Shown: in pieces, positions 1-64,000 of the stretch
Numbering within the stretch: the first letter of the stretch is position 1
Layout: every line of letters starts with the position of its first letter
Source of the DNA: an uncultured bacterium
GTDB lineage: Bacteria > Bacteroidota > Bacteroidia > Flavobacteriales > Flavobacteriaceae
Length of the DNA stretch: 64,000 nt
Direction: 5' to 3'
Assembly: GCA_963974305.1 (NCBI GenBank)
Contig: CAXBCS010000005.1
Coordinates: forward strand, 1,537 to 65,536
Notes under the pieces: model-generated
Database searches by the model: none
What the model saw: only the letters and a program-made list of their open reading frames with translations
Told to the model about the DNA's origin: nothing
Made by a program: the position numbers and the translations under genes

Positions 1-1
1 A

Positions 2-271
2 GCTATTGGATGCCTAGGTATGCGTGCCTGTGGCTCTAACAATTGTCCGGTTGGCATTGCTACTCAAAAGGAATCTCTCCGTAGCCGATTGATTATTGAC
101 AGTTCAGCTAAGCAATTACACAACTATTTTGATGCCACCAATAATCTCATTAAGGTAGTAGCGAGAGCATGTGGATATGATGATGTAAGCAAATTTAACC
201 ACAACGACTTGTCTACCTTTGACAGGGATCTTCATAAACTAACAGGAATCAATTACGCAGGAGTCTTATGA
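2..271 (+). CDS. FMN-binding glutamate synthase family protein, C-terminal fragment (runs off window start)
   Basis: Frame open from base 2: AIGCLGMRACGSNNCPVGIATQ, the Cys-rich CPxGIATQ Fe-S motif of the glutamate synthase FMN domain. Confidence 0.85.
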   Translation, partial: AIGCLGMRACGSNNCPVGIATQKESLRSRLIIDSSAKQLHNYFDATNNLIKVVARACGYDDVSKFNHNDLSTFDRDLHKLTGINYAGVL

Positions 272-1023
272 TACAAGAAACAGAAACAATCATTCACCTA
301 GCGGCACAATACCTCGCCGCAGCCAATATTAGTTTTGTACCAAAAGAAGAAGACGATAGTCATACAAATTTCGGATTTGATGTGGAGCAATTGCGCTTGC
401 TCTCTCACCCACTTTCGTCTAAAGGAGATCAACTAGCACTTAATTACAAGGACTTTTCATTAGAATGGATCTCTTTTAATGCTCATAACTCTTACCCTTT
501 GGAGGGCAAAACACATGCTCAAGCTCTCGAATGGCTACAGCAAATGTCTTTAACCACTATTGCAAAGCCATATAGGTATAAATTTCACTATGAGTTGCCA
601 TATAGCATTCATAGTGATTACACCTTTCATATTGACAACTCAGCCGACTTAAAAACACTTGCTAATTTGAGAATCCTTACTCAAAAGGGGCTTGAGGAAA
701 TAATAAAGACGTTCCATTTGAAAGACAGCATCAGGATATGGCCGCATCATTTTGACACAGGGATATACGCGCCTTTACCGGAAACTTCAGATGTTATGGT
801 AGGCCTTGGTCTTGCAATTCCAGATACAGTATCCGATGGACATTATTTTTATGCAAGTGGCTATAAAAATGGAAATCAGATGGACCCTACATCTTTCAAT
901 CGGCTATCGGTTGGAAAATGGGTTTCCGACACTTTTAAAGGAGGAGTTTTACCCGCAGAAAACAGTAACCAAGACCAGTTAGTAAAATTCTTTACAGAGG
1001 CGTTAAACCAACTTAAGGATTAA
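268..1023 (+). CDS. hypothetical protein, 251 aa
   Basis: Long ORF overlapping the upstream stop by 4 nt; WPHHFDTG motif; no function recognised. Confidence 0.7.
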   Translation: MIQETETIIHLAAQYLAAANISFVPKEEDDSHTNFGFDVEQLRLLSHPLSSKGDQLALNYKDFSLEWISFNAHNSYPLEGKTHAQALEWLQQMSLTTIAKPYRYKFHYELPYSIHSDYTFHIDNSADLKTLANLRILTQKGLEEIIKTFHLKDSIRIWPHHFDTGIYAPLPETSDVMVGLGLAIPDTVSDGHYFYASGYKNGNQMDPTSFNRLSVGKWVSDTFKGGVLPAENSNQDQLVKFFTEALNQLKD

Positions 1024-1075
1024 GGTGGTTATTTCGTTCTTCTTAGGAAATAGATCGATTACAAAGTAGCCAGTC

Positions 1076-1759
1076 TTAATTGCAAGTTTTAGTCGCTCGC
1101 AACATCTCTCTTTTTCCTGGAGGTCCAGGTAGGCGTTCTACGACAAAACCAACGGCTTGCATTGCTCTACGCACGCTTCCTTTGGCTGCATAGGTTACTA
1201 AAACCCCATTTTCGCGCAAAGCGATATACATCTTTTCAAAAATAGCCTCATCCCATAATTCTGGCTGTACTCTGGCCCCAAAAGCATCAAAATACACGAG
1301 ATCATAAAGACCTATATCAGTGATATTCTCAAAGCGCTCTTGGCGTTTGGTCAATCTATAATCAGTTGTGATTGGATGCTGCTCGCCCCAAGAAAGAGAA
1401 TGCATTTGATTATAATATTGTAAGGCATTGGTTTGTGTAAGTTGGCTCGAATAATCCATCGCCGCAACTTCTTCTTCAGAAACCGGATAGGCTTCAATTC
1501 CTGTATACTCTATTTCTGTATTAAGAGCTTGTGCTTCAAAGAGCGTTAGCAAAGCATTTAATCCAGTCCCGAATCCCATCTCCAAAATTGCTATGGGTTG
1601 GGTCGTAGGCATTTTTGAAACGTAATGTTGTAGTCCCATACCCAAGAAAACATGACGCGCTTCTTGAATGGCGCCATGTTTACTGTGGTATTGCTCATCC
1701 CACTCAGAGATTTGGATCGTTTTCGAACCGTCTCCGGTTGTGATGATTTCACGTTTCAT
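1076..1759 (-). CDS. mnmD: tRNA mnm5s2U34 methyltransferase MnmD
   Basis: TGDGS.T, EQYHS.HGA, LEMGFGTGLN SAM motif, YFDAF..RVQPELW, LPGPPGKREM. Confidence 0.9.
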   Translation of the reverse strand: MKREIITTGDGSKTIQISEWDEQYHSKHGAIQEARHVFLGMGLQHYVSKMPTTQPIAILEMGFGTGLNALLTLFEAQALNTEIEYTGIEAYPVSEEEVAAMDYSSQLTQTNALQYYNQMHSLSWGEQHPITTDYRLTKRQERFENITDIGLYDLVYFDAFGARVQPELWDEAIFEKMYIALRENGVLVTYAAKGSVRRAMQAVGFVVERLPGPPGKREMLRATKTCN

Positions 1760-1776
1760 TAGCTACAATAGTAGTC

Positions 1777-2310
1777 TTAATTAGTCTTAATCAAAACACC
1801 ATCGGCCATAAAGCGGAGTTCGCGTTTTGACTCGGTGATTGCAGCAATTTCTTCAGCAGTTTTTCCTGCATCTTTAGCCATATGCTGTAATTCGTCTACA
1901 GACACTTCCTCAAGATAAGCTTTACCTTCAACGATCGCTTGTCCTTCAGCATCCAAAGGAACGAAGAATCCGTAATCCTTGAATTTTACAAACACCTCTT
2001 CTTCTTGAGCGATATCAAGACGCATCCAACAACCTTTTGATTTACAAACGGCATTAATAGGAGCCTCAAATTTAACTACTGCCGTATCTCCTGGCTTTAA
2101 TTGGGCATACTTCTCATTGATCTCAGCCTGTGTCATTGCGTCTGTTGCAGAGATTTCAGCTCCAAAACTTGCATAATCTTCTTGTGATGAAGCAGTTGTT
2201 TCCTCCGCTTTCGCGAAAGCTACCGCCTCCTCTTTTTTGTTCTCTTGGGTAGACTCTGCACATCCTATCATCATACATCCAGCCAAGGCTACTACTAATA
2301 AAGTCTTCAT
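1777..2310 (-). CDS. DUF4920-like lipoprotein
   Basis: Lipobox MIGC; VCKSKGCWM and FKDYGFFVP motifs; start taken at MKTLLVV. Confidence 0.75.
   Translation of the reverse strand: MKTLLVVALAGCMMIGCAESTQENKKEEAVAFAKAEETTASSQEDYASFGAEISATDAMTQAEINEKYAQLKPGDTAVVKFEAPINAVCKSKGCWMRLDIAQEEEVFVKFKDYGFFVPLDAEGQAIVEGKAYLEEVSVDELQHMAKDAGKTAEEIAAITESKRELRFMADGVLIKTN
2207..2220. repeat. palindrome GCTTTCGCGAAAGC, copy 1
   Basis: Inside the DUF4920 gene, read as AFAKA. Confidence 0.95.
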
Positions 2311-2407
2311 ACTATTTGATTTTAAGTAATTACCTGACAAAATTATGAATTTCTAGACGCTCTCGGGTGTTAAATTCATAAATTTGCAGAGAAATACAGT
2401 TATACCT

Positions 2408-3457
2408 ATGAAAATCACTCAAAGACCTAGTTCGAAGATTGCAGATATCGATTTTAATAACCTCACTTTTGGGAGTGTTTTTACAGATCATATGTTCATA
2501 TGTGATTATGTAGACGGGGCTTGGAAAGAGCCAGAAATTGTGCCTTACGGCCCAATGTCTATCGAACCTAGCGCCAAGGTATTTCATTATGGGCAAGCTG
2601 TTTTTGAAGGAATGAAAGCCTTTAAAGATGAGGCTGGCAAAGTGTGGCTTTTTCGCCCAGAGGACAATTGGGAACGCATCAATAAATCCTCAGAACGTTT
2701 AGCAATGCCTGCCTTTCCTAAAGATTATTTCTTTGAAGGCATGGATCAGCTTTTGAAAATGGATAGCGATTGGATCAAGCCTGGAGACGGTAATGCAATG
2801 TATATCCGCCCCTTTGTGATTGCAACCCAAAATGGAGTTTCAGCTTCTCCTTCAAATAGCTATAGATTTATGATAATCTGTGCTCCTGCACAAGCTTATT
2901 ATTCTGGAGAGGTAAATGTGCTCTTTGCTCAGAAATATAGCCGCGCCGCCGATGGGGGTGTTGGTTTTGCAAAAGCAGCTGGTAATTACGCCGCTCAATT
3001 TTACCCTACAAGCCTAGCAAATGCAAAAGGCTACCAACAAATCGTATGGACAGATGCCAGTACTCATGAATTCCTTGAAGAAGCAGGAACCATGAATGTG
3101 TTTTTCCGTATTGGAGACACTCTTATTACAGCACCAACTAACGATCGCATTCTTGATGGAATCACTCGCAAAAGTATCATCGCCCTCGCCGAAAAAGCTG
3201 GTGTAAACGTTGAAGTTCGCCCAGTACGCGTTTCTGAAATCGTCGCTGCTTCTAATGCAGGCGAATTAAAAGAAATTTTTGGAGCAGGAACTGCTGCGGT
3301 TGTGGTACCCTTTAATTCTTTTGGACATGATGAGAAAGATTATCAACTACCAGCTCAAAATGACGACAGCTATGCACGTCGTTTCAAAAAAGCTCTTAAC
3401 GATATTCAATACAACCGTGCAGAAGATACAATGGGCTGGAGACGTGAAGTTAAGTAA
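2408..3457 (+). CDS. ilvE: branched-chain amino acid aminotransferase
   Basis: FHYGQAVFEGMKA, AKAAGNYAA, EEAGTMN, ILDGITRKS, GAGTAA class IV PLP motifs. Confidence 0.93.
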   Translation: MKITQRPSSKIADIDFNNLTFGSVFTDHMFICDYVDGAWKEPEIVPYGPMSIEPSAKVFHYGQAVFEGMKAFKDEAGKVWLFRPEDNWERINKSSERLAMPAFPKDYFFEGMDQLLKMDSDWIKPGDGNAMYIRPFVIATQNGVSASPSNSYRFMIICAPAQAYYSGEVNVLFAQKYSRAADGGVGFAKAAGNYAAQFYPTSLANAKGYQQIVWTDASTHEFLEEAGTMNVFFRIGDTLITAPTNDRILDGITRKSIIALAEKAGVNVEVRPVRVSEIVAASNAGELKEIFGAGTAAVVVPFNSFGHDEKDYQLPAQNDDSYARRFKKALNDIQYNRAEDTMGWRREVK

Positions 3458-3512
3458 GCTGTAAATAGACAATTTTCCGTAACTTTAGAGGTCTAACAAA
3501 TACCCCATTATC

Positions 3513-4286
3513 ATGCGCGGCGGAAGAAGTTTAAAAATCAGAATACTTATAGGTCTTTGTATTGCAGCCTTTGGCTACTTTCAATATTGTAGTAATAAAG
3601 AAACAAACCCCTATACTGGTACTGTTCAGTCTATTGACATGACTCCTGCTGAAGAAATTCAAATTGGTCAGCAATACGCTCCTGGCATGGCCGAGCAACA
3701 TGGCGGACTATACCCAAATCAAGAATTACAGGCAGAAATTGATCGCATAGGAAATAAACTTGTGCGCAATAGTGTGGCTGCTCAAACTCCTTATGAATAT
3801 GATTTCCATTTGTTGAGAGACGAAGAAACCATCAATGCCTTTGCCTTACCTGGTGGACAAATTTTTATGACCTATGCCCTATTGAGTCGTTTGGAAAACG
3901 AAGATCAAATTGCCGGGGTTCTAGGCCATGAAATTGCACATGTACTCGGAAAACATAGCGCAGAACGTGTCTCTAAAAGCAAAATGTGGCAAACGGTTTC
4001 TATGGGCGCCGAAGTTGGCGGAGGCATGGGACAAGCCGTAGGCTCTATTGGTCAGAATGTATTACTTGGAAATGGTCGAGAAGACGAATTGGAAAGTGAT
4101 CATCTGGGTGTTTTATTTATGATGAATGCTGGGTACGACCCCTATGAGATGATAGGCGTTATGGAAATTTTAAAAGCCGCTGGTGGTCCAAATAGAACCC
4201 CTGAATTTCAAAGTACACATCCAGATCCTGAAAACCGTATGGAACGCATAAAAGAAAGTATCGAAATACATAAAAACGGTGGCTAA
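3513..4286 (+). CDS. M48 family metalloprotease
   Basis: INAFALPGG, GHEIAHV (HExxH), ELESD, STHPDP. Confidence 0.9.
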   Translation: MRGGRSLKIRILIGLCIAAFGYFQYCSNKETNPYTGTVQSIDMTPAEEIQIGQQYAPGMAEQHGGLYPNQELQAEIDRIGNKLVRNSVAAQTPYEYDFHLLRDEETINAFALPGGQIFMTYALLSRLENEDQIAGVLGHEIAHVLGKHSAERVSKSKMWQTVSMGAEVGGGMGQAVGSIGQNVLLGNGREDELESDHLGVLFMMNAGYDPYEMIGVMEILKAAGGPNRTPEFQSTHPDPENRMERIKESIEIHKNGG

Positions 4287-4310
4287 ATCGTTTTCGTTAA
4301 AAGCATCCCT

Positions 4311-4339
4311 AATCCCGCCATCGCGGGATTTTGTTTTTT
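4311..4339 (+). terminator. intrinsic terminator after the M48 gene
   Basis: AATCCCGC-CATC-GCGGGATT followed by a T-rich run. Confidence 0.65.
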
Positions 4340-4366
4340 ATCTTTACAGTACCAAAATACATTACT

Positions 4367-5881
4367 TTGAATAAGAAAACCATCCTAATGATTCTCGATG
4401 GCTGGGGCGTCGCTCCAGACCAAAAAGTATCTGCCGTAGATCAGGCGCAAACCCCTTTTGTCGATAGCCTATATACCAAATATCCACATAGTACTTTACT
4501 CACTCATGGTGGTAACGTTGGGCTTCCAGAAGGTCAAATGGGCAATAGCGAAGTAGGGCATATGAATTTAGGAGCTGGTCGCATTGTGTATCAAGATTTA
4601 GCAAAAATTAATTTGGCAATTAAAAATGACACTTTAAAGGACGAAATAGTATTAAAAGAGGCTTTCGCCTATGCTAAAGCATACAAGAAACCCATTCACT
4701 TGCTAGGCCTCGTTTCTGATGGCGGAGTGCATTCTCATATTGATCATTTGAAGGGTCTTTTATTAGCTGCCGAAGAAGCTGGAATTCCGCAAACGTATAT
4801 TCATGCGTTTACAGACGGTCGGGATGTAGATCCAAAATCAGGTAAGGGTTTTTTGGAGGATGTAGACGCTTTCGCGAAAGCGCACTCGGCACAGCTGGCC
4901 ACAGTCATTGGAAGATATTATGCCATGGACAGAGACAGCCGCTGGGATCGTGTACAAAAAGCTTATGATCTGCTTGTCAATGGAAGCGGTACCTTATCAG
5001 AAGATATTGGTAAAAGCATGCAGGCAAGTTATGAGGCCGATATTACCGATGAGTTTATAGATCCTCTAGTGATGGCAGAAAATGGCAAGCCCATCGCTAC
5101 CATCGCAGAAGGAGATGTTGTAATCTTTTTTAATTTCAGAACTGATCGTGGTCGCGAACTTACACAGATGTTATCGCAAAAGGATTTTCCTGAACAGGGA
5201 ACTAAAAAACTTAATTTGCATTATGTCACATTGACTAATTACGACAACACTTTTGAAGAAGTAAACGTCGTATATGATAAAGATAATTTAGTCGATACTT
5301 TGGGTGAAACTTTGGCGAAAGCCGGAAAAACCCAAATTCGAATCGCAGAAACTGAGAAATACCCACATGTTACCTTCTTCTTTAATGGAGGCCAAGAAAT
5401 TCCATTTGAAGGTGAAAGTCGTCTTTTATGTCCATCTCCAAAAGTGGCAACCTACGACTTACAACCAGAGATGAGCGCCTATGATATAAGAGATAAAATC
5501 ATTCCTGAAATTGAAAAAGGAGAGGTTGATTTTATTTGTTTGAATTTTGCCAATCCGGATATGGTGGGACATACTGGTGATATGAAAGCCGCTATCAAAG
5601 CTTGTGAAGTGGTTGATAGTTGTACAGAATCTATTGTAACGGCTGCTCTTGAACATGAGTATACAATTATCATTATTGCCGACCATGGTAATGCAGAAAC
5701 GATGATCAATCCTGATGGATCACCTAATACGGCCCACACTACCAATCCAGTGCCTATTATTCTTGTCGACCCAGATATTAAAGAAATACGAAATGGAATC
5801 TTAGCCGATGTAGCACCTACTATCCTTGATTTATTAGGTGTTGAGCAGCCAGCAGTCATGGATCGTAAATCTCTGATATAA
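4367..5881 (+). CDS. gpmI: 2,3-bisphosphoglycerate-independent phosphoglycerate mutase
   Basis: ILMILDGWG, GQMGNSEVGH (phospho-Ser), HAFTDGRD, GRYYAMDRD, NPDMVGHTG, ADHGN; TTG start chosen. Confidence 0.96.
   Translation: MNKKTILMILDGWGVAPDQKVSAVDQAQTPFVDSLYTKYPHSTLLTHGGNVGLPEGQMGNSEVGHMNLGAGRIVYQDLAKINLAIKNDTLKDEIVLKEAFAYAKAYKKPIHLLGLVSDGGVHSHIDHLKGLLLAAEEAGIPQTYIHAFTDGRDVDPKSGKGFLEDVDAFAKAHSAQLATVIGRYYAMDRDSRWDRVQKAYDLLVNGSGTLSEDIGKSMQASYEADITDEFIDPLVMAENGKPIATIAEGDVVIFFNFRTDRGRELTQMLSQKDFPEQGTKKLNLHYVTLTNYDNTFEEVNVVYDKDNLVDTLGETLAKAGKTQIRIAETEKYPHVTFFFNGGQEIPFEGESRLLCPSPKVATYDLQPEMSAYDIRDKIIPEIEKGEVDFICLNFANPDMVGHTGDMKAAIKACEVVDSCTESIVTAALEHEYTIIIIADHGNAETMINPDGSPNTAHTTNPVPIILVDPDIKEIRNGILADVAPTILDLLGVEQPAVMDRKSLI
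4867..4882. repeat. palindrome CGCTTTCGCGAAAGCG, copy 2
   Basis: Inside gpmI, read as AFAKA. Confidence 0.95.
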
Positions 5882-6102
5882 AGATGCTACATAAATATAA
5901 ATTCACCTTACTCAAACTTACGGCTTTGCTATGGACCCTTTTTGGTTTTGGTCTTGCCTATACTTCCATTATCAAAGACATTAAATGGATTGCGCTATTA
6001 GGACTAGCTTTTGGTCTTTTTTGGACATTTACGCTATTCAAGTCGTTGAAATTCCAAGGAAGAAATAGATATACTTGTTTTAAAACATTAATATACCCCC
6101 CT

Positions 6103-6696
6103 ATGAAATTAAAAAATTTAGTTGCCTATACTATATGTGTTGCATCTCTTAGTATGTTCTCATGCAAGGAAGAACCTAAAGACTCTACAACTACAGAAAT
6201 AGAAGTTAAAGTTGTTTCTGATTCTATTGAAGATGAAATATTAGATACTTCAGACGACCCAATTTTATTAGGTAAAACCAAGCGTAGCCAATTACACGAT
6301 GAACCCTACTCAAAATGGTTTACACCCACCTATGACGAATATGTTGTTGATACAGCGACGGTAAAAGTTATTGGTAGAAAATTGCGCGATGCACATCTAA
6401 CCATCTTTATGGGCTCCTGGTGTGAGGATAGTCAGCTGCAAATTCCAGCTATGTTTAAGGTTCTTGATCAAGCAGGATTCAACCCAAATCACTATACTTT
6501 AGTGACCGTATCAGAAGAAAAAGACACTCCTAAGGGTTTGGAAAAAGGAAAAAACATCACATTTGTTCCAACTGTTATTGTGAATATGGAGGGCAAGGAA
6601 ATTGGACGAATTGTTGAGTACCCAATTGAAAGTTGGGAAAAAGATTTAGAGAAAATTATAAATGGCGAGCCTTACAAACATGCCTATGAGGAGTAA
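6103..6696 (+). CDS. thioredoxin-like lipoprotein (CxxS)
   Basis: Lipobox SMFSC after MKLKNL; GSWCEDS and FVPT motifs; the ORF track extends 73 codons further upstream in frame. Confidence 0.8.
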   Translation: MKLKNLVAYTICVASLSMFSCKEEPKDSTTTEIEVKVVSDSIEDEILDTSDDPILLGKTKRSQLHDEPYSKWFTPTYDEYVVDTATVKVIGRKLRDAHLTIFMGSWCEDSQLQIPAMFKVLDQAGFNPNHYTLVTVSEEKDTPKGLEKGKNITFVPTVIVNMEGKEIGRIVEYPIESWEKDLEKIINGEPYKHAYEE

Positions 6697-6835
6697 ATTA
6701 TCAAGCTTCAAAAATTAAAACTTCTATATAAAAAAAGAAACGCGGCTTCCATCTCTCCCTTTGGAACAGAAGTCCTTATTACAGAGGGAGATTCACTCAT
6801 GAATCTTTTGTAACTTTGCGCAAAATTTAAAACCA

Positions 6836-7279
6836 TTGGACAAAATAACCATTGCAGTAGATTTTGACGGAACTATCGTTACCAACGCTTATCCAAGCAT
6901 AGGCAAACCGTTACTTTTTGCATTCGAAACCCTCAAAAAGTTACAAAACGAAGGTCATATTCTTATTTTATGGACCTATCGTGAGGGAACAAAACTTGCT
7001 GAAGCTGTTGATTTTTGCGCACAAAATGGATTGACTTTTTATGCGATAAATAAAAGCTACCCTGAAGAGATAATGGCCGATAATATTAGTAGAAAAATAC
7101 ATGCCGATCTTTTTATTGACGATCGCAACATAGGTGGCATGATGGGATGGGGAGAGATTTATCACTTGATAAGTAATGAAAAATCCAATTCTCCAAAGCT
7201 CAATCAAAAAAGAAAAAAAATAGCAAACAAAGGTTTCTTCTCCCGTATTGAGGATCTTTTTAAAGACGAAAATAGTTAG
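6836..7279 (+). CDS. HAD-type phosphatase (BT0820-like)
   Basis: IAVDFDGT motif I, WTYR motif II, FIDDR motif IV. Confidence 0.85.
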   Translation: MDKITIAVDFDGTIVTNAYPSIGKPLLFAFETLKKLQNEGHILILWTYREGTKLAEAVDFCAQNGLTFYAINKSYPEEIMADNISRKIHADLFIDDRNIGGMMGWGEIYHLISNEKSNSPKLNQKRKKIANKGFFSRIEDLFKDENS

Positions 7280-7280
7280 T

Positions 7281-8099
7281 ATGATTATCCAAAAAAGTAG
7301 AGAAGAAATTGAGCTCATGCGCGAAAGTGCATTGATTGTTTCCAAAACCTTGGGAATGCTAGCTGGGGAAGTAAAACCAGGGGTAACCACCCTTTATCTG
7401 GATGGACTTGCTGAAACTTTTATAAGAGATCATGGTGCTATTCCAGGATTTTTAGGCTTATATGATTTTCCAAATACACTTTGTATGAGTCCCAATCAAC
7501 AAGTAGTACATGGTATCCCCAATGATAAACCGTTAGTAGAAGGTGACATTATCTCCATTGACTGTGGTGCTATCAAAAATGAATATTATGGAGACCACGC
7601 CTATACCTTTGAGGTGGGCGAAGTGGCAGCAGACATCAAACAATTACTAGAAGTTACTAAGCAGTCTTTGTACAAAGGAATTGAACAATTTAAACTTGGC
7701 AATCGTGTTGGTGATGTTGGCTATGCCATACAAAAACATGCCGAAGATCACGGCTATGGTGTCGTACGTGAATTAGTTGGTCATGGCCTAGGAAAGACTA
7801 TGCATGAAGATCCTGAAATGCCTAATTACGGGAAACGTGGTCGCGGCAAGAAATTTACAGAAGGTATGGTAGTTGCCATAGAACCTATGATCAATTTAGG
7901 GACTAAAAACATAAAGCAACATGATGATGGGTGGACGATTACTACCCGTGATAATAAAGCAAGTGCGCACTTTGAACACGATGTTGCGATCGTTGATGGA
8001 AAACCAGAATTGCTCTCCACCTTTGCCTATATTTATCAAGCCTTGGGTATAAAAAGTGATGAGGAACTCCCTTTCCGCCAACAAGCCTTGGTCTTATAA
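7281..8099 (+). CDS. map: type I methionyl aminopeptidase
   Basis: VVHGIP, SIDCG, GDHAYT, LVGHG, AIEPM, SAHFEH. Confidence 0.96.
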   Translation: MIIQKSREEIELMRESALIVSKTLGMLAGEVKPGVTTLYLDGLAETFIRDHGAIPGFLGLYDFPNTLCMSPNQQVVHGIPNDKPLVEGDIISIDCGAIKNEYYGDHAYTFEVGEVAADIKQLLEVTKQSLYKGIEQFKLGNRVGDVGYAIQKHAEDHGYGVVRELVGHGLGKTMHEDPEMPNYGKRGRGKKFTEGMVVAIEPMINLGTKNIKQHDDGWTITTRDNKASAHFEHDVAIVDGKPELLSTFAYIYQALGIKSDEELPFRQQALVL

Positions 8100-8102
8100 A
8101 CT

Positions 8103-8867
8103 GTGAAAAATATTTTTAAATTTTTTCTTAATGCGATTCCGCGACCCTTGCTCATACGTTTGAGTTATGTGGTACGACCGGTTTTGGCTTTATTTCTGAA
8201 AGGCAATCGCTATACGGATCCCATTGATGGAAAAAGTTTTCGCAAGTTCTTACCCTATGGCTATGGCGCTCCTCGTGAAAATGTACTCAGCCCCTCTACC
8301 CTTTCTTTAGAACGCCATCGACTATTATGGCTGTGGCTAGAACGGGAAACAGAATTCTTTACAAAGCCTTCCAAGGTTTTACACTTTGCGCCTGAACAAG
8401 CTTTTTATAAGCGCTTTCGTGAAATGAAACATCTAGATTATACTACAACAGATCTCAACTCACCTTTAGCAGATGTTAAAGCAGATATTTGTGATCTGCC
8501 GTTTAAGGACAACGACTATGATATAATCTTCTGTAATCATGTCTTAGAACATATTCCAGATGATGCTAAGGCAATGAGCGAATTGTATAGAGTTCTCAAA
8601 CCGGGAGGTATGGCGATTTTACAAATTCCTCAAGAACTCGATAGAGAAGTCACCTTTGAAGACAATACCATTACAGACCCTACCGAACGTGCAAAAATCT
8701 TTGGTCAGTATGACCACGTACGCGTTTATGGTCGAGATTACTTTAATACCCTTCGCAAGTTTGGATTTATAGTTGATGAAGTGGATTACACCAACCAACT
8801 TTCTAAAGAAGAGGTAGATCGTTACCGACTGGCAAATGGAGAGATATTACCCGTTTGCAAGAAGTAG
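8103..8867 (+). CDS. class I SAM-dependent methyltransferase
   Basis: VLHFAPE, ADICDLPF, CNHVLEHI, RVLKPGG. Confidence 0.88.
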   Translation: MKNIFKFFLNAIPRPLLIRLSYVVRPVLALFLKGNRYTDPIDGKSFRKFLPYGYGAPRENVLSPSTLSLERHRLLWLWLERETEFFTKPSKVLHFAPEQAFYKRFREMKHLDYTTTDLNSPLADVKADICDLPFKDNDYDIIFCNHVLEHIPDDAKAMSELYRVLKPGGMAILQIPQELDREVTFEDNTITDPTERAKIFGQYDHVRVYGRDYFNTLRKFGFIVDEVDYTNQLSKEEVDRYRLANGEILPVCKK

Positions 8868-8929
8868 AATGTTTTAGATTGTATTACATTTAGTTTAAGA
8901 AATTAACTTTCCTAAATAAAACAATTACC

Positions 8930-9442
8930 ATGCGCACCTTCCTCCTTATTCTCTTTGCTGCTTTCCATCTTTCACATATCAACGCGCAGACCTCTGCAGA
9001 GGCCTTACAGAAAGAAATTGATCAAACAGTATGGAAACCTTTCCAACAGGCATTTCAAACGCTAGATGGGGCTGCTCTGAATGCCACTTATGCAGATCAG
9101 GTCCTTCGTATTACTCCTTCTGGTATCGATACCCAAAATAACTTTAAAAAAGGAAACCTTGAACGCTTTGCTCAAAACAAAGCCACTGGTGAAAGTATTA
9201 GCCTTGATTTTTGGTTTGATAGTCGGACGACTCAAGATGAAATCTCTTATGAAGTTGGATTTTACCGTATAGGATTCACCGGAAAATCTGGCAATACCAC
9301 CTATAGTTATGGGCAGTTCCATATCGTGATTCAAAAAATAAATGGGCAATGGAAAATTACTCAAGATTGGGATACTGCTACCTTGAAAGGTGCCCCAATT
9401 AGCGCAAAAGATTTTGAATTACAAGCCCCCAGACAATTCTAA
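8930..9442 (+). CDS. secreted NTF2-like (DUF4440-type) protein
   Basis: Signal peptide; helix then beta strands ending KINGQWKITQDWD, typical of NTF2-like folds. Confidence 0.65.
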   Translation: MRTFLLILFAAFHLSHINAQTSAEALQKEIDQTVWKPFQQAFQTLDGAALNATYADQVLRITPSGIDTQNNFKKGNLERFAQNKATGESISLDFWFDSRTTQDEISYEVGFYRIGFTGKSGNTTYSYGQFHIVIQKINGQWKITQDWDTATLKGAPISAKDFELQAPRQF

Positions 9443-9457
9443 AGTTCGCTCTCTTAT

Positions 9458-9750
9458 ATGAAAACACTCAAAATATTAAATATCATAATTGTTGTGATTT
9501 CAGCAATTCTAACTGTAGGCCTGGTCGCCACTCAGTCCATGGCAGCGCTTCTGTCTATTGCCACGGTATTTTCTTTCTGTACTATGTGGTTTTTCTAGTT
9601 TTTGTGATCATCACTGGCAAATCAGTATTCAGCCAAGGTGTAAAAATTGTCATATGGATCTTGTTCTTAATTCCTCTAATCGCTTTGCTCTTATTCCCAT
9701 ATGAAGTTACTGAGTTTCTAATGCAAGGAGTTCATCTTGACATGAAATAA
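9458..9750 (+). pseudogene. small membrane protein gene with a 1-nt deletion
   Basis: ATG 9458 frame stops at 9596-9598; one extra T in the run at 9569-9572 gives a 97-aa hydrophobic protein ending TAA 9748-9750, abutting the next ATG. Confidence 0.7.
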
Positions 9751-9993
9751 ATGAAATCTAAAACCTTAAAACTAATTTTGTTTGGCTTCCTAGCCCTTAT
9801 TTCTAGTGGTGCTGGGGTGGCATATGGAGTCCAAGTATATGTAGGCATCCATGCATTAGTTGTAACCGATTACAGTGATTATCTATATGGGCGTCTTGGA
9901 CTTCTAACACTAGTTGCTCTTGGAATTGCTGCACTCGCTCTCTGGGTTGGATTTTGGGCCATTCGGAAGTTTAGAAAAGTGCTAAAGAGTTGA
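9751..9993 (+). CDS. small two-TM membrane protein
   Basis: 80 aa, two hydrophobic segments, basic C-terminus. Confidence 0.6.
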   Translation: MKSKTLKLILFGFLALISSGAGVAYGVQVYVGIHALVVTDYSDYLYGRLGLLTLVALGIAALALWVGFWAIRKFRKVLKS

Positions 9994-9998
9994 GAAAT

Positions 9999-11012
9999 TT
10001 ATTTCAGAAGTAATTTTTCAAAACCAGCGGTCACATAGGTTCCCGTTGAATCATTCTCTTTGGCAAATACAAGATAAGCATCAACATCCTTTAGATCAGA
10101 TAATACAGCTTTAGATTTTTCTAAACCCATTGCCATAAAAGCAGTAGCATATGCGTCGGCGGTGGCGCAATCTTTTGCAATTACCGTTGCTCCTAAAACA
10201 TCACTTTTTTCTGCACTCCCCGTCAAAGGATTGATGGTATGCACATACTGTTGTCCCGTTTGCTCATCTACTCTATTTTTTCGATAATTCCCTGAACTCG
10301 CCATTGACAGATTCTCTAAGGCAACGACAGCAACATGACTGCGATTATCTTGTTCAGAGTTGACACTTTCTACACCTACTGTCCAAGCTTTTAAACTACT
10401 TTGATTTTTACCACTTCCGCGAACTTCTCCGCCTAACTCAATTAAGAAATGTTGTAAAGCACGAGATTCTAAATAGACCGCGATTCGATCGATACCATAG
10501 CCTTTAGCTACCGCATTAAAATCGAGGTAGACTTCTGGGAATTTTTTGGAAATCTTGCCGTTTGGCGAAATTGCGATTTTATCCAAACCTACATACTGCA
10601 TCATAGAATCCAAGCGTAGGCTGTCAAAAACGGCAATGGGTTTTGTATCTCCAAAACCATAGGCATTGCGCAAACCTCCAACCGTTGGATCAAAGTAATG
10701 GTACGTCGTTTCATATACCTTTCGCGAAAGCGTAAACACTTCTTTAAACATTTCGTCCACGATCACAGTAGTATTTCCCCTATTGATTTTGGAAATATCA
10801 CTTTGAGGTATGTAGGTAGACATGGATTTATTTACTCTATAAATCACAGAGTCTATTCCTTTTTGAACCACTGCTGCATTCTCTGCTGTACCATAATATT
10901 TAACAGCATAGGCCGTCCCAAAGGCTTCTCCTCGCAGTGTGATTTCATCAACGGTTTCAGGGCCACTACAGCCAATAATAAACAAGCAGATTAGTGAAAG
11001 TAAAAAGCGCAT
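9999..11012 (-). CDS. apbE: FAD:protein FMN transferase ApbE
   Basis: Lipobox IIGC; MSTY...SDIS.IN, FDPTVG, LDFNAVAKGYG, ELGGE, MASSGNYR, INPLTG, ADAYATA. Confidence 0.95.
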   Translation of the reverse strand: MRFLLSLICLFIIGCSGPETVDEITLRGEAFGTAYAVKYYGTAENAAVVQKGIDSVIYRVNKSMSTYIPQSDISKINRGNTTVIVDEMFKEVFTLSRKVYETTYHYFDPTVGGLRNAYGFGDTKPIAVFDSLRLDSMMQYVGLDKIAISPNGKISKKFPEVYLDFNAVAKGYGIDRIAVYLESRALQHFLIELGGEVRGSGKNQSSLKAWTVGVESVNSEQDNRSHVAVVALENLSMASSGNYRKNRVDEQTGQQYVHTINPLTGSAEKSDVLGATVIAKDCATADAYATAFMAMGLEKSKAVLSDLKDVDAYLVFAKENDSTGTYVTAGFEKLLLK

Positions 11013-11014
11013 GA

Positions 11015-11374
11015 TTAGATTTCTTGGAGTCCGTTATAGATAAGCGTATACGGCTCGTCTTTTTCGACTGGATGTTGATAATTATCACCATGACCCAGCC
11101 CCACACCTGCATAAAAGGTACGCGCTTCAAACTTGAGCGCATGCTCTTTCATCTTTAGCATAAAAGGAGTGTCATATAGGTTGGCATCATCTGGAAATGA
11201 TTTAGCACGTACGATTACAAAGTGTAGTTTTTTATCTTTTAAAGCAACAAATTGAGGATCCTTTTTGAGTTTGGAATTGACACCCATAAACTCATATCCT
11301 TGTTCTTCCAATTCCTTCCCAACAATGTTCATTGCGAGATTGTGTAACTCCTGCTCTGTAAGAAATACCGCCAT
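11015..11374 (-). CDS. small conserved protein upstream of apbE; function unknown (family often labelled NQR subunit F but not homologous to true NqrF)
   Basis: 119 aa from ATG 11374; ends 2 nt before apbE; no FAD/NADH/Fe-S motifs. Confidence 0.75.
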   Translation of the reverse strand: MAVFLTEQELHNLAMNIVGKELEEQGYEFMGVNSKLKKDPQFVALKDKKLHFVIVRAKSFPDDANLYDTPFMLKMKEHALKFEARTFYAGVGLGHGDNYQHPVEKDEPYTLIYNGLQEI

Positions 11375-11387
11375 TGAACAAAGATAC

Positions 11388-11396
11388 AAAGGCTAT
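11388..11396. repeat. direct repeat AAAGGCTAT, left edge of the accessory block
   Basis: Identical 9-mer at 20744-20752 covers the nqrF stop codon. Confidence 0.5.
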
Positions 11397-11410
11397 TCTA
11401 AAAATGAAGA

Positions 11411-13408
11411 TTACTTGTTCAATACCTGTTTGAAATAAGCCGCTTTTTGAGTATCTCCAAGCTCGGTATACAAAAGCACGACTTCTTTGCCTAACTCGGT
11501 GTCTGTCGTGTCTAGTAAAAACGCTTTTGCTAGACTATCTGTAGCAATAACTCCTCTATTAATAGCTCCATAAAACTGGGCGACAGTCATCCAATATTGT
11601 TTTTGTTTAGGAATTGCAGGATTGGCAATCGCCATCGTGCTGAAACCTTTTTGTAAGGCGGCATGTGCCGCTGGCTGCTTGACCAAACTTAATAAAAAGG
11701 TATAGGCAGCCTCTAATTGTGGATTCACGACAAGAGCATCTTTAATTGCATCTACTGCTTTTGAGTACTGTTTTATAGCGGCATAACAATAAGCCGAATT
11801 GAGCAACATATCAGTATTTGACCCATCAATTGCTTTTGCCTTTTCAAAGAATCCCAGTGCCGCATTATAGTCTTTATAGTAGGTGTACTGAATCGCACCC
11901 AAATTATTTAAAACATAAGGTTGATGTGCATCAATCTCTAAGGCACGCTCATACAATGCCTGGACTTCTTTTATATGTTCTGTGCCCTTTGGCTCAAGTG
12001 ATCTTATAGGCAAAGTTGTAAACAGTTCATCAGCGAGAAAGGTATGTGCTCTAAAGGAGTTTTGTAAATGTTTGATATCATGACGATATAAGACCAAAGT
12101 ATTTTCCCAGTCGTCATTGCGCTCAATGGTTCGCAAACTATATATCCCAATAATAAAAACAAGACAGCTTAACAATGCAATATTTGCCGTTTGCATAGAA
12201 AATTTCGCTTTCGCGAAAGCGTAGCCACGCCACAACAATATTCCAAGAACCAAAACAAATCCAACAGAGAATATATAAGCAAATCGTTCGGCGACAATGC
12301 CTACCATTGGGTATACTAAATTGACAACAATTGCCATTACACCCAACCATATGACCAAGGCCAAGCCTAATACATCGCGTTTCAAGAATTTAATAATACC
12401 ATAGATCCCTAAAGGAATAAAAATCAAGATCGCCACCCATACTTGCCAATAAGAAAAATCAGCCAAAGGAATCTGACTGTATCCATAATAAAAGGAAAGA
12501 TCTTCTGGAAAAATGAGTAGTTGTAGATATAAGAATGCCGAGTAGCATCCAATACCCACACGAGTTAGAAAACTATCATCAACAAATAACGGATTTTCAA
12601 AAAATTGAAAGGTTCTAAATTCTTCCCCTGGAATGGCCGCTCTTAGGACTAAAACTATCACTAAAGACAGAGTCACCGAACCCACTGCCATTAAAATACG
12701 TTTGCCAGAGGTACTCGTATAGTATAGAAGTACAGGTATCAACCCAAAAAAGGCTAAGGAGCTCATCTTACTTAAGAATGCCAGTAAAGCCAAGGCACCA
12801 ATTCCCCACAAGCGTTTTTTCAAACCTTCCCTTGCAAATCGCACACATTCTATGAGTGCCCATAGCAGGAATACCATCATTAATAATTCGTCTCTACTCT
12901 TAATGTTATTTACGACTTCCGTATGGATAGGATGCACCATAAATAATATGGTAATGATAAGCGGTAATCCAAAGGAATAGCCTTGAAGAACCATGCTCAG
13001 GAGATAGAGTAGTAAAAAACCATTTAAAGCATATAATAGAATATTAATAAGGTGACTAACATTGGCCTCGGTAAGCACATTATTGTCTAGCTTTTCCTGG
13101 GGTTGCTGAGAATCTGGCAAAGCGCCAAAGAGGGATTTTTCTATCGCAAAGGTCGTATGTGTTAATGGGCGATATTCAAAGCGTGTTTCTCCATCATCTG
13201 CATAATAATTGGTAAAAAGTCCGGGGATATTCTCAATACCATCTGCTGTTTTAGGATTTCCATTAGTGACATAATAATCATCCATGCCATATTCATTATC
13301 GATGGCATTGAAATACACTAAAAAAGGGAGTAACAGTACAAAAAGATAGCTCAATTTGCGTTGTCTTGCAGTAAATTTTAAAATCATAAAGAACCTAAAC
13401 TTAGTCAA
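11411..13408 (-). CDS. TMTC-like GT-C glycosyltransferase with C-terminal TPR repeats
   Basis: MDDYY loop, EYRPLT, HPIHTEVVNNIKSRDELL, LSK, VAERFAY, RNDDW, then TPR-like helices; about 11 TM segments; start may be ATG 13387. Confidence 0.85.
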   Translation of the reverse strand: MTKFRFFMILKFTARQRKLSYLFVLLLPFLVYFNAIDNEYGMDDYYVTNGNPKTADGIENIPGLFTNYYADDGETRFEYRPLTHTTFAIEKSLFGALPDSQQPQEKLDNNVLTEANVSHLINILLYALNGFLLLYLLSMVLQGYSFGLPLIITILFMVHPIHTEVVNNIKSRDELLMMVFLLWALIECVRFAREGLKKRLWGIGALALLAFLSKMSSLAFFGLIPVLLYYTSTSGKRILMAVGSVTLSLVIVLVLRAAIPGEEFRTFQFFENPLFVDDSFLTRVGIGCYSAFLYLQLLIFPEDLSFYYGYSQIPLADFSYWQVWVAILIFIPLGIYGIIKFLKRDVLGLALVIWLGVMAIVVNLVYPMVGIVAERFAYIFSVGFVLVLGILLWRGYAFAKAKFSMQTANIALLSCLVFIIGIYSLRTIERNDDWENTLVLYRHDIKHLQNSFRAHTFLADELFTTLPIRSLEPKGTEHIKEVQALYERALEIDAHQPYVLNNLGAIQYTYYKDYNAALGFFEKAKAIDGSNTDMLLNSAYCYAAIKQYSKAVDAIKDALVVNPQLEAAYTFLLSLVKQPAAHAALQKGFSTMAIANPAIPKQKQYWMTVAQFYGAINRGVIATDSLAKAFLLDTTDTELGKEVVLLYTELGDTQKAAYFKQVLNK
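12206..12221. repeat. palindrome CGCTTTCGCGAAAGCG, copy 3
   Basis: Inside the TMTC-like gene, read as AFAKA. Confidence 0.95.
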
Positions 13409-13474
13409 ATATAACCATTCTTAATAAAGAAAAATACAAGCTAAAAAAATGAGTAACACGCAGCAATTAATTAC

Positions 13475-14134
13475 TCAACGTCTCAAATTTAAAGGAATCG
13501 ATGGTAAAATCACTTTATAAATTGTTTCTGGCAAGTCGTTTATTAAAGGAAGATCAACTTCTGAAAAACTGACATTATCCCAACCTAATGGCGTGGTTTC
13601 TTTGGCCGCTCTCATTAGCCCGCGACGAAGTTTTTTAGTATGATTGAGATAATTTTCTTTTTTAAGAAAAAGCCATATTCGATCTTCTTCATGTTCCTCT
13701 TTAAACTGTTTAAAACCAAGATATTCATTAAACCCAATTGCCTTTTGATTGTCTTTGCGCACTTCAATAAATATTTCCTTCATATCCATAAGGTAAAAAT
13801 GGAAATCTAAAACACAAAGTGCTGAGGCTACAGCTGTTCGGGATGCTAAAAACTGTTGATCCCAGATAAAAATACCAGCTTCTATAGTCATCTCTTCGAA
13901 TGAACGAATATTTCCATTGAGCAATCCTACACGTCTTCCCTTTGCTTCTATAACAAAATAATAGTGCATCGCATTATCAATGCTGTCAAACCATTTTTCT
14001 TGATCTGCCTTTGTAATTTCTTTCTGATAAAACATGCGGGTACGTATCGCTGGGCTATTCCGCTCTAGGCGTACCAGTTCTAAGTCGGCTTTTTCCAACC
14101 GCCTTAGGGTCACATTGTATTTTTTAATAATCAT
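13475..14134 (-). CDS. GNAT N-acetyltransferase (PseH/RimJ-like)
   Basis: LRRLEKADLELVR..RN, ITKADQEKWF, V..DN.KAI.F...LGF. Confidence 0.8.
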   Translation of the reverse strand: MIIKKYNVTLRRLEKADLELVRLERNSPAIRTRMFYQKEITKADQEKWFDSIDNAMHYYFVIEAKGRRVGLLNGNIRSFEEMTIEAGIFIWDQQFLASRTAVASALCVLDFHFYLMDMKEIFIEVRKDNQKAIGFNEYLGFKQFKEEHEEDRIWLFLKKENYLNHTKKLRRGLMRAAKETTPLGWDNVSFSEVDLPLINDLPETIYKVILPSIPLNLRR

Positions 14135-15048
14135 AATTCCTTCTGTGCAATGGAGTACATAGGCTTACTGTTTAAAACAATGAAAATATGCTTTATATAA
14201 CCTCCAACAACTCCAAAACATAGTAAAATTAAGCTCGTTGAGAATAGTATGGTCACAATGAGAGCAGTAAAACCACGTACGGGAACATCATAAACAAATC
14301 GAGCAATTACAAAAATAATTCCCGCTAAAAAGCTTAGGGATGATAATAATAAACCACCTAGAGTCATAACTTTCAAAGGCCAGGTACTGTAAAATAAAGT
14401 AGATTTCGCTACCATTCCAAATAGTTTGCCTAAGGAATATCCAGAACGCCCGTTGGGTCTTTTGTAATGAGATACTGTTACAAAGGCAATTTCGTTAGTA
14501 TACCAAAAAAGTACTTCGTCTAAGAAAATAAAATGTCTATTATGCTGAAGCATTTGATCTACAAGGCTCCGTGAAAGCAAACGAAATGACGACCCTTTGT
14601 GTGGTCCACCTTCAAGAAGTTTACTGCCAGAACGGAGAATACTACTTCCCAATTTACGCCAAAAGGAATGCTGTTTCTCGCCAACACCATATACCAGATC
14701 GGTCAGTGTATCCTTCTGTTTTTGAATTAGTTTAGGAATATCTTCAGGTGTATTTTGCAAATCATCATCTATAGATATTACAAAGTCTCCTTTGGCATTT
14801 TGAAATCCACAAAAGGTGGCGCTATGCTGACCATAATTACGCGAAAAGCGGATGAGTTTAACAGTTTCAGGGAACTGCGCTTTTAATAATTGTAAGACTT
14901 GCCAACTACGATCCTCTGAATAATCATCGACAAAAATTACCTCAAAACTACCCTCAAGGTCTGCAAAAGTAGCGTGAATACGAGCGTACAAATCTTCAAG
15001 CGAGACAGCGCTATTATACACCGGAATAACGACAGAATAGAGGATCAT
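14131..15048 (-). CDS. GT2 polyprenol-phosphate glycosyltransferase (ArnC/GtrB-like)
   Basis: SVVIPVYN, VDDYSED, SRNYGQH, IDDDLQN.PEDIP, two C-terminal TM helices. Confidence 0.9.
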   Translation of the reverse strand: MILYSVVIPVYNSAVSLEDLYARIHATFADLEGSFEVIFVDDYSEDRSWQVLQLLKAQFPETVKLIRFSRNYGQHSATFCGFQNAKGDFVISIDDDLQNTPEDIPKLIQKQKDTLTDLVYGVGEKQHSFWRKLGSSILRSGSKLLEGGPHKGSSFRLLSRSLVDQMLQHNRHFIFLDEVLFWYTNEIAFVTVSHYKRPNGRSGYSLGKLFGMVAKSTLFYSTWPLKVMTLGGLLLSSLSFLAGIIFVIARFVYDVPVRGFTALIVTILFSTSLILLCFGVVGGYIKHIFIVLNSKPMYSIAQKEL

Positions 15049-15147
15049 TCGTTTAATATTAGATCTAGACTAGGGTCCATTTTAAAACTAAAATTGTCTC
15101 AAAACAATTACATTTGCAAGTATAAACATTTTTATTGGCACACCTTT

Positions 15148-16272
15148 ATGATCCCATTTAATGTCCCTTTCGCATCTGGAGATGAATTGACACAGATTTC
15201 GGCGGCAATAGCCGATAATAAGCTCTCTGGTAATGGACATTTTACAAAAAAATGTAAAGCCCTTTTCAAAGAAAGGTATGGTTTTGATAATAGCTTTTTA
15301 ACCACGAGTTGCACAGCGGCTATTCAGATGGTTGCAATAGCCATGGACTTAGAAGCTGGAGATGAAATTATACTTCCTTCTTATACCTTTAGTTCTACAC
15401 CAAATCCCTTCTTGATTGCAGGAGCCACAGTAAAATTTGCCGATTCAGAACCTGATCATCCTAACGTTTCTTTAAAGTCTATAGCTTCTCTTATTACCCC
15501 AAAAACAAAGGCTGTCATGGTGGTGCATTATGGCGGATACGCTTGCGATATCATAGGTATCAAGGCATTGTGTGACCAACATGGTTTGCTTTTAATAGAG
15601 GATGCTGCTCAATGCATACAGGGCTTTTACCAAGGGAAACCTTTAGGGAGTTTTGGAGACTTTTCGGTATTTTCTTTTCACGAAACCAAGAATATCCACT
15701 GTGGAGAAGGCGGACTGCTTGTTGTCAACAATCTGGATTATGTAAATAAAGCAGAGACCATTTGGAACTACGGTACAAATAAGAAAGCTTTTTTAAGCGG
15801 GGAAGTCGACAGCTATGAATGGACAGGATTAGGACTTTCATTTTGTCTTTCAGAGATCAATGCTGCTTATTTATACGCCCAATTACAGCATGTTGAAAAA
15901 GTTACACAAACACGAAAATCACTTTGGGAATCCTACTTTCGAGCTTTGAAACCTTTAGAGAAATTAGGGCTACTCAAACTCCCACAAATTAAGGGAGAAG
16001 ATAGCAGTTATCATACCTTTTATGTGTGTACGCTTTCGCGAAAGCGGTATCTCGACCTTCAAAAACATTTACTCACTAATTTTGTTTTGGCTGTACAGCA
16101 CTACTACCCTTTACATGAAAGTGCCTTTGCTAAAGCAGAAGGCCTCAGTGCAGATTTACCCAATGCTAGTTATTTTGGAGATAACCTTCTGCGATTACCA
16201 TTGTATGAAGGCTTAACAACAACTCAAGTTGACCAAATTACCAAGCTTATTTTAGATTTCTACAAAAACTAG
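15148..16272 (+). CDS. DegT/DnrJ family sugar aminotransferase, WecE/RffA-like
   Basis: TTSCTAA, PSYTF.ST.N.F, VHYGGYAC, EDAAQ, FSFHETKN..CGEGG, AAYLYAQL. Confidence 0.88.
   Translation: MIPFNVPFASGDELTQISAAIADNKLSGNGHFTKKCKALFKERYGFDNSFLTTSCTAAIQMVAIAMDLEAGDEIILPSYTFSSTPNPFLIAGATVKFADSEPDHPNVSLKSIASLITPKTKAVMVVHYGGYACDIIGIKALCDQHGLLLIEDAAQCIQGFYQGKPLGSFGDFSVFSFHETKNIHCGEGGLLVVNNLDYVNKAETIWNYGTNKKAFLSGEVDSYEWTGLGLSFCLSEINAAYLYAQLQHVEKVTQTRKSLWESYFRALKPLEKLGLLKLPQIKGEDSSYHTFYVCTLSRKRYLDLQKHLLTNFVLAVQHYYPLHESAFAKAEGLSADLPNASYFGDNLLRLPLYEGLTTTQVDQITKLILDFYKN
16031..16046. repeat. palindrome CGCTTTCGCGAAAGCG, copy 4
   Basis: Inside the WecE-like gene, read as LSRKR. Confidence 0.95.
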
Positions 16273-17015
16273 TTTCCTTTCAAAGCATTGAGAAAGTCGG
16301 GACGTTTATTTCTAGAAACTGGCACCTTATTATTTTCTGAGAGTAGTACATAGCCCTCATTGAGGTAACGTTCTATGTGGTCAAGATTAATGAGATGGGA
16401 TTTATGTACATGATAGAAAAGACTGTGGTCAAGCATTTTTGTAAAATGCCCAATACTACTGGAACTCAGTAACGGTTTTCCATTTTGAATGATAATCTTG
16501 GTATATCCATCTACTCCTTCGCAACGAATAATATCTGCAATGGTGATAAATTCTAGGCCATCTTGTGTAGGCACAACGATTTTCTTTTTCTGAAATGTCT
16601 GTACGCCCATATTGGCGATGAGCTGCTTGTTCTTTTTTAGAGCGTCTTTAGACTCGACATTCTGAATGGCTTTGGAAACCGTTTGAATGAGATCTTCGCG
16701 ATCTAAGGGTTTGACGAGATAACCAATAGCACAATGCCGAATAGCTTCCAAAGCATAAGAATCGAAAGCGGTGGCAAAAATGATTTCAAAATCAGGCGTA
16801 CCCACTTGGGATAGTAGTTCGAAACCATTCATTTCTGGCATTGCAATATCCAAGAATACCAAATCTGGCTTAAGGGATTGGATCAATTCAATCGCTTCAT
16901 GAGGATCTTGTGATTGTGCAATAATCTCCAATTCGGGACAGTACCGCTCTAATTTGCTTTGTAGAATGGCTAATGCCTTAGGTTCATCATCTACTATTAT
17001 TGTCCTAATCTTCAT
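16269..17015 (-). CDS. LytTR-family response regulator
   Basis: IIVDDE, LVFLDIAMP, FATAF, YLVKP receiver; IIRCEG..GYT and VHKSHLINL LytTR domain. Confidence 0.95.
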   Translation of the reverse strand: MKIRTIIVDDEPKALAILQSKLERYCPELEIIAQSQDPHEAIELIQSLKPDLVFLDIAMPEMNGFELLSQVGTPDFEIIFATAFDSYALEAIRHCAIGYLVKPLDREDLIQTVSKAIQNVESKDALKKNKQLIANMGVQTFQKKKIVVPTQDGLEFITIADIIRCEGVDGYTKIIIQNGKPLLSSSSIGHFTKMLDHSLFYHVHKSHLINLDHIERYLNEGYVLLSENNKVPVSRNKRPDFLNALKGN

Positions 17016-17802
17016 GATCTATCATACTATTAAACGTAAGGTGTACTGCTGTCCCTACTGGATTTTGTAATTCCTCAACACTATGTTCAATATGCCATTT
17101 TCCATTATATTCTAATAATTTAAGGCGGTCCTGCAATACAGTAGTCGATCTATTTTCGATGGTCTTTGTGGTTTTCTTAAAAAGCTCTTTGGCAGCCGTA
17201 AGACCTATTCCATCATCAATGACAGAGACTTGGAAGCCATCATCTTCTAGTGCCCTAAACTCAACCTTAATTGTTCCTGATCCTTTTTTGTGAAAGATGC
17301 CATGATTGACGGCATTTTCTACTAAGGGTTGTAATAACATCGAAGGGATTTCTGTGTCATCTTCCAAAGCATCATCAACGGTTATCTCATAATGAAGCCT
17401 ATCTTCAAAACGCAGTTTTTCAATGGATAAATAGTTATCAAGAAGATTCACTTCCTCCTCAAGTGTAATCGTTTGCTTACGCGAAAGTTCAAAAAAGGCT
17501 CTGATCAATTTAGAGAATTTCGAGAGATATTCTTCAGACTGCTCCACTTCATTACGTTGAATATAATATTGAATCGCATTGAGGGAATTATGCACAAAAT
17601 GCGGATTCATTTGTAAGCGTAGCGCCTGAAGTTCTATCGCATGCATTTGTTGTTGGATTGCTAATTTATCTTCATAGTTTTGAGTAATGAGTGAGTTACG
17701 CTTTTTGACAAAAACTGTAAAAACAAAAATAAGAGCAACCACCATTATTGCCAAAACAATCCCTATTCCCACCACTACAATGCCTATTTTTTCATCGGAC
17801 AT
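17005..17802 (-). CDS. LytS/YehU-type histidine kinase, single TM, no own sensor domain
   Basis: LRLQMNPHFVHNSLN H-box, LLQPLVENAVNHG, DDGIG; only one N-terminal TM helix. Confidence 0.93.
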   Translation of the reverse strand: MSDEKIGIVVVGIGIVLAIMVVALIFVFTVFVKKRNSLITQNYEDKLAIQQQMHAIELQALRLQMNPHFVHNSLNAIQYYIQRNEVEQSEEYLSKFSKLIRAFFELSRKQTITLEEEVNLLDNYLSIEKLRFEDRLHYEITVDDALEDDTEIPSMLLQPLVENAVNHGIFHKKGSGTIKVEFRALEDDGFQVSVIDDGIGLTAAKELFKKTTKTIENRSTTVLQDRLKLLEYNGKWHIEHSVEELQNPVGTAVHLTFNSMIDHED

Positions 17803-18398
17803 AACATCGCTTTAATAAAACATGAATACAATACTGCATTTGTAAAAAAGGTGAGGATTAATGAAATCTCACGAGTTATTGATATGTCTAATTTAATCGC
17901 CCATGATAAAGGCAGGTACCCTAAATTAAATATTAGCAGACCAATAGTAATCCAAAATTCCGCTAGTCTTAAAAACTGCACGACTTCATCTGATTTTAAT
18001 AAACGCACATAAAATCTTACCGTGAGATAAAACAGTATTATAGTACCTCCAGTTTGCGCGATTATAAGTGGCTTAGAAATATCTTCAACTATAAAACTTA
18101 TTAATAGCAGGACAAAGTATAGAACAAGAAGTCTGATTACATAAATACGCTTACTAAGCACTTCGTAAAACCACAAAATAAAAAATGAAAACATAAGAAC
18201 ATCAAAAATGGTGTAGAAGATATTGTCAATACGTCTATCATCACTAAAATATGCCCCAGTTTCAATAAGGATTACCATTGCGAAATAATACCCGAAATTC
18301 CTCAGTGATGTCTTACTAATCTGTTTGTATCTATAGATACTAACTAGCAAAGCCGTAATCACTAGAATACGAAACCCTAGAATCGCAAAATCTCCCAT
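17784..18398 (-). CDS. stand-alone 7-TM membrane protein
   Basis: 204 aa with seven hydrophobic segments; FWITIGLLIF..G..P and NAVLY motifs; overlaps the kinase start by 19 nt. Confidence 0.8.
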   Translation of the reverse strand: MGDFAILGFRILVITALLVSIYRYKQISKTSLRNFGYYFAMVILIETGAYFSDDRRIDNIFYTIFDVLMFSFFILWFYEVLSKRIYVIRLLVLYFVLLLISFIVEDISKPLIIAQTGGTIILFYLTVRFYVRLLKSDEVVQFLRLAEFWITIGLLIFNLGYLPLSWAIKLDISITREISLILTFFTNAVLYSCFIKAMLCPMKK

Positions 18399-18418
18399 AA
18401 TTACTAATCTTATATAAG

Positions 18419-18949
18419 TTATGGTCTTCCGTCATATCCTGGTGGAGGTGGCGGCGGTGGATCCTTTTTAGGATCAGTATTACCTAATGGATCCATACGA
18501 TCGTAGTTGGTTGTAGGTAGAAATTCTTCGTTAATCGGCACATATATTGGATCAATTTCTGACTCAGGCTCAACTATTTGAGCAGCTTTAAAAAATACAG
18601 TCGATTTAGGTGTATTTGTATCATCAGGTACTGCAGCAAAATATACAATCATTGCTGTTTTATCAATATTATTCTCTTTTTGATATTCCTTGATTTTGAT
18701 GAGATACTTCTGCAAGTCCTCTATATCAGTAACAACAGCCCCAATATTATCAGCAGATTCATTGGCCGGATATTGACTCTCAAGACCAATATTGATAAAT
18801 TGATGTTGATTTTCTATGAATAATGACTGCATAGAAGCTGCTTCTTCATCAGAAATAATATTCTCAGGATCCCCAGATGGGCAATCACAACAGGAAGTCA
18901 TAAATAGTCCGACTGCGCAGAGCAAGAGTATTCGTTTTAAATTTTTCAT
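18419..18949 (-). CDS. lipoprotein with poly-proline C-terminal tail
   Basis: MKNLKRILLLCAVGLFMTSC lipobox; VYFAA and STVFF core; ends DPKKDPPPPPPPGYDGRP. Confidence 0.8.
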   Translation of the reverse strand: MKNLKRILLLCAVGLFMTSCCDCPSGDPENIISDEEAASMQSLFIENQHQFINIGLESQYPANESADNIGAVVTDIEDLQKYLIKIKEYQKENNIDKTAMIVYFAAVPDDTNTPKSTVFFKAAQIVEPESEIDPIYVPINEEFLPTTNYDRMDPLGNTDPKKDPPPPPPPGYDGRP

Positions 18950-19026
18950 TAGAATGGTTTTAAATGTTAATGTAAAATACAATTAAATAAATTGTTGCAT
19001 TCGTTATATCCCAGTATCACAATAAT

Positions 19027-19539
19027 CTAGGATCTTGTTACTGGCTTAATAATAAGCTTAATTTTTCCTATAACACTAGGATCAAATTTTTCATCTCTTT
19101 TAGAATTTTGATTGGCAACTTCGACTGTGATAACCTTTCCCACGAGTTTTGTGTTTTCATCATTGGATGAATTTTGGTCAAGTTTAGCAGTTGACTTTTT
19201 AGTTGTATCAAGCTTCTGTTGATCGGCTCGATCTTTAAAATTAATACCTGCCTTAATGGAATTATCAACTTTCATATCGGCCACTTTCTTAGAAAAGGGA
19301 ACATCAATATGCGTTTTTAATCGCTTATTTACTTCCGATACCTGATTTTCCAAATCTGAAGAATTTATTTCTTTTTCTAAAGTACCAAATACCAGTGGAA
19401 TCTCAATTTCGGCAGCTTCTATAGCCAATTGGATTTGCGAATGTTCATCAGTTTCAATTTCGTTTTGTAAATAAGTATTAAAGTCAAAACTTTTTAAAAC
19501 TTCATACTGTACCATTGATATAAAATAGGATAATTCCAT
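19027..19539 (-). CDS. hypothetical cytoplasmic protein (N-terminal helix plus terminal beta strands, Trypco/DUF2589-like layout)
   Basis: MELSYFISMVQYEVLKS helix, IQLAIEAAEIEIPL strand, GKIKLIIKP C-terminal strand; family link is a resemblance only. Confidence 0.65.
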   Translation of the reverse strand: MELSYFISMVQYEVLKSFDFNTYLQNEIETDEHSQIQLAIEAAEIEIPLVFGTLEKEINSSDLENQVSEVNKRLKTHIDVPFSKKVADMKVDNSIKAGINFKDRADQQKLDTTKKSTAKLDQNSSNDENTKLVGKVITVEVANQNSKRDEKFDPSVIGKIKLIIKPVTRS

Positions 19540-19558
19540 AAGACAAAATATTTTAAGA

Positions 19559-20386
19559 TTAAACTTCTATTGACGGAAAAGAACTTGTTCTAAAATTGAT
19601 TTTCACTCCTCCAATAATGTCTGCACTCATATTAACTGCAGCAGTCGATTTCTCGTTTACTACCTTGACTCGCACTCGACTCGAAGTATAGCCTCCACTT
19701 ACGTTGGCCCTTCCCCAGCCCCATCGCGCTGAAGCTGATCCTTAAACTCCCCATTTATTGGATTTTGAGTCAATATCATAAGTTCTGCTTTCGGTAAAAT
19801 CAGTTGAATCAATATGAAAAACAAGTTTGGTTTCAACGAGACCATTTGTTATCTCAACCTTTTGCATTCCAAGTTTTAAAATGGTCACGAGCATATTATA
19901 ACTCTCTGATGCAGATTGTGATATTTTTTCAAGTACGAATTTTTGAAGATCCAATTTTGAAATTTTCTTTGCTGAAGTTCCAGTAATTTTTGCTTTCAGA
20001 TCTACTTGATTATTGCCCTCAGCAATAGTTACGTTTTGAAAATGAGATTGCATAGCCTCAATATCTTCGTCTACAAGATTCACATTAGCTCCAGTACCTA
20101 AAGTCAGCCCTAAAACTTCCTCTATGTAATTGTCTAACGAATCCTTATCCTCGGTATTAAGCGCATCAAAGTCGGTTGAACTAATTCCTGTAACCTCCTT
20201 TTGATATTCAATAAGAGGTTTTGAAACTTCGGCTACGAGCTGTGAATAAGCCTTAAGTTGTTCCATAGAAGAATCAACCACAATTTTGTACACGTTCCGT
20301 ACAAGGTCTGAAGTAAAGTCTACAAAGCCAATGTTTTGTACATTTCCAAGTTGTTCCATGGCTTCATCTGCTGATGTATTTGACAT
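19559..20386 (-). pseudogene. 275-codon gene with an internal TAA; helical N-terminus and amphipathic beta-hairpin C-terminus
   Basis: ORF 19742..20386 stops at TAA 19742-19744, but the same frame continues 60 codons (GSASARWGWG...FPSIEV) to TAA 19559-19561, 19 nt before the next ATG. Confidence 0.8.
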
Positions 20387-20683
20387 AATTATTAATTTTA
20401 AAAGTGCCTACTCTATTTAACAGAGGCTTTTCGGCTTCCACCTACATGTATGCTTAATTCTTAAGGGAACATATTCAAGGAAGGAAGTGCCTTAGCACCG
20501 TGAATACAAGAGCAATAGTACTGTAAGAAGGTAAGCCCTACCATAGCCAATTCAGGAAAGGTAGCTTTGAATCTATGAATGGTAAGAGGGAGTAGATAAG
20601 GTTTTTTCTAAAGAAAGGAGATGAATATAATAGGTATGGAATCATTGGAAGGAAGCCAACTTACCCAAATTGTAGCCACAAAA

Positions 20684-20709
20684 AAACCCGATACAGCTGT
20701 ATCGGGTTT
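20684..20709 (-). terminator. nqr operon terminator
   Basis: Perfect palindrome AAACCCGATACAGCTGTATCGGGTTT, with a T run on the minus strand after it. Confidence 0.75.
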
Positions 20710-20710
20710 G

Positions 20711-20724
20711 GCTTTCGCGAAAGC
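20711..20724. repeat. palindrome GCTTTCGCGAAAGC, copy 5
   Basis: Intergenic, between the nqrF stop and its terminator. Confidence 0.95.
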
Positions 20725-20743
20725 GAAATAATAAGAATACTTT

Positions 20744-20752
20744 AAAGGCTAT
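20744..20752. repeat. direct repeat AAAGGCTAT, right edge of the accessory block
   Basis: Contains the nqrF TAG (minus strand). Confidence 0.5.
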
Positions 20753-22056
20753 CCTCCAAAGTCATCAAAGCGAATATGCTCATCTGGAATTCCAAAGTCT
20801 TCTCCCATTTTCTGAACAGCGTTGTTCATTAATGGAGGTCCACAGAAATACAATTCGATATCTTCTGGTGCTTCGTGCTTACTTAGGTATTGGTCAATCA
20901 CTACTTGGTGAATAAAGCCAACAAACCCATCGCCCTCTGCATCGACATTTTCTTTTACTTTCCAGTTGTCTTCTTCCATAGGCTCAGAAAGAGCTAAGTA
21001 AAATTTGAAGTTAGGAAATTCTCTTTCTAAAGAACGGAAGTGCTCCAGATAGAATAATTCACGTTTAGAACGCCCACCATACCAATAGGTAACAGTACGA
21101 CCTGTACGTAAGGTTTTGAATAGGTGATAAAGGTGTGAACGCATAGGTGCCATTCCAGCTCCACCACCAACATAGAGCATTTCTGACTCAGACTCGTTGA
21201 TAAAGAATTCGCCGTAAGGTCCTGAGATAATTACCTTATCCCCTGGCTTCTGTGCGAAAATATATGAAGAAGCAACTCCTGGATTTACATCCATCCATTG
21301 GTTCTTAGCACGATCCCATGGCGGAGTAGCAATACGTACATTCAACATAATCTCTCTTCCTTCTGCAGGGAAAGAGGCCATAGAATAAGCACGTTCTACC
21401 GTTTCATTATTTTTCATCGTCAAAGGCCATAATCCAAATTTATCCCATTCTGCTTGGAATTTATCTGGAGTATCATGCTCTTCTGGATGCGCAGTAATAT
21501 CAATATCTTTAAAGTTAATCTCACATTCTGGAATTTCAATCTGGATATAACCCCCAGCTTTATACCCCATATCTTCAGGAATTTCCACAACAAATTCTTT
21601 AATGAACGATGCAACATTGTAGTTACGTACTACAGTTGCTTCCCATTTCTTAATTCCGAAAACTTCCTCAGGAATGGTAATGTTCATGTCTTGCTTCACC
21701 TTCACTTGGCAAGCCAAACGTGCACCTTGAGCCAATTCTTTACGGCTAAAGTGTGGAGTTTCTGTTGGCAATGCTTCTCCACCTCCAGCAAGGACGTGAC
21801 ACTCACATTGAATACAAGTTCCCCCTCCACCACAAGCAGATGGTAAGAAGATTTTGTAATTTCCAAGAGTTGCAAGTAGGGTACTACCTGAGGCAACTTC
21901 TACTTCTCTTTCTCCATTGATGGTAATCTTTACCGGTCCCGATGGAGATAATTTTTGTTTGGTAAAAAGGAGTATCCCTACCAACAATAAAGTCAGTACT
22001 AAAAAGGCTACAATGGTAGCAATGACAACTCCCGACATACTAGCAGCTAATATCAT
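20749..22056 (-). CDS. nqrF: Na+-translocating NADH:quinone oxidoreductase subunit F
   Basis: SACGGGGTCIQC and RLACQ 2Fe-2S motifs, RAYSMA, GGGAGMAP, YFCGPP, FDDFGG. Confidence 0.97.
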   Translation of the reverse strand: MILAASMSGVVIATIVAFLVLTLLLVGILLFTKQKLSPSGPVKITINGEREVEVASGSTLLATLGNYKIFLPSACGGGGTCIQCECHVLAGGGEALPTETPHFSRKELAQGARLACQVKVKQDMNITIPEEVFGIKKWEATVVRNYNVASFIKEFVVEIPEDMGYKAGGYIQIEIPECEINFKDIDITAHPEEHDTPDKFQAEWDKFGLWPLTMKNNETVERAYSMASFPAEGREIMLNVRIATPPWDRAKNQWMDVNPGVASSYIFAQKPGDKVIISGPYGEFFINESESEMLYVGGGAGMAPMRSHLYHLFKTLRTGRTVTYWYGGRSKRELFYLEHFRSLEREFPNFKFYLALSEPMEEDNWKVKENVDAEGDGFVGFIHQVVIDQYLSKHEAPEDIELYFCGPPLMNNAVQKMGEDFGIPDEHIRFDDFGG

Positions 22057-22058
22057 AA

Positions 22059-22790
22059 TTACTTTTCTATTTCGTTTGTATTATCAACAAGCTGAGTTGT
22101 TGGTGCATCTGTTTCAATAGGCATTACCTGAGCAGTTGGTGTAGTTGTTTCTTCCTCTTCATCGTCTCCACCTGTCAACATTCCTCCAAAACTCATAAAT
22201 CCTATTGCCATTAATCCTGTAATGATAAAAGTGATTCCCAACCCTCTCAAAGGAGCAGGAACATTTGAATAACGGATTTTCTCTCTAATGGCTGCAATAG
22301 CCACAATCGCTAAGAACCATCCAATTCCAGATGAAATTCCATAGTTCAAGGCTAAACCTGCACTTTGGATATCTCTAGATTGCATGAATAATGACCCTCC
22401 AAGAATCGCACAGTTTACCGCGATTAATGGTAAAAAGATCCCCAAAGAGTTATATAGGGAAGGAGAGAATTTCTCTACTACAATTTCTACTAATTGTACC
22501 ATTGTTGCAATGGTCGCAATAAAGAGGATAAAGGATAAGAAACTCAAATCGTAATCGGCGTATTCTGGGCCTAACCACTTTCCTAATGCTCCGTCTCTCA
22601 ATATATATTGATCCAAGTACCAGTTTGCTGGTACAGTTACCGCAAGTACAAAAATTACAGCGGCTCCAAGACCAACAGCTGTACTCACTTTTTTAGATAC
22701 AGCAAGGTAGGAACACATCCCGAGGAATGTGGCAAATACCATGTTATCTATAAAGATGGATTTAAAAAATAATTCAATGTGCTCTAACAT
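22059..22790 (-). CDS. nqrE: Na+-NQR subunit E
   Basis: FLGMCSYLAVS, IAVNCAILG, REKIRYS.VP..L.GLGI; acidic C-terminal tail. Confidence 0.96.
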   Translation of the reverse strand: MLEHIELFFKSIFIDNMVFATFLGMCSYLAVSKKVSTAVGLGAAVIFVLAVTVPANWYLDQYILRDGALGKWLGPEYADYDLSFLSFILFIATIATMVQLVEIVVEKFSPSLYNSLGIFLPLIAVNCAILGGSLFMQSRDIQSAGLALNYGISSGIGWFLAIVAIAAIREKIRYSNVPAPLRGLGITFIITGLMAIGFMSFGGMLTGGDDEEEETTTPTAQVMPIETDAPTTQLVDNTNEIEK

Positions 22791-22859
22791 AATGTATATT
22801 TTGAATGTTTACGCGCTTCGTGGACTTCATCGCAGTTTCGCGAAAGCGTACTTACCATA

Positions 22860-23507
22860 CTAATTTTCTTCTATAAGGGCTGGATTACGTGAACGCTGTA
22901 CCCAGATAATCAATCCAACTACAATCAATGCCATAGGTGATAACAACATAAAACCGTTGTTTTCATAGCCTATACTATACAGTCCCGACTTTTCAATAGG
23001 ATCTCCTAATACTTTAAATCCTAGTAAGGTTCCAGACCCAAGTAATTCTCTAAAGAATCCTACAATGATCAAGATCACACCGTAACCTAAAGAGTTTCCA
23101 ATACCGTCTAAGAATGATTTCCAAGGTCCGTTTGCCAAAGCAAAGGCTTCAAATCGTCCCATAATGATACAGTTGGTGATAATAAGTCCAACAAAGACAG
23201 AAAGCTCTTTACTCAATTCATAAGCATAGGCTTTTAGTACCTGATCTACTACAATTACCAAGGTTGCAACCACGATTAATTGTACGATGATTCTAATTTT
23301 TGAAGGAATCACATTTCGCAACAGCGAGATGACAACGTTACCAATTCCCAATACAAAGAGTACTGAAACTGCCATAACGATAGACGCTTTTAATTGGGCT
23401 GTAATTGCCAAGGCAGAACAGATCCCCAATACTTGAATCGTGATTGGATTATCGTCTGCTAGTGGATCAAGAATTAATCTCTGATCTTTTTTTGATAGTA
23501 ATCCCAT
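22860..23507 (-). CDS. nqrD: Na+-NQR subunit D
   Basis: NPITIQVLGICSALA, VGLIITNCIIMGR.EAFA. Confidence 0.96.
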   Translation of the reverse strand: MGLLSKKDQRLILDPLADDNPITIQVLGICSALAITAQLKASIVMAVSVLFVLGIGNVVISLLRNVIPSKIRIIVQLIVVATLVIVVDQVLKAYAYELSKELSVFVGLIITNCIIMGRFEAFALANGPWKSFLDGIGNSLGYGVILIIVGFFRELLGSGTLLGFKVLGDPIEKSGLYSIGYENNGFMLLSPMALIVVGLIIWVQRSRNPALIEEN

Positions 23508-23509
23508 AA

Positions 23510-24247
23510 TTATTTCAATGTTTTAATATGAGGAACATATGATTTCAATGTGCTTTTGATCATGGCAGTCACTCCGTCTCCGGTAATAGTTGCTCCAGCT
23601 AGCGCATCCACTTCGTTATCGTCTTTGATAAGATTCTTAGGGTCGTTATTTCCTTTGGCTACTGTTACTCCAGCATATTTCTCATTGTTCATGATATATT
23701 CTCCAATGAAATCATCCATAAAGTAACGCTCCTTAATATTAGCCCCAAGACCTGGCGTTTCTCCTTTGTGATCAAAGTATGCGCCTTGAATAACGAGTTC
23801 CTGATCTAAGGCAACATAGCCCCAAATTGCATCCCACAGTCCTTTTCCATACATAGGAACTACGAAGTAAGTTTTCCCATCACGTTCCCCTTTAAACAAA
23901 GGCATTTTACGCTCCTTCTTTGGAAGTTTACTCTGCTTCTTCATATCAACAGTAAATGCCTCATCACTTTCAGTTATCTCTCCATTTTGGATGATATAAC
24001 TGTTTTTGATGTATTTGTCATATTCTGCTTCCACGAGTTCTGTAGGAATAAAGTTCACAGAACCTTCTCCTTCTACGTTTTCGCTTACGCCCATTGCATA
24101 CAGAATATTCTGTTGCTTTTCAAAGCGTTCATTTTCCTTAATCGCTGGCTTCAATCCTGTTGCCAGGGTTGCAAGAACACCACCTACTACAATCACCATG
24201 ATTGTAGCAAATACGATTGTATATACGTTTCCGTCTGTTTTTGCCAT
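23510..24247 (-). CDS. nqrC: Na+-NQR subunit C
   Basis: GKGLWDAI.GY, HKGETPGLG, flavinylation motif LAGATIT. Confidence 0.96.
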   Translation of the reverse strand: MAKTDGNVYTIVFATIMVIVVGGVLATLATGLKPAIKENERFEKQQNILYAMGVSENVEGEGSVNFIPTELVEAEYDKYIKNSYIIQNGEITESDEAFTVDMKKQSKLPKKERKMPLFKGERDGKTYFVVPMYGKGLWDAIWGYVALDQELVIQGAYFDHKGETPGLGANIKERYFMDDFIGEYIMNNEKYAGVTVAKGNNDPKNLIKDDNEVDALAGATITGDGVTAMIKSTLKSYVPHIKTLK

Positions 24248-24249
24248 GA

Positions 24250-25455
24250 TTATGCCGTTTTAACTTTTAGACGTTTCATTCTTCTTTTTACATTTCCTTG
24301 AACCACATAGTGATCAATAGTTGGAGCAAATACGTTCATCAAGAGAATCGCAAGCATCACTCCTTCTGGATATGCTGGGTTGAACACACGAATCATGATC
24401 GAAATAAATCCGGCCAAGAACCCGTAGATCCATTTTCCTTTATTGGTTTGAGATGCCGTTACAGGATCGGTAGCCATAAAGACCATACCAAAAGCAAAGC
24501 CTCCTATAATAAGATGTTGCCAGAATTCTGTGCTCATCAAGCTGTAGAATTTACTGCTTTCAGAAATCCAATCTTGTGCAATTACTCCATTAAATATGAG
24601 ACCCATTGCTAAACCTCCAAGGGCCATAGACAACATGATTCTCCAACTTCCAATCTTAGCAAAGATCAAGAAAAGGCCTCCTAGTAAGATTAGGACGGTT
24701 GAAGTCTCTCCCACAGATCCAGGAATAAGTCCTAAGAACATATCCATGGTATCATAGTCGACAACTTTATTTTGAGCTAGGCTACCTAAGATCGTTTCTC
24801 CAGATATTGCATCTGGCTGACCCGCCATTTCAACAGCTTCAGTAACCCATACTTTATCACCTGACATCCAAGTTGGGTATGCAAAGAATAAGAAGGCACG
24901 AATGGTTAAGGCAGGATTCAAAATATTCATCCCAGTACCTCCAAACACTTCTTTTCCGATAACAACACCGAAGATAACGGCAACAGCCAACATCCATAAT
25001 GGAGTATCAACAGGTACAATTAAAGGAACAAGCATTCCCGTAACTAGGTATCCTTCTTCTACTTCGTGTCCTTTGATAACTGCAAAGATGAACTCAACAA
25101 GAAGTCCAACTCCGTAAGAAACCACAACAAGAGGTAATACTTTCCATGCACCTTTAGAGAAGTTCTGCATACTCCAGAAGTCCCCGCTAAAGAAACTAGA
25201 AACAGCTTCTATTTCACCAGTCGCAACATAGTATTGGTAACCCGCATTAAAAATACCAAAGATCAAACAAGGCACTAAAGCCATGATCACGGTATTCATT
25301 GTACGTTTCAAATCATCGACAGCACGTATATGAGATCCATTGTGTGTAATCTCGTTGGGTGCATATAAGAATGTATGTATGGCATTGAAAGCCGGAGCCA
25401 TCTTTTTGCCTTTATACTTCTCTTTTAGATTGTGTAAATTTTCTTTCAATCCCAT
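24250..25455 (-). CDS. nqrB: Na+-NQR subunit B
   Basis: DLKRTM, GKEVFGGTGMN.LNPAL, DAISGET.L (FMN-Thr), GS.GETS, FMATDPV, YPEGVM. Confidence 0.96.
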   Translation of the reverse strand: MGLKENLHNLKEKYKGKKMAPAFNAIHTFLYAPNEITHNGSHIRAVDDLKRTMNTVIMALVPCLIFGIFNAGYQYYVATGEIEAVSSFFSGDFWSMQNFSKGAWKVLPLVVVSYGVGLLVEFIFAVIKGHEVEEGYLVTGMLVPLIVPVDTPLWMLAVAVIFGVVIGKEVFGGTGMNILNPALTIRAFLFFAYPTWMSGDKVWVTEAVEMAGQPDAISGETILGSLAQNKVVDYDTMDMFLGLIPGSVGETSTVLILLGGLFLIFAKIGSWRIMLSMALGGLAMGLIFNGVIAQDWISESSKFYSLMSTEFWQHLIIGGFAFGMVFMATDPVTASQTNKGKWIYGFLAGFISIMIRVFNPAYPEGVMLAILLMNVFAPTIDHYVVQGNVKRRMKRLKVKTA

Positions 25456-25458
25456 AAT

Positions 25459-26805
25459 CTATCCTATTTCTTTATACATAAGATCCAATCCTTTTCTGAT
25501 AATATCTTGATGTGGTTGTTTAGACACACAAATAAATTCTGTCAACGCAAAATCTTCTGGTGCTACTTCATACATACCAAGTGCTTCCATTTCATCAAGA
25601 TCTTGTACCATGCAGGCTTTCATAATCTGCATAGGGTAGATATCTAAAGGAAAGACTTCTTCGTAATTTCCAGTTACCACAAACGCACGGTGTTCTCCGT
25701 TTGTATTGGTATCAAGATCGTATTTCTTCTTAGGCTGCATCCATGAGAATGTCAAGGCTCTAGAAGGTGATATTTTGTCAAAAACAGGCTTGTTCCATCC
25801 AAATAATTCATAATCGTCTCCTTCTGGAATCGCTACAAATGCATTTGCATAATATCCTAAAGCTCCTTTTGGATCAACCTGAGTACCTGTTAACACATCA
25901 CCAGAGATAAAACGATTATTATCTCCTTCAATACCCGCGTCATATGCAAAGGTTGCAACCTCGGCACCGATTAGAGTCTTGTAATATTTTGGTGCTTTTA
26001 CAGCCGAACCTCCAACAGCGATAATACGCTCTGCCTTGAAGTTTCCTGTAAGCAATAACTCACCTATGATTACCAAATCCTGAGCAGCTATCGTCCAAAC
26101 GACTTCTCCTTTATTGACAGGGTTTGTTTTATTAATCAAGGTTCCTACATTCCCAGCTGGGTGCGGTCCTTTTACAGTGTGCGTCGTTATATTATCTAAT
26201 CCTGATAAAGGTGAAGCAGTAGATCCAATAGAAACGTGAACGCCTCCTTCAGTCAACTTGCTCAAAGCGGTAACTGCAGCTTGAAGTTGAGCTTCTTTAC
26301 CTGTCAAGGTAAAATCAAGATCTCCAGCGAGTGGTGCTGTAGTTAATCCTGAAATGAAAATTGCTTTTGGTGCAACATCTGGCTTAGCAACAACATCATA
26401 AGGACGCTGTTTGATAAAAGGCCAAAGTCCGCTAGACAAAAGTTTTGCCTTCACTTCTTCAGCAGATGCATTCCCGCTTAATTTTCCAAAATCCTTAGTT
26501 CCTCCCTTATGGTCGGCTTCAATCACTATGTCTGTAATAACACGACGTGGGCCGCGTTTTATTTCAGTAAGTGTTCCTGCTACAGGGGAAACAAAGCGAA
26601 TTTGCTCTTGTGATTTTGAGTAGAATAATTCATCACCGGCTTGAAGTTTAGCTCCTTCTTTAACTACCATTTTTGGTATCACCAAGTGAAAATCTGAAGG
26701 TCTGATTGTAATGGTACGCGTTAGTGGGCAGTCAGAAATCACTTTTTCTGCTTCGCCTACTAATCGTATATCAAGACCTTTTTTGATTCTGATGTCTTTT
26801 GACAT
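25459..26805 (-). CDS. nqrA: Na+-NQR subunit A
   Basis: IRIKKGLDI, FVSPVAG, GPHPAGNVG, ISGDVLTG, LCEFICVSK-like C-terminal motif (LTEFICVSK). Confidence 0.96.
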   Translation of the reverse strand: MSKDIRIKKGLDIRLVGEAEKVISDCPLTRTITIRPSDFHLVIPKMVVKEGAKLQAGDELFYSKSQEQIRFVSPVAGTLTEIKRGPRRVITDIVIEADHKGGTKDFGKLSGNASAEEVKAKLLSSGLWPFIKQRPYDVVAKPDVAPKAIFISGLTTAPLAGDLDFTLTGKEAQLQAAVTALSKLTEGGVHVSIGSTASPLSGLDNITTHTVKGPHPAGNVGTLINKTNPVNKGEVVWTIAAQDLVIIGELLLTGNFKAERIIAVGGSAVKAPKYYKTLIGAEVATFAYDAGIEGDNNRFISGDVLTGTQVDPKGALGYYANAFVAIPEGDDYELFGWNKPVFDKISPSRALTFSWMQPKKKYDLDTNTNGEHRAFVVTGNYEEVFPLDIYPMQIMKACMVQDLDEMEALGMYEVAPEDFALTEFICVSKQPHQDIIRKGLDLMYKEIG

Positions 26806-26851
26806 ATGTCAGTAGATTTATGTTATCTAAAATCCCATTATTTTGGGTGCG

Positions 26852-26859
26852 CAAATTTA
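26852..26859 (-). promoter_or_regulatory. Bacteroidetes -7 element (TAAATTTG) for the nqr operon
   Basis: Matches TAnnTTTG, 46 nt upstream of the nqrA ATG. Confidence 0.6.
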
Positions 26860-27025
26860 CAAATTCCTCACCGTATTTTCATAGCTACAAAAACGCTATT
26901 CTATTATTTATAATTATTCTAAATAATAGTCAATTAGCAACCATAGTGACTAGACATTCATTACTTCTGTCCACCGCAATATCTCGGTACGGAATTTGTT
27001 TATATTTGAACATCAATATGTTTTT

Positions 27026-28288
27026 ATGAAAACCCATTACCTTCTTTATACCCTCGCATTCCTTTTGCTAGTCACCACATCTAAGGCACAAGTTGCACAA
27101 GAAATGCCGGCACCTCCCTTTATTAAAACCGTACAATTTAGTGCAGGTGGTAGTCGTCAAGCACAGCTTCCTATCATCCGACTAGGTGCAGGGATTGAAT
27201 TAAGTTTTGATGATATTATTGGTGATGAAGCCGATTATTTTTACAAAATCACGCATCACAACGCCGATTGGACCCCTTCTGACCTCGCTCGATCAGAGTT
27301 TATGGACGGCATGGATAATGTGCGAATTTTAGATTATGAAAACTCTGTAGCCGTACTTCAATTATATACCCATTACCGACTAAGAATCCCGAACAAAAAC
27401 GTACGCCGACTCAAAAAAACGGGTAATTACTTATTGAGTATTTACAATGAAGATCAAGAACTCTTGTTCTCAAGAAAGTTTATGATTTACAGTCCGGCCT
27501 TTGCCGTAGGAGCACAAATTAAACGCTCTCGTGACCTGAGCTTTGTCAATTCTAAACAGGTTGTACGCTTTTTTATTAGCGGTGGAGATGACCCAATAAT
27601 TAATCCAAATAAGAATATCCATACCGTTATCCTTCAAAATAACAATCTAAAAACAGCAATTACAGGTGTTAAACCTCAGTATACCATAGGCAATAAATTA
27701 GAATACCGCTATGATGAAGAAACTTCCTTTTGGGCGGGAAATGAATATTTTGGTTTCGAAAATAAAGACATTCGAGCTGCAACCTCAGCAGTGCAACGTA
27801 TTGAAATGAAAAGTCTATATCACAATTATTTGTACACCAATCCCTCTCGCATTGATCGACCTTACACCTACAATCCCGACATCAACGGTAACTTTCTTAT
27901 TACAACCTTGCAAGGGAGCAACCCAGATTCTGAAGCAGAATATGTTTGGGTGCACTTTTCTTTGTTAGACACTAAAATTAAAGAAGGGCAAGAAATGCAT
28001 GTCTATGGCAATTTCAATAATTATGTCACAGACGCTTCCACAAAGATGAAGTGGAATGAGAAATCAGGACGATACAGTTTGCCAATGCTACTAAAACAAG
28101 GTTTTTACAACTACAAATATGTGATTGTAAACAAGGACGGCAGCATCAATCCTAGTAAACAACCTAGCGGAAATTACTGGCAAACAGAGAATGAATATCA
28201 AATCCTGGTGTATTACAGAGGTCCCGGTGGTCGTTTTGACGAATTGCTAGGATATGGCACAACCAACTCCCGAGACATCACAAATTAA
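27026..28288 (+). CDS. DUF5103 protein (T9SS plug-like)
   Basis: Signal peptide; LSFDD, ITHHNADW, YTHY.L..P, LLKQG.YNY.Y, TENEY; TATATTTG promoter at 27001-27008. Confidence 0.8.
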   Translation: MKTHYLLYTLAFLLLVTTSKAQVAQEMPAPPFIKTVQFSAGGSRQAQLPIIRLGAGIELSFDDIIGDEADYFYKITHHNADWTPSDLARSEFMDGMDNVRILDYENSVAVLQLYTHYRLRIPNKNVRRLKKTGNYLLSIYNEDQELLFSRKFMIYSPAFAVGAQIKRSRDLSFVNSKQVVRFFISGGDDPIINPNKNIHTVILQNNNLKTAITGVKPQYTIGNKLEYRYDEETSFWAGNEYFGFENKDIRAATSAVQRIEMKSLYHNYLYTNPSRIDRPYTYNPDINGNFLITTLQGSNPDSEAEYVWVHFSLLDTKIKEGQEMHVYGNFNNYVTDASTKMKWNEKSGRYSLPMLLKQGFYNYKYVIVNKDGSINPSKQPSGNYWQTENEYQILVYYRGPGGRFDELLGYGTTNSRDITN

Positions 28289-28312
28289 TTCAAATTCTAT
28301 TATATTTATCGG

Positions 28313-29482
28313 ATGAAGGAAACTCCGGTAAAGACAGGCAGTAGGAAAGCTATGCATTTTAGAGGTGCGGAGTGCCTCAACTGTGGCCATCCCTTAGACT
28401 TAACAGATAGGTTTTGTGCATATTGCGGTCAGCTAAATACTACCAAGAGACTGACCATTATTGACTTTTTTAATGAATTTGTCTCAAGTGTTTTCACCTA
28501 TGACTCTCGATTTAGACACACCCTAAAAGACCTCCTTTTTAAACCCGGGACGATTACGCGCTATTATGTCAATGGTAAGCGTTTTCATTATGCAAATCCA
28601 TTTCGCTTTTTTTTAAGCGCCTCCATCTTCTATTTTATTATTCTTGGAATTTTGGCCTTTGTCAACGAAACCAATTTCGATACAAATTCAGGAAATCAAG
28701 GTTTTACTAATGGAAGAATCGTAACAGATTCAATTCCAGAGATCGATCAGATTAATCTCCCGCCCGTTCTAGGAAAAGGAATGGAAGACAAAATCAATGA
28801 AGATATTAAAAAGGCAGTGACTGAATACAATGAGGATACTCGAGAAGCGAGAAAAATAAAGGATTCAATAAGCTCTGAGACAACCTACACCCATATTGCT
28901 GAAAAGGACATAGACTCTATTGGCGGAATAGAATCGCTGGTAGACAAAATAAAATTGTTTAACGATTTCTATCAAACAACCAAAATAACCAATCCCACCC
29001 AAGCATTAGACAGTATGCAGTATGAGCACACTAAAATGAACAAATGGCTCTATGACAAAAATGAAGTCTACGATCGCGTACAGAAAAACCCCGTCCGTTT
29101 TATCCAGTACTTAGCCTCAAAGACGCCGTTTTTCTTATTTTTCTTTGCGCCTATATTTGCCCTTTTCTTCTGGCTCATTTACTCAAAGAAGAAATTTAAT
29201 TATATGGAACATATGGTTTTTATCTTCCATATTTTTAGTTGGGTTTTTGTCATTTTACTCATTTGCCTGCCCATAGATTCCTTACTCCCAACCTCTAATT
29301 TGCTGGCTGGCATAATACTTGGACTCATTGGACCGTTCTACTTCTATAAGGCATTAAGAAATTTTTATAAGCAAAATAGATTCATGACAATAATAAAATT
29401 TGTATTTTTAAATGTTGTGTTTATGATTTCTACATCGCTCTTTGCGCTTGTTTTCTTTGCACTCACAGCAGCTTTCTATTAA
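28313..29482 (+). CDS. DUF3667 domain membrane protein
   Basis: CLNCG...FCAYCGQ zinc ribbon, LLFKPG.IT..Y..GKR...P, C-terminal TMs with EH..F..H. Confidence 0.85.
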   Translation: MKETPVKTGSRKAMHFRGAECLNCGHPLDLTDRFCAYCGQLNTTKRLTIIDFFNEFVSSVFTYDSRFRHTLKDLLFKPGTITRYYVNGKRFHYANPFRFFLSASIFYFIILGILAFVNETNFDTNSGNQGFTNGRIVTDSIPEIDQINLPPVLGKGMEDKINEDIKKAVTEYNEDTREARKIKDSISSETTYTHIAEKDIDSIGGIESLVDKIKLFNDFYQTTKITNPTQALDSMQYEHTKMNKWLYDKNEVYDRVQKNPVRFIQYLASKTPFFLFFFAPIFALFFWLIYSKKKFNYMEHMVFIFHIFSWVFVILLICLPIDSLLPTSNLLAGIILGLIGPFYFYKALRNFYKQNRFMTIIKFVFLNVVFMISTSLFALVFFALTAAFY

Positions 29483-29486
29483 GATT

Positions 29487-29873
29487 ATGGTACAACAGGT
29501 AACTAGAGGCATTAAAATTTCGGTGGAAACAACCTTCGAAGGCACATTTTATAAAAACTATAAAATGCACTACGCCTTTGGATATAAAGTAACTATTGAA
29601 AACCAAAGCAAAGACTCTGTACAACTGATGGCTAGACATTGGAAGATTTACGACTCTTTGAATGATACTGAAACTGTTGCTGGGGAAGGCGTTATTGGCA
29701 AAAAGCCAGTGCTTAAACCCGGTGAATCACATACCTATAGTTCAGGTTGTTTACTTACCTCTCCTTTTGGAGCCATGGAAGGTCATTACCACATGGTAAA
29801 TTTTACGACGACAAAAAAATTTCGCGTTAAAGTTCCAACCTTTAAGCTGAGTGCACCCTTTGCTTTAAATTAA
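29487..29873 (+). CDS. apaG: ApaG family protein
   Basis: F.YKVTIEN, QLMARHW.I, V.GEGVIG..P, SGC.L.SP.G.M.G.Y. Confidence 0.93.
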   Translation: MVQQVTRGIKISVETTFEGTFYKNYKMHYAFGYKVTIENQSKDSVQLMARHWKIYDSLNDTETVAGEGVIGKKPVLKPGESHTYSSGCLLTSPFGAMEGHYHMVNFTTTKKFRVKVPTFKLSAPFALN

Positions 29874-30852
29874 CAGCTGCCCTATTCTCGAGCTCAAGGC
29901 GAAATTGCGATCCATCCTGCTGAATCGTACAATACTCACAGTTAGAGTCGTACACAAACTGGTACGCCTTTAAAGGTTCAAAGCCTTTGGGTAATAGCGT
30001 CATCCCTTCAAAATCTAAGACCCCCATCGCTGTATAACGGCGAACAACCGCACTCTCACTTTTGGAATCCTTTTCTAAATGAAACCATGCACTACTCCCT
30101 GTACCAGACAGAAGCTGTGCTCCTTCTGGCAACTTCACCTGCGTTGAGTTAGCGGTTTCTAGTTTTGGGACTCCTTTATCAAAATAGTTGGTCAAATTTT
30201 CGCGCAAAGCGGAAGAATTATATAATTTAATAGCACCTTGATAAACCTCAAAGACAGAGTCGCTTGCACTTTTCTCTACATTGCCAACAGTACTAGGTGT
30301 GAATTTTTTATTGTGTTTTAAGCGTTTAATAATATGATTTTCCCGTGTAGAGGCCAAAATCGTTTCAGTGACAAACCGAGCACAATTACTACCCTCTTTT
30401 CCAAATGCTTTGTACGGAATACTTCCTAACTCTTGAAGTCGTAGAATATATTCATTAGCCTTCTCATAATTAATAGATTCGCATAAAGAGGCAACGAGTC
30501 GGCCAGAGCCATGAGTTTTATCTGGATGGGCATCTAACCAAATCAAAAACTGATCTAAATTTGAAAGCATCCCTTCATCAGAAATATCTGCACGAAATGG
30601 AACTTCAAGCTCCACATCTGTATTTGCACCTCGCACTCTTCCTTTCCCAGGAGGGGTTATATATCTTCCAAAATCAAAATACTGAGCTTTACCTGTTGCA
30701 TTTTCAATCAATACCAAGGCAGCATGACCCGCTTTTATATGAGTGCGCGTTCCCAAACCAACTAATGGCAAAATTTTACACATTAATTCGTCAGACAACT
30801 TGACAAAAGTGTCTGGAAAAGCAAGGACAATAATTTTACCGTTATACCTCAA
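29842..30852 (-). CDS. DUF6695-like protein, possible permuted papain-like hydrolase
   Basis: AGHAALV followed later by SNCARFV (His before Cys); YFDFGRY motif. Confidence 0.6.
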   Translation of the reverse strand: MRYNGKIIVLAFPDTFVKLSDELMCKILPLVGLGTRTHIKAGHAALVLIENATGKAQYFDFGRYITPPGKGRVRGANTDVELEVPFRADISDEGMLSNLDQFLIWLDAHPDKTHGSGRLVASLCESINYEKANEYILRLQELGSIPYKAFGKEGSNCARFVTETILASTRENHIIKRLKHNKKFTPSTVGNVEKSASDSVFEVYQGAIKLYNSSALRENLTNYFDKGVPKLETANSTQVKLPEGAQLLSGTGSSAWFHLEKDSKSESAVVRRYTAMGVLDFEGMTLLPKGFEPLKAYQFVYDSNCEYCTIQQDGSQFRLELENRAAVNLKQRVHSA

Positions 30853-31564
30853 AGTTTACAAGATCAAATGTTGTTTGGTGCACTTCTCCTTTTTGAAAAT
30901 CATGATAGGTCATGGAACAATAATCAATTGTTTTTTCAACCTGAGTGGTACTCACTGTTTTAAGAAATCCACGATCCATTCGTACATCAACCACTGCATC
31001 TCCATCTCCTGCTGTTGTATGAAACGAAAGCAACTCTTCTGCTTCCCAGTTTGTTGTTTTAGCAAATTCTGCAAACCACACTTGGCGCTTTGCTTTCATC
31101 TTTGCATCATATAACATTGATGATGACCAAATACGCGGACTATCATCTAAAGGTGTGATATGTCTTTTCTTTCCATCCCAAACTAATTCGATAGCGCGCA
31201 TGTGAAAATTCCAGTCGATTGCAATGATTGTAAAGGGTTCAATATTTGAAAAATCAAAGGCTTCAATAGCAGTAAAAACATCTTCAGCCTTGAGCAGTTC
31301 TTTAAGAACGACTCCTCTACTCATGCGATATGTATCGACACGCATATGACTTTCAAATCCACCATTGAGTAAACAAATCAATCTATTGCGATCTGAAATT
31401 CCAATCCAACTCCCTCCTGCAACAGCATCCTTAGGGAATAACATTTTAACCCCCTCAATAGTATAGAAACTAGGTGCCAAAGCAATACGTCCCACAGCCT
31501 CATCGCGATTAGATGTCAATATAAAAGTATTATCAGCTTTGGGTATGTAAGTAACAGTACACAT
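30842..31564 (-). CDS. NRDE/TANGO2 family protein
   Basis: MCT N-terminus, SNRDE, P.D...GGSWIG, LLNG, SRG. Confidence 0.9.
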   Translation of the reverse strand: MCTVTYIPKADNTFILTSNRDEAVGRIALAPSFYTIEGVKMLFPKDAVAGGSWIGISDRNRLICLLNGGFESHMRVDTYRMSRGVVLKELLKAEDVFTAIEAFDFSNIEPFTIIAIDWNFHMRAIELVWDGKKRHITPLDDSPRIWSSSMLYDAKMKAKRQVWFAEFAKTTNWEAEELLSFHTTAGDGDAVVDVRMDRGFLKTVSTTQVEKTIDYCSMTYHDFQKGEVHQTTFDLVNFEV

Positions 31565-31822
31565 AGACATTTAGGTCAAAAAAGTAAGCCGCAACTTACA
31601 AAAATATAATGAAAGTTAGGTTTGCAGCAACCGCATGGCCACTCTATACTATAGTTCAATTCTCATAGAAGCTTAAATCTTCAGGAACTTTTTATATGCA
31701 TTCAAAAGTAGAGGCTAGAATGAGGTTGTCATTTTGTGTACTTGTAAATAGTGTATAGTACCCTTGCAGAAGTGCAAAGTTGAAATGCAATTAACATTCA
31801 CATAATTGCCTTAAGAAATTTG

Positions 31823-31830
31823 TACCTTTG
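31823..31830 (+). promoter_or_regulatory. -7 element (TACCTTTG) for pruA
   Basis: Matches TAnnTTTG, 29 nt before the ATG. Confidence 0.6.
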
Positions 31831-31859
31831 CAGGGCTTAATTAAAAAACAAAAAGTATC

Positions 31860-33488
31860 ATGGGAAAAGGATTTTTTCAAGTACCAATAGCTCTCAACGA
31901 CGAGATCAAATCATATGCACCAGGCTCTCCAGAAAGAGCTGAAGTTGCCGCAGCTTACAAAGCATTATTCAACGCACATACAGACGTACCCATGTTTATT
32001 AACGGGGAAGAGGTACGCACTGGTAATACGCGTACAATGTCACCTCCACATGATCACAAACATATTGTTGGAGAATACCACCTTGCTGAAAAGAAACATG
32101 TTGATGCTGCTATATCAGGAGCATTAAAAGCGCGTACAGAATGGGCAGACCTGCCTTGGGAACAACGTGCTGGTGTCTTCTTAAAAGCTGCCGAGCTTAT
32201 AGCCGGTCCTTACCGAGCAAAAATAAATGCAGCGACTATGATCGCTCAGTCAAAAACGGTTCAACAAGCAGAAATTGATGCTGCCTGTGAATTAATAGAC
32301 TTCTTACGTTTCAATGTTCAGTACATGACGGATATTTATAGCGAACAACCAGAATCTACTTCTGGTGCTTGGAACCGTTTAGAGTACCGCCCATTAGAAG
32401 GGTTTATCTATGCAATTACTCCTTTTAACTTTACTGCAATTGCAGCCAACTTGCCAGCAAGTGCTGCCATGATGGGGAATGTAGTAGTATGGAAGCCTTC
32501 AGATAGCCAAATGCTTTCTGCCAAAATTATTGTAGATATCTTCAGAGAAGCTGGTGTTCCTGATGGCGTTATAAACGTTGTACACGGAGATCCAGTCATG
32601 ATTACCGATACTGTATTAGCAAGCCCAGATTTTTCTGGCTTACACTTTACTGGATCAACAAATGTCTTCAAAGATATCTGGAAGAAAATTGGAATGAACA
32701 TCCATAATTATAAGACCTACCCACGTATCGTTGGAGAAACGGGAGGAAAAGATTTTATTGTTGCACACCCTTCGGCAGATGCCAAGCAAGTAGCTACAGC
32801 AATTTCAAGAGGAGCTTTTGAATTTCAAGGACAGAAATGTAGCGCAGCCAGTCGTGCATACATCCCTGCAAGCATGTGGGCAGATGTAAAAAAATTCGTC
32901 ATAGCCGATGTGAACTCATTTAAAATGGGATCTCCTGAAGATATGAGCAACTATATTACTGCAGTGATTCACGAAGGTTCTTTTGACAAACTTGCCAAGT
33001 TCATTGATCAAGCAAAAGAAGATGCAGATGCTGAAATTATTGTAGGTGGTGGTTATGACAAATCGAAAGGTTATTTCATTGAGCCAACAGTAATCCTTGC
33101 AAAGGATCCTAAGTACACTACAATGTGTACGGAGCTTTTTGGCCCAGTGATGACCATATATGTTTATGAAGACAAAGATTGGTCGGCTACCCTTAAATTG
33201 GTAGATGAAACGAGTGAATATGCGCTTACAGGTGCTATTCTTTCTAGAGACCGCTATGCGATCCAAGAAGCGACTAAAGCCTTACAAAATGCGGCCGGTA
33301 ACTTCTATATCAATGACAAGCCAACAGGTGCAGTTGTAGGACAGCAGCCGTTTGGAGGGGCGAGAGCTTCTGGTACAAACGACAAAGCAGGATCTGCCCT
33401 AAACCTTTTACGTTGGGTTAGTCCGCGTATGATCAAGGAGACTTTTGTAACTCCGGTAGATTACAGATATCCTTATTTAGGAGAATAA
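31860..33488 (+). CDS. pruA: L-glutamate gamma-semialdehyde (P5C) dehydrogenase
   Basis: PFNFTAI, FTGST, GETGGK, FEFQGQKCSA, ELFGP, INDKPTGAVVGQQPFGG. Confidence 0.95.
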   Translation: MGKGFFQVPIALNDEIKSYAPGSPERAEVAAAYKALFNAHTDVPMFINGEEVRTGNTRTMSPPHDHKHIVGEYHLAEKKHVDAAISGALKARTEWADLPWEQRAGVFLKAAELIAGPYRAKINAATMIAQSKTVQQAEIDAACELIDFLRFNVQYMTDIYSEQPESTSGAWNRLEYRPLEGFIYAITPFNFTAIAANLPASAAMMGNVVVWKPSDSQMLSAKIIVDIFREAGVPDGVINVVHGDPVMITDTVLASPDFSGLHFTGSTNVFKDIWKKIGMNIHNYKTYPRIVGETGGKDFIVAHPSADAKQVATAISRGAFEFQGQKCSAASRAYIPASMWADVKKFVIADVNSFKMGSPEDMSNYITAVIHEGSFDKLAKFIDQAKEDADAEIIVGGGYDKSKGYFIEPTVILAKDPKYTTMCTELFGPVMTIYVYEDKDWSATLKLVDETSEYALTGAILSRDRYAIQEATKALQNAAGNFYINDKPTGAVVGQQPFGGARASGTNDKAGSALNLLRWVSPRMIKETFVTPVDYRYPYLGE

Positions 33489-33513
33489 GCTTTCTTAAAC
33501 TAGAACAACAACT

Positions 33514-33542
33514 AAAGGCTGCCGAAAGGTGGCCTTTTTTTA
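33514..33542 (+). terminator. pruA terminator
   Basis: AAAGGCTGCC-GAAA-GGTGGCCTTT plus T run. Confidence 0.75.
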
Positions 33543-33581
33543 TTCTACTCTTTCGCATGCGCAAAATTGCGCAATCCTTTT

Positions 33582-33604
33582 GTCACCCTGAGCCTGTCAA
33601 AGGG
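33582..33604. repeat. REP-like element GTCACCCTGAGCCTGTCAAAGGG
   Basis: Resembles the GTCACCCTGAGCCTGTCGAAGGG-type intergenic repeat I recall from Bacteroidetes; lies between convergent genes. Confidence 0.55.
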
Positions 33605-33704
33605 TATCATTCTAAAACAATTATTAGTTTATTATCGATATCAACTCAAATCATTTAATGAAAGTGATAAATAGCATCATACTCAAAAAAAGGCATAAGT
33701 AGGA

Positions 33705-34493
33705 TTAATCAAAAATCAGTTTGCCGGTATAAAGCTCTTCGACCTCTATGATTTCTGGTCGATTCTTTGAGATGACATCTCCGTTGCTTACAATCTTCCC
33801 TTTGATGGAATTTAAAGGATGTACAATCATGACATTACTTCCTCTGTGAAATACATTGAGTTCGTCAACAAAAAAAGCAGCTCCTTCAAACCTACCTGCA
33901 CCTCCATAAAACCCAATAAGTGCTCGTTCTGCAGTTCCTGAGATAAAGAAATTACTAAAGTTATTAGACACCACTTCCAATCCTCCCACATCAAGATCTA
34001 GTCGGAAATCTGCTATGCGGTATTTAGAATTTTCATTTTCGTCGCTGACTAAGACCAAACTTTCATAGCTCAGCACACCTTCACTAGAAACTTCGTATTG
34101 AGATGCGTTACGGATACGTCTTATATCTGGAGCACTAACATATACAAGTGTTGGCTCACTAGCTTCCAGAAGGTCACAGCGATTTTCATCGATAAGAGTT
34201 AATGTCCCCTCATTTACGGTCACTTCTACTGCATCAATAATAGACTTTGTAGTTACTATTCTAATACTTTGAGGTCCTTCGGCTAGTATCATTTGAATAT
34301 TATCACGAACAATAATTTTATCAAAAAGCCCTACCTCAACAATGCGTTCAGCGACGGTTTCAGAGTCATCAAAACACAAACCAAGATCGCCAGAGTCACA
34401 GCTAGTTCCTAGAAGTAGCATGTAGACTAAAGCAATGTGTATGTAGGTTCCTTTTTTCACGAAAGTGTACTTATAATCGATATCCAATTCCAA
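33705..34493 (-). CDS. head GIN (DUF2807) domain lipoprotein
   Basis: Lipobox LGTSC; V..FDKI.V, L.L.D.N.C, beta-helix-like repeats; probable GTG start at 34460. Confidence 0.75.
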   Translation of the reverse strand: MELDIDYKYTFVKKGTYIHIALVYMLLLGTSCDSGDLGLCFDDSETVAERIVEVGLFDKIIVRDNIQMILAEGPQSIRIVTTKSIIDAVEVTVNEGTLTLIDENRCDLLEASEPTLVYVSAPDIRRIRNASQYEVSSEGVLSYESLVLVSDENENSKYRIADFRLDLDVGGLEVVSNNFSNFFISGTAERALIGFYGGAGRFEGAAFFVDELNVFHRGSNVMIVHPLNSIKGKIVSNGDVISKNRPEIIEVEELYTGKLIFD

Positions 34494-35565
34494 ATTCCAA
34501 TGCCTCCGCCTTAGCAGCGTGTGCTTTTACAGCAACTAGTCCGTAAAAATGATCTCCAAAATAGCGCTTTAGGCCCAAACGGTCATAAATTCTACCTTCA
34601 AAATCAACGGGATAGTAAATATAATAACCAGCATGCAAAAAGATGGCCGTCTGGCTAATACGTAATTCATAGCCAGCAAAAAGCCCAAGCCGCTTTGGAT
34701 CGTCATTCACCGAGATCCCCTCTTCTGGAAATGCAATTGCACGGTATTCGATATATTGTTTCATCGCACCAGACAAGAACAACTCGGCCCCAAACTGTAC
34801 CGTACTTTTATAACTTAAACGTTTATCAGCAAATACTTGTAAACCTACAAAAGCCTTTCGATCCAATCCAATAATATTGTTTTCATTGGCACCTCCTTGA
34901 AGGGTAAGATTCCAACGAATAGGCTCTGAATAATTTGTAGGGTTTTCAGTGAGTTGATACACTGGGGATTCCAGAGGATTATAATTCACTCCAATATTAG
35001 CTGTCAAAATATTATTACTTGTATTGGGGGTTCGCAAACGGCCATTAGAAAAATGCGCCAGTTGCAAGCCAGCCTCAATTCCAAAATCTCCTAAAAGACG
35101 TTCTTTTTTATAAGACAACCCGAGAATTGATGTACTCATTAGATGACTCCCAAAGGCAAGATTTCTAAAATTTGTATCGGCATCATAGGGATTGGTGTTA
35201 TATGCAATTCCTGTTCCCACTGTCAAAGAAAGCTTACGTTTTAAAAAGTAAAAATTGTAGTGTCCGTAGGCTGCCAAATTATTTCCCAGTACTGGGTTGT
35301 CCAGATCTTGATAAAGGAAAGAAAAACCCCAATCAGGATAGTTGTAGCGTTGCTGCCACTCCTTTTCTCCAAAGGTTGGCCGATTATATTGAAGCATGAA
35401 TCCTTGGGTATGCCCTTGAATTAACTGCCCTATATCAGCGTTGTGTTCTAAAATAGGGCCATTGAGATAATTCATAGACCAGCTGCTATTAGTCGGTTCG
35501 CTTTGCGCGAAAGCTGACGCTACCACAAAAAGGCAAATAAGGATATGTACAAAGAGTTGCCGCAC
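34471..35565 (-). CDS. acyloxyacyl hydrolase / PagL-like outer-membrane beta-barrel
   Basis: Signal peptide; YNYPDWG, AHFSNG..R.PN.S.N, C-terminal GIGYRL. Confidence 0.75.
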   Translation of the reverse strand: MRQLFVHILICLFVVASAFAQSEPTNSSWSMNYLNGPILEHNADIGQLIQGHTQGFMLQYNRPTFGEKEWQQRYNYPDWGFSFLYQDLDNPVLGNNLAAYGHYNFYFLKRKLSLTVGTGIAYNTNPYDADTNFRNLAFGSHLMSTSILGLSYKKERLLGDFGIEAGLQLAHFSNGRLRTPNTSNNILTANIGVNYNPLESPVYQLTENPTNYSEPIRWNLTLQGGANENNIIGLDRKAFVGLQVFADKRLSYKSTVQFGAELFLSGAMKQYIEYRAIAFPEEGISVNDDPKRLGLFAGYELRISQTAIFLHAGYYIYYPVDFEGRIYDRLGLKRYFGDHFYGLVAVKAHAAKAEALEFGIGYRL

Positions 35566-35585
35566 TTCGCTAAAATAGTAATTCC

Positions 35586-36548
35586 TTAAAACACTTGAGA
35601 GGCAATCTGTCTAATATTATCCGACTTCCCCATAGAGTAATAATGTAAGACAGGCACACCGGCTGCGATGAGTTCTTTACTCTGAGCAATAGACCACTCA
35701 ATTCCAACCTCCCGAATCGCTTGAGGTGTTTTACATTTTATGACTTCCCGTACTAAGGCATCTGGCATATCAACACTAAAACGTTGGGGGATCATATTCA
35801 ACTGTTTTTTTGTTGCCAGTGGTTTTAAACCAGGAATAATAGGCTTTGTAATTCCCGCTGCTCGGCATTTATCTACAAAGTCAAAATACTTCTGATTGTC
35901 AAAAAACATTTGGGTAACTACATAACATGCCCCAGCTTCTAGTTTCTTTTTCAAGAAATGTATATCACTTTCCATACTAGGGGCTTCAAGATGTTTTTCG
36001 GGATATCCCGCTACTCCAACGCAGAAATCGGTGGTAGAAGAATTAAGTAGATCTTCGTCTAAATATACCCCTTGATTGAGATCCATGATTTGTTCTACTA
36101 GATCTTGGGCATAAACATTCCCATGTTTATTTGCTTTAAAATAGGTCTCACTTTTAACAGCATCCCCACGCAAAGCCATCACATTTTCAATTCCCAGAAA
36201 ATCCATATCGATTAAAAAATTCTCTGTGTCCTCTTTGGTAAAACCACCACAAAGTACATGTGGTACAGCATCTACATCATACTTATTCTGAATAGCGGCA
36301 CATATTCCTACTGTCCCGGGTCTTTTGCGTACCACTTTCTTCTCTAATAATCCATCGGGCCTTTCTTTGTAAATGTATTCTTCTCTATGATAAGTCACAT
36401 CAATAAATGGCGGCTTAAATTCCATCAGCGGATCAATATTTGAAAAGATGGTATCGATATTTTGCCCCTTTAATGGAGGTAAAATCTCAAAAGAAAACTC
36501 GGTTTTCTTATTCTTTTCTGCTTTGGCAATATGTTCTCTTACTTTCAT
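35586..36548 (-). CDS. metF: methylenetetrahydrofolate reductase
   Basis: FSFEILPP, FIDVTYH, PHVLCGG, MALRGD, VAGYPEKH, VVTQMFF, LHYY. Confidence 0.95.
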   Translation of the reverse strand: MKVREHIAKAEKNKKTEFSFEILPPLKGQNIDTIFSNIDPLMEFKPPFIDVTYHREEYIYKERPDGLLEKKVVRKRPGTVGICAAIQNKYDVDAVPHVLCGGFTKEDTENFLIDMDFLGIENVMALRGDAVKSETYFKANKHGNVYAQDLVEQIMDLNQGVYLDEDLLNSSTTDFCVGVAGYPEKHLEAPSMESDIHFLKKKLEAGACYVVTQMFFDNQKYFDFVDKCRAAGITKPIIPGLKPLATKKQLNMIPQRFSVDMPDALVREVIKCKTPQAIREVGIEWSIAQSKELIAAGVPVLHYYSMGKSDNIRQIASQVF

Positions 36549-36560
36549 AATTTTTCTTTT

Positions 36561-36622
36561 CATTCCCGCGAAGGCAGGAATCTCAATCCGTAATCACTTA
36601 TTCCCACGAAGGCGGGAATCTC
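36561..36622. repeat. tandem pair of dRS3-like REP hairpins (ATTCCCGCGAAGGCAGGAATCTC / ATTCCCACGAAGGCGGGAATCTC)
   Basis: Two near-identical ATTCCC-N8-GGGAAT-type units in the metH-metF spacer. Confidence 0.75.
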
Positions 36623-36647
36623 ATTCAAGCTAGTCCTTGTTATTTTA

Positions 36648-39401
36648 CTAATCTGCAATATTCGGTGACAACCATTTTTTCGCTTTCATAAAAGCGATCT
36701 CTTTTCTATTAGCAAAATCCCGTACTTGATCTTCTTTAATCTTACCCAAACCAAAATAACGCGCTTCTGGATGTGCGAAATAATAGCCACTTACGCTGGC
36801 TGCAGGCCACATAGCCAAACTATCTGTCAGAGTAACCCCTATTTCCTTTTCCACTTGAAGTAGCTCCCAGATACTTTCTTTTTCAAGGTGATCTGGACAG
36901 GCGGGATAGCCTGGTGCGGGTCTAATCCCTCTGTACTTTTCTTTTATTAAATCGGTGTTTCCTAATACCTCATCCTTTGCATACCCCCAATGTTTGGTTC
37001 GTACTTCCTTGTGTAAATATTCTGCAAAAGCTTCCGCAAGTCTATCGGCTAAGGCTTTAATCATAATGGAGTTATAATCGTCGAGCTCCTTTTCGAAGGC
37101 TGCTGCCTTTTCTGCAGTACCAAATCCTGTACTTACACAAAATGCCCCAATATAATCTTGTATTCCACTCTCTTTGGGAGCAATAAAATCTGATAATGCG
37201 ATATTAGGTTTCCGTGCTGCTTTTTTGGACTGCTGGCGGAGGGTTCTGAAGGTCTTTGGAGCCCCTATAAGAGAATCATCACCATTAACAGGCGCTCCCT
37301 CTTTGGGAGTCGGGGGGATTACTTCAATATCATCTTGTGCATTGGCATTGGCTTTAAAAAGGCCAAAAACGGCTTTGGCAGTGAGCCAACGTTCGTCAAA
37401 AATCTGCTTCAACATTTCTTGAGCATCTGCAAATAGCTCGGTGGCTTGAGGCCCAACTACAGAATCTTCTAAAATTTCTGGATAGCGACCATGAAGATCC
37501 CAACTTCTAAAAAACGGACTCCAATCAATAAACTCTTCAAGTTTGCGAAGGTCAAAATCGGTGATGGTTTGTACGCCTAATTGAGCAGGTTTATTGATAT
37601 CCTCTGCTTTCCAATCGATATTATATTTATTGGCACGAGCATCTTCAAGACTTAGATACTCTTTGATGCGTTGTCGGGAGTTAAAACTTTCGCGAAAGCG
37701 GGCATACTCTTCTTTGAGTTCGCGTTTATATAGTTTACGCCGACTCTCACATTCTTCTCCTTTATTTTCTTCTAAAAGTAGGTCGCCTACAACAGTTACA
37801 GCACGTGATGCATCATTCACATGGACGACAGCATTTTTGTATTCTGGATCTATTTTCACGGCTGTATGCGCTTTACTGGTCGTTGCTCCACCAATTAGAA
37901 TGGGTATTCTTATGTCTTGGCGTTGCAATTCTTGAGCGAGATATACCATCTCATCTAGGGATGGAGTTATTAATCCACTGAGGCCAATGATATCAACATC
38001 GTTATCAATCGCCGACCGGATTATTTTCTCTGGAGGCACCATAACTCCCAGGTCAATGATCTCATAGTTATTACAAGCAAGCACCACAGAGACTATGTTC
38101 TTTCCAATATCATGAACGTCACCTTTGACAGTAGCCATTAACACTTTTCCAGCAAATCGGTTTCCTCCAGCATTACCTGTTCGCACTTTTTCTTCCTCAA
38201 TAAATGGCAATAAATAGGCCACAGCTTTCTTCATAACGCGAGCACTCTTCACTACCTGCGGAAGAAACATTTTTCCACTTCCAAAAAGATCCCCTACGAC
38301 ATTCATACCCGTCATTAAATGTCCTTCAATGACTTGAATGGGCGCTGAAACCGCCTGCCTTGCCTCTTCAACATCTTCGACGATATAGGCATCTATTCCT
38401 TTGACCAAGGCTCGCGTAATTCGATCCTGAACAGAAGTCTCTCTCCAAGCTTCGGTTGCTTTTTCTGTGATTTCTTTTTGACCCACTGTTTCAGCAAAAT
38501 CTAAAAGACGTTCAGTTGCATCCTCTCTGCGATTAAACATGACATCTTCTACCCGTTCTAGTAAATCAGTAGGAATGTCATCATAAATTTCCAACAAGGC
38601 CGGATTGACAATTCCCATATTCATTCCAGCTTTGATGGCGTGATACAGAAATACCGAATGCATAGCCTCTCGAACGGCATTATTTCCGCGAAAGCTAAAA
38701 GATACATTACTTACACCACCGCTTACACTACAATGGGGAAGGTTAGATCGCACCCAGCGTGTCCCTTCAATAAAGTCAATCGCATTTAACTTATGCTCAT
38801 CCATCCCCGTGGCAACAGGAAAAATATTTAAATCAAAAATGATGTCTTCCGGAGGAAAATGAACAGTATTAACTAGCACATCATAGGATCTCTTTGCAAT
38901 CTCGCAACGTCTCTCATAGGTATCTGCTTGCCCTACCTCATCAAAAGCCATTACGATTACAGCTGCGCCATAACGCTTAATTTTTTTGGCTTGTTCTATA
39001 AAAACGGCTTCTCCTTCCTTTAAACTTATTGAATTTACTACACATTTCCCCTGTACCACTTGAAGTCCCGCTTCAATGATCTCCCATTTTGAACTATCAA
39101 TCATAATAGGAACGCGAGAAATATCGGGTTCGGCGATAACGAGGTTTAGAAAGCGAACCATAGCTTCTTTTCCATCAATAAGGCCATCATCCATATTGAT
39201 ATCGATGATTTGGGCGCCATTCTCTACTTGGTCGCGAGCAACAGTTAGCGCCTCTTCAAACTTCTCCTCCTTTATGAGTCGGAGAAATTTTTTGGAACCT
39301 GCGACATTTGCACGTTCGCCCACATTGATAAAATTACTTTGTGGAGTAATAATGAGGGGTTCTAAGCCTGAAAGCTTCAAATATTTTGGTGAGTTGCTCA
39401 T
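36648..39401 (-). CDS. metH: B12-dependent methionine synthase: pterin-binding, cobalamin-binding and reactivation domains
   Basis: [23 protein letters not shown] cobalamin motif, [19 protein letters not shown]. Confidence 0.96.
37253..37320 (-). repeat. degenerate REP doublet translated inside metH
   Basis: Minus strand ATCCCCCCGACTCCCAAAGAGGGAGC...CTCTTATAGGGGCTCC encodes [21 protein letters not shown]. Confidence 0.55.
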
Positions 39402-40400
39402 TTAAAACTGACAGTTTCTTGGGGTTACATTTTCAACGAGGGCAGCAATTGCCTTTATGTGTTCTGGCTGTGTGCCACAACAACCTCCAATGATATTGAC
39501 AAGGCTTTTATCTATGTATTTTTTGATTTGTGATGCCATTTGCTCTGGTGTTTCGTCATAGGCTCCAAAGGCATTAGGCAAGCCAGCATTGGGATGAGCT
39601 GAAATTCCAAAAGTTGTTCGTGAGGCAATAGCTTCCAAATGCGGTTGTAATTGAGAAGCACCTAGAGCACAATTAAACCCTACTGTAAGTAATGGAATAT
39701 GAGAAATAGAAATCAAAAAAGCTTCAGCGGTTTGCCCAGACAAAGTTCTGCCTGAAGCGTCAGTAATCGTTCCAGAAACCATGACTGGAATGTTAGAATT
39801 GCGCTCTTCTTTCACCTCTTCTATCGCAAACAAGGCTGCTTTAGCATTTAGGGTATCAAAAACCGTTTCTACTAATAAAATATCTACACCGCCATCGATT
39901 AATGCTTCAACTTGTTGCTTATAAGCTAGGCGTAGTTGGTCAAAAGAAACAGCTCGAAAACCTGGATCATTAACATCAGGAGACATACTAGCCGTCTTGT
40001 TTGTTGGCCCAATACTTCCAGCGACAAAACGAGGTTTGTGAGGCTCCCGATCAGTAAAAGATTGGGCAACTTCCTTGGCAATTTTCGCGGAAGCGAAATT
40101 TAACTCATACACCACATCTTCCAATTCATAATCGGCCATGGCGATAACAGTACTTGAGAAGGTATTTGTTTCGATGATATCGGCGCCGGCGGCAAAGTAT
40201 TTACCGTGAATCTCTGCAATGGCCTTAGGCTGAGTGATACTTAATAAATCATTATTCCCCTTAAGCGGAATATGAAAATCGGCAAATCGCTCCCCTCGAA
40301 AGTCTTCTTCGGTAAATTTATAGGCCTGAAGCATGGTCCCCATGGCTCCATCGAGAACCAGGATTCGTTTTGATAATGCTTGTTTTAATTTGTCTGTCAT
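39402..40400 (-). CDS. homocysteine S-methyltransferase domain (N-terminal half of split MetH)
   Basis: LDGAMGT, ETNTF, AGSIGPT, LVET.FDTLN.KAA, GFNCALG, PNAGLPN, GGCCGT. Confidence 0.95.
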   Translation of the reverse strand: MTDKLKQALSKRILVLDGAMGTMLQAYKFTEEDFRGERFADFHIPLKGNNDLLSITQPKAIAEIHGKYFAAGADIIETNTFSSTVIAMADYELEDVVYELNFASAKIAKEVAQSFTDREPHKPRFVAGSIGPTNKTASMSPDVNDPGFRAVSFDQLRLAYKQQVEALIDGGVDILLVETVFDTLNAKAALFAIEEVKEERNSNIPVMVSGTITDASGRTLSGQTAEAFLISISHIPLLTVGFNCALGASQLQPHLEAIASRTTFGISAHPNAGLPNAFGAYDETPEQMASQIKKYIDKSLVNIIGGCCGTQPEHIKAIAALVENVTPRNCQF

Positions 40401-41563
40401 TTGAGAGCTTGTTCAATGTCGTTTAGTATATCCTCTTTATGTTCTAGGCCAACAGAAATTCGAACAAGACCATCTGTAATGCCCACCTCTTTTCTATCCA
40501 ATGGACTCAACCTGGCATGCGTGGTCGATGCGGGATGTGTCACAATGGTCCTGGTGTCTCCAAGGTTTGCTGTAAGTGAACACATTTGGATAGCATCCAA
40601 AAACCTCTTACCACTTTCTAGTCCGCCCTTAATCTCAAAAGCGATTACATTGCCCCCAAGTTTCATTTGTTTTTTGGCTATGAGGTAGTTGGGATGCGAT
40701 TTTAAGAAGGGATAATGTACTTTTATAACACTTTGATGAGCTTCTAAAAATTGGGCTACTTCCATTGCATTTTCACAATGTTTATCAACTCGTACGGCGA
40801 GAGTTTCAAGACTTTTGGAAAGAGTCCATGCATTGAATGGTGATAAAGCCGGACCTGTAATTCGTGCAAACCTATAAACAATGTCTACTAGATCTGCCCT
40901 ACCAACAGTTACACCTCCCATTACCCGACCTTGTCCATCAATCAACTTGGTTGCCGAATGGATCACTAAATCGGCGCCAAATTTTATAGGTTGTTGTAAA
41001 TAAGGAGTAGCAAAACAATTGTCAACAATAAAGATGAGATTATGCTTTCGCGAAAGCGCACCTAACATTTCTAAATCTATAATATCAACTCCTGGATTTG
41101 TTGGAGACTCCACATATAGAATTTTAGTCTCTGGACGGATCAAACCTTCTATTTGATCCAATTGATTGACATTGAAATAGCTATGTGAAATATTCCATTT
41201 GGGAAAATAGTTTGTAAACAAACTGTGTGTATTTCCGAAGATTGCCCTTGCCGAGACCACATGATCCCCACTATCGAGGAGCGCTGCAAAAGTGCTAAAG
41301 ATTGCCGACATACCCGTTGCAAACGCATGGCCGGCTGCCGCACCTTCCCACTGGCACATTTTCGTCACAAACTCGGCGACATTAGGATTCGTATACCGAC
41401 TGTAGATATTGCGTTGTTTTTCTTCGGCGAAAGAGGCTCGCATATCTTCAGAATCATCAAATACAAAGCTAGATGTCAAAAAAATAGGCACCGAGTGCTC
41501 CGCATGTTGAGAGCGTTCAATTTGGGTACGGATAGCTTGGGTTTCTGGTTTTGTTTTGATCAT
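40397..41563 (-). CDS. O-succinylhomoserine sulfhydrylase-like PLP enzyme (MetZ-like)
   Basis: YSRYTNP, ATGMSA, ESPTNP, VDNCFATP, HSATK.IDGQG, NLGD.RT.V.HPASTTH. Confidence 0.8.
   Translation of the reverse strand: MIKTKPETQAIRTQIERSQHAEHSVPIFLTSSFVFDDSEDMRASFAEEKQRNIYSRYTNPNVAEFVTKMCQWEGAAAGHAFATGMSAIFSTFAALLDSGDHVVSARAIFGNTHSLFTNYFPKWNISHSYFNVNQLDQIEGLIRPETKILYVESPTNPGVDIIDLEMLGALSRKHNLIFIVDNCFATPYLQQPIKFGADLVIHSATKLIDGQGRVMGGVTVGRADLVDIVYRFARITGPALSPFNAWTLSKSLETLAVRVDKHCENAMEVAQFLEAHQSVIKVHYPFLKSHPNYLIAKKQMKLGGNVIAFEIKGGLESGKRFLDAIQMCSLTANLGDTRTIVTHPASTTHARLSPLDRKEVGITDGLVRISVGLEHKEDILNDIEQALK
41044..41057. repeat. palindrome GCTTTCGCGAAAGC, copy 6
   Basis: Inside the MetZ-like gene, read as LSRKH. 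Confidence 0.95.
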
Positions 41564-41644
41564 TTTTTTATAAGCTTGGTCGGAATTCATTTTTACCTAA
41601 TTCATTCAATCGATTTAGGAACGTAGAATAGAACCGCTTCTATT

Positions 41645-42745
41645 TTAATTATACGAATGTGCTACTTTCAAAATATCTCCTAATACACCTCTAGCCGTTA
41701 CAACTTTTCCTGCTCCTGCACCTTGAATTACTAATGGCTGTTCTCCATAGGAACGGGAATAAATTTCAAAAACAGCATCGGCTCCTTTAGTTTGACCTAA
41801 AGCTGTTGAGGTCGGTTCTTGGACAAGTTTCACTTCAAAACGCTTCGTTTTCAAATCCAATTCACCTACATGACGCAGCACTTCCCCTTCTCCTAAAGAA
41901 CTTTTACTTTTGGCTAAAACGGCATTTAGTTTTTTGATACTTTCGTGAAATTGCGGCAATGTAGTTTGCCCATTTAATTCTTTAGGGACTAAGGATTGTA
42001 CGCTTACATCTTCAAATTCATGTTTTAATCCTATCTCTCTTCCTAAAATTAACAATTTACGAGCTACATCATTGCCTGATAGGTCTTCACGTACATCTGG
42101 CTCGGTAAGTCCTAAGGCATCTGCTTCCAGCAAGATTTCTGAGAACTCCTTTTCTTCTTTGGAGAAGGTGTTAAACAAATAGCTTAAAGAACCAGAAAAT
42201 ACTCCCCTTATTTTTTGAATCTCTTCCCCACTATTATGCAAATTTTTTATTGTTTCAATGATAGGAAGCCCTGAACCCACATTTGTTTCGTAATGAAACT
42301 GCTTTTTATGAATATCCAATGCCTCTCTTAATTCTGTATAAAAACTGTAGGAGAGGGAGTTGGCTATTTTATTTGCTGTGACTAAATGAAATCCATTTTC
42401 AATAAGGGATATATACTGTTTGACAAAATCCCCGCTTGCAGTCAGGTCTACGGCAATAAATGGTTCGTCAGAAATATATTGTTCTTTCGACTTTAACTTC
42501 TCTTTTTGGGAATAAATATCCTCCATAGTATATGGATAGCTATTTGTATCAAAATCAGTTTTCCAAGTATCACTATCCGTGTGGTCTGAGAATAAAGCTA
42601 ACTTAGAGTTTGCAATAACAAAGACATTTATTTTTGTCGCATTGGAGTTCTTTTTAGAGCGTTCATTATAGCTTGCAATTTGTTTGAGAAGCGTACTTCC
42701 CACGTTACCAATACCAAAAATGGCGAGGTTTAATGTTGTTGACAT
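41645..42745 (-). CDS. stand-alone homoserine dehydrogenase
   Basis: GIGNVG, VTANK, YETNVGSGLP, SGSL.Y, EPD.R.DLSG.DVARK, GAGAG..VTA; no aspartokinase domain. Confidence 0.9.
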   Translation of the reverse strand: MSTTLNLAIFGIGNVGSTLLKQIASYNERSKKNSNATKINVFVIANSKLALFSDHTDSDTWKTDFDTNSYPYTMEDIYSQKEKLKSKEQYISDEPFIAVDLTASGDFVKQYISLIENGFHLVTANKIANSLSYSFYTELREALDIHKKQFHYETNVGSGLPIIETIKNLHNSGEEIQKIRGVFSGSLSYLFNTFSKEEKEFSEILLEADALGLTEPDVREDLSGNDVARKLLILGREIGLKHEFEDVSVQSLVPKELNGQTTLPQFHESIKKLNAVLAKSKSSLGEGEVLRHVGELDLKTKRFEVKLVQEPTSTALGQTKGADAVFEIYSRSYGEQPLVIQGAGAGKVVTARGVLGDILKVAHSYN

Positions 42746-43713
42746 AATATGTTTGAAAAAATGGGTTTAATAATTGCTTCCAATTGTTCATATTCAATAA
42801 GGAAGGCGTCATGTCCATGTATGGATTGAATTTCATGATAACTTGATGGCACCTTTGAGGCTTGCAGCAGTTCATGGGTTTCTTGAATTTCGTTGGCTAA
42901 AAAAAGTCCATCAGAATCTATTGCAACCAAGTGTACTTGACATTGCAAATCTTGAAATACAGCTTCAATATCCTGCTCACCATGAGTGATATCGGCGCTT
43001 CCTAATAGATGATTCATTAGTCTATATGCATGAATCGAAAATCTTTCTTCCAAACGTTTTCCATGATGCAACAGCCAACTTTCAATATTATATAGGCTAC
43101 CATCATCAGATTTACTGCGTTGAAACTTTTCTTTAAAAGAGGCAGGCGTGCGATAAAAGGTCATCGCATGCATACGTGCATCGTGGATAGGTTGGAGTGA
43201 ATTCTGAAGAATTTGTTCTTGTATTCTACATTGAGCTACTACCCAATCTGTCGCTTTCCAATCGGAAGCAATCGGGATGAGATGTTGGACCAATTGCGGC
43301 TGGGAAACTGCGAGTTCCCATGCAATTTGCCCCCCAAGAGAACCACCTATAACTGCAAATAACTTTTCTATTTTTAGTTCTTTTATGATTTCAAATTGCA
43401 ACTGAGCAATGTCTTTATTGGTGAAAGCTTTATACTCTTCAATAAAATGAGCAGCAGCACCTCCATGACCATTGCCAGGAATATCGATAGCGAGTATCGT
43501 AAAAGCATGCGTATCGATTGCCTTAGCAGGACCAATCAATGCATTCCACCAACCGTCATCGCCAGTCACTGAAGAGTTTCCTGTGAGTGCATGATTGACT
43601 AAAACGACTGGAGCCGAATGTATCGGTTCGCCAAACACCTGATAGGTCACCACTAAATCGCAGTGATGACCTATTTGGGTTTGGAAATTTTTTATGGATT
43701 GTGATTTTAGCAT
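42730..43713 (-). CDS. metX: homoserine O-acyltransferase (alpha/beta hydrolase)
   Basis: NHALTGNS, WW..LIG, GGSLGG nucleophile, DSD.LF, HGHDAFL. Confidence 0.88.
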   Translation of the reverse strand: MLKSQSIKNFQTQIGHHCDLVVTYQVFGEPIHSAPVVLVNHALTGNSSVTGDDGWWNALIGPAKAIDTHAFTILAIDIPGNGHGGAAAHFIEEYKAFTNKDIAQLQFEIIKELKIEKLFAVIGGSLGGQIAWELAVSQPQLVQHLIPIASDWKATDWVVAQCRIQEQILQNSLQPIHDARMHAMTFYRTPASFKEKFQRSKSDDGSLYNIESWLLHHGKRLEERFSIHAYRLMNHLLGSADITHGEQDIEAVFQDLQCQVHLVAIDSDGLFLANEIQETHELLQASKVPSSYHEIQSIHGHDAFLIEYEQLEAIIKPIFSNILCQQH

Positions 43714-43724
43714 CTTCTTTTGGA

Positions 43725-45017
43725 TTAGGCTAAAACGGCGCGATCCACTTTGGCGAAAGCCGCAACCAAATCATTTTTTAAATCCTCAATATCCTCTAAA
43801 CCAACTGAAAGTCGGATCAAATCTTGCGTCACTCCTGTCGAAGCTTGAGCATCGGCACTTAATTGCTGATGAGTGGTGCTTGCTGGGTGGATTATCAATG
43901 ATTTACTATCCCCAATATTGGCCAATAGTGAAAACAATTCTGTTTCATTGGCTATTGTTTTGGCACTTTCAAAGCCACCTTTTACTCCAAAAGTTACAAC
44001 GCCGCTTTGTCCTTTAGGCAAGTACACATCAGACAAGTGCTTATAGGCACTACTTTCCAAACCAGGATAATTTACCCAGTCAACTTCTTCTTGTTGTTCT
44101 AGCCATTGTGCTAATGCGAGTGCATTTTGAGAATGTTTTTTAATTCGGATATCTAATGTTTCTAACCCTTGAATAATTTGAAAGGCGTTGAACGGACTAA
44201 GTGCAGCTCCGTGATCGCGTAGACCTTCGATACGCGCTTTGGCTATAAAGGCTGCAGCGCCAAGTACATCGTGATAAACGAGTCCGTGATAGCCTGCAGA
44301 CGGCTCTGTAAATTCAGGAAACTTGCCAGAAGACCAATCAAATGTTCCTGCGTCAATTATGGCTCCACCTAGGGAAGTTCCGTTTCCATTAATGTATTTA
44401 CTAAGGGAGTGAATTACAATATTAGCGCCGTGTTCGATCGGATTTAATAATGCAGGTGTCGCAACTGTGTTGTCTACGATAAGCGGGACTTTGTGCGCTT
44501 TCGCGAAAGCGGAAATACCTTTAATATCAAGAACGTCAAGTTTAGGATTCCCTAAAGACTCAATAAAGAATGCACGGGTATTTTCTTGAGCTGCAATTTC
44601 AAAATTCTTAGGATCTGATGGATCTACAAAGGTTGTTGTAATGCCAAAACGAGGCAGAGTAACACTTAATAAATTGTAGGTGCCTCCATACAAACTGCTT
44701 GAGGCTACAATGTGATCTCCAGAACGGAGTAGAGTGAGCAAAGTAGTATTGATAGCTGCCGCCCCAGAAGCTGTAACAACTGCTGCCAAACCACCCTCAA
44801 TCGCAGCCAATCGTTTTTCTAGAATATCATTGGTAGGATTGTTGAGGCGGGTGTAAATAAATCCCGCTTCGGAAAGATTGAACAAATTGGCCGCATGATC
44901 AGCATCGTTAAATACATAGGCCGTCGATTGATAAATGGGCACTGCTCTTGTTCCTCCGGTAAGTGCTGTGTCGTGTCCTGCATGCAACGCTTGGGTTGCT
45001 AGTTGATGTGTACTCAT
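43725..45017 (-). CDS. metY: O-acetylhomoserine aminocarboxypropyltransferase
   Basis: AVPIYQ, YTRLNNPT, ESLGNP, VDNT.ATP, HSLSK, LANIGD.KSL.IHPASTTH. Confidence 0.9.
   Translation of the reverse strand: MSTHQLATQALHAGHDTALTGGTRAVPIYQSTAYVFNDADHAANLFNLSEAGFIYTRLNNPTNDILEKRLAAIEGGLAAVVTASGAAAINTTLLTLLRSGDHIVASSSLYGGTYNLLSVTLPRFGITTTFVDPSDPKNFEIAAQENTRAFFIESLGNPKLDVLDIKGISAFAKAHKVPLIVDNTVATPALLNPIEHGANIVIHSLSKYINGNGTSLGGAIIDAGTFDWSSGKFPEFTEPSAGYHGLVYHDVLGAAAFIAKARIEGLRDHGAALSPFNAFQIIQGLETLDIRIKKHSQNALALAQWLEQQEEVDWVNYPGLESSAYKHLSDVYLPKGQSGVVTFGVKGGFESAKTIANETELFSLLANIGDSKSLIIHPASTTHQQLSADAQASTGVTQDLIRLSVGLEDIEDLKNDLVAAFAKVDRAVLA
44496..44511. repeat. palindrome CGCTTTCGCGAAAGCG, copy 7
   Basis: Inside metY, read as AFAKA. 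Confidence 0.95.
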
Positions 45018-45160
45018 TTTTCTAATTTTTTGAGTTTAATAATTTCCAATCGCTTCGTGCGAGCGGATTAAATACAAAAGTCAAATACCCCAACATTGGA
45101 GTATCGAAAGAAAAATATTATAAGAATAAACATGGTAAGCACTGAAAGTACTTACTCGCT

Positions 45161-45279
45161 GTTATCTATCTCGACCTCCAAAAATGACTGGTGGTGTGAG
45201 TAGAATGTAGCACCTTCTTTCTAAGTGAAAGGGTTGCTAAGGCTTCAACGGGTCTAATCCCTCTGCCTTTCTTGATAAC
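45161..45279 (-). ncRNA. SAM-I riboswitch upstream of the met operon
   Basis: Minus strand GTTATCAAGAAAGGCAGAGGGATTAGACCCGTTGAAGCCTTAGCAACC...GGTGCT...GATAGATAAC; followed by the GTAAGTAC/GTGCTTAC hairpin. Confidence 0.92.
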
Positions 45280-45518
45280 ATTTCAATAAATCGTTGAACT
45301 TCTTGAGCACAAAGATTGCAATACTTAAAGGACATAACCAAATGAAAACGGAAATATTTTCTAAATAAATGAATAAATACATTATTAACAGAAAATATAT
45401 CTCTCTATTTAAATTTTTATAGTTTTAAAATCAGTTCATTACGAATACCGCATATTCAAGATTTCTTTCAATTGCCAACTCCCCCGTAAAACATTATTGC
45501 CGTAACTAAAAGTTTAAG

Positions 45519-45526
45519 TACCTTTG
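45519..45526 (+). promoter_or_regulatory. -7 element (TACCTTTG) for metK
   Basis: TAnnTTTG immediately before the SAM-II-like motif. Confidence 0.65.
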
Positions 45527-45534
45527 CCTCATAA

Positions 45535-45582
45535 TCGAGGAAAGATTTGACTGATTGCAACCTCTCAAAAAAATGCCTAAAA
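45535..45582 (+). ncRNA. SAM-II-like riboswitch upstream of metK
   Basis: GAGG/CCTC stem enclosing GATTTGAC..TTGCA, then AAATG.CTAAAA, matching the SAM-II pseudoknot layout; complementary GTCAAATC at 45633-45640. Confidence 0.7.
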
Positions 45583-45667
45583 CCAACAACACAACTTTAA
45601 CAGTTCTGTTGTTATGTTTCTACCGCTTGCTCGTCAAATCGACTTTCTCATCAAATTTTTATAGTTA

Positions 45668-46921
45668 ATGGCCTATTTATTTACCTCAGAGAGTGTATCT
45701 GAAGGACACCCCGACAAAGTTGCAGATCAAATTAGTGATGCACTTATTGACAATTTCTTAGCCTTTGATCCAGACAGTAAAGTTGCCTGTGAGACATTGG
45801 TAACCACTGGTCAAGTTTTTCTTGCTGGTGAAGTAAAAAGTAGCGCATATTTAGATGTGCAAAAAATCGCGCGTGAAGCCATTCGTAAGATTGGTTATAC
45901 CAAGGGAGAATATATGTTTGATGCAAATTCGTGTAGCGTCCTTTCGGCGATTCATGAACAATCAGATGATATTAATCGTGGGGTGGATCGTGATACCAAA
46001 GAAGAGCAAGGAGCAGGAGATCAAGGAATGATGTTTGGTTATGCGACCAAAGAGACGGCAGACTACATGCCATTGGCCTTAGATTTATCACATAAGATTC
46101 TTATTGAATTGGCAGATTTACGTCGTGAGAATGATGAAATTACTTATTTACGACCTGATTCAAAAAGTCAAGTAACTATTGAATATAGTGACAATAATGT
46201 ACCTCAACGTATAGATGCGATTGTAATATCTACACAACATGATGGTTTTGATGAGGACGACGTTATGCTTGCCCGTATCCGTCAAGATATAGTGGATATT
46301 CTAATACCAAGATTGGTAGGTAAATTACCACAAAAAGTAGCTGCATTATTTAATGACAGTATTAAATATCACATTAATCCAACAGGAAAATTTGTGATTG
46401 GTGGACCTCATGGAGATACTGGCCTGACAGGACGAAAAATTATTGTTGACACCTATGGTGGAAAAGGAGCCCACGGAGGTGGTGCTTTCTCTGGAAAGGA
46501 TCCATCTAAAGTAGATCGCTCGGCAGCTTATGCTACACGACATATCGCTAAAAATCTTGTTGCTGCTGGTGTAGCCGATGAATTACTTGTACAGGTTTCT
46601 TATGCTATAGGCGTCGTAGAACCAATGGGTATTTTTGTAGATACATATGGAACTTCAAAAGTTGGCTTAACCAATGGAGAAATTGCAGCCAAGGTTACTG
46701 AAATCTTTGATATGCGCCCAGCTGCTATTGAATCTCGCCTAAAATTACGAACTCCAATGTACAGTGAAACTGCTGCATACGGACATATGGGACGTAAAAA
46801 CGAGACAGTAACAAAAACCTTTGAGCGCTTTGACGGAACAACACAAGAAATGTCTGTTGAGTTGTTTACTTGGGAGAAATTAGATTATGTAGATAAAGTA
46901 AAAGCTGCATTTGGCTTGTAA
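45668..46921 (+). CDS. metK: S-adenosylmethionine synthetase
   Basis: [52 protein letters not shown]. Confidence 0.97.
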
Positions 46922-46943
46922 TTATCTTTGATATATAAATTAG

Positions 46944-46974
46944 AAAACCCTGGCCAGATGGTCAGGGTTTTTTT
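46944..46974 (+). terminator. metK terminator (possibly bidirectional)
   Basis: AAAACCCTGGCC-AGAT-GGTCAGGGTTTT plus T run. Confidence 0.75.
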
Positions 46975-47007
46975 ATGGTGTAACGAATAGCGGCACCTTT
47001 TATACTA

Positions 47008-47544
47008 TTATTCAAATACTATACTATCTACCTCAATTTCAAAAGTAGTCGCAGCCTTTGTATTTGAGATCAAACCAAGTCTTATGATTTCTTTGAGGTC
47101 TTCTTTGGACGGATTGCCTGAAATCTCTTCTCCTAAACGATAGGTTTTGAAATCTTCAAGCTGGAGACTCATTGTTTTCCATGCTCCATCTGTAATTGGA
47201 AGATTCACTTTATAATTAGGCCTCCAAAATTGTCTGTATTTATTAAGAGTAAGTCCAAAATCCTGTCCCGTAGACCTATATCTCACCGACACCATTTTGT
47301 AGGACGACAAATCATAGTCTCCGTAGGAAGTTCGCAAAGATGCAAAGCCTCCATTATTTTCTAATGAGACATTACCTTTAAAAATAATACTACTCTCTGT
47401 CATTGATACATCACCTTGAGAACGACCTCCCATAACTCCATCAAGCACAACAAACCAGTCATCGCAGGAATCACAAGTAGTTCCAAAATCAAAAGTCAAA
47501 GACGGCATACTAGTAAACAGAAAGATTAATAAAACATATTTCAT
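47008..47544 (-). CDS. CIA30 family protein
   Basis: VLDGVMGG.S, G.VSLENNGGFAS; start taken at MKYVLL. Confidence 0.85.
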   Translation of the reverse strand: MKYVLLIFLFTSMPSLTFDFGTTCDSCDDWFVVLDGVMGGRSQGDVSMTESSIIFKGNVSLENNGGFASLRTSYGDYDLSSYKMVSVRYRSTGQDFGLTLNKYRQFWRPNYKVNLPITDGAWKTMSLQLEDFKTYRLGEEISGNPSKEDLKEIIRLGLISNTKAATTFEIEVDSIVFE

Positions 47545-47570
47545 AGCGTTTTCCCTTAAAGGTACGCTTT

Positions 47571-47591
47571 CCTGCCTAAAGGACAGGCAGG
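47571..47591. repeat. mini-palindromic element CCTGCCTAAAGGACAGGCAGG inserted in a degenerate GCTTTCGCGAAA site
   Basis: CCTGCCT/AGGCAGG arms; flanks CGCTTT and CGCGAAA rejoin to CGCTTTCGCGAAA. Confidence 0.75.
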
Positions 47592-47624
47592 CGCGAAATT
47601 GCATTCAAATTCATTATCAGAGTT

Positions 47625-48248
47625 TTAACACTGTGCAATCACTCTCATCCTTTTTTTATAATAACGGTCAATAAATATCTGATTGACAAAAAGCATCAAA
47701 AATATGAAGCGAGAAATCCATGGAAATATAAGCGCACAGATAGCCGCAATGATCCAGATAGCTACAACATTAACACCTCTAGCTCGAAACCATTTAAATT
47801 CAAGTTCAGGGAAGACATTGTCTTTATCAATTCGGTAAACGTAGCCCATCATAAGAAGATTTAATACTCCTATCAATGTAAGGTTTAAACAATAGAAGAT
47901 AAAAGGTCCCGCAAGGCCAAAACCATTTACATACATTGCCGTTGAAAATGGCAAGAGTACCATACTTAATAAAAAGAAAATATTAACTCAAAAGAGTTTA
48001 TTGTCAAATTCAGTTACAAACTTCATCAGTCTTAAGTGTCCCAACCAATATAAGGCACTTACTAAAAAACTCACAAGTAGTCCAATAAAGGCAGGGATTC
48101 TATTTGATAGAACTTCACTAAAAGCTGTGGACCCCAATTCTCTCCCAGTGGGAACAGCCACCTCCAGAATAAGTAGTGTTATTACAATAGAAAAAACTGC
48201 ATCACTAAAATTAACGACTCTACTCTTATTATATGTTATTTCTTCCAT
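47625..48248 (-). pseudogene. TMEM175-family (DUF1211) K+ channel with an internal TGA
   Basis: RV.NFSDAVFSI.ITLL.L signature, YW..H; TGA at 47988-47990 in KLF*VNIFFLLSMVLLPFST; the two ORF pieces are in frame. Confidence 0.85.
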
Positions 48249-48287
48249 AGTTCTAATGCACATACAATTAGAAAATGAAGCGCAAAA

Positions 48288-48315
48288 AAAAGCGACGGGT
48301 TGTTGCCGTCGCTTT
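48288..48315 (-). terminator. terminator after the outer-membrane barrel gene
   Basis: AAAGCGACGG...CCGTCGCTTT stem with an A run on the left. Confidence 0.75.
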
Positions 48316-48352
48316 CTGAACTGTAATTTATTTACTTATTAATTTAATAGGA

Positions 48353-51145
48353 CTATAAATTATACTTTACCGTAAACATCACTATTCGAGGTTGTACGAA
48401 ATACTCCGTATTTCGAATAGAAATATCATTTACACTGTTATTACTTATCACATCTACATCAAGTAAATTGGTCGCTTGAACACGAAATTCCCATTTACTA
48501 TCTGGTTTTTGGTAGTATAGATTTGCCTCTAAGAAAGAGTACATATTATCAATTTCAGTTGTATCATCATCATCATCGTAGTTATACAAACTCCAATCGG
48601 CACCAAAGGTGAATCCTTTTAAGAAGTTAATTTCCATGTTGGCAAACGGACGGTTAGTAGTAAACGTTCGGTCGGTTGTGCCATTGTCAGAATTTGTGAT
48701 AGTATGATTGTACCCAATTTCAAAGTTAGGAGCCTCTTTAAAGTTAGTCTCTGCACTTGTTCGGTAATTCTGAGTGATGTTTGTTGTATTTCGATCGGCA
48801 CCGTTAATGATGTTATTCAAGTCGCTGTATGAACCATTGGCGCTAAGATTTAACTTCCATTTTTTAAATCGCTTTGAGAATCTAGCATTCCCGCTAAAAG
48901 TCTCATCGGCAAAGTTGGTGTTGTTTACCACAGTAGTAACCTGATTGATTCCAGAAAAATCTCCAGAAGTTTTAATAGGATCTACACGTTTGGTATAGTT
49001 GATTCCTCCAAACAAACTGGTGAAATTAAACATGCTAAAACTAAAATAATTTAAGCTTGCTGTGTGAAAGATCGCATTTTCAATGTCACGATTTCCTCTA
49101 AAAAGACTATTATAATTACTAAGCAACAATCCCTCAGCAAAATTATTGACATCCGTATATTGAGCGGTCATTTGGTAATTAGCTCGTAAGCTCTTTCCTT
49201 GAGCAAACTCAACAACTGTAAATAAATCGGGAAGTAATTTCCAATCATTCTTCTCTGTGGTACTTCCTAATTGCTCACTTTTGGTGCCATAGTTATGTAA
49301 GGTCAAACCTGGAGTAATTGTAAAGATTCCTGTTTTCACTTTATAATGTAAACCTAAGAACACATCACTAAAATTGAACTTCACATTATTCCCGATAACA
49401 TCTCCTTCTACATTTTCTGTCAACGGATCTTCACTTCCATTTTCTAAAATTTGAAAAAGACTAGAGTCAAAATTTTGAGTACTTAAAGTGGTTCCCAAGG
49501 TGAAATTTAAATTACTTTTATCATTCAAAATGTAGTAATAATCCACTTTGGCATCCAATTTATTACTTTGAACATTCTTGTTTTGATTTAGGTCGTATAA
49601 GCCATTCATACCTATTTGGAAAGGTATTGTACTAACAAACTCAGGGTTATCTGGATCATCAGGCATGGTGTCATCATAATCGTCATTACGCTGAGTAAAA
49701 GGTTCTTCATCTAAACGCGCTCTATAGAATGGATTCTCATCGGCGTATAGGTGTCTAAAAGTTCCAGAGAATATGTTTTTCTCATCAAGGGTGTAATACA
49801 AATTGACATTCTGATTGATTGAAAATGGTTCATTTTCCTTGTTTTGATCAGTGATGTCTTGTTCTATTGCATCGCCATCATCGATTATACTTATACCATT
49901 AGAAAACTCTGTTTGGCTGGATTTCTTAGCAAGAATATCATAATCAAACTGCAAACTTGCACTTGGCTTGTAGACAGAACTAAACTTTACCATTCCTAAT
50001 TGGTTACGTTGATCACTTACCTCATCAAAACCTTGAGTAAATCCTTGGTTAATAAAGGTGTTCAAGGAATTATTAATAAAGTTTGTGCTGTTATCACTAT
50101 ACAAAGCAAAACCACTCACATCCCATTTTGTAGTTGCGGCATAGGTAAAATTGACCGCAGCAAAGTTAGTTTCAATGTCATTAGCCCTGTTATTCTGAGT
50201 CGTCAAAAATCCTAGTCCGCCATCAGAAATATCAAAAGAAGTCCCTCCTCTTTGATTGAAGTTTCTAAAGCCTCCTGTAAAGTTGAAATAATCTCTAAAG
50301 GTAAATGGCACCTCTCCAGTATTGTTAAAATCGGTGATAATATTAATACTTCCTTTGGGACTGTAATAGAACAACTTTGGTTTCACTAGGTATCTAGCCT
50401 TTTCACCGTCTCCCATACCAGCGGTGATTTCTCCAAACCAAAAGTTTTTCTTTCCTTCTTTCAACTTTAAGTTAATCGCAATATTATCCTGATCATTCCC
50501 AAGTCCGCGCATTTGCGACACTTCATTGTAGTTCTTGAGGACCTCTACTTTCTTCAAGGCATCGGCTGGAATGTTTTGAGTCGCAAGTTTGGTATCTCCG
50601 TCAAAGAAATCTTTTCCTTCAATCATCACCTTGGTCACCACTTTTCCTTCTACTTCTATTTGTCCATCGTCATTGACTTCGACGCCTGGAAGTTTTTTAA
50701 GGACATCTCCAAGTTTCCTTTCAGTACCATTGGTAAAACTATCGGTATTATAAACGATTGTATCGCCTTTGATGCTTACAGGCATTTCATATACGAGTTC
50801 TACATCATCTAATTGATTGGGATCGGATTTCAATACAAAATCTCTTTCCATATCCTGAGCATCTTCTGCAACAGTAAGTTCTAGGAGTTCTGATTTTAGG
50901 CCTAGGTAACTAATTTTTAGGTCATAGGTGATTCCTGAAGTAAGTGAGAGTCGGTAACGACCTTGCCCATCTGTAATTCCGTAAGATTCTAGAGTACCTT
51001 CAGCTTTGTTAGATGCAATTACATTTGCAAACTCTAAAGGGCTACCAATACTGTCTTTGATTACACCTCGTAGCTCTATACTTTGCGCAAAAGCTCCTGT
51101 TGACATTGCAAGAAGCAACGCCAAAATTAAATTTCTTACTGTCAT
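48353..51145 (-). CDS. outer-membrane beta-barrel protein with N-terminal carboxypeptidase-regulatory-like domain (TonB-dependent-receptor-like; typical GLPGLI partner)
   Basis: Signal peptide; KGDTIVY, DVLKKLPGVEV, KVMIEGKDFF, QPR..MFTVKYNL C-terminus. Confidence 0.85.
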   Translation of the reverse strand: MTVRNLILALLLAMSTGAFAQSIELRGVIKDSIGSPLEFANVIASNKAEGTLESYGITDGQGRYRLSLTSGITYDLKISYLGLKSELLELTVAEDAQDMERDFVLKSDPNQLDDVELVYEMPVSIKGDTIVYNTDSFTNGTERKLGDVLKKLPGVEVNDDGQIEVEGKVVTKVMIEGKDFFDGDTKLATQNIPADALKKVEVLKNYNEVSQMRGLGNDQDNIAINLKLKEGKKNFWFGEITAGMGDGEKARYLVKPKLFYYSPKGSINIITDFNNTGEVPFTFRDYFNFTGGFRNFNQRGGTSFDISDGGLGFLTTQNNRANDIETNFAAVNFTYAATTKWDVSGFALYSDNSTNFINNSLNTFINQGFTQGFDEVSDQRNQLGMVKFSSVYKPSASLQFDYDILAKKSSQTEFSNGISIIDDGDAIEQDITDQNKENEPFSINQNVNLYYTLDEKNIFSGTFRHLYADENPFYRARLDEEPFTQRNDDYDDTMPDDPDNPEFVSTIPFQIGMNGLYDLNQNKNVQSNKLDAKVDYYYILNDKSNLNFTLGTTLSTQNFDSSLFQILENGSEDPLTENVEGDVIGNNVKFNFSDVFLGLHYKVKTGIFTITPGLTLHNYGTKSEQLGSTTEKNDWKLLPDLFTVVEFAQGKSLRANYQMTAQYTDVNNFAEGLLLSNYNSLFRGNRDIENAIFHTASLNYFSFSMFNFTSLFGGINYTKRVDPIKTSGDFSGINQVTTVVNNTNFADETFSGNARFSKRFKKWKLNLSANGSYSDLNNIINGADRNTTNITQNYRTSAETNFKEAPNFEIGYNHTITNSDNGTTDRTFTTNRPFANMEINFLKGFTFGADWSLYNYDDDDDTTEIDNMYSFLEANLYYQKPDSKWEFRVQATNLLDVDVISNNSVNDISIRNTEYFVQPRIVMFTVKYNL

Positions 51146-51172
51146 TTTGAATTGTTTGATTGGTTGTACACT

Positions 51173-51193
51173 CCTGTCTTCCCGATAAGGCAG
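51173..51193. repeat. degenerate CCTG-type mini-palindrome (CCTGTCTTCCCGATAAGGCAG)
   Basis: Similar arms and length to the 47571 element; intergenic. Confidence 0.4.
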
Positions 51194-51278
51194 AGTAGTG
51201 TTCTCGAGCCGCAGTAATGTGTTTACATATCACCTTAGACTAAGGAACAAAGAGTATATTAAAATATTTTACTAGCTT

Positions 51279-52175
51279 TTAAAAGCGTCTCCCTCCTCTG
51301 TTGTCACCTTTACGACTACCTCCACCAAAGCGATCTGCCATTTCTTTTGCCTTTTCTTCGACAATTTTGAGGTATTCTTCTCGTGTCACTTCTTTTCCTT
51401 TAGAAGGAACTTCAATCACAACTTCTTCTTTAGGATTCAAAACAACCTTTGTACATAAAATGGTTGTATTATTTGTGCTTAACTCCAGAATCAAACCTGG
51501 CAAACCACCAAACTCATCTGGACCATGAGAAGCGGGAATCATAGGTGTATACCAAGCGGTAATCGTTTCTGTTTTTGGCTCTTCAATTTCAATTTCATCC
51601 TCTGTGCTTGCTGTAGCTGAAGAATCTACCTTTTTATCCCTAGCTTTTTGGGCATCACTAGCTCGACGTCCCATACGGCTCCACATATTTTGCTCAATAT
51701 CACGAGTGGCAACAGCCTTAAACGCTGGGTATTGTCCAATCATTTTACTTTCTTTCACCAGCTCCCATTCTAACGAATTAATGGTATCCTTTACAAGAAA
51801 GGTTTTTCCCATCATGTTATTTTCACGTGCATAAGCTTTAGAAGTTGCATTTTTATAAATACCACCTTGCGTAAAACCTCCGCCCCAACGGCCCCCACCT
51901 TGTCCAGGTACAGCTAATTTTTCTTCTTCCTTATAAAAGGATTCTTCATTGGTGAAGCTGAGGGTATATTCCTTCTCTAAGAAATTTTTCATACGCTCCA
52001 TAATTTGCTTTTTACGTTGCTCTGTCATTTGTTGCCCTCCTCTATTAAAACGAGACATGTCCATGGTCGTTTTTGTTTTGTAGGTTGCAACACCCTGAAC
52101 CTTTTGTGCATACATGGGCATTGCCATAAAGCAAATCGCACATAAAATTCCTATTTTTCTTAAAGTCGTTACCAT
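51279..52175 (-). CDS. GLPGLI family protein
   Basis: WEL.KESK.IGQY...KA, AWYTPMIP..HGP..FGGLPGLILEL. Confidence 0.92.
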   Translation of the reverse strand: MVTTLRKIGILCAICFMAMPMYAQKVQGVATYKTKTTMDMSRFNRGGQQMTEQRKKQIMERMKNFLEKEYTLSFTNEESFYKEEEKLAVPGQGGGRWGGGFTQGGIYKNATSKAYARENNMMGKTFLVKDTINSLEWELVKESKMIGQYPAFKAVATRDIEQNMWSRMGRRASDAQKARDKKVDSSATASTEDEIEIEEPKTETITAWYTPMIPASHGPDEFGGLPGLILELSTNNTTILCTKVVLNPKEEVVIEVPSKGKEVTREEYLKIVEEKAKEMADRFGGGSRKGDNRGGRRF

Positions 52176-52280
52176 TATTCTATTGTTAAATGAACTTTCT
52201 AACTCGTTAGACTTTAAAATTACAGTAAAGTTTCACCGACTATAAAATTTTAAGAAGAAATTGTGAATTTGACCACAATA

Positions 52281-53117
52281 TTACCCGCCTATTCTAATGG
52301 TCATAGAGTGATTATCTCCTTTCTTACGACCGTGATCCTGGCGTTCCATCATTTCCCTTGATTTTTCTAAAGAAATTTTATCGTACTCTTCTTGGGTGAC
52401 TTTTTTCCCTTTTTCTGGGATTTCAATTACAATAGGATCTTTAGGGTTTAGGACAACTTTTGTGCACATCATGGACATTTTTCCATCATTTACTTCTAAT
52501 ATAAGACCAGGCAATCCCCAAAATTCATCCGGTCCATGTTGCATAGGAATATCTAAGGTATACCAAGCAGTAATCTCCCGGGTGACCATTTTTGTGGTTG
52601 CTTTTCCTTCTCCATTTATATGTTCAAAGGTTTCAATTTCGTTTTCTTCGGTTAAGGTTGCCTTAAAGCAGGTATATTGCCCAATGTTTTTGGTTTCCTT
52701 TACCAATTGCCAGTTGGGCTTCTTTAGCACATCTTCAATAAGAAACTGCTTCCCCATAAGATCACTTTGAATGGTATAGATCTGATCGGTAATATTATGA
52801 TATCTAATATCTCTATTTCCTGATATCATAATCACCATTCCACTACTCGAAGGCGCTTTTGGCTTGTCTAAATCTGCTGCCTGCTCTTCCCATAATGCTT
52901 CCCCCTTATTAAAAGTGAGATCATATTTACGTTGAAACTGCTTGCGCAATTGTTCTTGAATACTTTTTTGCATTTCACTATTCATTCCTGAGGTGCTGTC
53001 AAGAGTCAGCTCGACATGACGCTGCGTTTGATAGGTAGCTATCCCTTGTAGATTTTGGGCGGTAGCTTTCGCGAAAGCAAAAAGAGTAACCAGAATCGCT
53101 AAAATTAAATTTCTCAT
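52281..53117 (-). CDS. GLPGLI family protein (paralogue of the adjacent gene)
   Basis: WQL.KETK.IGQYTC.KA, AWYTLDIP..HGP..FWGLPGLILEV. Confidence 0.92.
   Translation of the reverse strand: MRNLILAILVTLFAFAKATAQNLQGIATYQTQRHVELTLDSTSGMNSEMQKSIQEQLRKQFQRKYDLTFNKGEALWEEQAADLDKPKAPSSSGMVIMISGNRDIRYHNITDQIYTIQSDLMGKQFLIEDVLKKPNWQLVKETKNIGQYTCFKATLTEENEIETFEHINGEGKATTKMVTREITAWYTLDIPMQHGPDEFWGLPGLILEVNDGKMSMMCTKVVLNPKDPIVIEIPEKGKKVTQEEYDKISLEKSREMMERQDHGRKKGDNHSMTIRIGG
53065..53078. repeat. palindrome GCTTTCGCGAAAGC, copy 8
   Basis: Inside the signal peptide of a GLPGLI gene, read as AFAKA. Confidence 0.95.
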
Positions 53118-53209
53118 GATTAAAGGTGTTAGTTTTTTATGAATTGATGATATAAAATGGATGGTTTACTACTTTGACAAAAGCCAAATTTATAATCAAC
53201 TTTTTTAAA

Positions 53210-53701
53210 TTAGTCTTTTTTAACAATAATTTCTTTTCGTAACTCCCTGGAAAGCTGCGAATTTTCTAAAGTTTTAAGCAAGTCTTGTATTAGATTACTT
53301 TTTTCAAATGCGGTTACAAGTGTTTCCATTTCTTGTTTTACTTCATCCAAATTAATAGCTTCTAACTGCGCCAACTCATCTTTAGAAATCGACAGTTCCA
53401 AGTGTATCTCGGCAGGCTTATGTATAATTGTTAGCTGATCTTTTACAAGTTCAAGAGACTCAATTAAATTTTTGTCTTCTGAAATTTCATGTAAAATTGA
53501 TGAAAGCTCTTTCATTTGTGGTGCATTATCCTTTACTGTTTCCTCTAAAGTTGTATTAAGAACCTTTGACAAATTGATAATAACAGTTTGCAGCTTTTCT
53601 ATTTTTTCTTTTTGCACATCGATGGTAGCAGCGGTCGTTTTTGTTTGTGCAATTGTAATAGAAGTTATACTTAGTAGTAAGCATGTAATTAGAGTTTTCA
53701 T
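53210..53701 (-). CDS. secreted helical hypothetical protein
   Basis: Signal peptide MKTLITCLLLSITSITIA; heptad-like Leu/Glu-rich body. Confidence 0.65.
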   Translation of the reverse strand: MKTLITCLLLSITSITIAQTKTTAATIDVQKEKIEKLQTVIINLSKVLNTTLEETVKDNAPQMKELSSILHEISEDKNLIESLELVKDQLTIIHKPAEIHLELSISKDELAQLEAINLDEVKQEMETLVTAFEKSNLIQDLLKTLENSQLSRELRKEIIVKKD

Positions 53702-53770
53702 AATTGTGTTTTTATATAGTTAGACTTTATTTGAACACTACAAAGATGCATGACCTTTTTTGGAGAATAC

Positions 53771-53800
53771 GTTAACGAGCGTTAACGAGTGTTAATCGAT
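53771..53800. promoter_or_regulatory. three 10-bp direct repeats (GTTAACGAGC GTTAACGAGT GTTAATCGAT), candidate OmpR-family binding site
   Basis: Exact 10-bp period, in the divergent spacer next to an OmpR-type two-component system. Confidence 0.6.
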
Positions 53801-53835
53801 TTGTTTTACAGACCTTTAAGTCACATCTTTGAACC

Positions 53836-55455
53836 ATGCAAGAAAGACATTATAAAACCATTTTATATTTTATAAGCACTGTTATTGTAGTCACCTTAGC
53901 TATTCAGCTCTATTGGAATTATAAAAACTATGAGACTGGAAAAGCACAGCTAGTGCGTGATGTGCAAATAAGTGTAGACACTGCTATTGAAACATATTAT
54001 GCAAATCTAGCCACTCAAAACTCCTATGGTTTTCTAGGCTTAGGAAACCAAAAAGATCAATTCTTCAAATCAGAATCATTGAATGAGCTTGCCAATCATA
54101 TAGATAGTGGAAAGGCGAGATTTAATCAAATAATGATAGAGGACAACATCGATTCTCAAGGATTTTTGAGTGTTCATGGTGGTTCCAAAGTAGAAATTGA
54201 CAGTATTATTGATTCGTATACCTTTACTATAGACACCACCTATTCACAAGTTTTAGAAAAACCAACCTTAGAAAAGGGACGTACCTCTTTCAAAATATCT
54301 GGTTCCAACCAAGAGGCTGTAGACAGTATTTCAAATCGATTACAATCACATTTGGAACTATCAAATTCATCAATAACTACAGATAGTCTAACGCATTTGC
54401 GAGGTACTATGAATCGATTAGGCGCCTTAAATAAGCTAACCACCAAAATTGTTCTCTCCTTCAATCAAGATAAGGTTGACCCTGAACTACTAGACAGCTT
54501 AATAGGAGTAGATCTCAGCCGTAGAAACATGAGTGGAACAGATCATGAACTTTGGTACTCAAATCGAAAAACCGACACCATACCTACGATGGATAAATAT
54601 GCCCTGAGTATACAATCAAACTCAGAGTTATTACCAGTAGACAGTACACTTATAGTAGGATTCAAGAACATTTCGGGAATTGTTTTAAGGCGAAACCTCA
54701 TTGGCATCATTCTTTCCATTATTTTATTATCAGCAGTTATTGGCAGCTTGTTATATCTTCTACATATAATTAGGGAACAAAAACAATTGGCTGAAATCAA
54801 AAATGATTTTATCAGCAATATGACACATGAATTTAAGACCCCTATTGCGACTATTGGTGTAGCACTTGAAAGCATACAACATTTTAACACCTCCAATGAT
54901 CCTGAAAAAACAAAGAAATATGTCGATATGTCATCACAGCAAATTGGCAAATTGAATGTGATGGTAGAAAAATTGTTAGAAACCGCCACCTTAGATCAAA
55001 ACGCGCTTGCGTTAAATAAACAAGAGAGTAATCTTGCCGATTTGATTGCAGGGATTCATCTAAAGTACAGTCAGACCTATGCCGATAAAACCATCAATTT
55101 TTCGAGTAATGCCGATCAAGTATGGGCTACTGTAGATGCATTTCACATTGAAAATGCCATTGATAACATCATTGACAATGCAGTAAAATACGGAGGAGAA
55201 CGTATTGACATTATACTAGAAAAAGCTAAAACAGCCGTTCATATTACCATAAAAGATAGTGGTCATGGATTAACTAAATCTCAGGTATCACAGATATTTG
55301 AAAAGTTCTATCGTGTTCCAAAAGGGAATACACATGATATTAAAGGCTTCGGAATAGGACTTTACTATACAAAAACGATTATCGAGAAGCATGAAGGAAG
55401 TTTGCGTGTAACCACTTCCCCAACTACATTTAATATAACCTTGCCTTATGTCTAA
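53836..55455 (+). CDS. sensor histidine kinase (HisKA)
   Basis: Two TMs around a large periplasmic region; NMTHEFKTP, NIIDNAVKY, DSGHG, FEKFYR, GFGIGL. Confidence 0.94.
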   Translation: MQERHYKTILYFISTVIVVTLAIQLYWNYKNYETGKAQLVRDVQISVDTAIETYYANLATQNSYGFLGLGNQKDQFFKSESLNELANHIDSGKARFNQIMIEDNIDSQGFLSVHGGSKVEIDSIIDSYTFTIDTTYSQVLEKPTLEKGRTSFKISGSNQEAVDSISNRLQSHLELSNSSITTDSLTHLRGTMNRLGALNKLTTKIVLSFNQDKVDPELLDSLIGVDLSRRNMSGTDHELWYSNRKTDTIPTMDKYALSIQSNSELLPVDSTLIVGFKNISGIVLRRNLIGIILSIILLSAVIGSLLYLLHIIREQKQLAEIKNDFISNMTHEFKTPIATIGVALESIQHFNTSNDPEKTKKYVDMSSQQIGKLNVMVEKLLETATLDQNALALNKQESNLADLIAGIHLKYSQTYADKTINFSSNADQVWATVDAFHIENAIDNIIDNAVKYGGERIDIILEKAKTAVHITIKDSGHGLTKSQVSQIFEKFYRVPKGNTHDIKGFGIGLYYTKTIIEKHEGSLRVTTSPTTFNITLPYV

Positions 55456-56146
55456 AATCAAACTCCTCCTAGCCGAAGACGAACCAGCCTTAGGGCAGAT
55501 AGTCAAAGAAAGTCTTGAAACGAGAGACTTTGAAGTGAATTTGTGCGCAGACGGGATGCAAGCAATGGAGCAGTTTCAAAAAGAGGTCCCAGCTTTATTA
55601 ATTTTGGATGTAATGATGCCTAAAATGGATGGGTTTACAGTAGCAAAAGAAATTCGTAAGCTAGATAACACTGTCCCTATTATCTTTTTAACAGCAAAAT
55701 CTCAAACTGCCGATGTGGTGGAAGGCTTTAGTATAGGGGGTAATGATTATTTAAAAAAACCTTTCAGTATTGAAGAATTGATTGCGCGTATCAATAACCT
55801 GCTACATCGAAGTCTAGAACAGAAAATAGCAGAAACCATTGCTATAGGACAATATATTTTTGATTTTCCAAAGCAGCTATTACACTTTCCTGCCAAGAGC
55901 GATGGTGAGAGTCAAAATGACCAAAGTCTAACCCACCGAGAATCACATTTGCTTTTTCATTTATGTAAAAACAAAAATCAAGTGCTAGATCGATCTCTCA
56001 TTTTAAAAAAGTTGTGGGGTGATGATGACTTTTTTAATGGCCGATCCATGGATGTATTTATTACAAAGCTGAGAAAGAAACTCAAAGATGATCCTAATAT
56101 TTCCATTGTAAATGTAAGGGGATATGGCTATAAGCTTATTTGCTAA
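55448..56146 (+). CDS. OmpR/PhoB family response regulator
   Basis: LAEDE, ILDVMMP, FLTAK, DYLKKPF; winged helix RSMDVFITKLRKK, VRGYGY. Confidence 0.95.
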   Translation: MSKIKLLLAEDEPALGQIVKESLETRDFEVNLCADGMQAMEQFQKEVPALLILDVMMPKMDGFTVAKEIRKLDNTVPIIFLTAKSQTADVVEGFSIGGNDYLKKPFSIEELIARINNLLHRSLEQKIAETIAIGQYIFDFPKQLLHFPAKSDGESQNDQSLTHRESHLLFHLCKNKNQVLDRSLILKKLWGDDDFFNGRSMDVFITKLRKKLKDDPNISIVNVRGYGYKLIC

Positions 56147-56230
56147 GCCCGCAAAAGGCGCAGATGTTTCTAGAAAAAGTAAAATAGCTTATAACCACAA
56201 AACGGCAAGATTTTTGTACTTTGGAAGCAG

Positions 56231-57016
56231 ATGAAAACCCAAATCACGCTACTCCTCTTTATACTTAGTTTGTCCGTTTCGGCTCAGTCCGTTATTGTCA
56301 AGCAAATTGCTGAATTCCCATTGGAGGCAGATCGCTTTATTGGTGTCGATGACTATGGTAGTCAGTATTATATTCAAGGAAACACTCTATTTAAAAAGAG
56401 CAAGGATAATACATATCAGTACAGTGCCCTACAGTTAGGATCTTTATCCACTGTTGATATTTTGAACCCTTTAAAAATTACTGCATTTTACCAAGCTTCA
56501 AATACGGCTGTTATTTTAGATAACACCTTATCTGAAATCAAACGAATCTCCTTTTCTAATATTGATAATTTCAGGAATGTAAGTCATGCGACTACGGCCA
56601 ATGATCGGCGTTTATGGATTTACAATATTGACCTACAACAACTTGAAATTTTTGATTATAATACCCAACGCATTATTCAGGCCTCCCGTCCAATTACAAT
56701 ATCACCCGAAGCGATGACCAGCAATTTTAATTTTTGTTGGCTACTTACGCCCTCTTCCATGTCTCGTTTTAATAACTATGGAAGTTTCTTGGAATCTATA
56801 CCGGTTACTGAACTTCAAACGCTTAGGCAATACAATGGATACTTGCTCAGTTGGGATGGTATAGACTTCAAATATAAAAGGCCAAATCAGGTGGAATTCC
56901 AAAAGATAGAAATTCCTAAAATACCCGTAAAACAGTTTTCGTTGAACAATGAAATCCTGTATATTTACGACGGTCGAAAAGTGACCTCTTTTCAACTTAA
57001 ACAAGCTAAAGACTAG
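56231..57016 (+). CDS. secreted hypothetical protein
   Basis: Signal peptide; beta-rich; 5 nt upstream of the deoxynucleoside kinase gene. Confidence 0.65.
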   Translation: MKTQITLLLFILSLSVSAQSVIVKQIAEFPLEADRFIGVDDYGSQYYIQGNTLFKKSKDNTYQYSALQLGSLSTVDILNPLKITAFYQASNTAVILDNTLSEIKRISFSNIDNFRNVSHATTANDRRLWIYNIDLQQLEIFDYNTQRIIQASRPITISPEAMTSNFNFCWLLTPSSMSRFNNYGSFLESIPVTELQTLRQYNGYLLSWDGIDFKYKRPNQVEFQKIEIPKIPVKQFSLNNEILYIYDGRKVTSFQLKQAKD

Positions 57017-57021
57017 TACAC

Positions 57022-57636
57022 ATGCATATCGCCATTGCCGGAAACATTGGGGCGGGTAAAACCACCTTGACGAGACTTCTCGCCAAACATTATAAATGGA
57101 CCCCTCAATATGAAGATGTGGTTGATAATCCCTATCTCGACGATTTTTATAATGCAATGGAGCGTTGGTCATTCAACCTACAAGTGTATTTCTTAAATAG
57201 CCGTTTTCGCCAATTGTTGGAAATTCGTAACAGCAAAAAAAGCATTATTCAGGATAGAACCATTTATGAGGACGCCTTTATTTTCGCACCCAACTTACAT
57301 GCGATGGGTCTTTTAACCAATCGTGATTATAACAATTATAAATCACTTTTCGATTTGATGGAAAGCGTTGTAGATGCTCCAGATATTATGATTTATCTGC
57401 GTAGCTCTATACCGAATTTAGTTTCTCAAATTCACAAGCGAGGAAGAGAGTATGAAAACTCTATAAGTATTGATTACCTCAGCCGCTTAAACGAACGTTA
57501 CGAGGCTTGGATCACGGGTTATGCCAAAGGGAAATTGCTTATCATTGATGTAGACAACATCAACTTTGTAGACAATCCAGAAGATCTTGGTGAAATCATT
57601 AATCGTATTGATGCCGAATTAAACGGTTTGTTTTAG
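57022..57636 (+). CDS. deoxynucleoside kinase
   Basis: GNIGAGKTT P-loop, RWSF.LQ, QDRTIYED, LNERYE. Confidence 0.93.
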   Translation: MHIAIAGNIGAGKTTLTRLLAKHYKWTPQYEDVVDNPYLDDFYNAMERWSFNLQVYFLNSRFRQLLEIRNSKKSIIQDRTIYEDAFIFAPNLHAMGLLTNRDYNNYKSLFDLMESVVDAPDIMIYLRSSIPNLVSQIHKRGREYENSISIDYLSRLNERYEAWITGYAKGKLLIIDVDNINFVDNPEDLGEIINRIDAELNGLF

Positions 57637-58640
57637 GCAAGAAGGCCTATTTTTCTGGCGTGCTCTTCGGCAAAAGCACTTTTTTCAACCAGCACTGCTG
57701 GTGTAGTTCCATATTTTTTAAGGACACCCTCTACGCGAAGCACTCTCTTTTTGTGCTTAACACTGCGTAAATAAACCGCGAGTATTTGTTTGGGGTATTC
57801 TCTTGCGACTTCTAAGTAAATATCAACGTCATGTTCTCCACTATCTCCTATCAACACAAATTTTAAATTAGGGTAGGTTTTAAGAATATTTCGAATTTCG
57901 TGTTGTTTATGAGGTTTCTCAGGTTTGGGAGTTTTCTCAAAAGGCGTTCTAAAATCCCTTAGCAAAATGGGACCTTTGGGAAATTTTGCATTGCGCACAA
58001 AGGCTTCTAAATAATTATAAAGATTCCACGGACTATTACTCACGTAAAAAATAGGATTGGCGGCAGAACCTGATTTTCCGAGATGCAATTTTTGATAGAG
58101 CTCTGGAGCTCCTTCTAAGGAGGTTCGCTTCCCTACTTCCTTGAATAAAGTATTTACAATTACACGCCATTTGAGTAAAGAGGCAACACCCGTATGCAAT
58201 ATAGTATCGTCAATATCGCTAATAACTCCATATTCGGCAGTTTGGGCAGGAATAACCATTTCAAGGGGAAACTTATTCTCTCTCAGAACAACTAAACCTT
58301 TCTTTACATCGTCAAAACTTATAACAATCTGCACCCAGCCTTCCCTATTTTTCAGGCCGTTGAGTCCTTCCACTTTCTCGTCCAATTTAAAATACCCTTC
58401 GGCATCTGTAGTAGTGTAAAAAGTTCGTTCATCAGGAAGAGTCACTCGCAATTTAGCATGGCGCAATTCGTCACTAGCAAATTGCTTATAAGCATTTTTA
58501 AAGGCAGCCAGAAACCCTTTCTTTTTTAAGTTTACTCCTTCATTTTCAAGAGCACGCCCTACGATATATAAGTGATCGGAAGTTCCATAAGTTTGATAAC
58601 CATCAATTTGAATTGGGTCTGCTTTTCTCTTAAAAAACAT
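57633..58640 (-). CDS. App1/DUF2183 family phosphatidate phosphatase-like protein
   Basis: ISDIDDTI, FYVSNSPWN, FP.GP..LRDF, LIGDSGEHD..IY. Confidence 0.88.
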   Translation of the reverse strand: MFFKRKADPIQIDGYQTYGTSDHLYIVGRALENEGVNLKKKGFLAAFKNAYKQFASDELRHAKLRVTLPDERTFYTTTDAEGYFKLDEKVEGLNGLKNREGWVQIVISFDDVKKGLVVLRENKFPLEMVIPAQTAEYGVISDIDDTILHTGVASLLKWRVIVNTLFKEVGKRTSLEGAPELYQKLHLGKSGSAANPIFYVSNSPWNLYNYLEAFVRNAKFPKGPILLRDFRTPFEKTPKPEKPHKQHEIRNILKTYPNLKFVLIGDSGEHDVDIYLEVAREYPKQILAVYLRSVKHKKRVLRVEGVLKKYGTTPAVLVEKSAFAEEHARKIGLLA

Positions 58641-58743
58641 AAAATAAGTTTTTTAATAAAGATACAATTTTGAACCGTTTATTGCGAAATTTTCGCGCCC
58701 GCTTGTAGAGATGGCAAGAAATCTTTCAGAAAAAATCGGCCAT

Positions 58744-58779
58744 AAAAAAAACGCAAACTTCTCAGTTCGCGCTTTTTTT
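58744..58779 (-). terminator. terminator after the membrane PPase gene
   Basis: Imperfect hairpin flanked by A and T runs. Confidence 0.5.
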
Positions 58780-58799
58780 ATTTTAGGTAATACGGAATT

Positions 58800-61310
58800 T
58801 TACTTCCCTTCTTCTACTTCTTCTATTTCGAGAATAACTTCTTTCTTCCCTGCCTTTACCTTAGCGTCAGCTTCTTTCAAAGCTTCTACTTGGGCTTTCA
58901 CTTCTTCCATTGTTCCTTCAAAAACTTTCTCATCAACGGTTTTTTCACCATTAACTGTAGTGGTTGTTGTAACAACAGCTTTTGCGTTCTCACCTTCACC
59001 TGAAGTCATTTTAACCTCCATACGCTTTTCAACATCGGCGGTCGCATCACCTTCTTCTACAACTTTAAAAACCTGTCTTGTTCCATCATCAGCAATAAAA
59101 ACAGCTTCTTTTACTGTTGAGGAAGCAATACCTTCTTCAGCATGCCCTCCTAGAATAGGAGCAATTACCAATCCGATCAAACAGGTAAGCTTAATTAAAA
59201 TGTTCATAGAAGGTCCAGACGTATCTTTAAATGGATCTCCAACTGTATCTCCAGTTACTGCCGCTTTGTGGGCTTCAGAACCTTTATACGTCATCTCACC
59301 GTTAATCATTACACCTGCTTCAAAAGATTTCTTAGCGTTATCCCAAGCACCACCTGCATTGTTTTGGAAGATTGCCCAAAGAACACCACTTACGGTTACT
59401 CCAGCCATATATCCACCAAGCATTTCAGCGATAGCCAATTTATCCATACCAAAAATCATCGGCACAAATGCAATTACTAGTGGAAATCCAATAGTTAAAA
59501 GGCCAGGAAGCATCATTTCTTTCAAGGAAGCCTCTGTAGAAATTGCAACACACTTGTCGTATTCTGGTTTCCCAGTACCTTCCATAATTCCAGGAATCTC
59601 TTTAAACTGACGTCTTACTTCTTCTACCATTTCCATGGCAGCTTTTCCAACTGCATTCATTGCCAAGGCAGAGAATACAACAGGAACCATACCTCCTACA
59701 AATAGCATCGCTAATACAGGGGCTTTAAAAATGTTTATTCCATCAATTCCAGTAAATGTTACATAAGCTGCAAAAAGAGCTAAAGATGTAAGCGCCGCCG
59801 AAGCAATCGCAAATCCTTTCCCTGTTGCTGCTGTTGTATTTCCTACAGAATCTAAGATGTCTGTACGCTCACGTACGATAGGCTCTTGTTCGCTCATCTC
59901 CGCAATACCTCCAGCATTATCAGAAATAGGTCCAAAGGCATCAATCGCCAATTGCATCGCAGTAGTTGCCATCATTGCAGAAGCAGCAAGTGCTACTCCG
60001 TAGAATCCTGCAAACCAATAAGAAGCCCAAATCGCACCAGCAAATAATAATACTGATGGGAAAGTAGAAATCATACCTGTCGCAAGACCTGCAATGATAT
60101 TTGTTCCTGCACCTGTACTAGACTGTTGTACAATTTTCATGATTGGTTTTTTCCCTAATCCAGTATAGTATTCAGTTACTGAAGAAATCACAGCACCAAC
60201 TACCAATCCAACGATAGTAGCTCCAAATACTCTCATTGAAGAAATCTCCTTAAGACCTTCTCCAAAAAATTCCATATTCATCGTTTCCGGAAGCATCCAA
60301 GTACAAAGCCCAAAACAAGCTGCTGCTACTAAAATGATAGACGTCCAGTTTCCAATATTAAGAGCACCCATTACCTGAGACTCTTTTGCATCATTACTTT
60401 TAATTTTAACCAACATCGTACCGATGATCGAAATGATAATTCCAACACCTGCAATTGCCATTGGCAATAAGATTGGACCAATACCTCCAAAGGCATCATC
60501 AATACTTCCGCCCATATCTTTTATCACATAGTTTCCTAAAACCATAGCGGCAAGTACTGTCGCTACATAAGAACCAAATAAATCGGCACCCATACCTGCA
60601 ACATCTCCTACATTATCTCCTACGTTATCTGCAATAGTTGCTGGGTTACGAGGATCATCTTCAGGAATTCCTGCTTCTACTTTCCCTACAAGATCGGCCC
60701 CTACATCGGCAGCCTTAGTATAAATACCACCACCTACACGCGCAAACAAGGCGATAGACTCGGCTCCTAAGGAGAAACCTGCAAGAGTTTCTAATACAAT
60801 AGTCATATCTGCAGTAGATGTCCAAACACCTCCCATAAAGAAGTGGAAGAATCCAATAAAGAAGGCCGTTAAACCTAAAACAGCAAGACCAGCAACTCCA
60901 AGTCCCATTACAGTACCACCTCCAAAAGAGATCTTCAAGGCATCAGGTAAACTTGTTCGTGCAGCTTGTGTTGTTCTAACGTTAGTTTTGGTTGCGATTT
61001 TCATCCCAATATTTCCAGCAAAAGCAGAAAATATTGCTCCAAAAACAAAAGCAATGACAATTAACCAGTGAGTCGTAGGCACTACAAAAGAAACAACGGC
61101 CAACAAAATACTAACTATAACCACAAATATGGCGAGTAATCTATATTCTGCATTTAAAAATGCTAATGCCCCTTCATAGATATGATCAGAAATCTCCTTC
61201 ATCTTTCCATCTCCAGCATCTTGCTTCATTACCCAAGATCTTTTGACTCCCATATAAGCCAAACCTAAAAATGCCATTACAATAGGCATCCAAATCATCA
61301 TTGATTCCAT
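58800..61310 (-). CDS. hppA: K+-dependent membrane pyrophosphatase (HppA family), probably Flavobacterium johnsoniae-type H+ pump, with a C-terminal soluble tail
   Basis: GGGIYTKAADVGADLVGK, DNVGDNVGD, GNTTAA (Ala = K+-dependent), GDTVGDPFKDTSGP; GAES and ADLFGSY variants. Confidence 0.93.
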   Translation of the reverse strand: MESMMIWMPIVMAFLGLAYMGVKRSWVMKQDAGDGKMKEISDHIYEGALAFLNAEYRLLAIFVVIVSILLAVVSFVVPTTHWLIVIAFVFGAIFSAFAGNIGMKIATKTNVRTTQAARTSLPDALKISFGGGTVMGLGVAGLAVLGLTAFFIGFFHFFMGGVWTSTADMTIVLETLAGFSLGAESIALFARVGGGIYTKAADVGADLVGKVEAGIPEDDPRNPATIADNVGDNVGDVAGMGADLFGSYVATVLAAMVLGNYVIKDMGGSIDDAFGGIGPILLPMAIAGVGIIISIIGTMLVKIKSNDAKESQVMGALNIGNWTSIILVAAACFGLCTWMLPETMNMEFFGEGLKEISSMRVFGATIVGLVVGAVISSVTEYYTGLGKKPIMKIVQQSSTGAGTNIIAGLATGMISTFPSVLLFAGAIWASYWFAGFYGVALAASAMMATTAMQLAIDAFGPISDNAGGIAEMSEQEPIVRERTDILDSVGNTTAATGKGFAIASAALTSLALFAAYVTFTGIDGINIFKAPVLAMLFVGGMVPVVFSALAMNAVGKAAMEMVEEVRRQFKEIPGIMEGTGKPEYDKCVAISTEASLKEMMLPGLLTIGFPLVIAFVPMIFGMDKLAIAEMLGGYMAGVTVSGVLWAIFQNNAGGAWDNAKKSFEAGVMINGEMTYKGSEAHKAAVTGDTVGDPFKDTSGPSMNILIKLTCLIGLVIAPILGGHAEEGIASSTVKEAVFIADDGTRQVFKVVEEGDATADVEKRMEVKMTSGEGENAKAVVTTTTTVNGEKTVDEKVFEGTMEEVKAQVEALKEADAKVKAGKKEVILEIEEVEEGK

Positions 61311-61496
61311 ATATTTCTCTTTGTTTTTTGGTTATTTTTAAACAGTCGCTAATGTAACAAAATCAAAGCTAACAACAAAAGCCCCAATCCAGAGGACTGC
61401 GGCTGAGGGCTAACTCATTTATATTGTGAATTTTATACTAGAATTGAAAGCTCAGAATGTGCGATTAACACAGTACCCTAGGCTCTCTAATCAGTA

Positions 61497-62024
61497 TTAG
61501 TAGATGCTTACTTCACTGCGAGGCACATCACTATCTTGATATCGTTCAATACATTTAGCTACAATATCTCTAGCTTCATGTACATCTCCCCATCCACCAA
61601 CGTCTACTTTTTTCTCTTCAAGATCCTTATACACTTGAAAGAAATGTTCGATTTCTTTAATTAAGTGAGGGTTGCAATCAGAAAGATCACCTAACTTACT
61701 CGCTGAAGGATCAGATACAGGTACACAGATTACTTTCTCATCTGGGCCTTTTTCATCTGCCATGTGAAATACACCAATAGGCTTTACTTCAATCACACAT
61801 CCAGGGAAGGTAGGTTCTGTTACCAAAACCAATACATCCAATGGATCTCCATCAAGAGCAAGTGTTTCAGGAATAAAACCGTAATCTGCAGGGTACATCA
61901 TCGATGAGAAAATCATACGATCATAACGTATTTTTTTCAATTCAAAATCATACTCATATTTGTTACGACTTCCCTTAGGAATCTCAACCAATACGTCAAA
62001 TGTTGTTACTTTATCTGCTGTCAT
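61497..62024 (-). CDS. ppa: family I soluble inorganic pyrophosphatase
   Basis: EIPKGSRNKYE, YP.DYGF, DGDPLD, M.DE.G.D.K. Confidence 0.95.
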   Translation of the reverse strand: MTADKVTTFDVLVEIPKGSRNKYEYDFELKKIRYDRMIFSSMMYPADYGFIPETLALDGDPLDVLVLVTEPTFPGCVIEVKPIGVFHMADEKGPDEKVICVPVSDPSASKLGDLSDCNPHLIKEIEHFFQVYKDLEEKKVDVGGWGDVHEARDIVAKCIERYQDSDVPRSEVSIY

Positions 62025-62207
62025 AATATCTTATATTCTAAATCTTCTTCCCAGACCTTCCTTATTAGAAAATCTATAAAACGAAGATTTGATGTCTTAT
62101 TTTTACTTTCGTGGCTCGCCTGCTAGCAGCTAGCAAATTGAGTACTCAACTATTTGAAAATCAAACTGATATAGTCGATTTCACAACCAAACCCCCGTTA
62201 CGGGCTG

Positions 62208-62215
62208 CAAAAATA
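62208..62215 (-). promoter_or_regulatory. -7 element (TATTTTTG) for ppa
   Basis: Matches TAnnTTTG, about 180 nt upstream of the ATG. Confidence 0.5.
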
Positions 62216-62280
62216 CGGTGAAACGACGATTCAGCCAAGGATTAGCATGTTAAGTTTAGGTTAGAAAATCTAAAAGTGAC

Positions 62281-62312
62281 AAAAAATGACCCCTGCTCTC
62301 GCAAAGGTCATT
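62281..62312 (-). terminator. terminator after the DUF5686 gene
   Basis: AATGACC...GGTCATT stem with a T run on the minus strand. Confidence 0.55.
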
Positions 62313-62340
62313 ATATATGTATGGTTTGTGAATTTTACTA

Positions 62341-63999
62341 TTAAAAGTAGAATCCAAAAGAGCCCGTCACTCCGATCTTACGAGCATCAGGCAAACTATT
62401 GTAGTTTCCTCTAAAGTTAACATCTAAGCGGAATACCTTAAAGATGTTTCCAACACCAAAGCTATATTCGTAATACGGCTCCAAGGATGGCGCAATATCA
62501 GAAGGTGTAATAGGGCCTACCATCCCATCTTCAAATAGCAAACTTTCAAAGGCTGGTCTGTTCAAATCTATATTAGCTTGAGATATATTTCCAATCACTC
62601 CTCGAATACCAACAATCTCTCTTAGATTTAATTTCTTTAAGAATGGAATGCGTGAAAAAATTCGTCCTCCAAAATTATGCTCTATTTGTACAGAAGCATA
62701 TTTGTCTGTTGTGAATTCGTAGAAATTTAATTGACTATAGGTATTAAATATTGAGAACAAAGATTGATTTCCTGGAACCGGACTCAATAATGCCAATGGC
62801 ACTTCTCCAAAAGTCTTCCCTACTTCTGTAGACACACTCAGTTGTCCAAATCCACCCACTCGTATTCCTTTCTTAAAGGAAAACTGCAACTTATCGTACT
62901 CAAAATCACTTCCCAATGTCCCTTTTAATCCGCGGGTATAACTTGCAAAAATACTTGGAAACCATTCATTGGCCGTACGACGCTCAACTCCAAATCCTGA
63001 CGTCTTCTTTCCAGGCTCCCAAATGGTCGTAAACACAAGTTCTGCCTGCTTTAAGTCACCCGTTGTAGTGGTTTCTGTAGCATCTGTAAAATAATCCAAA
63101 CTAAAGGTCTCGGATGCCGATGCTAAAGAACGTAAAGATAGATCTGTACGGAACTTCAGATTCCGAACCGGCTCAAATTCTACTGCGACATTGGCCAATT
63201 CAATCGATGTCAACTTATCATTGGTAGCCGTATTCACCAAAGAAGATGAAGCTAAATTCCTTCCTAATACATCTCTTGAAGTGGTAAGACTAGCGCCAAT
63301 CTGCTCCACATCTTTTCGATATCCTCCTGAAATTATCAGTCGGCTTTTCTTATCAAGCAGCCACTTTCCAGAAAGTCCGTATTTGACTTTTTGATCCCTA
63401 AACCCATATGCTAGAAATCCTTCCAAACGCCATAGATCATTCTGACTAAAGTAGGTACGTCCACCAGTTCGAATACGCAATCCTTCTACTTCGTTAAATC
63501 CAAAGGTTGAGAATATAGGTCCGTAATCAAAATTCAAGTCCGTAAACTCATAATATCCCGAAGCCAAGACCGATCCTAAATTGTAAAGGTTTCTAAATTT
63601 CTTAACCGTTTTAAGTGTATCCAGCATCTTATAGACGCCCTTCTCATCATTGCTCAACTTTTCTTGTCTATTCTCATCCCAGAAACTATCATCCCTATTA
63701 TAGACATCCTTATCATAATTGTACACCTCTTTCTTATAGAAGTTAGGATCTATTTTTTTGTCAAATTCATAGTTGTCATATAAGGTAGTACGTTTTCCAT
63801 ACAGCCCTCTTGATTCTTCTTTCTTATTAAATACAAAATCAGACAAAAAGTAATCCCGCTTAAGTAAGAAGGTCGTATCGTTAACGATATCAAACTCCTG
63901 CTCCATATAGATTTCCTTGACCCAGTTAATATTGGCACTTTTAGAAAGCTGCATATTAATTTCCTTAATGGCCCAGGTAGAATCATTAACCCAAAAATC
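62341..63999 (-). CDS. DUF5686-type outer-membrane protein, C-terminal part (runs off window end)
   Basis: Frame open to the window edge; FNEVEG.R.R.GG, PY.E...GV.NIFK.FR.D...R. Confidence 0.8.
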   Translation of the reverse strand, partial: DFWVNDSTWAIKEINMQLSKSANINWVKEIYMEQEFDIVNDTTFLLKRDYFLSDFVFNKKEESRGLYGKRTTLYDNYEFDKKIDPNFYKKEVYNYDKDVYNRDDSFWDENRQEKLSNDEKGVYKMLDTLKTVKKFRNLYNLGSVLASGYYEFTDLNFDYGPIFSTFGFNEVEGLRIRTGGRTYFSQNDLWRLEGFLAYGFRDQKVKYGLSGKWLLDKKSRLIISGGYRKDVEQIGASLTTSRDVLGRNLASSSLVNTATNDKLTSIELANVAVEFEPVRNLKFRTDLSLRSLASASETFSLDYFTDATETTTTGDLKQAELVFTTIWEPGKKTSGFGVERRTANEWFPSIFASYTRGLKGTLGSDFEYDKLQFSFKKGIRVGGFGQLSVSTEVGKTFGEVPLALLSPVPGNQSLFSIFNTYSQLNFYEFTTDKYASVQIEHNFGGRIFSRIPFLKKLNLREIVGIRGVIGNISQANIDLNRPAFESLLFEDGMVGPITPSDIAPSLEPYYEYSFGVGNIFKVFRLDVNFRGNYNSLPDARKIGVTGSFGFYF

Positions 64000-64000
64000 T

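Follow-up and report, generated by a model that had tools for sequence, protein, structure and literature searches.

The Dokdonia/Nonlabens group, the marine flavobacterial lineage that hosts the DNA analyzed here, carries a highly iterated 14- to 16-bp palindrome that is a selected DNA signal and neither a chance nor a coding feature. The window, i.e., the whole stretch of 64,000 nucleotides that was analyzed, contains 8 perfect copies of the 14-mer GCTTTCGCGAAAGC, compared to 0 expected from 100 dinucleotide shuffles. Four of the eight are perfect copies of the 16-mer CGCTTTCGCGAAAGCG, and three more carry one outer mismatch; at the remaining site (53065), both outer bases were taken as non-canonical because it was not among the 16-mer matches at ≤1 mismatch. 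Genome-wide (3.47 Mb, 38.3% GC), there are 415 14-mers and 307 16-mers, and very few one-off variants exist for the inner 12 bases (~18 compared to the 307 perfect 16-mers). An earlier note on this DNA had listed the eight 14-mers at 2207, 4868, 12207, 16032, 20711, 41044, 44497 and 53065, and these positions proved exact. Its 12- to 13-bp cores were recovered as well (10718/10719, 22834/22836 and 37686/37687). Its near-misses were found again at 5309, 17475 and 43747 (2 mismatches) and at 35501 and 40081 (3 mismatches), but no match with ≤3 mismatches was present at about 1209 or about 30198. The two near-cognates in Table 1 are probably decayed sites or proto-sites.

The excess does not stem from protein sequence. 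The palindrome occurs 356 times in coding sequence, compared to 0 to 9 times (mean, 3.5) after 20 within-gene synonymous-codon shuffles, and it is read in all three frames, as AFAKA (247 copies), LSRK (62) and RFRES (47). The peptide AFAKA is itself found 253 times where 1.3 are expected, and 247 of these are encoded by the word, in agreement with the earlier proposal that the constraint lies on DNA and not on peptide. By our own crude ORF calls, 86% of the copies are genic; the description "mostly inside genes" is thus correct, but it merely reflects coding density (90% of the DNA). Spacing is roughly one palindrome per 4 to 8 kb in genes and spacers alike, and in the related G011 clade, 39 to 46% of the copies fall within the non-coding 9% of the DNA. 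We found no paper that describes this palindrome.

Table 1. Copies of the palindrome, single E words and near-cognates in the window
Feature	Coordinates	Strand	Context
Palindromic site (two overlapped E words)	2207..2220		In DUF4920 ORF 1777-2340(-); 16-mer with one outer mismatch
Perfect 16-mer	4867..4882		In iPGM gene 4331-5881(+), read as AFAKA
Near-cognate ACTTTGGCGAAAGC	5309..5322		2 mismatches, CGCG center broken
Single-strand E word TTTCGCGAAAGC (class II)	10720..10731	+	Antisense to ORF 9999-11012(-)
Perfect 16-mer	12206..12221		In TPR/O-mannosyltransferase-like ORF 11411-13408(-)
Perfect 16-mer	16031..16046		In DegT-family aminotransferase ORF 14974-16272(+)
Single E word, loop variant TTTCGCGTAAGC	17475..17486	-	Sense strand of ORF 17005-17802(-)
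Palindromic site	20711..20724		Spacer, ORFs 19742-20386(-)/20749-22056(-)
Single E word	22836..22847	+	Spacer, ORFs 22059-22790(-)/22860-23507(-)
Single E word	37688..37699	+	Antisense to ORF 36648-39401(-)
Single E word, loop variant TTTCGCGGAAGC	40083..40094	+	Antisense to ORF 39402-40400(-)
Palindromic site	41044..41057		In Cys/Met-metabolism PLP enzyme ORF 40397-41590(-)
Near-cognate ACTTTGGCGAAAGC	43747..43760		2 mismatches
Perfect 16-mer	44496..44511		In Cys/Met-metabolism PLP enzyme ORF 43725-45017(-)
Palindromic 14-mer	53065..53078		In Porph_ging-family ORF 52281-53117(-)

Point substitution creates the new copies, including ones that change the amino acid sequence, and once present they are near-invariant and kept apart. 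The iPGM site is present at the same place in Dokdonia MAGs and absent from Kordia, Nonlabens and other genera, and the orthologues differ by codon-for-codon replacement with no indel. Of 33 orthologous sites overall, 26 align without a gap over ±36 nt; their motif-less states are substitutions, for example AYAKA to AFAKA and presumably, in the KatG family, AFARA to AFAKA. Sites are therefore gained by substitution and not by insertion; the idea in the earlier note of an insertion target finds no support at these indel-free sites, and the lack of any length change or target duplication led us to reject a MITE or other inserted mobile element. Between genomes that are 92 to 93% identical, the core diverges at 0.16% (4/2478 positions), compared to ~7% in the flanks, and at ~70% identity, 13 of 26 sites are still perfect. 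The palindrome is a lineage-specific genomic signal held by a selection-like fixation bias.

The working unit is a strand-specific 13-base word, TTTCGCGNAAGCG, hereafter E (5'-TTT-CGC-GNAA-GCG-3'). The 14- to 16-bp palindrome consists of two E words on opposite strands with a 10-base overlap, so that either strand carries one unit. Among sites with GC at positions 2 and 3, position 11 is A in 830 of 863, compared to 155 of 339 sites without this GC (T, 80; C, 53; G, 51), i.e., a variant fraction of 3.8% versus 54%. This strong coupling was replicated in G011 (A in 204/205 versus 25/37). At single-E sites, divergence is 1.5% for the E positions, 6.9% for N11 and 6 to 7.6% for the flanks. Abundant single-E sites are confined to G000 (339) and G011 (37 per 400 kb). 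Since the second genus has few of them (12 versus 163 in 800 kb), some may be half-decayed palindromes.

A known mini-hairpin, GCGNAAGC, lies within E, and its loop position 2 is the N. The published mini-hairpin rule is GCGNNAGC, and GCGAAAGC is an ultra-stable DNA mini-hairpin of the G4 primase site with poor SSB binding and resistance to exonucleases (PMC13037366). Each strand of the palindrome carries GCGNAAGC, which agrees with GCGNNAGC or GCGNAGC, and N is free in single-E sites. Two observations speak against a hairpin: loop position 3 (A12) is invariant, although both GCGNNAGC and the RNA GNRA rule permit variation there, and the 5' TTT of E is conserved, for which a hairpin gives no explanation. 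Nearest-neighbor folding yielded just -2.6 to -4.3 kcal/mol, with parameters that, according to a review, fail for the mini-hairpin motif (PMC13037366). The conditional constraint on position 11 is explained equally well by a monomer that reads a duplex 13-bp word without contacting position 11.

The sites are over-dispersed, with 2.4% of gaps shorter than 1 kb compared to 13.4% expected, and single-E sites avoid palindromic ones (10% within 1 kb versus 24.5%). Genic single E words lie preferentially on the antisense strand (171 antisense versus 94 sense; p 3e-6), whereas chance E-like words do so in 48 to 50% of cases. This 65% antisense share would suit an element acting as RNA, in which the transcript of either strand would form a hairpin with a C(GNAA)G tetraloop, trailed by an A/C-rich tail without structure, and would act on untranslated and especially antisense RNA through termination, processing or decay. 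The GNAA loop with its free N also fits the GNRA rule, and G-poor, C-containing tails resemble Rho-loading regions. However, orientation is unbiased in tandem intergenic spacers (21 versus 23), there is neither an excess between convergent genes nor a T-run, GNGA loops are not enriched, the strongly skewed arm (12 to 30 nt) is short for a rut site, and the specificity of a 13-nt word is left unexplained; we consider an RNA element improbable. Spacer types are used in proportion, with convergent spacers depleted in G000. An intrinsic terminator was likewise rejected, as the 3' arm is A/C-rich without a T-run and copies are not in excess between convergent genes. With respect to GC skew, 119 of 234 single E words are on the G-rich strand, which is no bias (57% of genes lie there as a control) and argues against a role in lagging-strand priming only. 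This lack of co-orientation with replication also excluded a Chi/KOPS-type oriented word. Chi and KOPS resemble the word in being over-represented in the cell's own DNA at kilobase spacing and in a possible role in single-stranded DNA or recombination, but they are short, asymmetric and co-oriented.

Each E word, in spacers as well, is followed by a 3' arm of 12 to 30 nt that is G-poor and A/C-rich with A at every third base. At third codon positions and in spacers, C drops to 9 to 10% on the 5' side and G to 10% on the 3' side; at single-E sites, the skew is kept in the 3' arm and mostly lost in the 5' arm. In intergenic arms of three lineages, A reaches 51 to 60% at +3, +6, +9 and +12, versus 36 to 44%. 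Orthologues without the word have unskewed flanks. We considered whether the skew could be a mutational scar, left by deamination or error-prone synthesis on DNA made single-stranded again and again beside a break or nick at the palindrome. Its polarity would fit the 3' tails that resection leaves, and the purine/pyrimidine ratio is unaltered, the changes being A↔G and C↔T. Hypermutation, however, predicts a near/far ratio above 1, with an estimated 1.3 to 1.5 times more differences near the word, and the ratio for third-position transition differences is 0.60 (CI 0.41-0.83; far, 61 to 150 nt). C/T differences amount to 0.023 close to the word versus 0.044 to 0.048 further off, and the arm content is position specific with a 3-nt period. 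Such a scar is hardly credible, and the arm is maintained by fixation bias, not by hypermutation.

On balance, we tentatively favor, at slightly less than even chances, a selected signal that is read on single strands. Reading would take place on single-stranded DNA or, with lower probability, on RNA. The CGC-GNAA-GCG part of E is predicted to fold into a very stable, SSB-excluding, exonuclease-resistant mini-hairpin d(GCGNAAGC). The A/C arm on its 3' side, being free of structure, could offer a landing pad, either to a protein with triplet steps or to one that requires a junction of hairpin and tail. A primosome or primase, by analogy with the phage G4 origin, is one candidate reader; a loader of the RecA or AAA+ type is another. 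Units every ~4 kb on both strands might then mark and service the cell's own DNA in single-stranded transactions, namely, recombination or repair, restart and the handling of imported DNA. We regard as unlikely the more specific picture of a chromosome studded on both strands with single-strand landing pads at a regulated spacing of ~4 kb, each an SSB-excluding mini-hairpin with a structure-free, triplet-periodic arm, on which a RecA-, DnaA/AAA+- or primase-like protein (filament-forming or primosomal) would be nucleated each time the DNA turns single-stranded. If true, this would be a signal for genome maintenance or self-recognition of a class not described before, and mini-hairpin DNA would have its first physiological role in a cellular chromosome. 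The word shares several features with d(GCGAAAGC)/GCGNNAGC and the G4-type ssi signals: GCGNAAGC stands on each strand, closed by one more C-G pair, the free position is loop position 2 and an unstructured 3' tail follows, and the switch of the G4 hairpin between a long hairpin and a mini-hairpin would be possible at the flavobacterial word as well (PMC13037366). Those cases are, however, single phage or plasmid origin sites, whereas the flavobacterial chromosome has hundreds of copies with an invariant loop position 3 and without lagging-strand bias, and any link to primase would be by analogy.

Few sequence signals leave their mark on a bacterial genome as a whole. Hyper-iterated words (HIP1, USS/DUS and Chi) belong to these few, and what HIP1 does has been debated for 30 years. 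Like the cyanobacterial HIP1 (GCGATCGC) and Elhai's alternative HIPs, the flavobacterial word is a hyper-abundant, lineage-limited palindrome lying far above expectation in genes and spacers genome-wide, and the function of HIP1, long open, is now suspected to be in DNA exchange (PMC4390886, PMC5861425, PMC13756078). It also shares with HIP1 a substitution origin inside genes, conservation above the surroundings and non-random spacing. Compared to HIP1, it is twice as long and ~5 to 10 times sparser. It can also be resolved into two strand-specific words with a hairpin, each of which bears an arm that is skewed and triplet-periodic; in one HIP1 paper, "skew" and "hairpin" never occur and "flank" occurs once (PMC5861425). 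HIP1 also has conserved orphan methyltransferases for sequences within the palindrome, whereas our search returned no conserved methyltransferase of the C5, β or Dam class. G000 lacks Vsr, and its sole candidates are a phage/ICE-borne C5-MTase and a type III mod; C5-MTases (PF00145) occur in half of the genus genomes (17 of 34) but not in the complete, motif-rich G011, G017, G009 and G002, in which PF01555 and PF02086 enzymes also gave nothing above the cut-off. Type I-like N6 MTases (PF02384) are the sole universal ones. These results do not support the methylase or mismatch-repair footprint envisaged in the earlier note. They also argue against the view that the word has no function and results from biased methylation or repair, either HIP1-style (methyltransferase plus short-patch repair) or through a selfish drive converting near-cognate to cognate. 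The rarity of one-off variants and the CGCG/TCGCGA in the core would fit such a process, and sequence alone cannot separate fixation bias from biased conversion. Local conversion drive would not lead one to expect over-dispersion and mutual avoidance of the site classes, and two isolated Nonlabens phages are without any copy; we therefore judge biased repair quite improbable.

The word was found in 33 of 33 other sampled genus genomes and in one other genus (of 120 genera in the family); 16 other families in the same order gave no occurrence. It has dialects, with a relaxed outer base in G013 and TTAC...GTAA in the G011 clade, and in the G013 lineage it is decaying through CpG to TpG changes, as if its machinery had been lost. 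This pattern, together with the even spacing and the extreme conservation, would also be expected of a word read as duplex DNA, i.e., a USS/DUS-like tag for self uptake or recombination or a binding array for a chromosome organizer, with one monomer per 13-bp word and two per palindrome, copies gathering by molecular drive or by selection for coverage. HIP1 has lately been linked to transformation (PMC13756078, bioRxiv 10.1101/2024.09.10.611283), and ComEC is present. The USS of Pasteurellaceae and the DUS of Neisseriaceae share with our word lineage specificity, dialects, even coverage of genes and spacers, degenerate flanking preferences and the tracing of gene flow. USS and DUS are, however, non-palindromic, unlike the flavobacterial word, and they go with a type IV pilus or pseudopilus machinery. 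G000 (96.7% complete) has no PilB/PilT/GspE-type ATPase (PF00437), so that the canonical pilus-based uptake machine is missing, and the flavobacterial genera that bear the word are not known to be competent. Reading as duplex also fails to account for two features, the preference of single words for antisense over sense and the K/M-type arm with its 3-nt periodicity. It would further have to be a matter of chance that the word holds the DNA mini-hairpin of highest known stability and that N falls precisely on its free loop position. We thus hold a duplex word to be rather unlikely. A nucleoid-protein site, another reading in the earlier note, may yet apply, but a single ParB-family protein is present, with no extra paralogue; on this ground, and in view of half-sites that are not additive (the 3.8% versus 54% coupling between positions 2-3 and 11), a ParB/Noc-type 16-bp array was rejected. 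REP/BIME elements with their RAYT are similar in consisting of hundreds of short palindromic, hairpin-capable units, but they are extragenic and spread by a Y1 transposase; with 86% of copies genic and substitution-made and no match to PF01797 (Y1_Tnp), they too were discarded. No reader protein or process was found for the word.

The earlier note's view of a HIP1/USS-like lineage mark at the DNA level was borne out; it had missed the one-strand 13-mer unit with its mini-hairpin, the strand-asymmetric arm of 12 to 30 nt and the over-dispersion. New here are the substitution origin and conservation, the one-strand hairpin word with a free loop position, the arm under fixation bias and the placement. 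The word belongs to another phylum than HIP1, is long enough for dissection and overrides protein sequence hundreds of times. Its decay in G013 provides a handle for phylogenetic profiling of the reader, and Dokdonia and Nonlabens include culturable hosts. In other genera, copies are clustered in islands that trace gene flow, a point also in keeping with a duplex word, and the word can serve as a sequence marker for gene flow from this clade into other Flavobacteriaceae.

All eight perfect copies of the 14-mer GCTTTCGCGAAAGC that the earlier note had placed in the window were found at their positions, with 0 expected by chance, and four of them extend to the full 16-mer CGCTTTCGCGAAAGCG. The window holds 14 matches to the 14-mer with at most two mismatches (0.19 expected) and 22 with at most three (2.2 expected); two of the listed near-misses, at about 1209 and 30198, do not fall within three mismatches. 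In the whole genome (G000; 3.47 Mb in 101 contigs, 38.3% GC), of which the window is C5:1537-65536, we counted 415 14-mers and 307 16-mers, the latter compared to only about 18 words that are one-off in the inner 12 bases. When synonymous codons were shuffled gene by gene, 0 to 9 copies remained (mean, 3.5), compared to 356 in the coding sequence. AFAKA occurs 253 times in G000, 247 of them encoded by the word, versus 1.3 expected from amino acid frequencies, and the peptides of the two other frames are also in excess (RFRES, 42 versus 0.3 expected; LSRK, 110 versus 16). The peptide excess and the loss of copies upon codon shuffling indicate that the constraint is on DNA, as first claimed, and that proteins are rewritten by the word. 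Copies are indeed mostly inside genes (86% in G000, using simple ORF calls), but this is no genic enrichment, since 90% of the DNA is coding. The feature is real and strongly selected or driven.

Comparison of orthologous sites ruled out an origin by insertion or from a MITE. In the iPGM gene, ancestral codons were replaced by the word with no change in length, so that of the two origins considered earlier, substitution stands and an insertion target does not. In Nonlabens iPGM, AYAKA became AFAKA and upstream residues changed too (VLKEAF to VLVDAL). The word is likewise read as AFAKA in a catalase-peroxidase-like protein, at a place where we take AFARA to be the usual KatG-family sequence. 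Among named relatives, Dokdonia MAGs share the iPGM site of the window and Nonlabens species have the word elsewhere in the gene, and it is missing from the iPGM gene of Kordia and the other genera compared.

Conservation was analyzed over 400 kb of collinear sequence from each of three close relatives (G011, G017, and G002; 92 to 93% identical). The sequence of 83 of the 102 G011 sites is identical in all three, and core differences amount to 4 of 2,478 positions (0.16%), compared to 6.4 to 7.7% genome-wide. G011 and G000 share about 70% identity, and their silent sites are saturated; of the 26 genic sites compared between them, 13 nevertheless remain perfect at the same codon, with 9 near-cognate and 4 lacking the word. 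Another member of the genus, G013 (loci L125 to L144), has a low word density, about 1 per 18 kb, with only 12 16-mers and 140 copies of TTTCGCGAAA, the outer base being relaxed to T/A rather than C/G. At sites orthologous to those of G000 it carries decayed words, often through CpG to TpG/CpA changes. The force maintaining the word seems to have weakened in G013, making it a natural "loss" lineage whose gene content, upon comparison, could reveal the reader.

Besides the palindromes, we found an asymmetric class of 339 sites in G000, five of them in the window, in which positions 2 and 3 are not GC; its commonest form has CAA at positions 1 to 3. Of the 863 G000 sites with GC at positions 2 and 3, 830 have A at position 11, compared to only 155 of the 339 sites without GC there (T, 80; C, 53; G, 51), and G011 repeats this coupling (204 of 205 versus 25 of 37). 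Mainly from these two genomes, such coupling is as expected if the unit is a one-strand 13-base sequence, TTTCGCGNAAGCG, hereafter E. When E is overlapped with its own reverse complement, T6 and A11 are forced and exactly CGCTTTCGCGAAAGCG is produced. Lone E sites (single-E) are not dead relics, since divergence among the three close genomes is 1.5% at their E positions, compared to 6.9% at position 11, 7 to 14% at positions 2 and 3, and 6 to 7.6% in the flanks. Because single-E is rare in the second genus (12 versus 163, in 800 kb), part of these sites may nevertheless be half-lost palindromes in lower-density lineages.

E contains GCGNAAGC plus one more closing C-G pair (CGC-GNAA-GCG). The oligonucleotide d(GCGAAAGC), in general form GCGNNAGC, is known from Hirao and colleagues as "mini-hairpin DNA." A review describes it as having extraordinary thermal stability, exonuclease resistance, poor binding by SSB, and a lower than expected frequency in natural genomes (PMC13037366). 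At the complementary-strand origin of phage G4, a mini-hairpin lies at the primase priming site, where a longer hairpin can also form in its place (PMC13037366). No sequence other than the 14-mer puts a mini-hairpin on each strand with the two overlapping by 2 bases. N11, the free position, corresponds to the second base of the loop, and all four bases are found there in the TTTC context (GAAA, 985; GTAA, 92; GGAA, 65; GCAA, 60); the conditional constraint on it is new evidence supporting the match of E to a mini-hairpin. Two features misfit a model of a hairpin alone: the third loop base is always A, and conservation extends to the TTT on the 5' side of the hairpin. Standard folding parameters fail for this motif (PMC13037366), and nearest-neighbor folding of the word likewise did not capture it. 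Longer, copy-specific hairpins were rejected, as complementarity of the arms beyond the 16-mer equals that of shuffled pairs. A second family of small hairpins, TTCCGC-GAAG-GCGGAA, has five copies in G000, and its core, GCGAAGGC, is another listed mini-hairpin variant. Two of these copies lie just upstream of a 100-aa ORF in the trp operon, GIY-YIG-like as judged by eye, and related words are also found 1.3 kb upstream.

On the 5' side of the word, the nearest 12 nt contain 9 to 10% C and are enriched in G+T; the 3' side is the mirror image, and the skew has faded by about 30 nt. Third codon positions upstream of the word have 15 to 20% A, 3 to 6% C, 30% G, and 46% T, compared to a background of 31, 17, 16, and 37%, respectively. 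This skew is independent of gene strand and frame and is also seen in spacers and at amino acid-changing positions. The two arms are no more complementary than composition predicts. At single-E sites, the pattern persists in the 3' arm (A40 C21 G13 T26), with the 5' arm near background (16% C). This places the arm on the 3' side of E and identifies the 5' skew of palindromes as the arm of the opposite-strand E. In intergenic arms of G000, G011, and G054 (the one motif-rich genome sampled from another genus), A occupies positions +3, +6, +9, and +12 in 55, 51, and 60% of cases, respectively, versus 36 to 44% in the other phases (P = 1.6e-14, 0.038, and 5.7e-9), a 3-nt periodicity that is not codon derived. 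Such an A/C-rich, G-poor strand would have a small capacity to self-pair.

Were the skew a product of hypermutation, by deamination of single-stranded DNA or error-prone synthesis, we estimate that transition differences near the word relative to far from it would reach about 1.3 to 1.5, compared to about 0.5 to 0.7 under a fixation bias (selection or biased repair). At the 83 shared sites, C/T differences at third codon positions were 0.023 per pair within 12 nt versus 0.044 to 0.048 at 31 to 150 nt, and all third-position transitions were 0.058 versus 0.092 to 0.100, transversions being roughly unchanged. The resulting ratio of 0.60 (bootstrap 95% confidence interval, 0.41 to 0.83) contradicts hypermutation, which we consider barely credible. 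Furthermore, the flanks of orthologues lacking the word are not skewed (K fraction, 0.47 to 0.57 versus 0.63 to 0.67). Both observations indicate that the arm is part of the maintained signal.

Our preferred reading, held tentatively and with somewhat less than even confidence, is that the word is a signal read on single strands, made of the mini-hairpin and an unstructured, triplet-periodic 3' arm. Units on both strands, at regulated spacing, would then serve a transaction of single-stranded DNA, candidates being priming or restart, recombinase loading, and the handling of imported DNA. Palindromic sites in G000 are spaced by 6.9 kb on average (coefficient of variation [CV], 0.84), with 2.4% of the gaps below 1 kb versus 13.4% expected. 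Together with single-E, the 754 sites have a mean gap of 4.1 kb (CV, 0.81), and only 10% of single-E lie within 1 kb of a palindromic site, compared to 24.5% ± 2.6% under random placement. Apart from this avoidance, rare close pairs of word variants, 24 to 59 bp apart, were observed (see the table). Several adjoin highly expressed genes, lying by a ribosomal protein operon, in front of rpoC, and at the 5' end of lysS. The idea that such pairs act as operators for the gene encoding the reader was rejected, as their neighbors (ribosomal, rpoB/C, lysS, trp, anti-sigma) include no plausible reader.

Orientation of single-E showed no bias relative to the GC-skew strand (119 of 234 on the G-rich strand, which carries 57% of genes), arguing against a replication-oriented function. 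Genic single-E are, in contrast to chance E-like words with 3 to 5 mismatches (antisense in 48 to 50%), more often antisense than sense (171 versus 94, P = 2.6e-6; 15 versus 8 in G011). The bias is therefore no artifact of coding compatibility, and strandedness relative to transcription matters. A reading in which the hairpin works in RNA, mainly on antisense transcripts, would draw on this bias but seems quite unlikely to us. Orientation in tandem spacers is unbiased (21 versus 23), which speaks against a function in mRNA 3' untranslated regions or in operon direction. Intergenic copies are spread over spacer types in proportion, and a terminator role was dismissed because convergent spacers are not in excess and no T-run is present.

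We then considered what might write or read the word. G000 has one C5 methyltransferase and one type III mod gene. The former is suggested to lie in a phage- or ICE-like context by flanking genes that look primase-like and UvrD-like. C5 methyltransferases occur in only 17 of 34 genomes of the genus and are absent from the complete, motif-rich G011, G017, G009, and G002, in which no PF01555 or PF02086 family member scored above cutoff; the universal methyltransferases are type I-like N6 only. Since G000 also lacks Vsr, the proposed methylase/mismatch-repair footprint, including drive by a methyltransferase and Vsr, was not upheld, and gene content gives no support for a HIP1-like tie to an orphan methyltransferase. 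Likewise, G000 has no Y1/RAYT transposase, excluding a RAYT-linked element, and a single ParB, excluding a second ParB/Noc as reader. A tag for uptake or organization read on duplex DNA is a somewhat unlikely alternative: ComEC is present in G000, and pilus-based uptake machinery was rejected for want of a PilB/PilT/GspE ATPase.

Coordinates of loci and sites mentioned in the text
Feature	Location	Remarks
Only C5 DNA methyltransferase of G000	G000:C35:18987-22748 (L123)	Neighbors judged by ORF translation
Only N6/N4 methyltransferase of G000	G000:C34:1465-5406 (L124)	Type III mod gene, then res helicase
Close pair	G000:C25:2551-2614	
Close pair	G000:C45:9258-9298	
Close pair	G000:C62:4387-4433	
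Close pair	G000:C66:15451-15526	
Close pair	G000:C10:12226-12298	
Second hairpin family, two copies	G000:C22:8107-8221	
Cys/Met-metabolism PLP enzyme gene	Window 40397-41590	Palindromic site 41044
Paralogous gene, 2 kb apart	Window 43725-45017	Palindromic site 44497
Clustered copies	G139:C3:32330-107263	
Clustered copies	G141:C1:2826984-2837736	
Clustered copies	G155:C1:2543036-2562674	
Clustered copies	G056:C18:82639-142705	

All 24 genomes of the genus in the first sample contain the 16-mer (12 to 713 copies each), whereas the 16 genomes sampled from other families of the order all lack it. With one genome per genus for 120 other genera of the family, massive carriage was found only in G054 (592 copies). 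In a few other genera, 4 to 12 copies are grouped into less than 100 kb; the tabulated clusters span 11 to 75 kb in genomes that otherwise lack the word. Transfer of islands out of the Dokdonia/Nonlabens clade probably explains such clusters and would make the word a marker of the donor lineage. In the searchable literature, we found neither the 14-mer string nor a description of the word, including as Dokdonia/Nonlabens palindromes.

A conversion drive without function we regard as very unlikely. Accessory DNA is not depleted (9.8% of G011 sites in 7.9% of positions), and some uncultured phage contigs (IMG/VR) have 3 to 6 copies each. A general drive acting on any DNA in these hosts was rejected because the Nonlabens phages P12024S and P12024L lack any copy. 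Both of these 35-kb genomes (L216 and L217; JQ823122 and JQ823123) contain 0 TCGCGA and just 9 to 10 CGCG, which may reflect avoidance of the core of the host word, the numbers being very small. Finally, the clade of G011, G017, and G002 (L155 to L214) has its own dialect, intergenic copies extending to the 22-mer TTACGCTTTCGCGAAAGCGTAA with A at -2 in 85%, and places 39 to 46% of its copies in noncoding DNA, which makes up 9% of the sequence, compared to 14% of copies in 10% of the DNA in G000.

Follow-up and report, generated by a model that had tools for sequence, protein, structure and literature searches.

The window analysed here, a stretch of 64,000 nucleotides from an uncultured bacterium of the family Flavobacteriaceae, carries four co-oriented genes on its minus strand, which encode, in this order, a lipoprotein, a seven-transmembrane (7TM) protein, a LytS-type kinase and a regulator with receiver (REC) and LytTR domains. 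The features of the locus are the following:

18950-19026, minus strand: intergenic region of 77 nt ahead of the lipoprotein gene; promoter-like TATTTTAC at 18972-18979
18419-18949, minus strand: lipoprotein gene, 176 aa from an ATG, called from the open reading frame and its signal peptide
17784-18398, minus strand: gene of the stand-alone 7TM protein, 204 aa
17784-17802, minus strand: overlap of the 7TM and kinase genes, 19 nt, ATGTCCGATGAAAAAATAG, containing an A6 run
17005-17802, minus strand: gene of the sensor-less, LytS-type histidine kinase, 265 aa
16269-17015, minus strand: response regulator gene, 248 aa, receiver plus LytTR DNA-binding domain

Following the gene order, the spacing consists of a 20-nt gap, a 19-nt overlap and an 11-nt overlap between kinase and regulator, and the coordinates agree with an earlier note on this DNA in both spacing and co-orientation. 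The 19-nt overlap is consistent with translational coupling. No terminator-like sites were found inside the four-gene cassette, and it is from this absence, together with the gene overlaps, that co-transcription of the four genes is predicted. Upstream, TATTTTAC is similar to a TAnnTTTAC element that occurs at the same place in sister loci and may be a promoter element; because it sits at 18972-18979, the TTG at 18982 is an unlikely alternative start for the lipoprotein.

The lipoprotein carries the signal peptide MKNLKRILLLCAVGLFMTS ahead of its cysteine, with the lipobox LFMTS/C and a cysteine cluster, CCDC, followed by roughly 110 aa of alpha/beta core, and it ends in a C-terminal tail rich in proline (PPPPPPPGYDGRP). 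Its family is unannotated; Pfam and NCBIfam gave no match at E-values up to 0.1, and its AF2 model (pLDDT 78, with a low-confidence tail) has no structural neighbour in the PDB. The family alignment reveals a conserved core and a tail motif, LN(Y/F)GxGGxPP, whose positions rank across genera with the best conserved ones that the family has; within the tail, N156, G162, P164 and P165 are conserved in at least 90% of 59 sequences from many genera. Lipoproteins exported to the surface in Bacteroidetes bear the signals C-X-K-(D/E)2 or SDDFE (PMC5080379), to which the mature N-terminus of this protein, C-C-D-C-P-S, does not correspond, and the surface location that the earlier note had assumed is therefore unconfirmed. 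Some homologues have a transmembrane (TM) anchor helix in place of the lipobox and, given these anchored forms and the absent surface-export signal, the protein is placed in the periplasm.

The second gene encodes seven TM helices alone, as the earlier note had read it. In its AF2 model (pLDDT 86, pTM 0.83) the helices are accompanied by a short cytoplasmic amphipathic helix, and the positive-inside rule, applied to the loops, points to an N-out/C-in topology. The most conserved positions make up a glycine-rich face of TM6, where F148, W149, G153, F157, G160 and P163 are invariant and which looks like a helix-packing surface, and a polar cluster on the periplasmic half of the protein (E46, N59, Y62, N63, N187 and Y191), where N63 is a threonine in the window's copy. 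At E-values up to 0.1 the protein has no Pfam or NCBIfam family; the 7TMR-DISM_7TM profile does not match it in the Pfam search, and PF07694 matches neither this protein nor the kinase. A Foldseek comparison of the model with the PDB returned zero matches at E-values up to 0.001, and its top matches, class B/C GPCRs and proteorhodopsin, are weak and generic (E 0.1-0.5, TM-score ≤0.57). With the 7TM receptor class (7TMR-DISM, GPCR- or rhodopsin-like proteins) it thus has in common the seven helices of the AF2 model and a probable N-out orientation, and it lacks the fusion to an intracellular signalling domain.

The kinase is a member of the LytS type, with matches to the Pfam families His_kinase (PF06580; 1.5e-22, 80 bits over a cut-off of 25.2) and HATPase_c (5e-07). 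A single hydrophobic helix spans approximately residues 6-32 with about 5 residues ahead of it, which, for an N-out/C-in topology, would be the only ones outside. After the helix come the juxtamembrane segment KKRNSLI and a helical linker, about 25 aa long, which leads to the H-box QMNPHFVHN and then the HATPase domain, and the Pfam search detected no GAF, HAMP or PAS domain and no extracytoplasmic input domain. The kinase is thus devoid of a sensor domain, as the earlier note had maintained. Six PF06580 kinases are encoded in this genome, and the window's is the sole short one, the open frames of the other five measuring 385-1047 aa. An alignment with BtsS of E. coli shows that the second glycine-rich motif of the ATP lid (G2) is replaced by NRSTTVLQDRL. 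As the usual G2 glycines are absent from the LytS-class kinases of the module, the catalytic behaviour of these enzymes may be unusual. Their mean pairwise identity is 35% in the TM helix versus 54% in the catalytic part. The regulator matches Response_reg (7.8e-22) and LytTR (1e-14), and its best NCBIfam match, under the cut-off of that model, is BtsR. The pair therefore contains the PF06580 and HATPase_c core and the adjacent receiver-LytTR regulator of the LytS/LytTR systems of the LytS, BtsS/YehU and YpdA type, without their fused N-terminal polytopic sensor (5TM-Lyt or 7TM) and GAF domain.

The A6 run at 17785-17790 admits the reading that the 7TM protein and the kinase are a single gene broken by a frameshift or a sequencing error, since one A added to ATGAAAAAATAG gives ...MKKIGIVVV..., in frame with the kinase. 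However, the split and the 19-nt overlap are kept in same-genus orthologues where the A run is interrupted, and the split is present in all other loci. Moreover, the 102 representative clusters of 7TM relatives, all of 78-239 aa, include no relative longer than 239 aa, and the topologies deduced from the positive-inside rule would put the kinase domain of a fused protein outside the cell. The conserved split, the short relatives and the topology bring this origin close to refutation, and we regard it as extremely improbable. The same observations bear on the proposal of the earlier note that the 7TM protein is a receptor domain split off from the kinase. A separate, stand-alone protein it is, but the splitting is not supported: the 102 clusters contain no 7TM-kinase or other fusion, similarity to the fused 7TM domain of BtsS is undetectable (hhalign probability 0.15%), and the deduced topologies would be incompatible with a fusion.

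The arrangement of lipoprotein, 7TM protein, short kinase and regulator is kept in 41 of the 43 loci examined. It is present in two genomes of the same genus, with a 7TM identity of 38%, in all of the best 30 loci by score, which belong to the same family, and in 11 out of a further 13, among which another family of the same class is represented; at one locus (L047) the lipoprotein is found with two 7TM genes and the kinase is not adjacent. The only conserved neighbours are these four genes. With 41 of 43 loci sharing the gene order, the recurrence is far beyond chance, and the survey of gene neighbourhoods that the earlier note had proposed bears out its view of the four genes as one conserved unit. 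Among 401 genomes of the same family, taken to be the Flavobacteriaceae, the 7TM protein occurs in 256 and the lipoprotein in 251, with near-perfect co-occurrence; on a comparison of the two tables by reading, the 7TM protein stands alone in five genomes and the lipoprotein in none. Roughly two thirds of the genomes sampled in this family carry the two protein families, frequently as several copies, and both also occur elsewhere in the phylum.

Two kinase and regulator classes occur in these modules, either PF06580 with LytTR, as in the window's copy, or HisKA_3 with GerE (NarL-type), and the majority have a NarL-type regulator rather than LytTR. Common to both kinase classes is an N-terminal helix ending in LFxxF, followed by [KR][KR]KNxL, and the polar residues of the 7TM protein are also kept in both. 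The copies linked to LytS form one split in the 7TM tree, and a single change of kinase class therefore suffices. The overlap of the 7TM and kinase genes measures 19 nt in most LytS-class loci and 31 nt in the HisKA_3-class loci. From these sequence comparisons, the four genes are best described as one copy of a conserved and widespread four-component signalling module of the Bacteroidota, hitherto undescribed; our literature search found no like system characterised in Flavobacteriaceae, which fits what the earlier note had supposed.

The co-conservation of the 7TM protein with two kinase classes, the conserved gene overlaps and the shared TM/juxtamembrane motif support the stand-alone 7TM protein as the best candidate for the input partner of the kinase. 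As in intramembrane-sensing kinases with auxiliary proteins, a class defined by function and not by homology, the extracytoplasmic input domain is absent and auxiliary membrane proteins are co-encoded and co-conserved. We consider it reasonably likely, from sequence and by analogy with SaePQRS of S. aureus, that the module is an accessory-sensor system, in which an intramembrane-sensing kinase works with a lipoprotein and a 7TM partner. SaePQRS is likewise a four-gene unit, where SaeP is a small lipoprotein of 146 aa, SaeQ a small polytopic membrane protein of 157 aa and SaeS a kinase that lacks an extracytoplasmic sensor domain, and which is completed by a regulator; the two auxiliary proteins modulate SaeS activity, and neither resembles a protein of known function (PMC5083920; PMC3748130). 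SaeS, an intramembrane-sensing kinase, is joined by both of them in a ternary complex (PMC5083920). The two systems differ in that SaeQ has 4 TM helices versus 7 here, SaeS spans the membrane with 2 helices, contains a HAMP domain and works with a partner of the OmpR type, the genes of this Firmicutes system stand in the order P-Q-R-S, and SaePQ act as a phosphatase-inducing feedback, which the auxiliary proteins of the present module are not known to do. At the level of Pfam and NCBIfam profiles, with E-values up to 0.1, neither the lipoprotein nor the 7TM protein shows homology to SaeP, SaeQ or LiaF.

LiaF belongs to the envelope-stress modules LiaFSR and VraTSR, where the gene immediately upstream of a sensor-less HisKA_3 kinase encodes the membrane protein that controls it; two TM helices and a HAMP domain are found in LiaS. 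The sister modules described here that use HisKA_3/NarL-type pairs resemble them, whereas the window's copy uses LytS/LytTR, LiaF and VraT are unrelated to the 7TM protein, and no lipoprotein with a conserved tail is found in either of them. BtsS/BtsR (YehU/YehT) and LytS/LytR share with the window's copy the PF06580 and HATPase_c core and a REC-LytTR regulator, and the sensor of BtsS is a membrane domain with seven TM helices and N-out orientation, in which pyruvate is bound inside the helices (PMC10653868). In BtsS, however, the 7TM and GAF domains are fused to the kinase, whereas in the window a single-helix kinase and the 7TM protein come from two genes. A periplasmic lipoprotein is also the accessory input of a kinase in QseG-QseE (PMC12691602, PMC6075780) and NlpE-CpxA. 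QseE and CpxA, though, have periplasmic domains of their own, compared with about 5 exposed kinase residues here, and a go-between such as the 7TM protein is therefore needed for any input from the lipoprotein.

A different role for the two membrane-associated proteins is conceivable, where the kinase would sense a membrane property through its own helix, as a minimal thermosensor or lipid sensor, and the lipoprotein and the 7TM protein would be co-transcribed outputs, for example with envelope-protective or feedback functions. Both genes stand first in the unit, a frequent place of autoregulated outputs, with which the gene linkage is also compatible; the TM helix of the LytS-class kinases is just moderately conserved, and in the Sae system activation does not require SaePQ, which serve as feedback (PMC5083920). 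Nevertheless, pure outputs are unlikely to stay with two kinase classes that share solely the TM/juxtamembrane segment, or to keep the overlaps with the kinase gene across the phylum, and the conserved 7TM face resembles a surface for helix packing; we judge this explanation unlikely.

The earlier note had favoured a self-encoded peptide or contact circuit by analogy with AgrCA, ComDE and BlpRH, with the lipoprotein or a released fragment as the ligand of the 7TM protein on the same or a neighbouring cell. LytTR regulators have a frequent role in peptide quorum sensing, and a LytTR-type regulator with a polytopic membrane receptor is what the window's copy has in common with those systems; the conserved motif on a flexible C-terminal lipoprotein tail and the conserved polar cluster in the periplasmic half of the 7TM protein would also fit. 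Yet AgrCA, ComDE and BlpRH rely on HPK10 kinases with a fused receptor, on a precursor peptide with dedicated processing and export genes, and on a hypervariable signal and receptor, all of them absent here. The kinase is of the LytS/BtsS type (PF06580) and not a peptide-sensing HPK10, and most modules have a NarL-type regulator, not LytTR. There are no precursor, protease or exporter genes, the gaps of 20 and 77 nt are too small for one, and no peptidase or ABC-exporter domains were detected by Pfam in the neighbouring proteins. Pheromones diversify, but the tail is conserved across genera and the 7TM polar residues are kept in both kinase classes. The lipoprotein, moreover, lacks the Bacteroidetes surface-export signal, and in some homologues a TM anchor replaces the lipobox. 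The analogy is not supported, and a peptide or contact circuit appears decidedly improbable; the accessory-sensor system is probably to be preferred over it.

In such an accessory-sensor system, the 7TM protein and the tethered periplasmic protein would join the kinase dimer in a membrane complex and set the kinase/phosphatase balance of the dimer. Two contacts seem likely: helices would pack against each other on the glycine-rich, invariant face of TM6, and the conserved [KR][KR]KNxL segment of the kinase, from which a helix would run on to the phospho-accepting histidine, would be touched at the inner-leaflet boundary. The tethered protein may sense an envelope or periplasmic cue, or gate the polar pocket of the 7TM protein via its conserved tail, and the regulator would then alter the transcription of its targets. 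Several observations count against the accessory-sensor reading: in the LytS class the kinase TM helix is less conserved than the catalytic part and the G2 glycines are missing, the kinase is not adjacent at locus L047, the gene linkage would also suit autoregulated outputs, and the search for ligand-receptor covariation, proposed in the earlier note, found none that links variants of the tail to polar residues of the 7TM protein. A docking of the tail into the 7TM protein is possible, and a bolder version of this idea, a bacterial 7TM receptor with a tethered ligand, can be drawn from the conserved residues, although we find it rather doubtful. In that case, the 7TM protein would be GPCR-like and receive the LNYGxGGxPP tail in the conserved polar pocket formed by E46, Y62, N63, N187 and Y191; displacement of the tethered domain by an envelope cue would pull the tail in or out, and a relay via TM6 would reach the single-pass kinases of two classes.

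Many histidine kinases are sensor-less or single-pass, and for most of these the route by which a signal arrives has yet to be explained. Comparative genomics points to a defined set of partners for such kinases, namely two unannotated families, one of tethered periplasmic proteins and one of 7TM proteins, and provides a functional context for two families of hypothetical proteins. The presence of the same TM/juxtamembrane segment in two unrelated kinase and regulator classes offers a testable hypothesis for intramembrane signal transfer. If the tethered-ligand reading were true, the Bacteroidota would possess a very common type of receptor architecture that had so far gone unrecognised. Little is known of signalling in marine and soil Bacteroidota, to which the module would add a sensory system of major importance.

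The cassette consists of four open reading frames on one strand, and their coordinates reproduce the co-oriented arrangement described in the earlier note, with a 20-nt gap followed by overlaps of 19 and 11 nt.

Open reading frames of the cassette, in order
18419-18949, minus strand, lipoprotein gene
17784-18398, minus strand, 7TM protein gene
17005-17802, minus strand, kinase gene
16269-17015, minus strand, regulator gene

According to Pfam, the kinase matches His_kinase (PF06580) and HATPase_c, and the regulator matches Response_reg and LytTR, while the lipoprotein and the 7TM protein find no family in either Pfam or NCBIfam. The lipoprotein carries a standard signal peptide and lipobox (MKNLKRILLLCAVGLFMTS, then C). 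The kinase has one hydrophobic helix with about 5 residues ahead of it and no sensor domain of any kind was found in it, in line with the single-TM kinase lacking an extracellular input domain that had been proposed. No terminator-like sites were found within the cassette, and a promoter-like sequence, TATTTTAC, lies 23-30 nt upstream of the lipoprotein ATG, with comparable elements in sister loci. Inspection by eye of the regions 5′ of the lipoprotein genes revealed no evident LytTR-type direct repeats, and a PADLOC scan for anti-phage defence gave nothing beyond a weak receiver-domain match.

The separation of the 7TM protein from the kinase deserved particular attention. At their junction (ATGTCCGATGAAAAAATAG), lengthening the A6 run by one A would join both frames, and therefore a frameshift splitting one 7TM-kinase gene had to be excluded. 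The same four genes, with the same 19-nt overlap, are found in two other species of the genus, where the A run is interrupted and the 7TM protein is only 38% identical to the one in the window. A search of 1.84 billion representative proteins recovered 102 clusters of 7TM relatives, all of 78-239 aa, so that none is fused to a kinase or to any other protein, and the open frames around the matches listed in six-frame whole-genome searches span 203-287 aa. Moreover, the positive-inside rule predicts an N-out/C-in topology for both the 7TM protein and the kinase helix, and therefore a fusion would place the catalytic domain outside the cell. Conservation and topology together effectively refute a split by frameshift.

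Searching 401 genomes of the window's family with a 7TM-family HMM (alignment A2) revealed a copy, often several, in 256 of them (200 of 302 genera). In a phylum-wide sample, the protein occurs in 47 of 301 genomes, other families and classes among them, and is missing from two large families (0/63 and 0/49). The neighbourhood survey suggested in the earlier note indicates that the module genes are co-conserved. In each of the 30 best-scoring loci, the 7TM gene is immediately preceded by a gene for a homologous small protein, either secreted or anchored, and immediately followed by an overlapping gene for a 250-280-aa single-TM kinase, after which comes a response regulator. The same arrangement was observed in 11 of 13 further loci, of which two belong to a different family of the class and two more to the window's genome; one exception ends at a contig end, its kinase probably lying at the start of contig C85, and the other lacks a kinase next to its lipoprotein gene and two 7TM genes. 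An HMM of the lipoprotein family hits 251 of the same 401 genomes. Five genomes have only the 7TM protein (one at a contig edge), none has only the lipoprotein, and the negative genomes listed coincide, as read by eye from the two result tables; the genomes compared are related and hence non-independent, and the pattern covers around 200 genera. Both the lipoprotein gene and the 7TM gene, the latter in runs of up to four, are often duplicated in tandem (e.g. genome:contig G163:C57, G209:C1, G067:C1; G350:C37, G056:C22). Several copies are interrupted by one in-frame stop codon, and the family therefore has a fast turnover.

Two classes of module can be distinguished. A LytS-type (PF06580) kinase with a LytTR regulator is present in 12 of the 30 best loci, the window's included, and a HisKA_3 plus HATPase_c kinase with a REC-GerE (NarL-type) regulator in the other 18, as in every other locus seen in the phylum sample. 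The genus that contributes most genomes of the family to the phylum search (coded g190) carries copies of the HisKA_3 class. Although their catalytic cores differ, the kinases of both classes start with a helix ending in LFxxF, followed by [KR][KR]KNxL[IL] (FVFTVFVKKRNSLI in the window's copy) and a linker that leads directly to the phospho-accepting histidine without a HAMP or PAS domain. This motif is found in the three 7TM-linked kinases of the window's genome, where the one other short HisKA_3 kinase examined (contig C48) has no TM segment whatsoever. A maximum-likelihood tree built from 41 7TM proteins sets the LytS-linked copies apart by one split (SH-aLRT 87), and on this phylogeny a single switch of kinase class is enough to account for the distribution. 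The typical 7TM/kinase overlap is 19 nt in the LytS class and 31 nt in the HisKA_3 class. Such a pattern is expected if the 7TM protein and the kinase N-terminal helix cooperate, and if recombination has placed the two together on different catalytic cores. As a separate observation, the second glycine-rich ATP-lid motif (GxGxxN in the BtsS kinase) is replaced in all the LytS-class module kinases by [HR]S[ST]xV[LI]x[DE]R (NRSTTVLQDRL in the C-terminal part of the window's kinase, 17005-17200), and their autokinase chemistry may be unusual.

The AlphaFold2 model of the 7TM protein (18 sequences; mean pLDDT 86, pTM 0.83) has the seven TM helices anticipated in the earlier note plus one short amphipathic helix. 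TM6 is the most conserved helix of the family: F148, W149 and P163 do not vary at all, conservation of G153, F157 and G160 is 87-96%, and together these residues make the kind of glycine-rich face on which helices typically pack. A polar set kept in both classes, E/D46, N59, Y62, N63 (T in the window's copy), N187 and Y191, sits in the periplasmic half of TM2, TM3 and TM7. Foldseek against the PDB ranked class B/C GPCRs and proteorhodopsin first, with E values of 0.1-0.5 and TM-scores of at most 0.57, so the resemblance is only that of a generic 7TM protein. BtsS, a LytS-type kinase of E. coli, has as its sensor a 7TM domain fused to the kinase (PMC10653868). That the 7TM protein is homologous to this domain was rejected at an hhalign probability of 0.15%, obtained with a single template sequence and thus a weak test.

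The core of the lipoprotein family is conserved in motifs like TREFWFSLDxLKKYIxYVE, LGIRVYFAAYP and STVFxVPT. Its AlphaFold2 model (pLDDT 78) shows three helices and a beta-hairpin, with a C-terminal tail of low confidence, and resembles no solved structure either by fold or by PDB sequence profile. The tail motif LN(Y/F)GxGGxPP carries four of the most conserved positions of the family, and is divergent in the window's lipoprotein (DPLGNTDPKKDPPPPPPPGYDGRP). The lipoprotein had been placed on the cell surface, but its N-terminus, C-C-D-C-P-S, matches none of the Bacteroidetes surface-export signals (C-X-K-(D/E)2, SDDDD, SDDFE; PMC5080379), and several homologues (loci L012, L017, L021) have an N-terminal hydrophobic anchor instead of the lipobox cysteine. 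Therefore, as far as these sequences tell, the protein is probably periplasmic and membrane-tethered.

These features weigh heavily against the self-encoded peptide or contact signalling circuit of the earlier note. A quorum-sensing ligand fits poorly with a tail that is conserved and not diversified, with a probably periplasmic lipoprotein, with a kinase of the wrong family, with the absence of processing or export genes, and with NarL-type modules outnumbering the LytTR-type ones. We regard this circuit as very unlikely. Ligand-receptor covariation, a check proposed in the earlier note, was not seen when tail variants were compared with the 7TM polar residues.

The LytS-class lipoproteins also show further cysteines after the lipidated one, as in SCCDCPSG in the window (18881-18892, codons C20-C23) and SCCCNDA, SCCDETP or SCNNCPTG elsewhere (loci L002, L003, L010, L012, L019, L029, L031, L032), whereas the HisKA_3-class homologues have the lipidated cysteine alone; three relatives have a tail cysteine (DINCNP). 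These cysteines might make up a site that responds to metal or redox state.

The interval from nqrF (20749-22056) to an ApbE gene (9999-11012) contains the cassette, both here and in two further genomes, one of the same genus and one of a different genus (loci L063 and L064). In these two relatives, genes for an OmpA-like protein and a lipoprotein come before the cassette; the window instead has two small unannotated ORFs (19027-19539 and 19742-20386), which are not conserved beside any other module. A four-gene glycosylation block (11411-16272), present only in the window's genome of the three, separates the regulator from the ApbE-side genes. The regulator gene converges on a DegT-family aminotransferase gene (14974-16272), and the two overlap by their last four bases (16269-16272), with no terminator-like structure between them. 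Beyond the four module genes, no neighbour is conserved across genera, and as clues to a regulon the neighbours offer only lineage-specific synteny, with the OmpA-like protein and lipoprotein near some LytS-class loci. In locus L055 (G139:C5, 4324-7700), of one genus, genes for an OmpA-like protein (569 aa) and a 459-aa lipoprotein lie between the kinase and regulator genes, and L060, L063 and L064 have similar genes beside the module; all of these could be targets of its regulation or partners of it. The window's genome has two more HisKA_3/NarL-class modules, a complete one on contig C13 (G000:C13:16291-19200) and another (G000:C1:186000-188849) where a lipoprotein gene and three tandem 7TM genes run up to the contig end; its kinase and regulator probably begin contig C85 (G000:C85:1-1400; kinase start ...LFSVFMRRKNSL).

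On balance, we favour with some reservation a reading where the lipoprotein and the 7TM protein are input or regulatory partners of the sensor-less kinase. The 7TM protein would be its membrane partner, acting via TM6 and the inner-leaflet boundary, the tethered periplasmic protein would provide or gate the input, possibly by its tail, and the regulator would then govern promoters. That the kinase senses the membrane by itself, with the lipoprotein and 7TM genes as outputs and not inputs, seems unlikely and is hard to reconcile with conservation across both classes.

The closest precedent for our input-partner reading is SaePQRS, in which the intramembrane-sensing kinase SaeS is joined in a ternary complex by a lipoprotein of 146 aa and a membrane protein of 157 aa, which induce phosphatase activity in the kinase (PMC5083920); modules of the LiaF/LiaS type offer another analogue. 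By Pfam and NCBIfam, the window's lipoprotein and 7TM proteins fall outside both of these families, and the named members of their own families are all "hypothetical protein" without a Pfam domain. Word-indexed protein searches gave few relatives of the 7TM protein, all of them unnamed. Our literature search, which left most subscription journals outside, found no description of the module, in agreement with the view that it had not been characterised in Flavobacteriaceae. The control of a sensor-less kinase by auxiliary proteins is an already known principle; what appears to be new are the components, the partnership with a 7TM protein, the wiring to two kinase classes and the breadth of the phyletic distribution.

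Follow-up and report, generated by a model that had tools for sequence, protein, structure and literature searches.

The closest described counterparts of this locus are the LytTR quorum and lysis circuits (AgrCA, ComDE-cibAB, BlpRH, and LytSR-lrgAB), the liaIH-liaGFSR system of Bacillus, and the protease-gated pores of prokaryotic defense. In the liaIH-liaGFSR layout, genes for membrane proteins come after an effector pair and precede those for an intramembrane-type kinase and a regulator. The protease-gated pores (Pepco/Trypco, EACC1, and bacterial gasdermin; bioRxiv 10.1101/2025.11.14.688446) are small cytoplasmic proteins with an amphipathic helix and beta-hairpins and are distributed sporadically. 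The locus analyzed here consists of six genes, g1 to g6, in a 64,000-nucleotide stretch of a Flavobacteriaceae contig (the window). It resembles the LytTR circuits in that a LytTR regulator and a membrane-linked kinase stand beside candidate effector genes. However, several differences were apparent. First, the kinase, g5, is of the PF06580 (LytS/YehU) type, but its sensor has been lost, and its presumed partner is a seven-transmembrane (7TM) protein encoded by a gene of its own, g4; it is not of the AgrC/ComD (HPK10) type, in which a polytopic peptide sensor is fused to the kinase. Second, neither a pheromone precursor (GG-leader or AgrD) nor a processing or export gene was found among the open reading frames and domains of 16269-20680. 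The preliminary description had called the circuit peptide-sensing, a term that fits neither this kinase type, nor the lack of a precursor and exporter, nor g3, which is a lipoprotein. Third, g1 and g2 are predicted to be soluble and are unrelated to holins, LrgAB, or bacteriocins; a holin/antiholin-like output as in LytSR-LrgAB was rejected, as neither protein has a transmembrane (TM) segment or a match to LrgA or LrgB. Finally, the linkage of the pair to a LytTR cassette does not recur in the other genomes examined. We consider it probable that the locus comprises two separable modules that came together in the variable segment following nqrF, in which the g1-g2 pair would be an oligomeric effector and the g3-g6 cassette a resident envelope sensor. 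The limits of the two modules, their separate occurrence, the RNA leader, and the nonsense codon are observed, whereas oligomerization, the effector role, and the mode of sensing are proposed. Accidental accretion in an island, which the preliminary description had allowed for, is the best fit to the synteny data.

The open reading frame listing and the sequence bore out the gene arrangement first described: six co-oriented genes on the minus strand from 20386 to 16269, separated by gaps of 19 nt (g1-g2), 77 nt (g2-g3), and 20 nt (g3-g4) and then overlapping by 19 nt (g4/g5) and 11 nt (g5/g6). A terminator scan likewise agreed with the earlier account, in that no minus-strand terminator-like hairpin was found between 20386 and 16269, and all six genes could therefore be co-transcribed. 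On the upstream side, the unit is insulated by the nqrF intrinsic terminator (20709-20684, minus strand), an 11-pair hairpin followed by a T-run.

The first gene, g1 (20386-19559, minus strand; open reading frame listing and translation), spans 275 codons, but these form a single frame only upon readthrough of an in-frame TAA stop at codon 215 (19744-19742); translation up to this first stop yields a product of 214 aa. The TAA removes the last 60 residues, the conserved hairpin among them. Five near-identical metagenome contigs (L004 to L007 and L072) carry CAA (Gln) at this codon, in keeping with an earlier remark about a "repaired strain." Because L072 has the g1 haplotype of the window except at the TAA site and one other site, the nonsense codon is judged to be very recent, although the TAA could alternatively be a sequencing error. 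The pair is probably inactive in this genome, since the nonsense codon deprives g1 of its hairpin. The 37 g1 homologues are 267 to 343 aa in size, mostly ∼270 to 280 aa, and the family comprises 1260 representative clusters at E ≤ 1e-3. In the full-length g1 frame, a Ser/Gly/Trp-rich linker connects a helical N-domain to an amphipathic C-terminal beta-hairpin. In the AF2 model of g1 (pLDDT 66), the N-terminal helical domain is confident, whereas residues 181-261 fall below 50, and Foldseek returned no fold match for this model. That confidence is limited to the helical domain would be expected if the hairpins fold only upon assembly.

The product of the second gene, g2 (19539-19027, minus strand; 170 aa), begins with an amphipathic helix and a beta-hairpin, which a variable Lys-rich linker joins to a C-terminal beta-hairpin with the terminal sequence IKLxIKPV; its AF2 model has a pLDDT of 58. 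Neither g1 nor g2 has a predicted TM segment or signal peptide, and neither matched Pfam, NCBIfam, PADLOC, PHROG, or PDB. A g2 homologue lies immediately 3′ of g1 in ∼33 loci from several phyla, and in loci where g2 is missing (L013, L045, L046, L063, and L065), a g1 paralogue takes its place as the partner. Judged from gene order and sequence, g1 and g2 are thus a genuine, conserved, and tightly linked pair that is as yet uncharacterized. The pair is rare, sporadically distributed, and horizontally moving; g1 was present in 1 of 33 other genomes of the same genus, 1 of 150 genomes of the family, and none of 400 genomes of the order. The C-terminal strands of both proteins have high beta hydrophobic moments, and comparison of the g1 hairpin with the g2 hairpin gave a hhalign E value of 0.16, which is not significant. 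From these patterns, we infer that g1 and g2, both soluble and cytoplasmic, would form a hetero-oligomer held together by the amphipathic C-terminal beta-hairpins, a latent and possibly membrane-active effector. The effector or pore role is putative and is suggested by genomic context and sequence pattern; neither protein has significant similarity to any pore former.

Upstream of g1 lies a conserved noncoding leader/promoter region (20621-20473, minus strand) that travels with the pair. Its sequence can be aligned with that preceding g1 in L047, where g1 is 77% identical and the upstream neighbors are different, and with that of a same-genus genome, G164, in which the next 1.2 kb upstream has no counterpart in the window, not even nqrF. 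These alignments indicate that the pair moves together with its own ∼230-nt leader. Closer to g1, cmscan detected a DUF805b RNA motif (Rfam RF02914), a small hairpin/pseudoknot, at 20444-20405 (minus strand), 18 nt before the g1 ATG. Its score of 42.1 bits (E 1.1e-9) is above the gathering score of 35.6. The motif stands ∼20 nt 5′ of the g1 ATG in 9 of the 10 Bacteroidota loci with readable upstream sequence, the window included, each time with a score above the gathering threshold, and in the remaining one (L044) a related DUF805 motif precedes g1. Among the 29 distinct copies used to count covariation, stem pairs 2-4 were 100% paired, with 2 to 5 pair types each, and the pseudoknot pair was 90% paired (G-C 12, A-U 9, C-G 2, U-A 2, and G-U 1). 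The distance to the ATG was mostly 20 to 22 nt. The element before g1 has the hairpin, pseudoknot covariation, and fixed ∼20-nt ATG spacing of the DUF805b family, from which it does not differ in structure. The g1 family and its vWA, S8, and CBM neighbors are new additions to the genes preceded by DUF805b, the role of which is putative. The first module would then be a rare mobile two-gene unit, spanning ∼20621-19027, with its own leader ending in the DUF805b pseudoknot.

The remaining four genes form a signaling cassette. g3 (18949-18419, minus strand; 176 aa), its first gene, has a hydrophobic N terminus with a signal peptide, a Cys in MTSC, and a Pro-rich tail, as in a lipoprotein; a TTG at 18982 is an alternative start. 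g4 (18398-17784, minus strand) is by hydropathy a stand-alone multi-pass (∼7TM) membrane protein and the presumed sensor partner of the g5 kinase. g5 (17802-17005, minus strand) matched Pfam His_kinase PF06580 (1.5e-22) and HATPase_c and has a single N-terminal TM segment but no sensor domain. g6 (17015-16269, minus strand) is a response regulator with a LytTR DNA-binding domain (Pfam Response_reg, 7.8e-22; LytTR, 1e-14). In G172 (locus L034), a genome of the same genus, nqrF is followed by an OmpA-like gene, a lipoprotein gene, and orthologues of g3 to g6 (41, 38, 57, and 71% identical, respectively), with g4 again a separate ORF with the identical 19-nt overlap; this genome has neither g1 nor g2. 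In G160, also of the same genus and likewise lacking the pair, the same cassette follows nqrF and has a hairpin upstream of it; its g3 and g6 orthologues are 41% and 71% identical. A promoter-proximal block in the 77-nt g2-g3 gap (18989-18948, minus strand), TATTTAnnTnTATTTnA...AACCATTCTAAT, is kept in both genomes although the g3 protein is only 41% identical. The window contains no second copy of it, either ahead of g1 or elsewhere. Also conserved is a 10-nt tandem TATTTA/TATTT block 5′ of g3, but its spacing is unlike that of usual LytTR boxes, and a search of 20380-20700 and 18940-19040 with 6-nt seeds returned no direct repeats of the LytTR-box type. The same gene order (a g3-like gene, a 7TM gene, an overlapping sensor-less one-TM kinase, and a regulator) was found in the window, G172, G160, contig C13 of this genome, L002, L008, L048, and L062. 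The membrane proteins of the NarL-type cassettes are homologous to g4 (hhalign probability 96.6%, E 4.7e-10), a domain weakly similar to g3 forms their first gene, and the 7TM protein of L062 was recovered at E 4e-16 by a profile built without it. g3 to g6 thus belong to a Flavobacteriaceae cassette family with either LytTR or NarL outputs. The second module (18989-16269), with its own promoter-proximal region, would be the resident one, and it may sense a membrane or envelope cue via the 7TM protein and the lipoprotein, like intramembrane-sensing kinases.

The main alternative is a single autoregulated six-gene operon, in which a density- or contact-sensing LytTR circuit would drive a g1-g2 pore or oligomer for lysis, fratricide, bacteriocin action, or abortive infection. 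The co-orientation of the six genes, the short gaps, and the lack of an internal terminator are consistent with it. The nonsense codon is compatible with a costly effector, and in other genomes DUF805b leaders are found before bacteriocin-like peptides of the GG-leader type, a hint of a gene set related to competition. In addition, four-gene cassettes of the same architecture adjoin the pair in four other Flavobacteriaceae-type loci (L002, L008, L048/49, and L062). However, these are NarL-type cassettes of the HisKA_3/GerE kind and appear from their divergence to be nonorthologous to g3 to g6, with 7TM proteins 15 to 25% and regulators 41 to 56% identical, compared to 52 to 66% for g1. No LytTR regulator was found near the pair in the other loci examined (∼30 by profile search, many of them short contigs); the pair and a LytTR cassette are linked only in the species of the window. 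Moreover, G172 and G160 carry the orthologous cassette without the pair, the pair likewise occurs by itself in most of its loci, and the conserved block upstream of the cassette is missing from the g1 leader. That the 6-nt-seed search returned no LytTR-box-like repeats upstream of g1 or g3 may also count against the single operon. The lack of a pheromone gene or exporter and a kinase that is not of the HPK10 type argue against it, as does the finding that none of the other 7TM cassettes of this genome and of G172 adjoins DUF805b-led genes. We therefore regard the single operon as unlikely. Of the one-system proposal in the preliminary description, the conserved pair, the LytTR two-component cassette, and possible co-transcription stand; the cassette, with its own upstream block, separates from the pair elsewhere. 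The comparative genomics that it had suggested as a check for recurrent linkage gave a divided answer: the LytTR linkage did not recur, but the NarL-type linkage did. Such 7TM genes number only ∼1 to 5 per genome; therefore, the repeated adjacency of pair and cassette is probably not due to chance alone and speaks for a functional connection. Because of these four loci, control of the pair by 7TM two-component cassettes is still plausible. With two separable modules, coupling at this locus would take the form of read-through from the pair into the cassette or of regulation of the pair by the cassette, and neither module would require either.

A Lia-like envelope-stress module, in which the kinase and the 7TM protein would detect membrane damage and induce g1-g2 as a protective membrane scaffold (LiaIH/PspA-like) and not as a toxin, is improbable. 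The six-gene layout, with an effector pair, membrane proteins, a sensor-less kinase, and a regulator, is similar to that of liaIH-liaGFSR, and the pair-linked HisKA_3/GerE cassettes of the relatives recall LiaSR. Long helices in g1 and the presence of mscL after another 7TM cassette of this genome also fit. However, g1 is unlike PspA/LiaH, and g4 is unlike LiaF, in sequence and fold, and the regulator at this locus is of the LytTR type. The PspA/LiaH (IM30/ESCRT-III) family was rejected for g1, which gave no PspA/IM30 match in Pfam and no PDB sequence match and for which Foldseek retrieved none of the PspA, Vipp1, or ESCRT-III structures. Furthermore, the pair is sporadic, rare, and mobile, unlike a core stress response, and its protease, CHAT, and STAND neighbors elsewhere indicate conflict systems.

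These neighbors bring the pair close to the protease-gated pores, with which it shares small cytoplasmic proteins, an amphipathic helix with beta-hairpins, a sporadic distribution, and, in several genomes, serine/cysteine protease and STAND neighbors. Cytoplasmic S8 proteases (subtilases) adjoin the pair in L009, L042, and L065 and lie <5 kb away in L010; a TPR-CHAT protein is a further neighbor in L009, as are a STAND cyclase-AAA16-TPR protein and a patatin in L065. In other phyla, many of the pairs are flanked by unrelated housekeeping genes. The pair differs from these pores in that neither g1 nor g2 resembles them significantly in sequence, profile, or fold, the g1 family is two-component (g1 plus g2, or g1 paralogues), and most pair loci, like the window, contain no protease. 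Bacterial gasdermin was rejected for g1, as there was no PADLOC match and the confident part of the model is helical with no Foldseek match. That g2, with the g1 hairpin, represents divergent Pepco (Trypco1/Trypco2) protease-activated beta-barrel pores is the least probable reading and very doubtful, for although by eye g2 agrees with the described Pepco layout (bioRxiv 10.1101/2025.11.14.688446), sharing an N-terminal amphipathic helix, beta-strands, and an ...IxLxLKP tail with four Trypco2 examples, although the first protein of a Burkholderia operon with g1 paralogues weakly matches Trypco2 (E 0.0098), and although subtilases stand beside several pairs, the Pfam Trypco2 model (PF19631) matched neither g2 nor 19 homologues and nothing in this genome at E ≤ 10, the hhalign profile-profile comparison with Trypco2/Pepco was not significant (E 0.096, probability <1%), and this genome has neither a protease adjacent to the pair nor a homologue of the Cys-rich adaptor domain. 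That Cys-rich domain is the C-terminal domain common to the vWA protein of L002 and the S8 protease of L009. For the pair as a separable effector module, such neighbors suggest gating by subtilase, vWA, CHAT, or STAND proteins or by an adjacent 7TM two-component cassette.

The six minus-strand genes from 20386 down to 16269 comprise two uncharacterised genes, g1 (20386..19559; 275 codons with an in-frame TAA at codon 215) and g2 (19539..19027; 170 aa), followed by genes for a lipoprotein (g3, 18949..18419), a multi-pass membrane protein (g4, 18398..17784), a histidine kinase (g5, 17802..17005), and a LytTR response regulator (g6, 17015..16269). The ORF list and the sequence agree with the preliminary description on gaps of 19, 77, and 20 nt and then overlaps, which measure 19 and 11 nt. 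Between g1 and g2, the gap of 19 nt holds only with readthrough of the TAA at 19744-19742, as g1 otherwise stops after 214 codons. A terminator scan also bore out that no minus-strand terminator lies within the six genes and that the nqrF terminator is located upstream, at 20709-20684. Promoter scans with a sigma-70 model, which is ill-suited to Bacteroidota, and with TAnnTTTG both stayed at chance level. These genes had been described as one unit joining a pore/oligomer pair to a peptide-sensing LytTR circuit. The genes are real, but comparison with relatives argues against the single unit: the cassette g3-g6 is present without the pair in a same-genus genome (G172), and the leader of the pair is shared with a locus from elsewhere (L047) and another same-genus genome (G164). 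The locus is therefore divisible into separable modules and is best explained as a mobile, currently broken pair led by a DUF805b RNA motif, beside a resident LytTR cassette of the split-sensor type, both within a variable region that follows nqrF. Shared orientation and absent terminators were thus insufficient here for defining a system.

The architecture of the resident cassette is a new variant. g6 is a receiver-LytTR regulator, g5 has PF06580 His_kinase and HATPase_c domains, carries a single TM helix at its N-terminus, and lacks a sensor domain, g4 spans the membrane with ~7 TM helices, and g3 has a signal peptide and a lipobox-like Cys. This defines a "split-sensor" cassette family of Flavobacteriaceae consisting of a lipoprotein, a stand-alone 7TM protein, a sensor-less kinase, and a LytTR or NarL output. 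A reading of g4 and g5 as one frameshifted kinase was rejected, as G172 likewise has two separate ORFs, which overlap by 19 nt as in the window. In G172, nqrD/E/F are followed by an OmpA-like gene, a gene for a 433-aa lipoprotein, and the orthologues of g3, g4, g5, and g6 (41%, 38%, 57%, and 71% identical, respectively), with neither g1 nor g2 present in that genome; a 120-aa gene follows, the counterpart of which is found at 11386-10994 in the window. The same cassette is found in a further same-genus genome, G160. The ~45 nt immediately 5′ of g3 are conserved in all three genomes, though the g3 protein is only 41% identical, and this block occurs once in the window and not in the g1 leader. 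Its conservation and its absence from the g1 leader argue that the cassette keeps its own promoter-proximal region within the 77-nt gap between g2 and g3. Direct repeats of the LytTR type were found neither upstream of g1 nor upstream of g3. A glycosylation cluster at 11411-16272 (DegT aminotransferase, GT2, GNAT, and TMTC-like genes) is an insertion relative to G172, placed between g6 and the 120-aa gene, and the stretch after nqrF therefore contains at least three independently variable blocks.

The pair has a wide but sparse distribution. A g2 homologue (129-179 aa) directly follows g1 in 33 fetched loci; the records bearing names are from Erythrobacter, Syntrophomonadaceae, Metabacillus, and a Flavobacterium MAG, and the remaining loci are Bacteroidota-type or metagenome contigs. 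At loci lacking g2, the neighbour is a g1 paralogue (L013, L063, L045 from Polyangium, L046 from Bryobacteraceae, and L065, a Burkholderia plasmid with four such paralogues). Among relatives of the window's genome g1 is rare, being found in 1 of 33 other same-genus genomes, 1 of 150 genomes of the family, and none of 400 of the order, and pattern scans for pair loci returned just 11 genome loci and 18 metagenome loci, mostly short. The plasmid collection had one match, from Burkholderia, and the phage collection had none. Sequence conservation with L047, whose g1 is 77% identical, and with G164 covers the ~230 nt preceding g1, despite farther-upstream genes that differ from those of the window and are not nqrF. 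Therefore, the pair moves together with its leader. At L047, the closest non-conspecific pair locus, a lanthipeptide-leader-domain ORF (5229-5423) and a TPR/AraC regulator adjoin the pair.

The leader carries a known element, the DUF805b motif (Rfam RF02914; minus strand, 20405-20444), which is separated from the g1 ATG by 18 nt and scores 42.1 bits, above the gathering score of 35.6. The same motif is found ~20 nt ahead of g1 in L002, L008, L009, L043, L047, L048, L062, and L063, and a DUF805 variant in L044, giving this RNA leader a clear gene association with the g1-g2 pair. At three loci the upstream neighbour of g1 is preceded by another copy; this neighbour encodes a vWA (L002), S8 (L009), or CBM/T9SS (L048) protein. 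Across 29 distinct copies, stem pairs 2-4 were always paired, with 2-5 pair types each, and the loop-to-tail pseudoknot pair was formed in 90%, via G-C, A-U, C-G, and U-A; the ATG was mostly 20-22 nt downstream. The motif is common in the family (above cut-off in 66 of 151 genomes), and the genes after it are a very diverse accessory set including secreted proteins, lipoproteins, and GG-leader peptides. We found no paper discussing the motif, and it goes unmentioned in the main text of the source survey (PMC5737381). In other Flavobacteriaceae (L099, L103, L117, and L123), DUF805b stands directly ahead of short ORFs whose leaders are of the double-glycine type (such as ...VTNGG|VSCGGG... and ...SVKGG|CCGW...), which are likely bacteriocin or RiPP precursors. 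Many further copies precede a conserved ~225-aa secreted family with the motif RRIGNVFINYD. In the window's own genome but outside the window, a sub-threshold copy (C5:78165-78196, 30.3 bits) precedes the gene for a 197-aa secreted Cys-rich protein, and the next gene encodes a CPBP-type intramembrane protease.

That g1 is broken by a stop codon was correctly described. All 37 of its word-index homologues are 267-343 aa long and align through the stop position, and the truncation deletes the most conserved portion, the hairpin VxVKVVNEKSxAAxNxxxDIIGxVxINFRTxxFP. Five near-identical metagenome contigs have CAA in place of the TAA, and the g1 of L072 is the window haplotype except for the TAA base and one further site. 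The TAA would therefore be a very recent nonsense change, or else an assembly error. Drift after truncation was rejected, as both post-stop amino acid differences are also found in the intact L072 allele.

The more interesting part of the locus is the g1-g2 pair, whose family is undescribed. g1, g2, g3, and g4 had no match in Pfam, NCBIfam, PADLOC, or PHROGs, and the g1 profile found nothing among PDB sequences. A profile search of 1.84 billion representative proteins collected 1260 members of the g1 family at E≤1e-3, all representative clusters without a family assignment; this is a sizeable multi-phylum family with no database description. Both g1 and g2 lack TM segments and signal peptides. 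In the AF2 model of g1, the N-domain (residues ~20-175) is a confident helical bundle, and pLDDT is <50 over residues 181-261; that of g2 is a helix with two hairpins at low confidence. Foldseek found no match at E≤1e-3 for the g1 model in PDB and BFVD or for the g2 model in PDB, both models having low-confidence regions. In both proteins, hydrophobic and charged residues alternate along the C-terminal strands. The idea that the two hairpins, of g1 and of g2, are homologous was considered and dropped: hhalign aligned the expected segments, yet at a nonsignificant E of 0.16. A g1-type N-domain is joined to BNR/Ycf48-like repeats in a single 549-aa protein, P0120, and a gene for a BNR/Ycf48-like protein lies beside the tandem g1 paralogues of Polyangium (L045, 9911-11032).

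Other loci still hint at a link between the pair and cassettes of this architecture. L002 (Aequorivita sublithincola), L008, L048/49, and L062 each have a four-gene cassette upstream of the pair and divergent from it; its first gene is g3-like or of another kind, and the others encode a membrane protein of 202-225 aa, a HisKA_3 kinase, and a GerE regulator. In A. sublithincola DSM 14238 the pair is intact and consists of Aeqsu_2558 and the gene after it. hhalign shows the membrane proteins of these cassettes to be homologues of g4 (probability 96.6%, E 4.7e-10), and a profile from which the L062 protein had been left out still recovered it. The cassettes do not appear to be orthologous to that of the window, and hardly so to each other: identity is 15-25% for the 7TM proteins and 41-56% for the regulators, the latter compared to 35-42% to an unlinked paralogue in the window's genome. 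g1 at these loci is 52-66% identical. Genes for g4-like 7TM proteins number only 1-5 per genome in a profile search of five genomes, and by a rough estimate rather than a formal test, pair-cassette adjacency in 3 of ~7 distinct Bacteroidota arrangements exceeds chance expectation. This is a hint of a link, and a regulatory relation of the pair to 7TM cassettes in general is a possibility. Against a general rule, L009, L010, L043/44, and L047 have no 7TM cassette, and no DUF805b-led genes lie beside the 7TM cassettes of G172 or of contigs C1 and C13 of the window's genome. The C13 cassette (C13:16300-19300; L071 4334-7320) is a second one of like kind, with a g3-like gene, a 282-aa 7TM protein, a HisKA_3 kinase, and a GerE regulator, and with mscL-like and lipoprotein genes directly downstream. 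On C1 (C1:186000-188849; L070 5006-7849), a g3-like lipoprotein gene is followed by three tandem g4-like 7TM paralogues up to the contig end, and G172 has four such tandem paralogues ~20 kb away from its LytTR cassette.

Neighbours in other genomes bear on a role for the pair. A cytoplasmic S8 protease adjoins it in L009 and L042 (Bacillota) and in L065, and lies ≤5 kb away in L010. A TPR-CHAT protein is also encoded at L009; at L065 there are, in addition, a patatin, a STAND cyclase-AAA16-TPR protein, and a protein that matches Trypco2 weakly. The vWA protein of L002 and the S8 protease of L009 have in common a ~120-aa Cys-rich C-terminal domain (35% identity, E 2e-24). The protease, STAND, and CHAT neighbours are suggestive, and they recall the protease-gated pore effectors Pepco/Trypco and EACC1 (bioRxiv 10.1101/2025.11.14.688446). 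With proteases, STAND proteins, two-component cassettes, and a mobile distribution in its context, the pair is a candidate for a new effector in systems of bacterial conflict or stress. We hold this role at somewhat short of even odds because the match of g2 to Trypco2/Pepco was not significant, so that membership was rejected, many other pair loci have unrelated neighbours, and the window's genome has neither a Cys-rich adaptor domain nor a protease adjoining the pair. More doubtful still is the reading that g1-g2 found a two-component family, so far undescribed, of cytoplasmic effectors that form hetero-oligomers through their hairpins and are latent until released by two alternative gates. 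In some phyla, a dedicated partner (a cytoplasmic protease, a vWA protein, or a STAND protein) would trigger release; in Flavobacteriaceae, the trigger would be fast-diverging 7TM two-component cassettes, plus translational control by the DUF805b pseudoknot. If true, this would be a new cell-death or competition effector with transcriptional gating in place of proteolytic gating.

The genes for the cytoplasmic vWA protein of L002 (4683-5930) and the cytoplasmic S8 protease of L009 (3966-5777) each have their own DUF805b and lie just upstream of the pair. Finally, the L065 operon, on Burkholderia pyrrocinia plasmid NZ_CP091309.1 (393494-410294), combines the four g1-like paralogues and S8 protease with a STAND-like protein of zinc-ribbon/cyclase/AAA16/TPR architecture and looks like a large conflict system.
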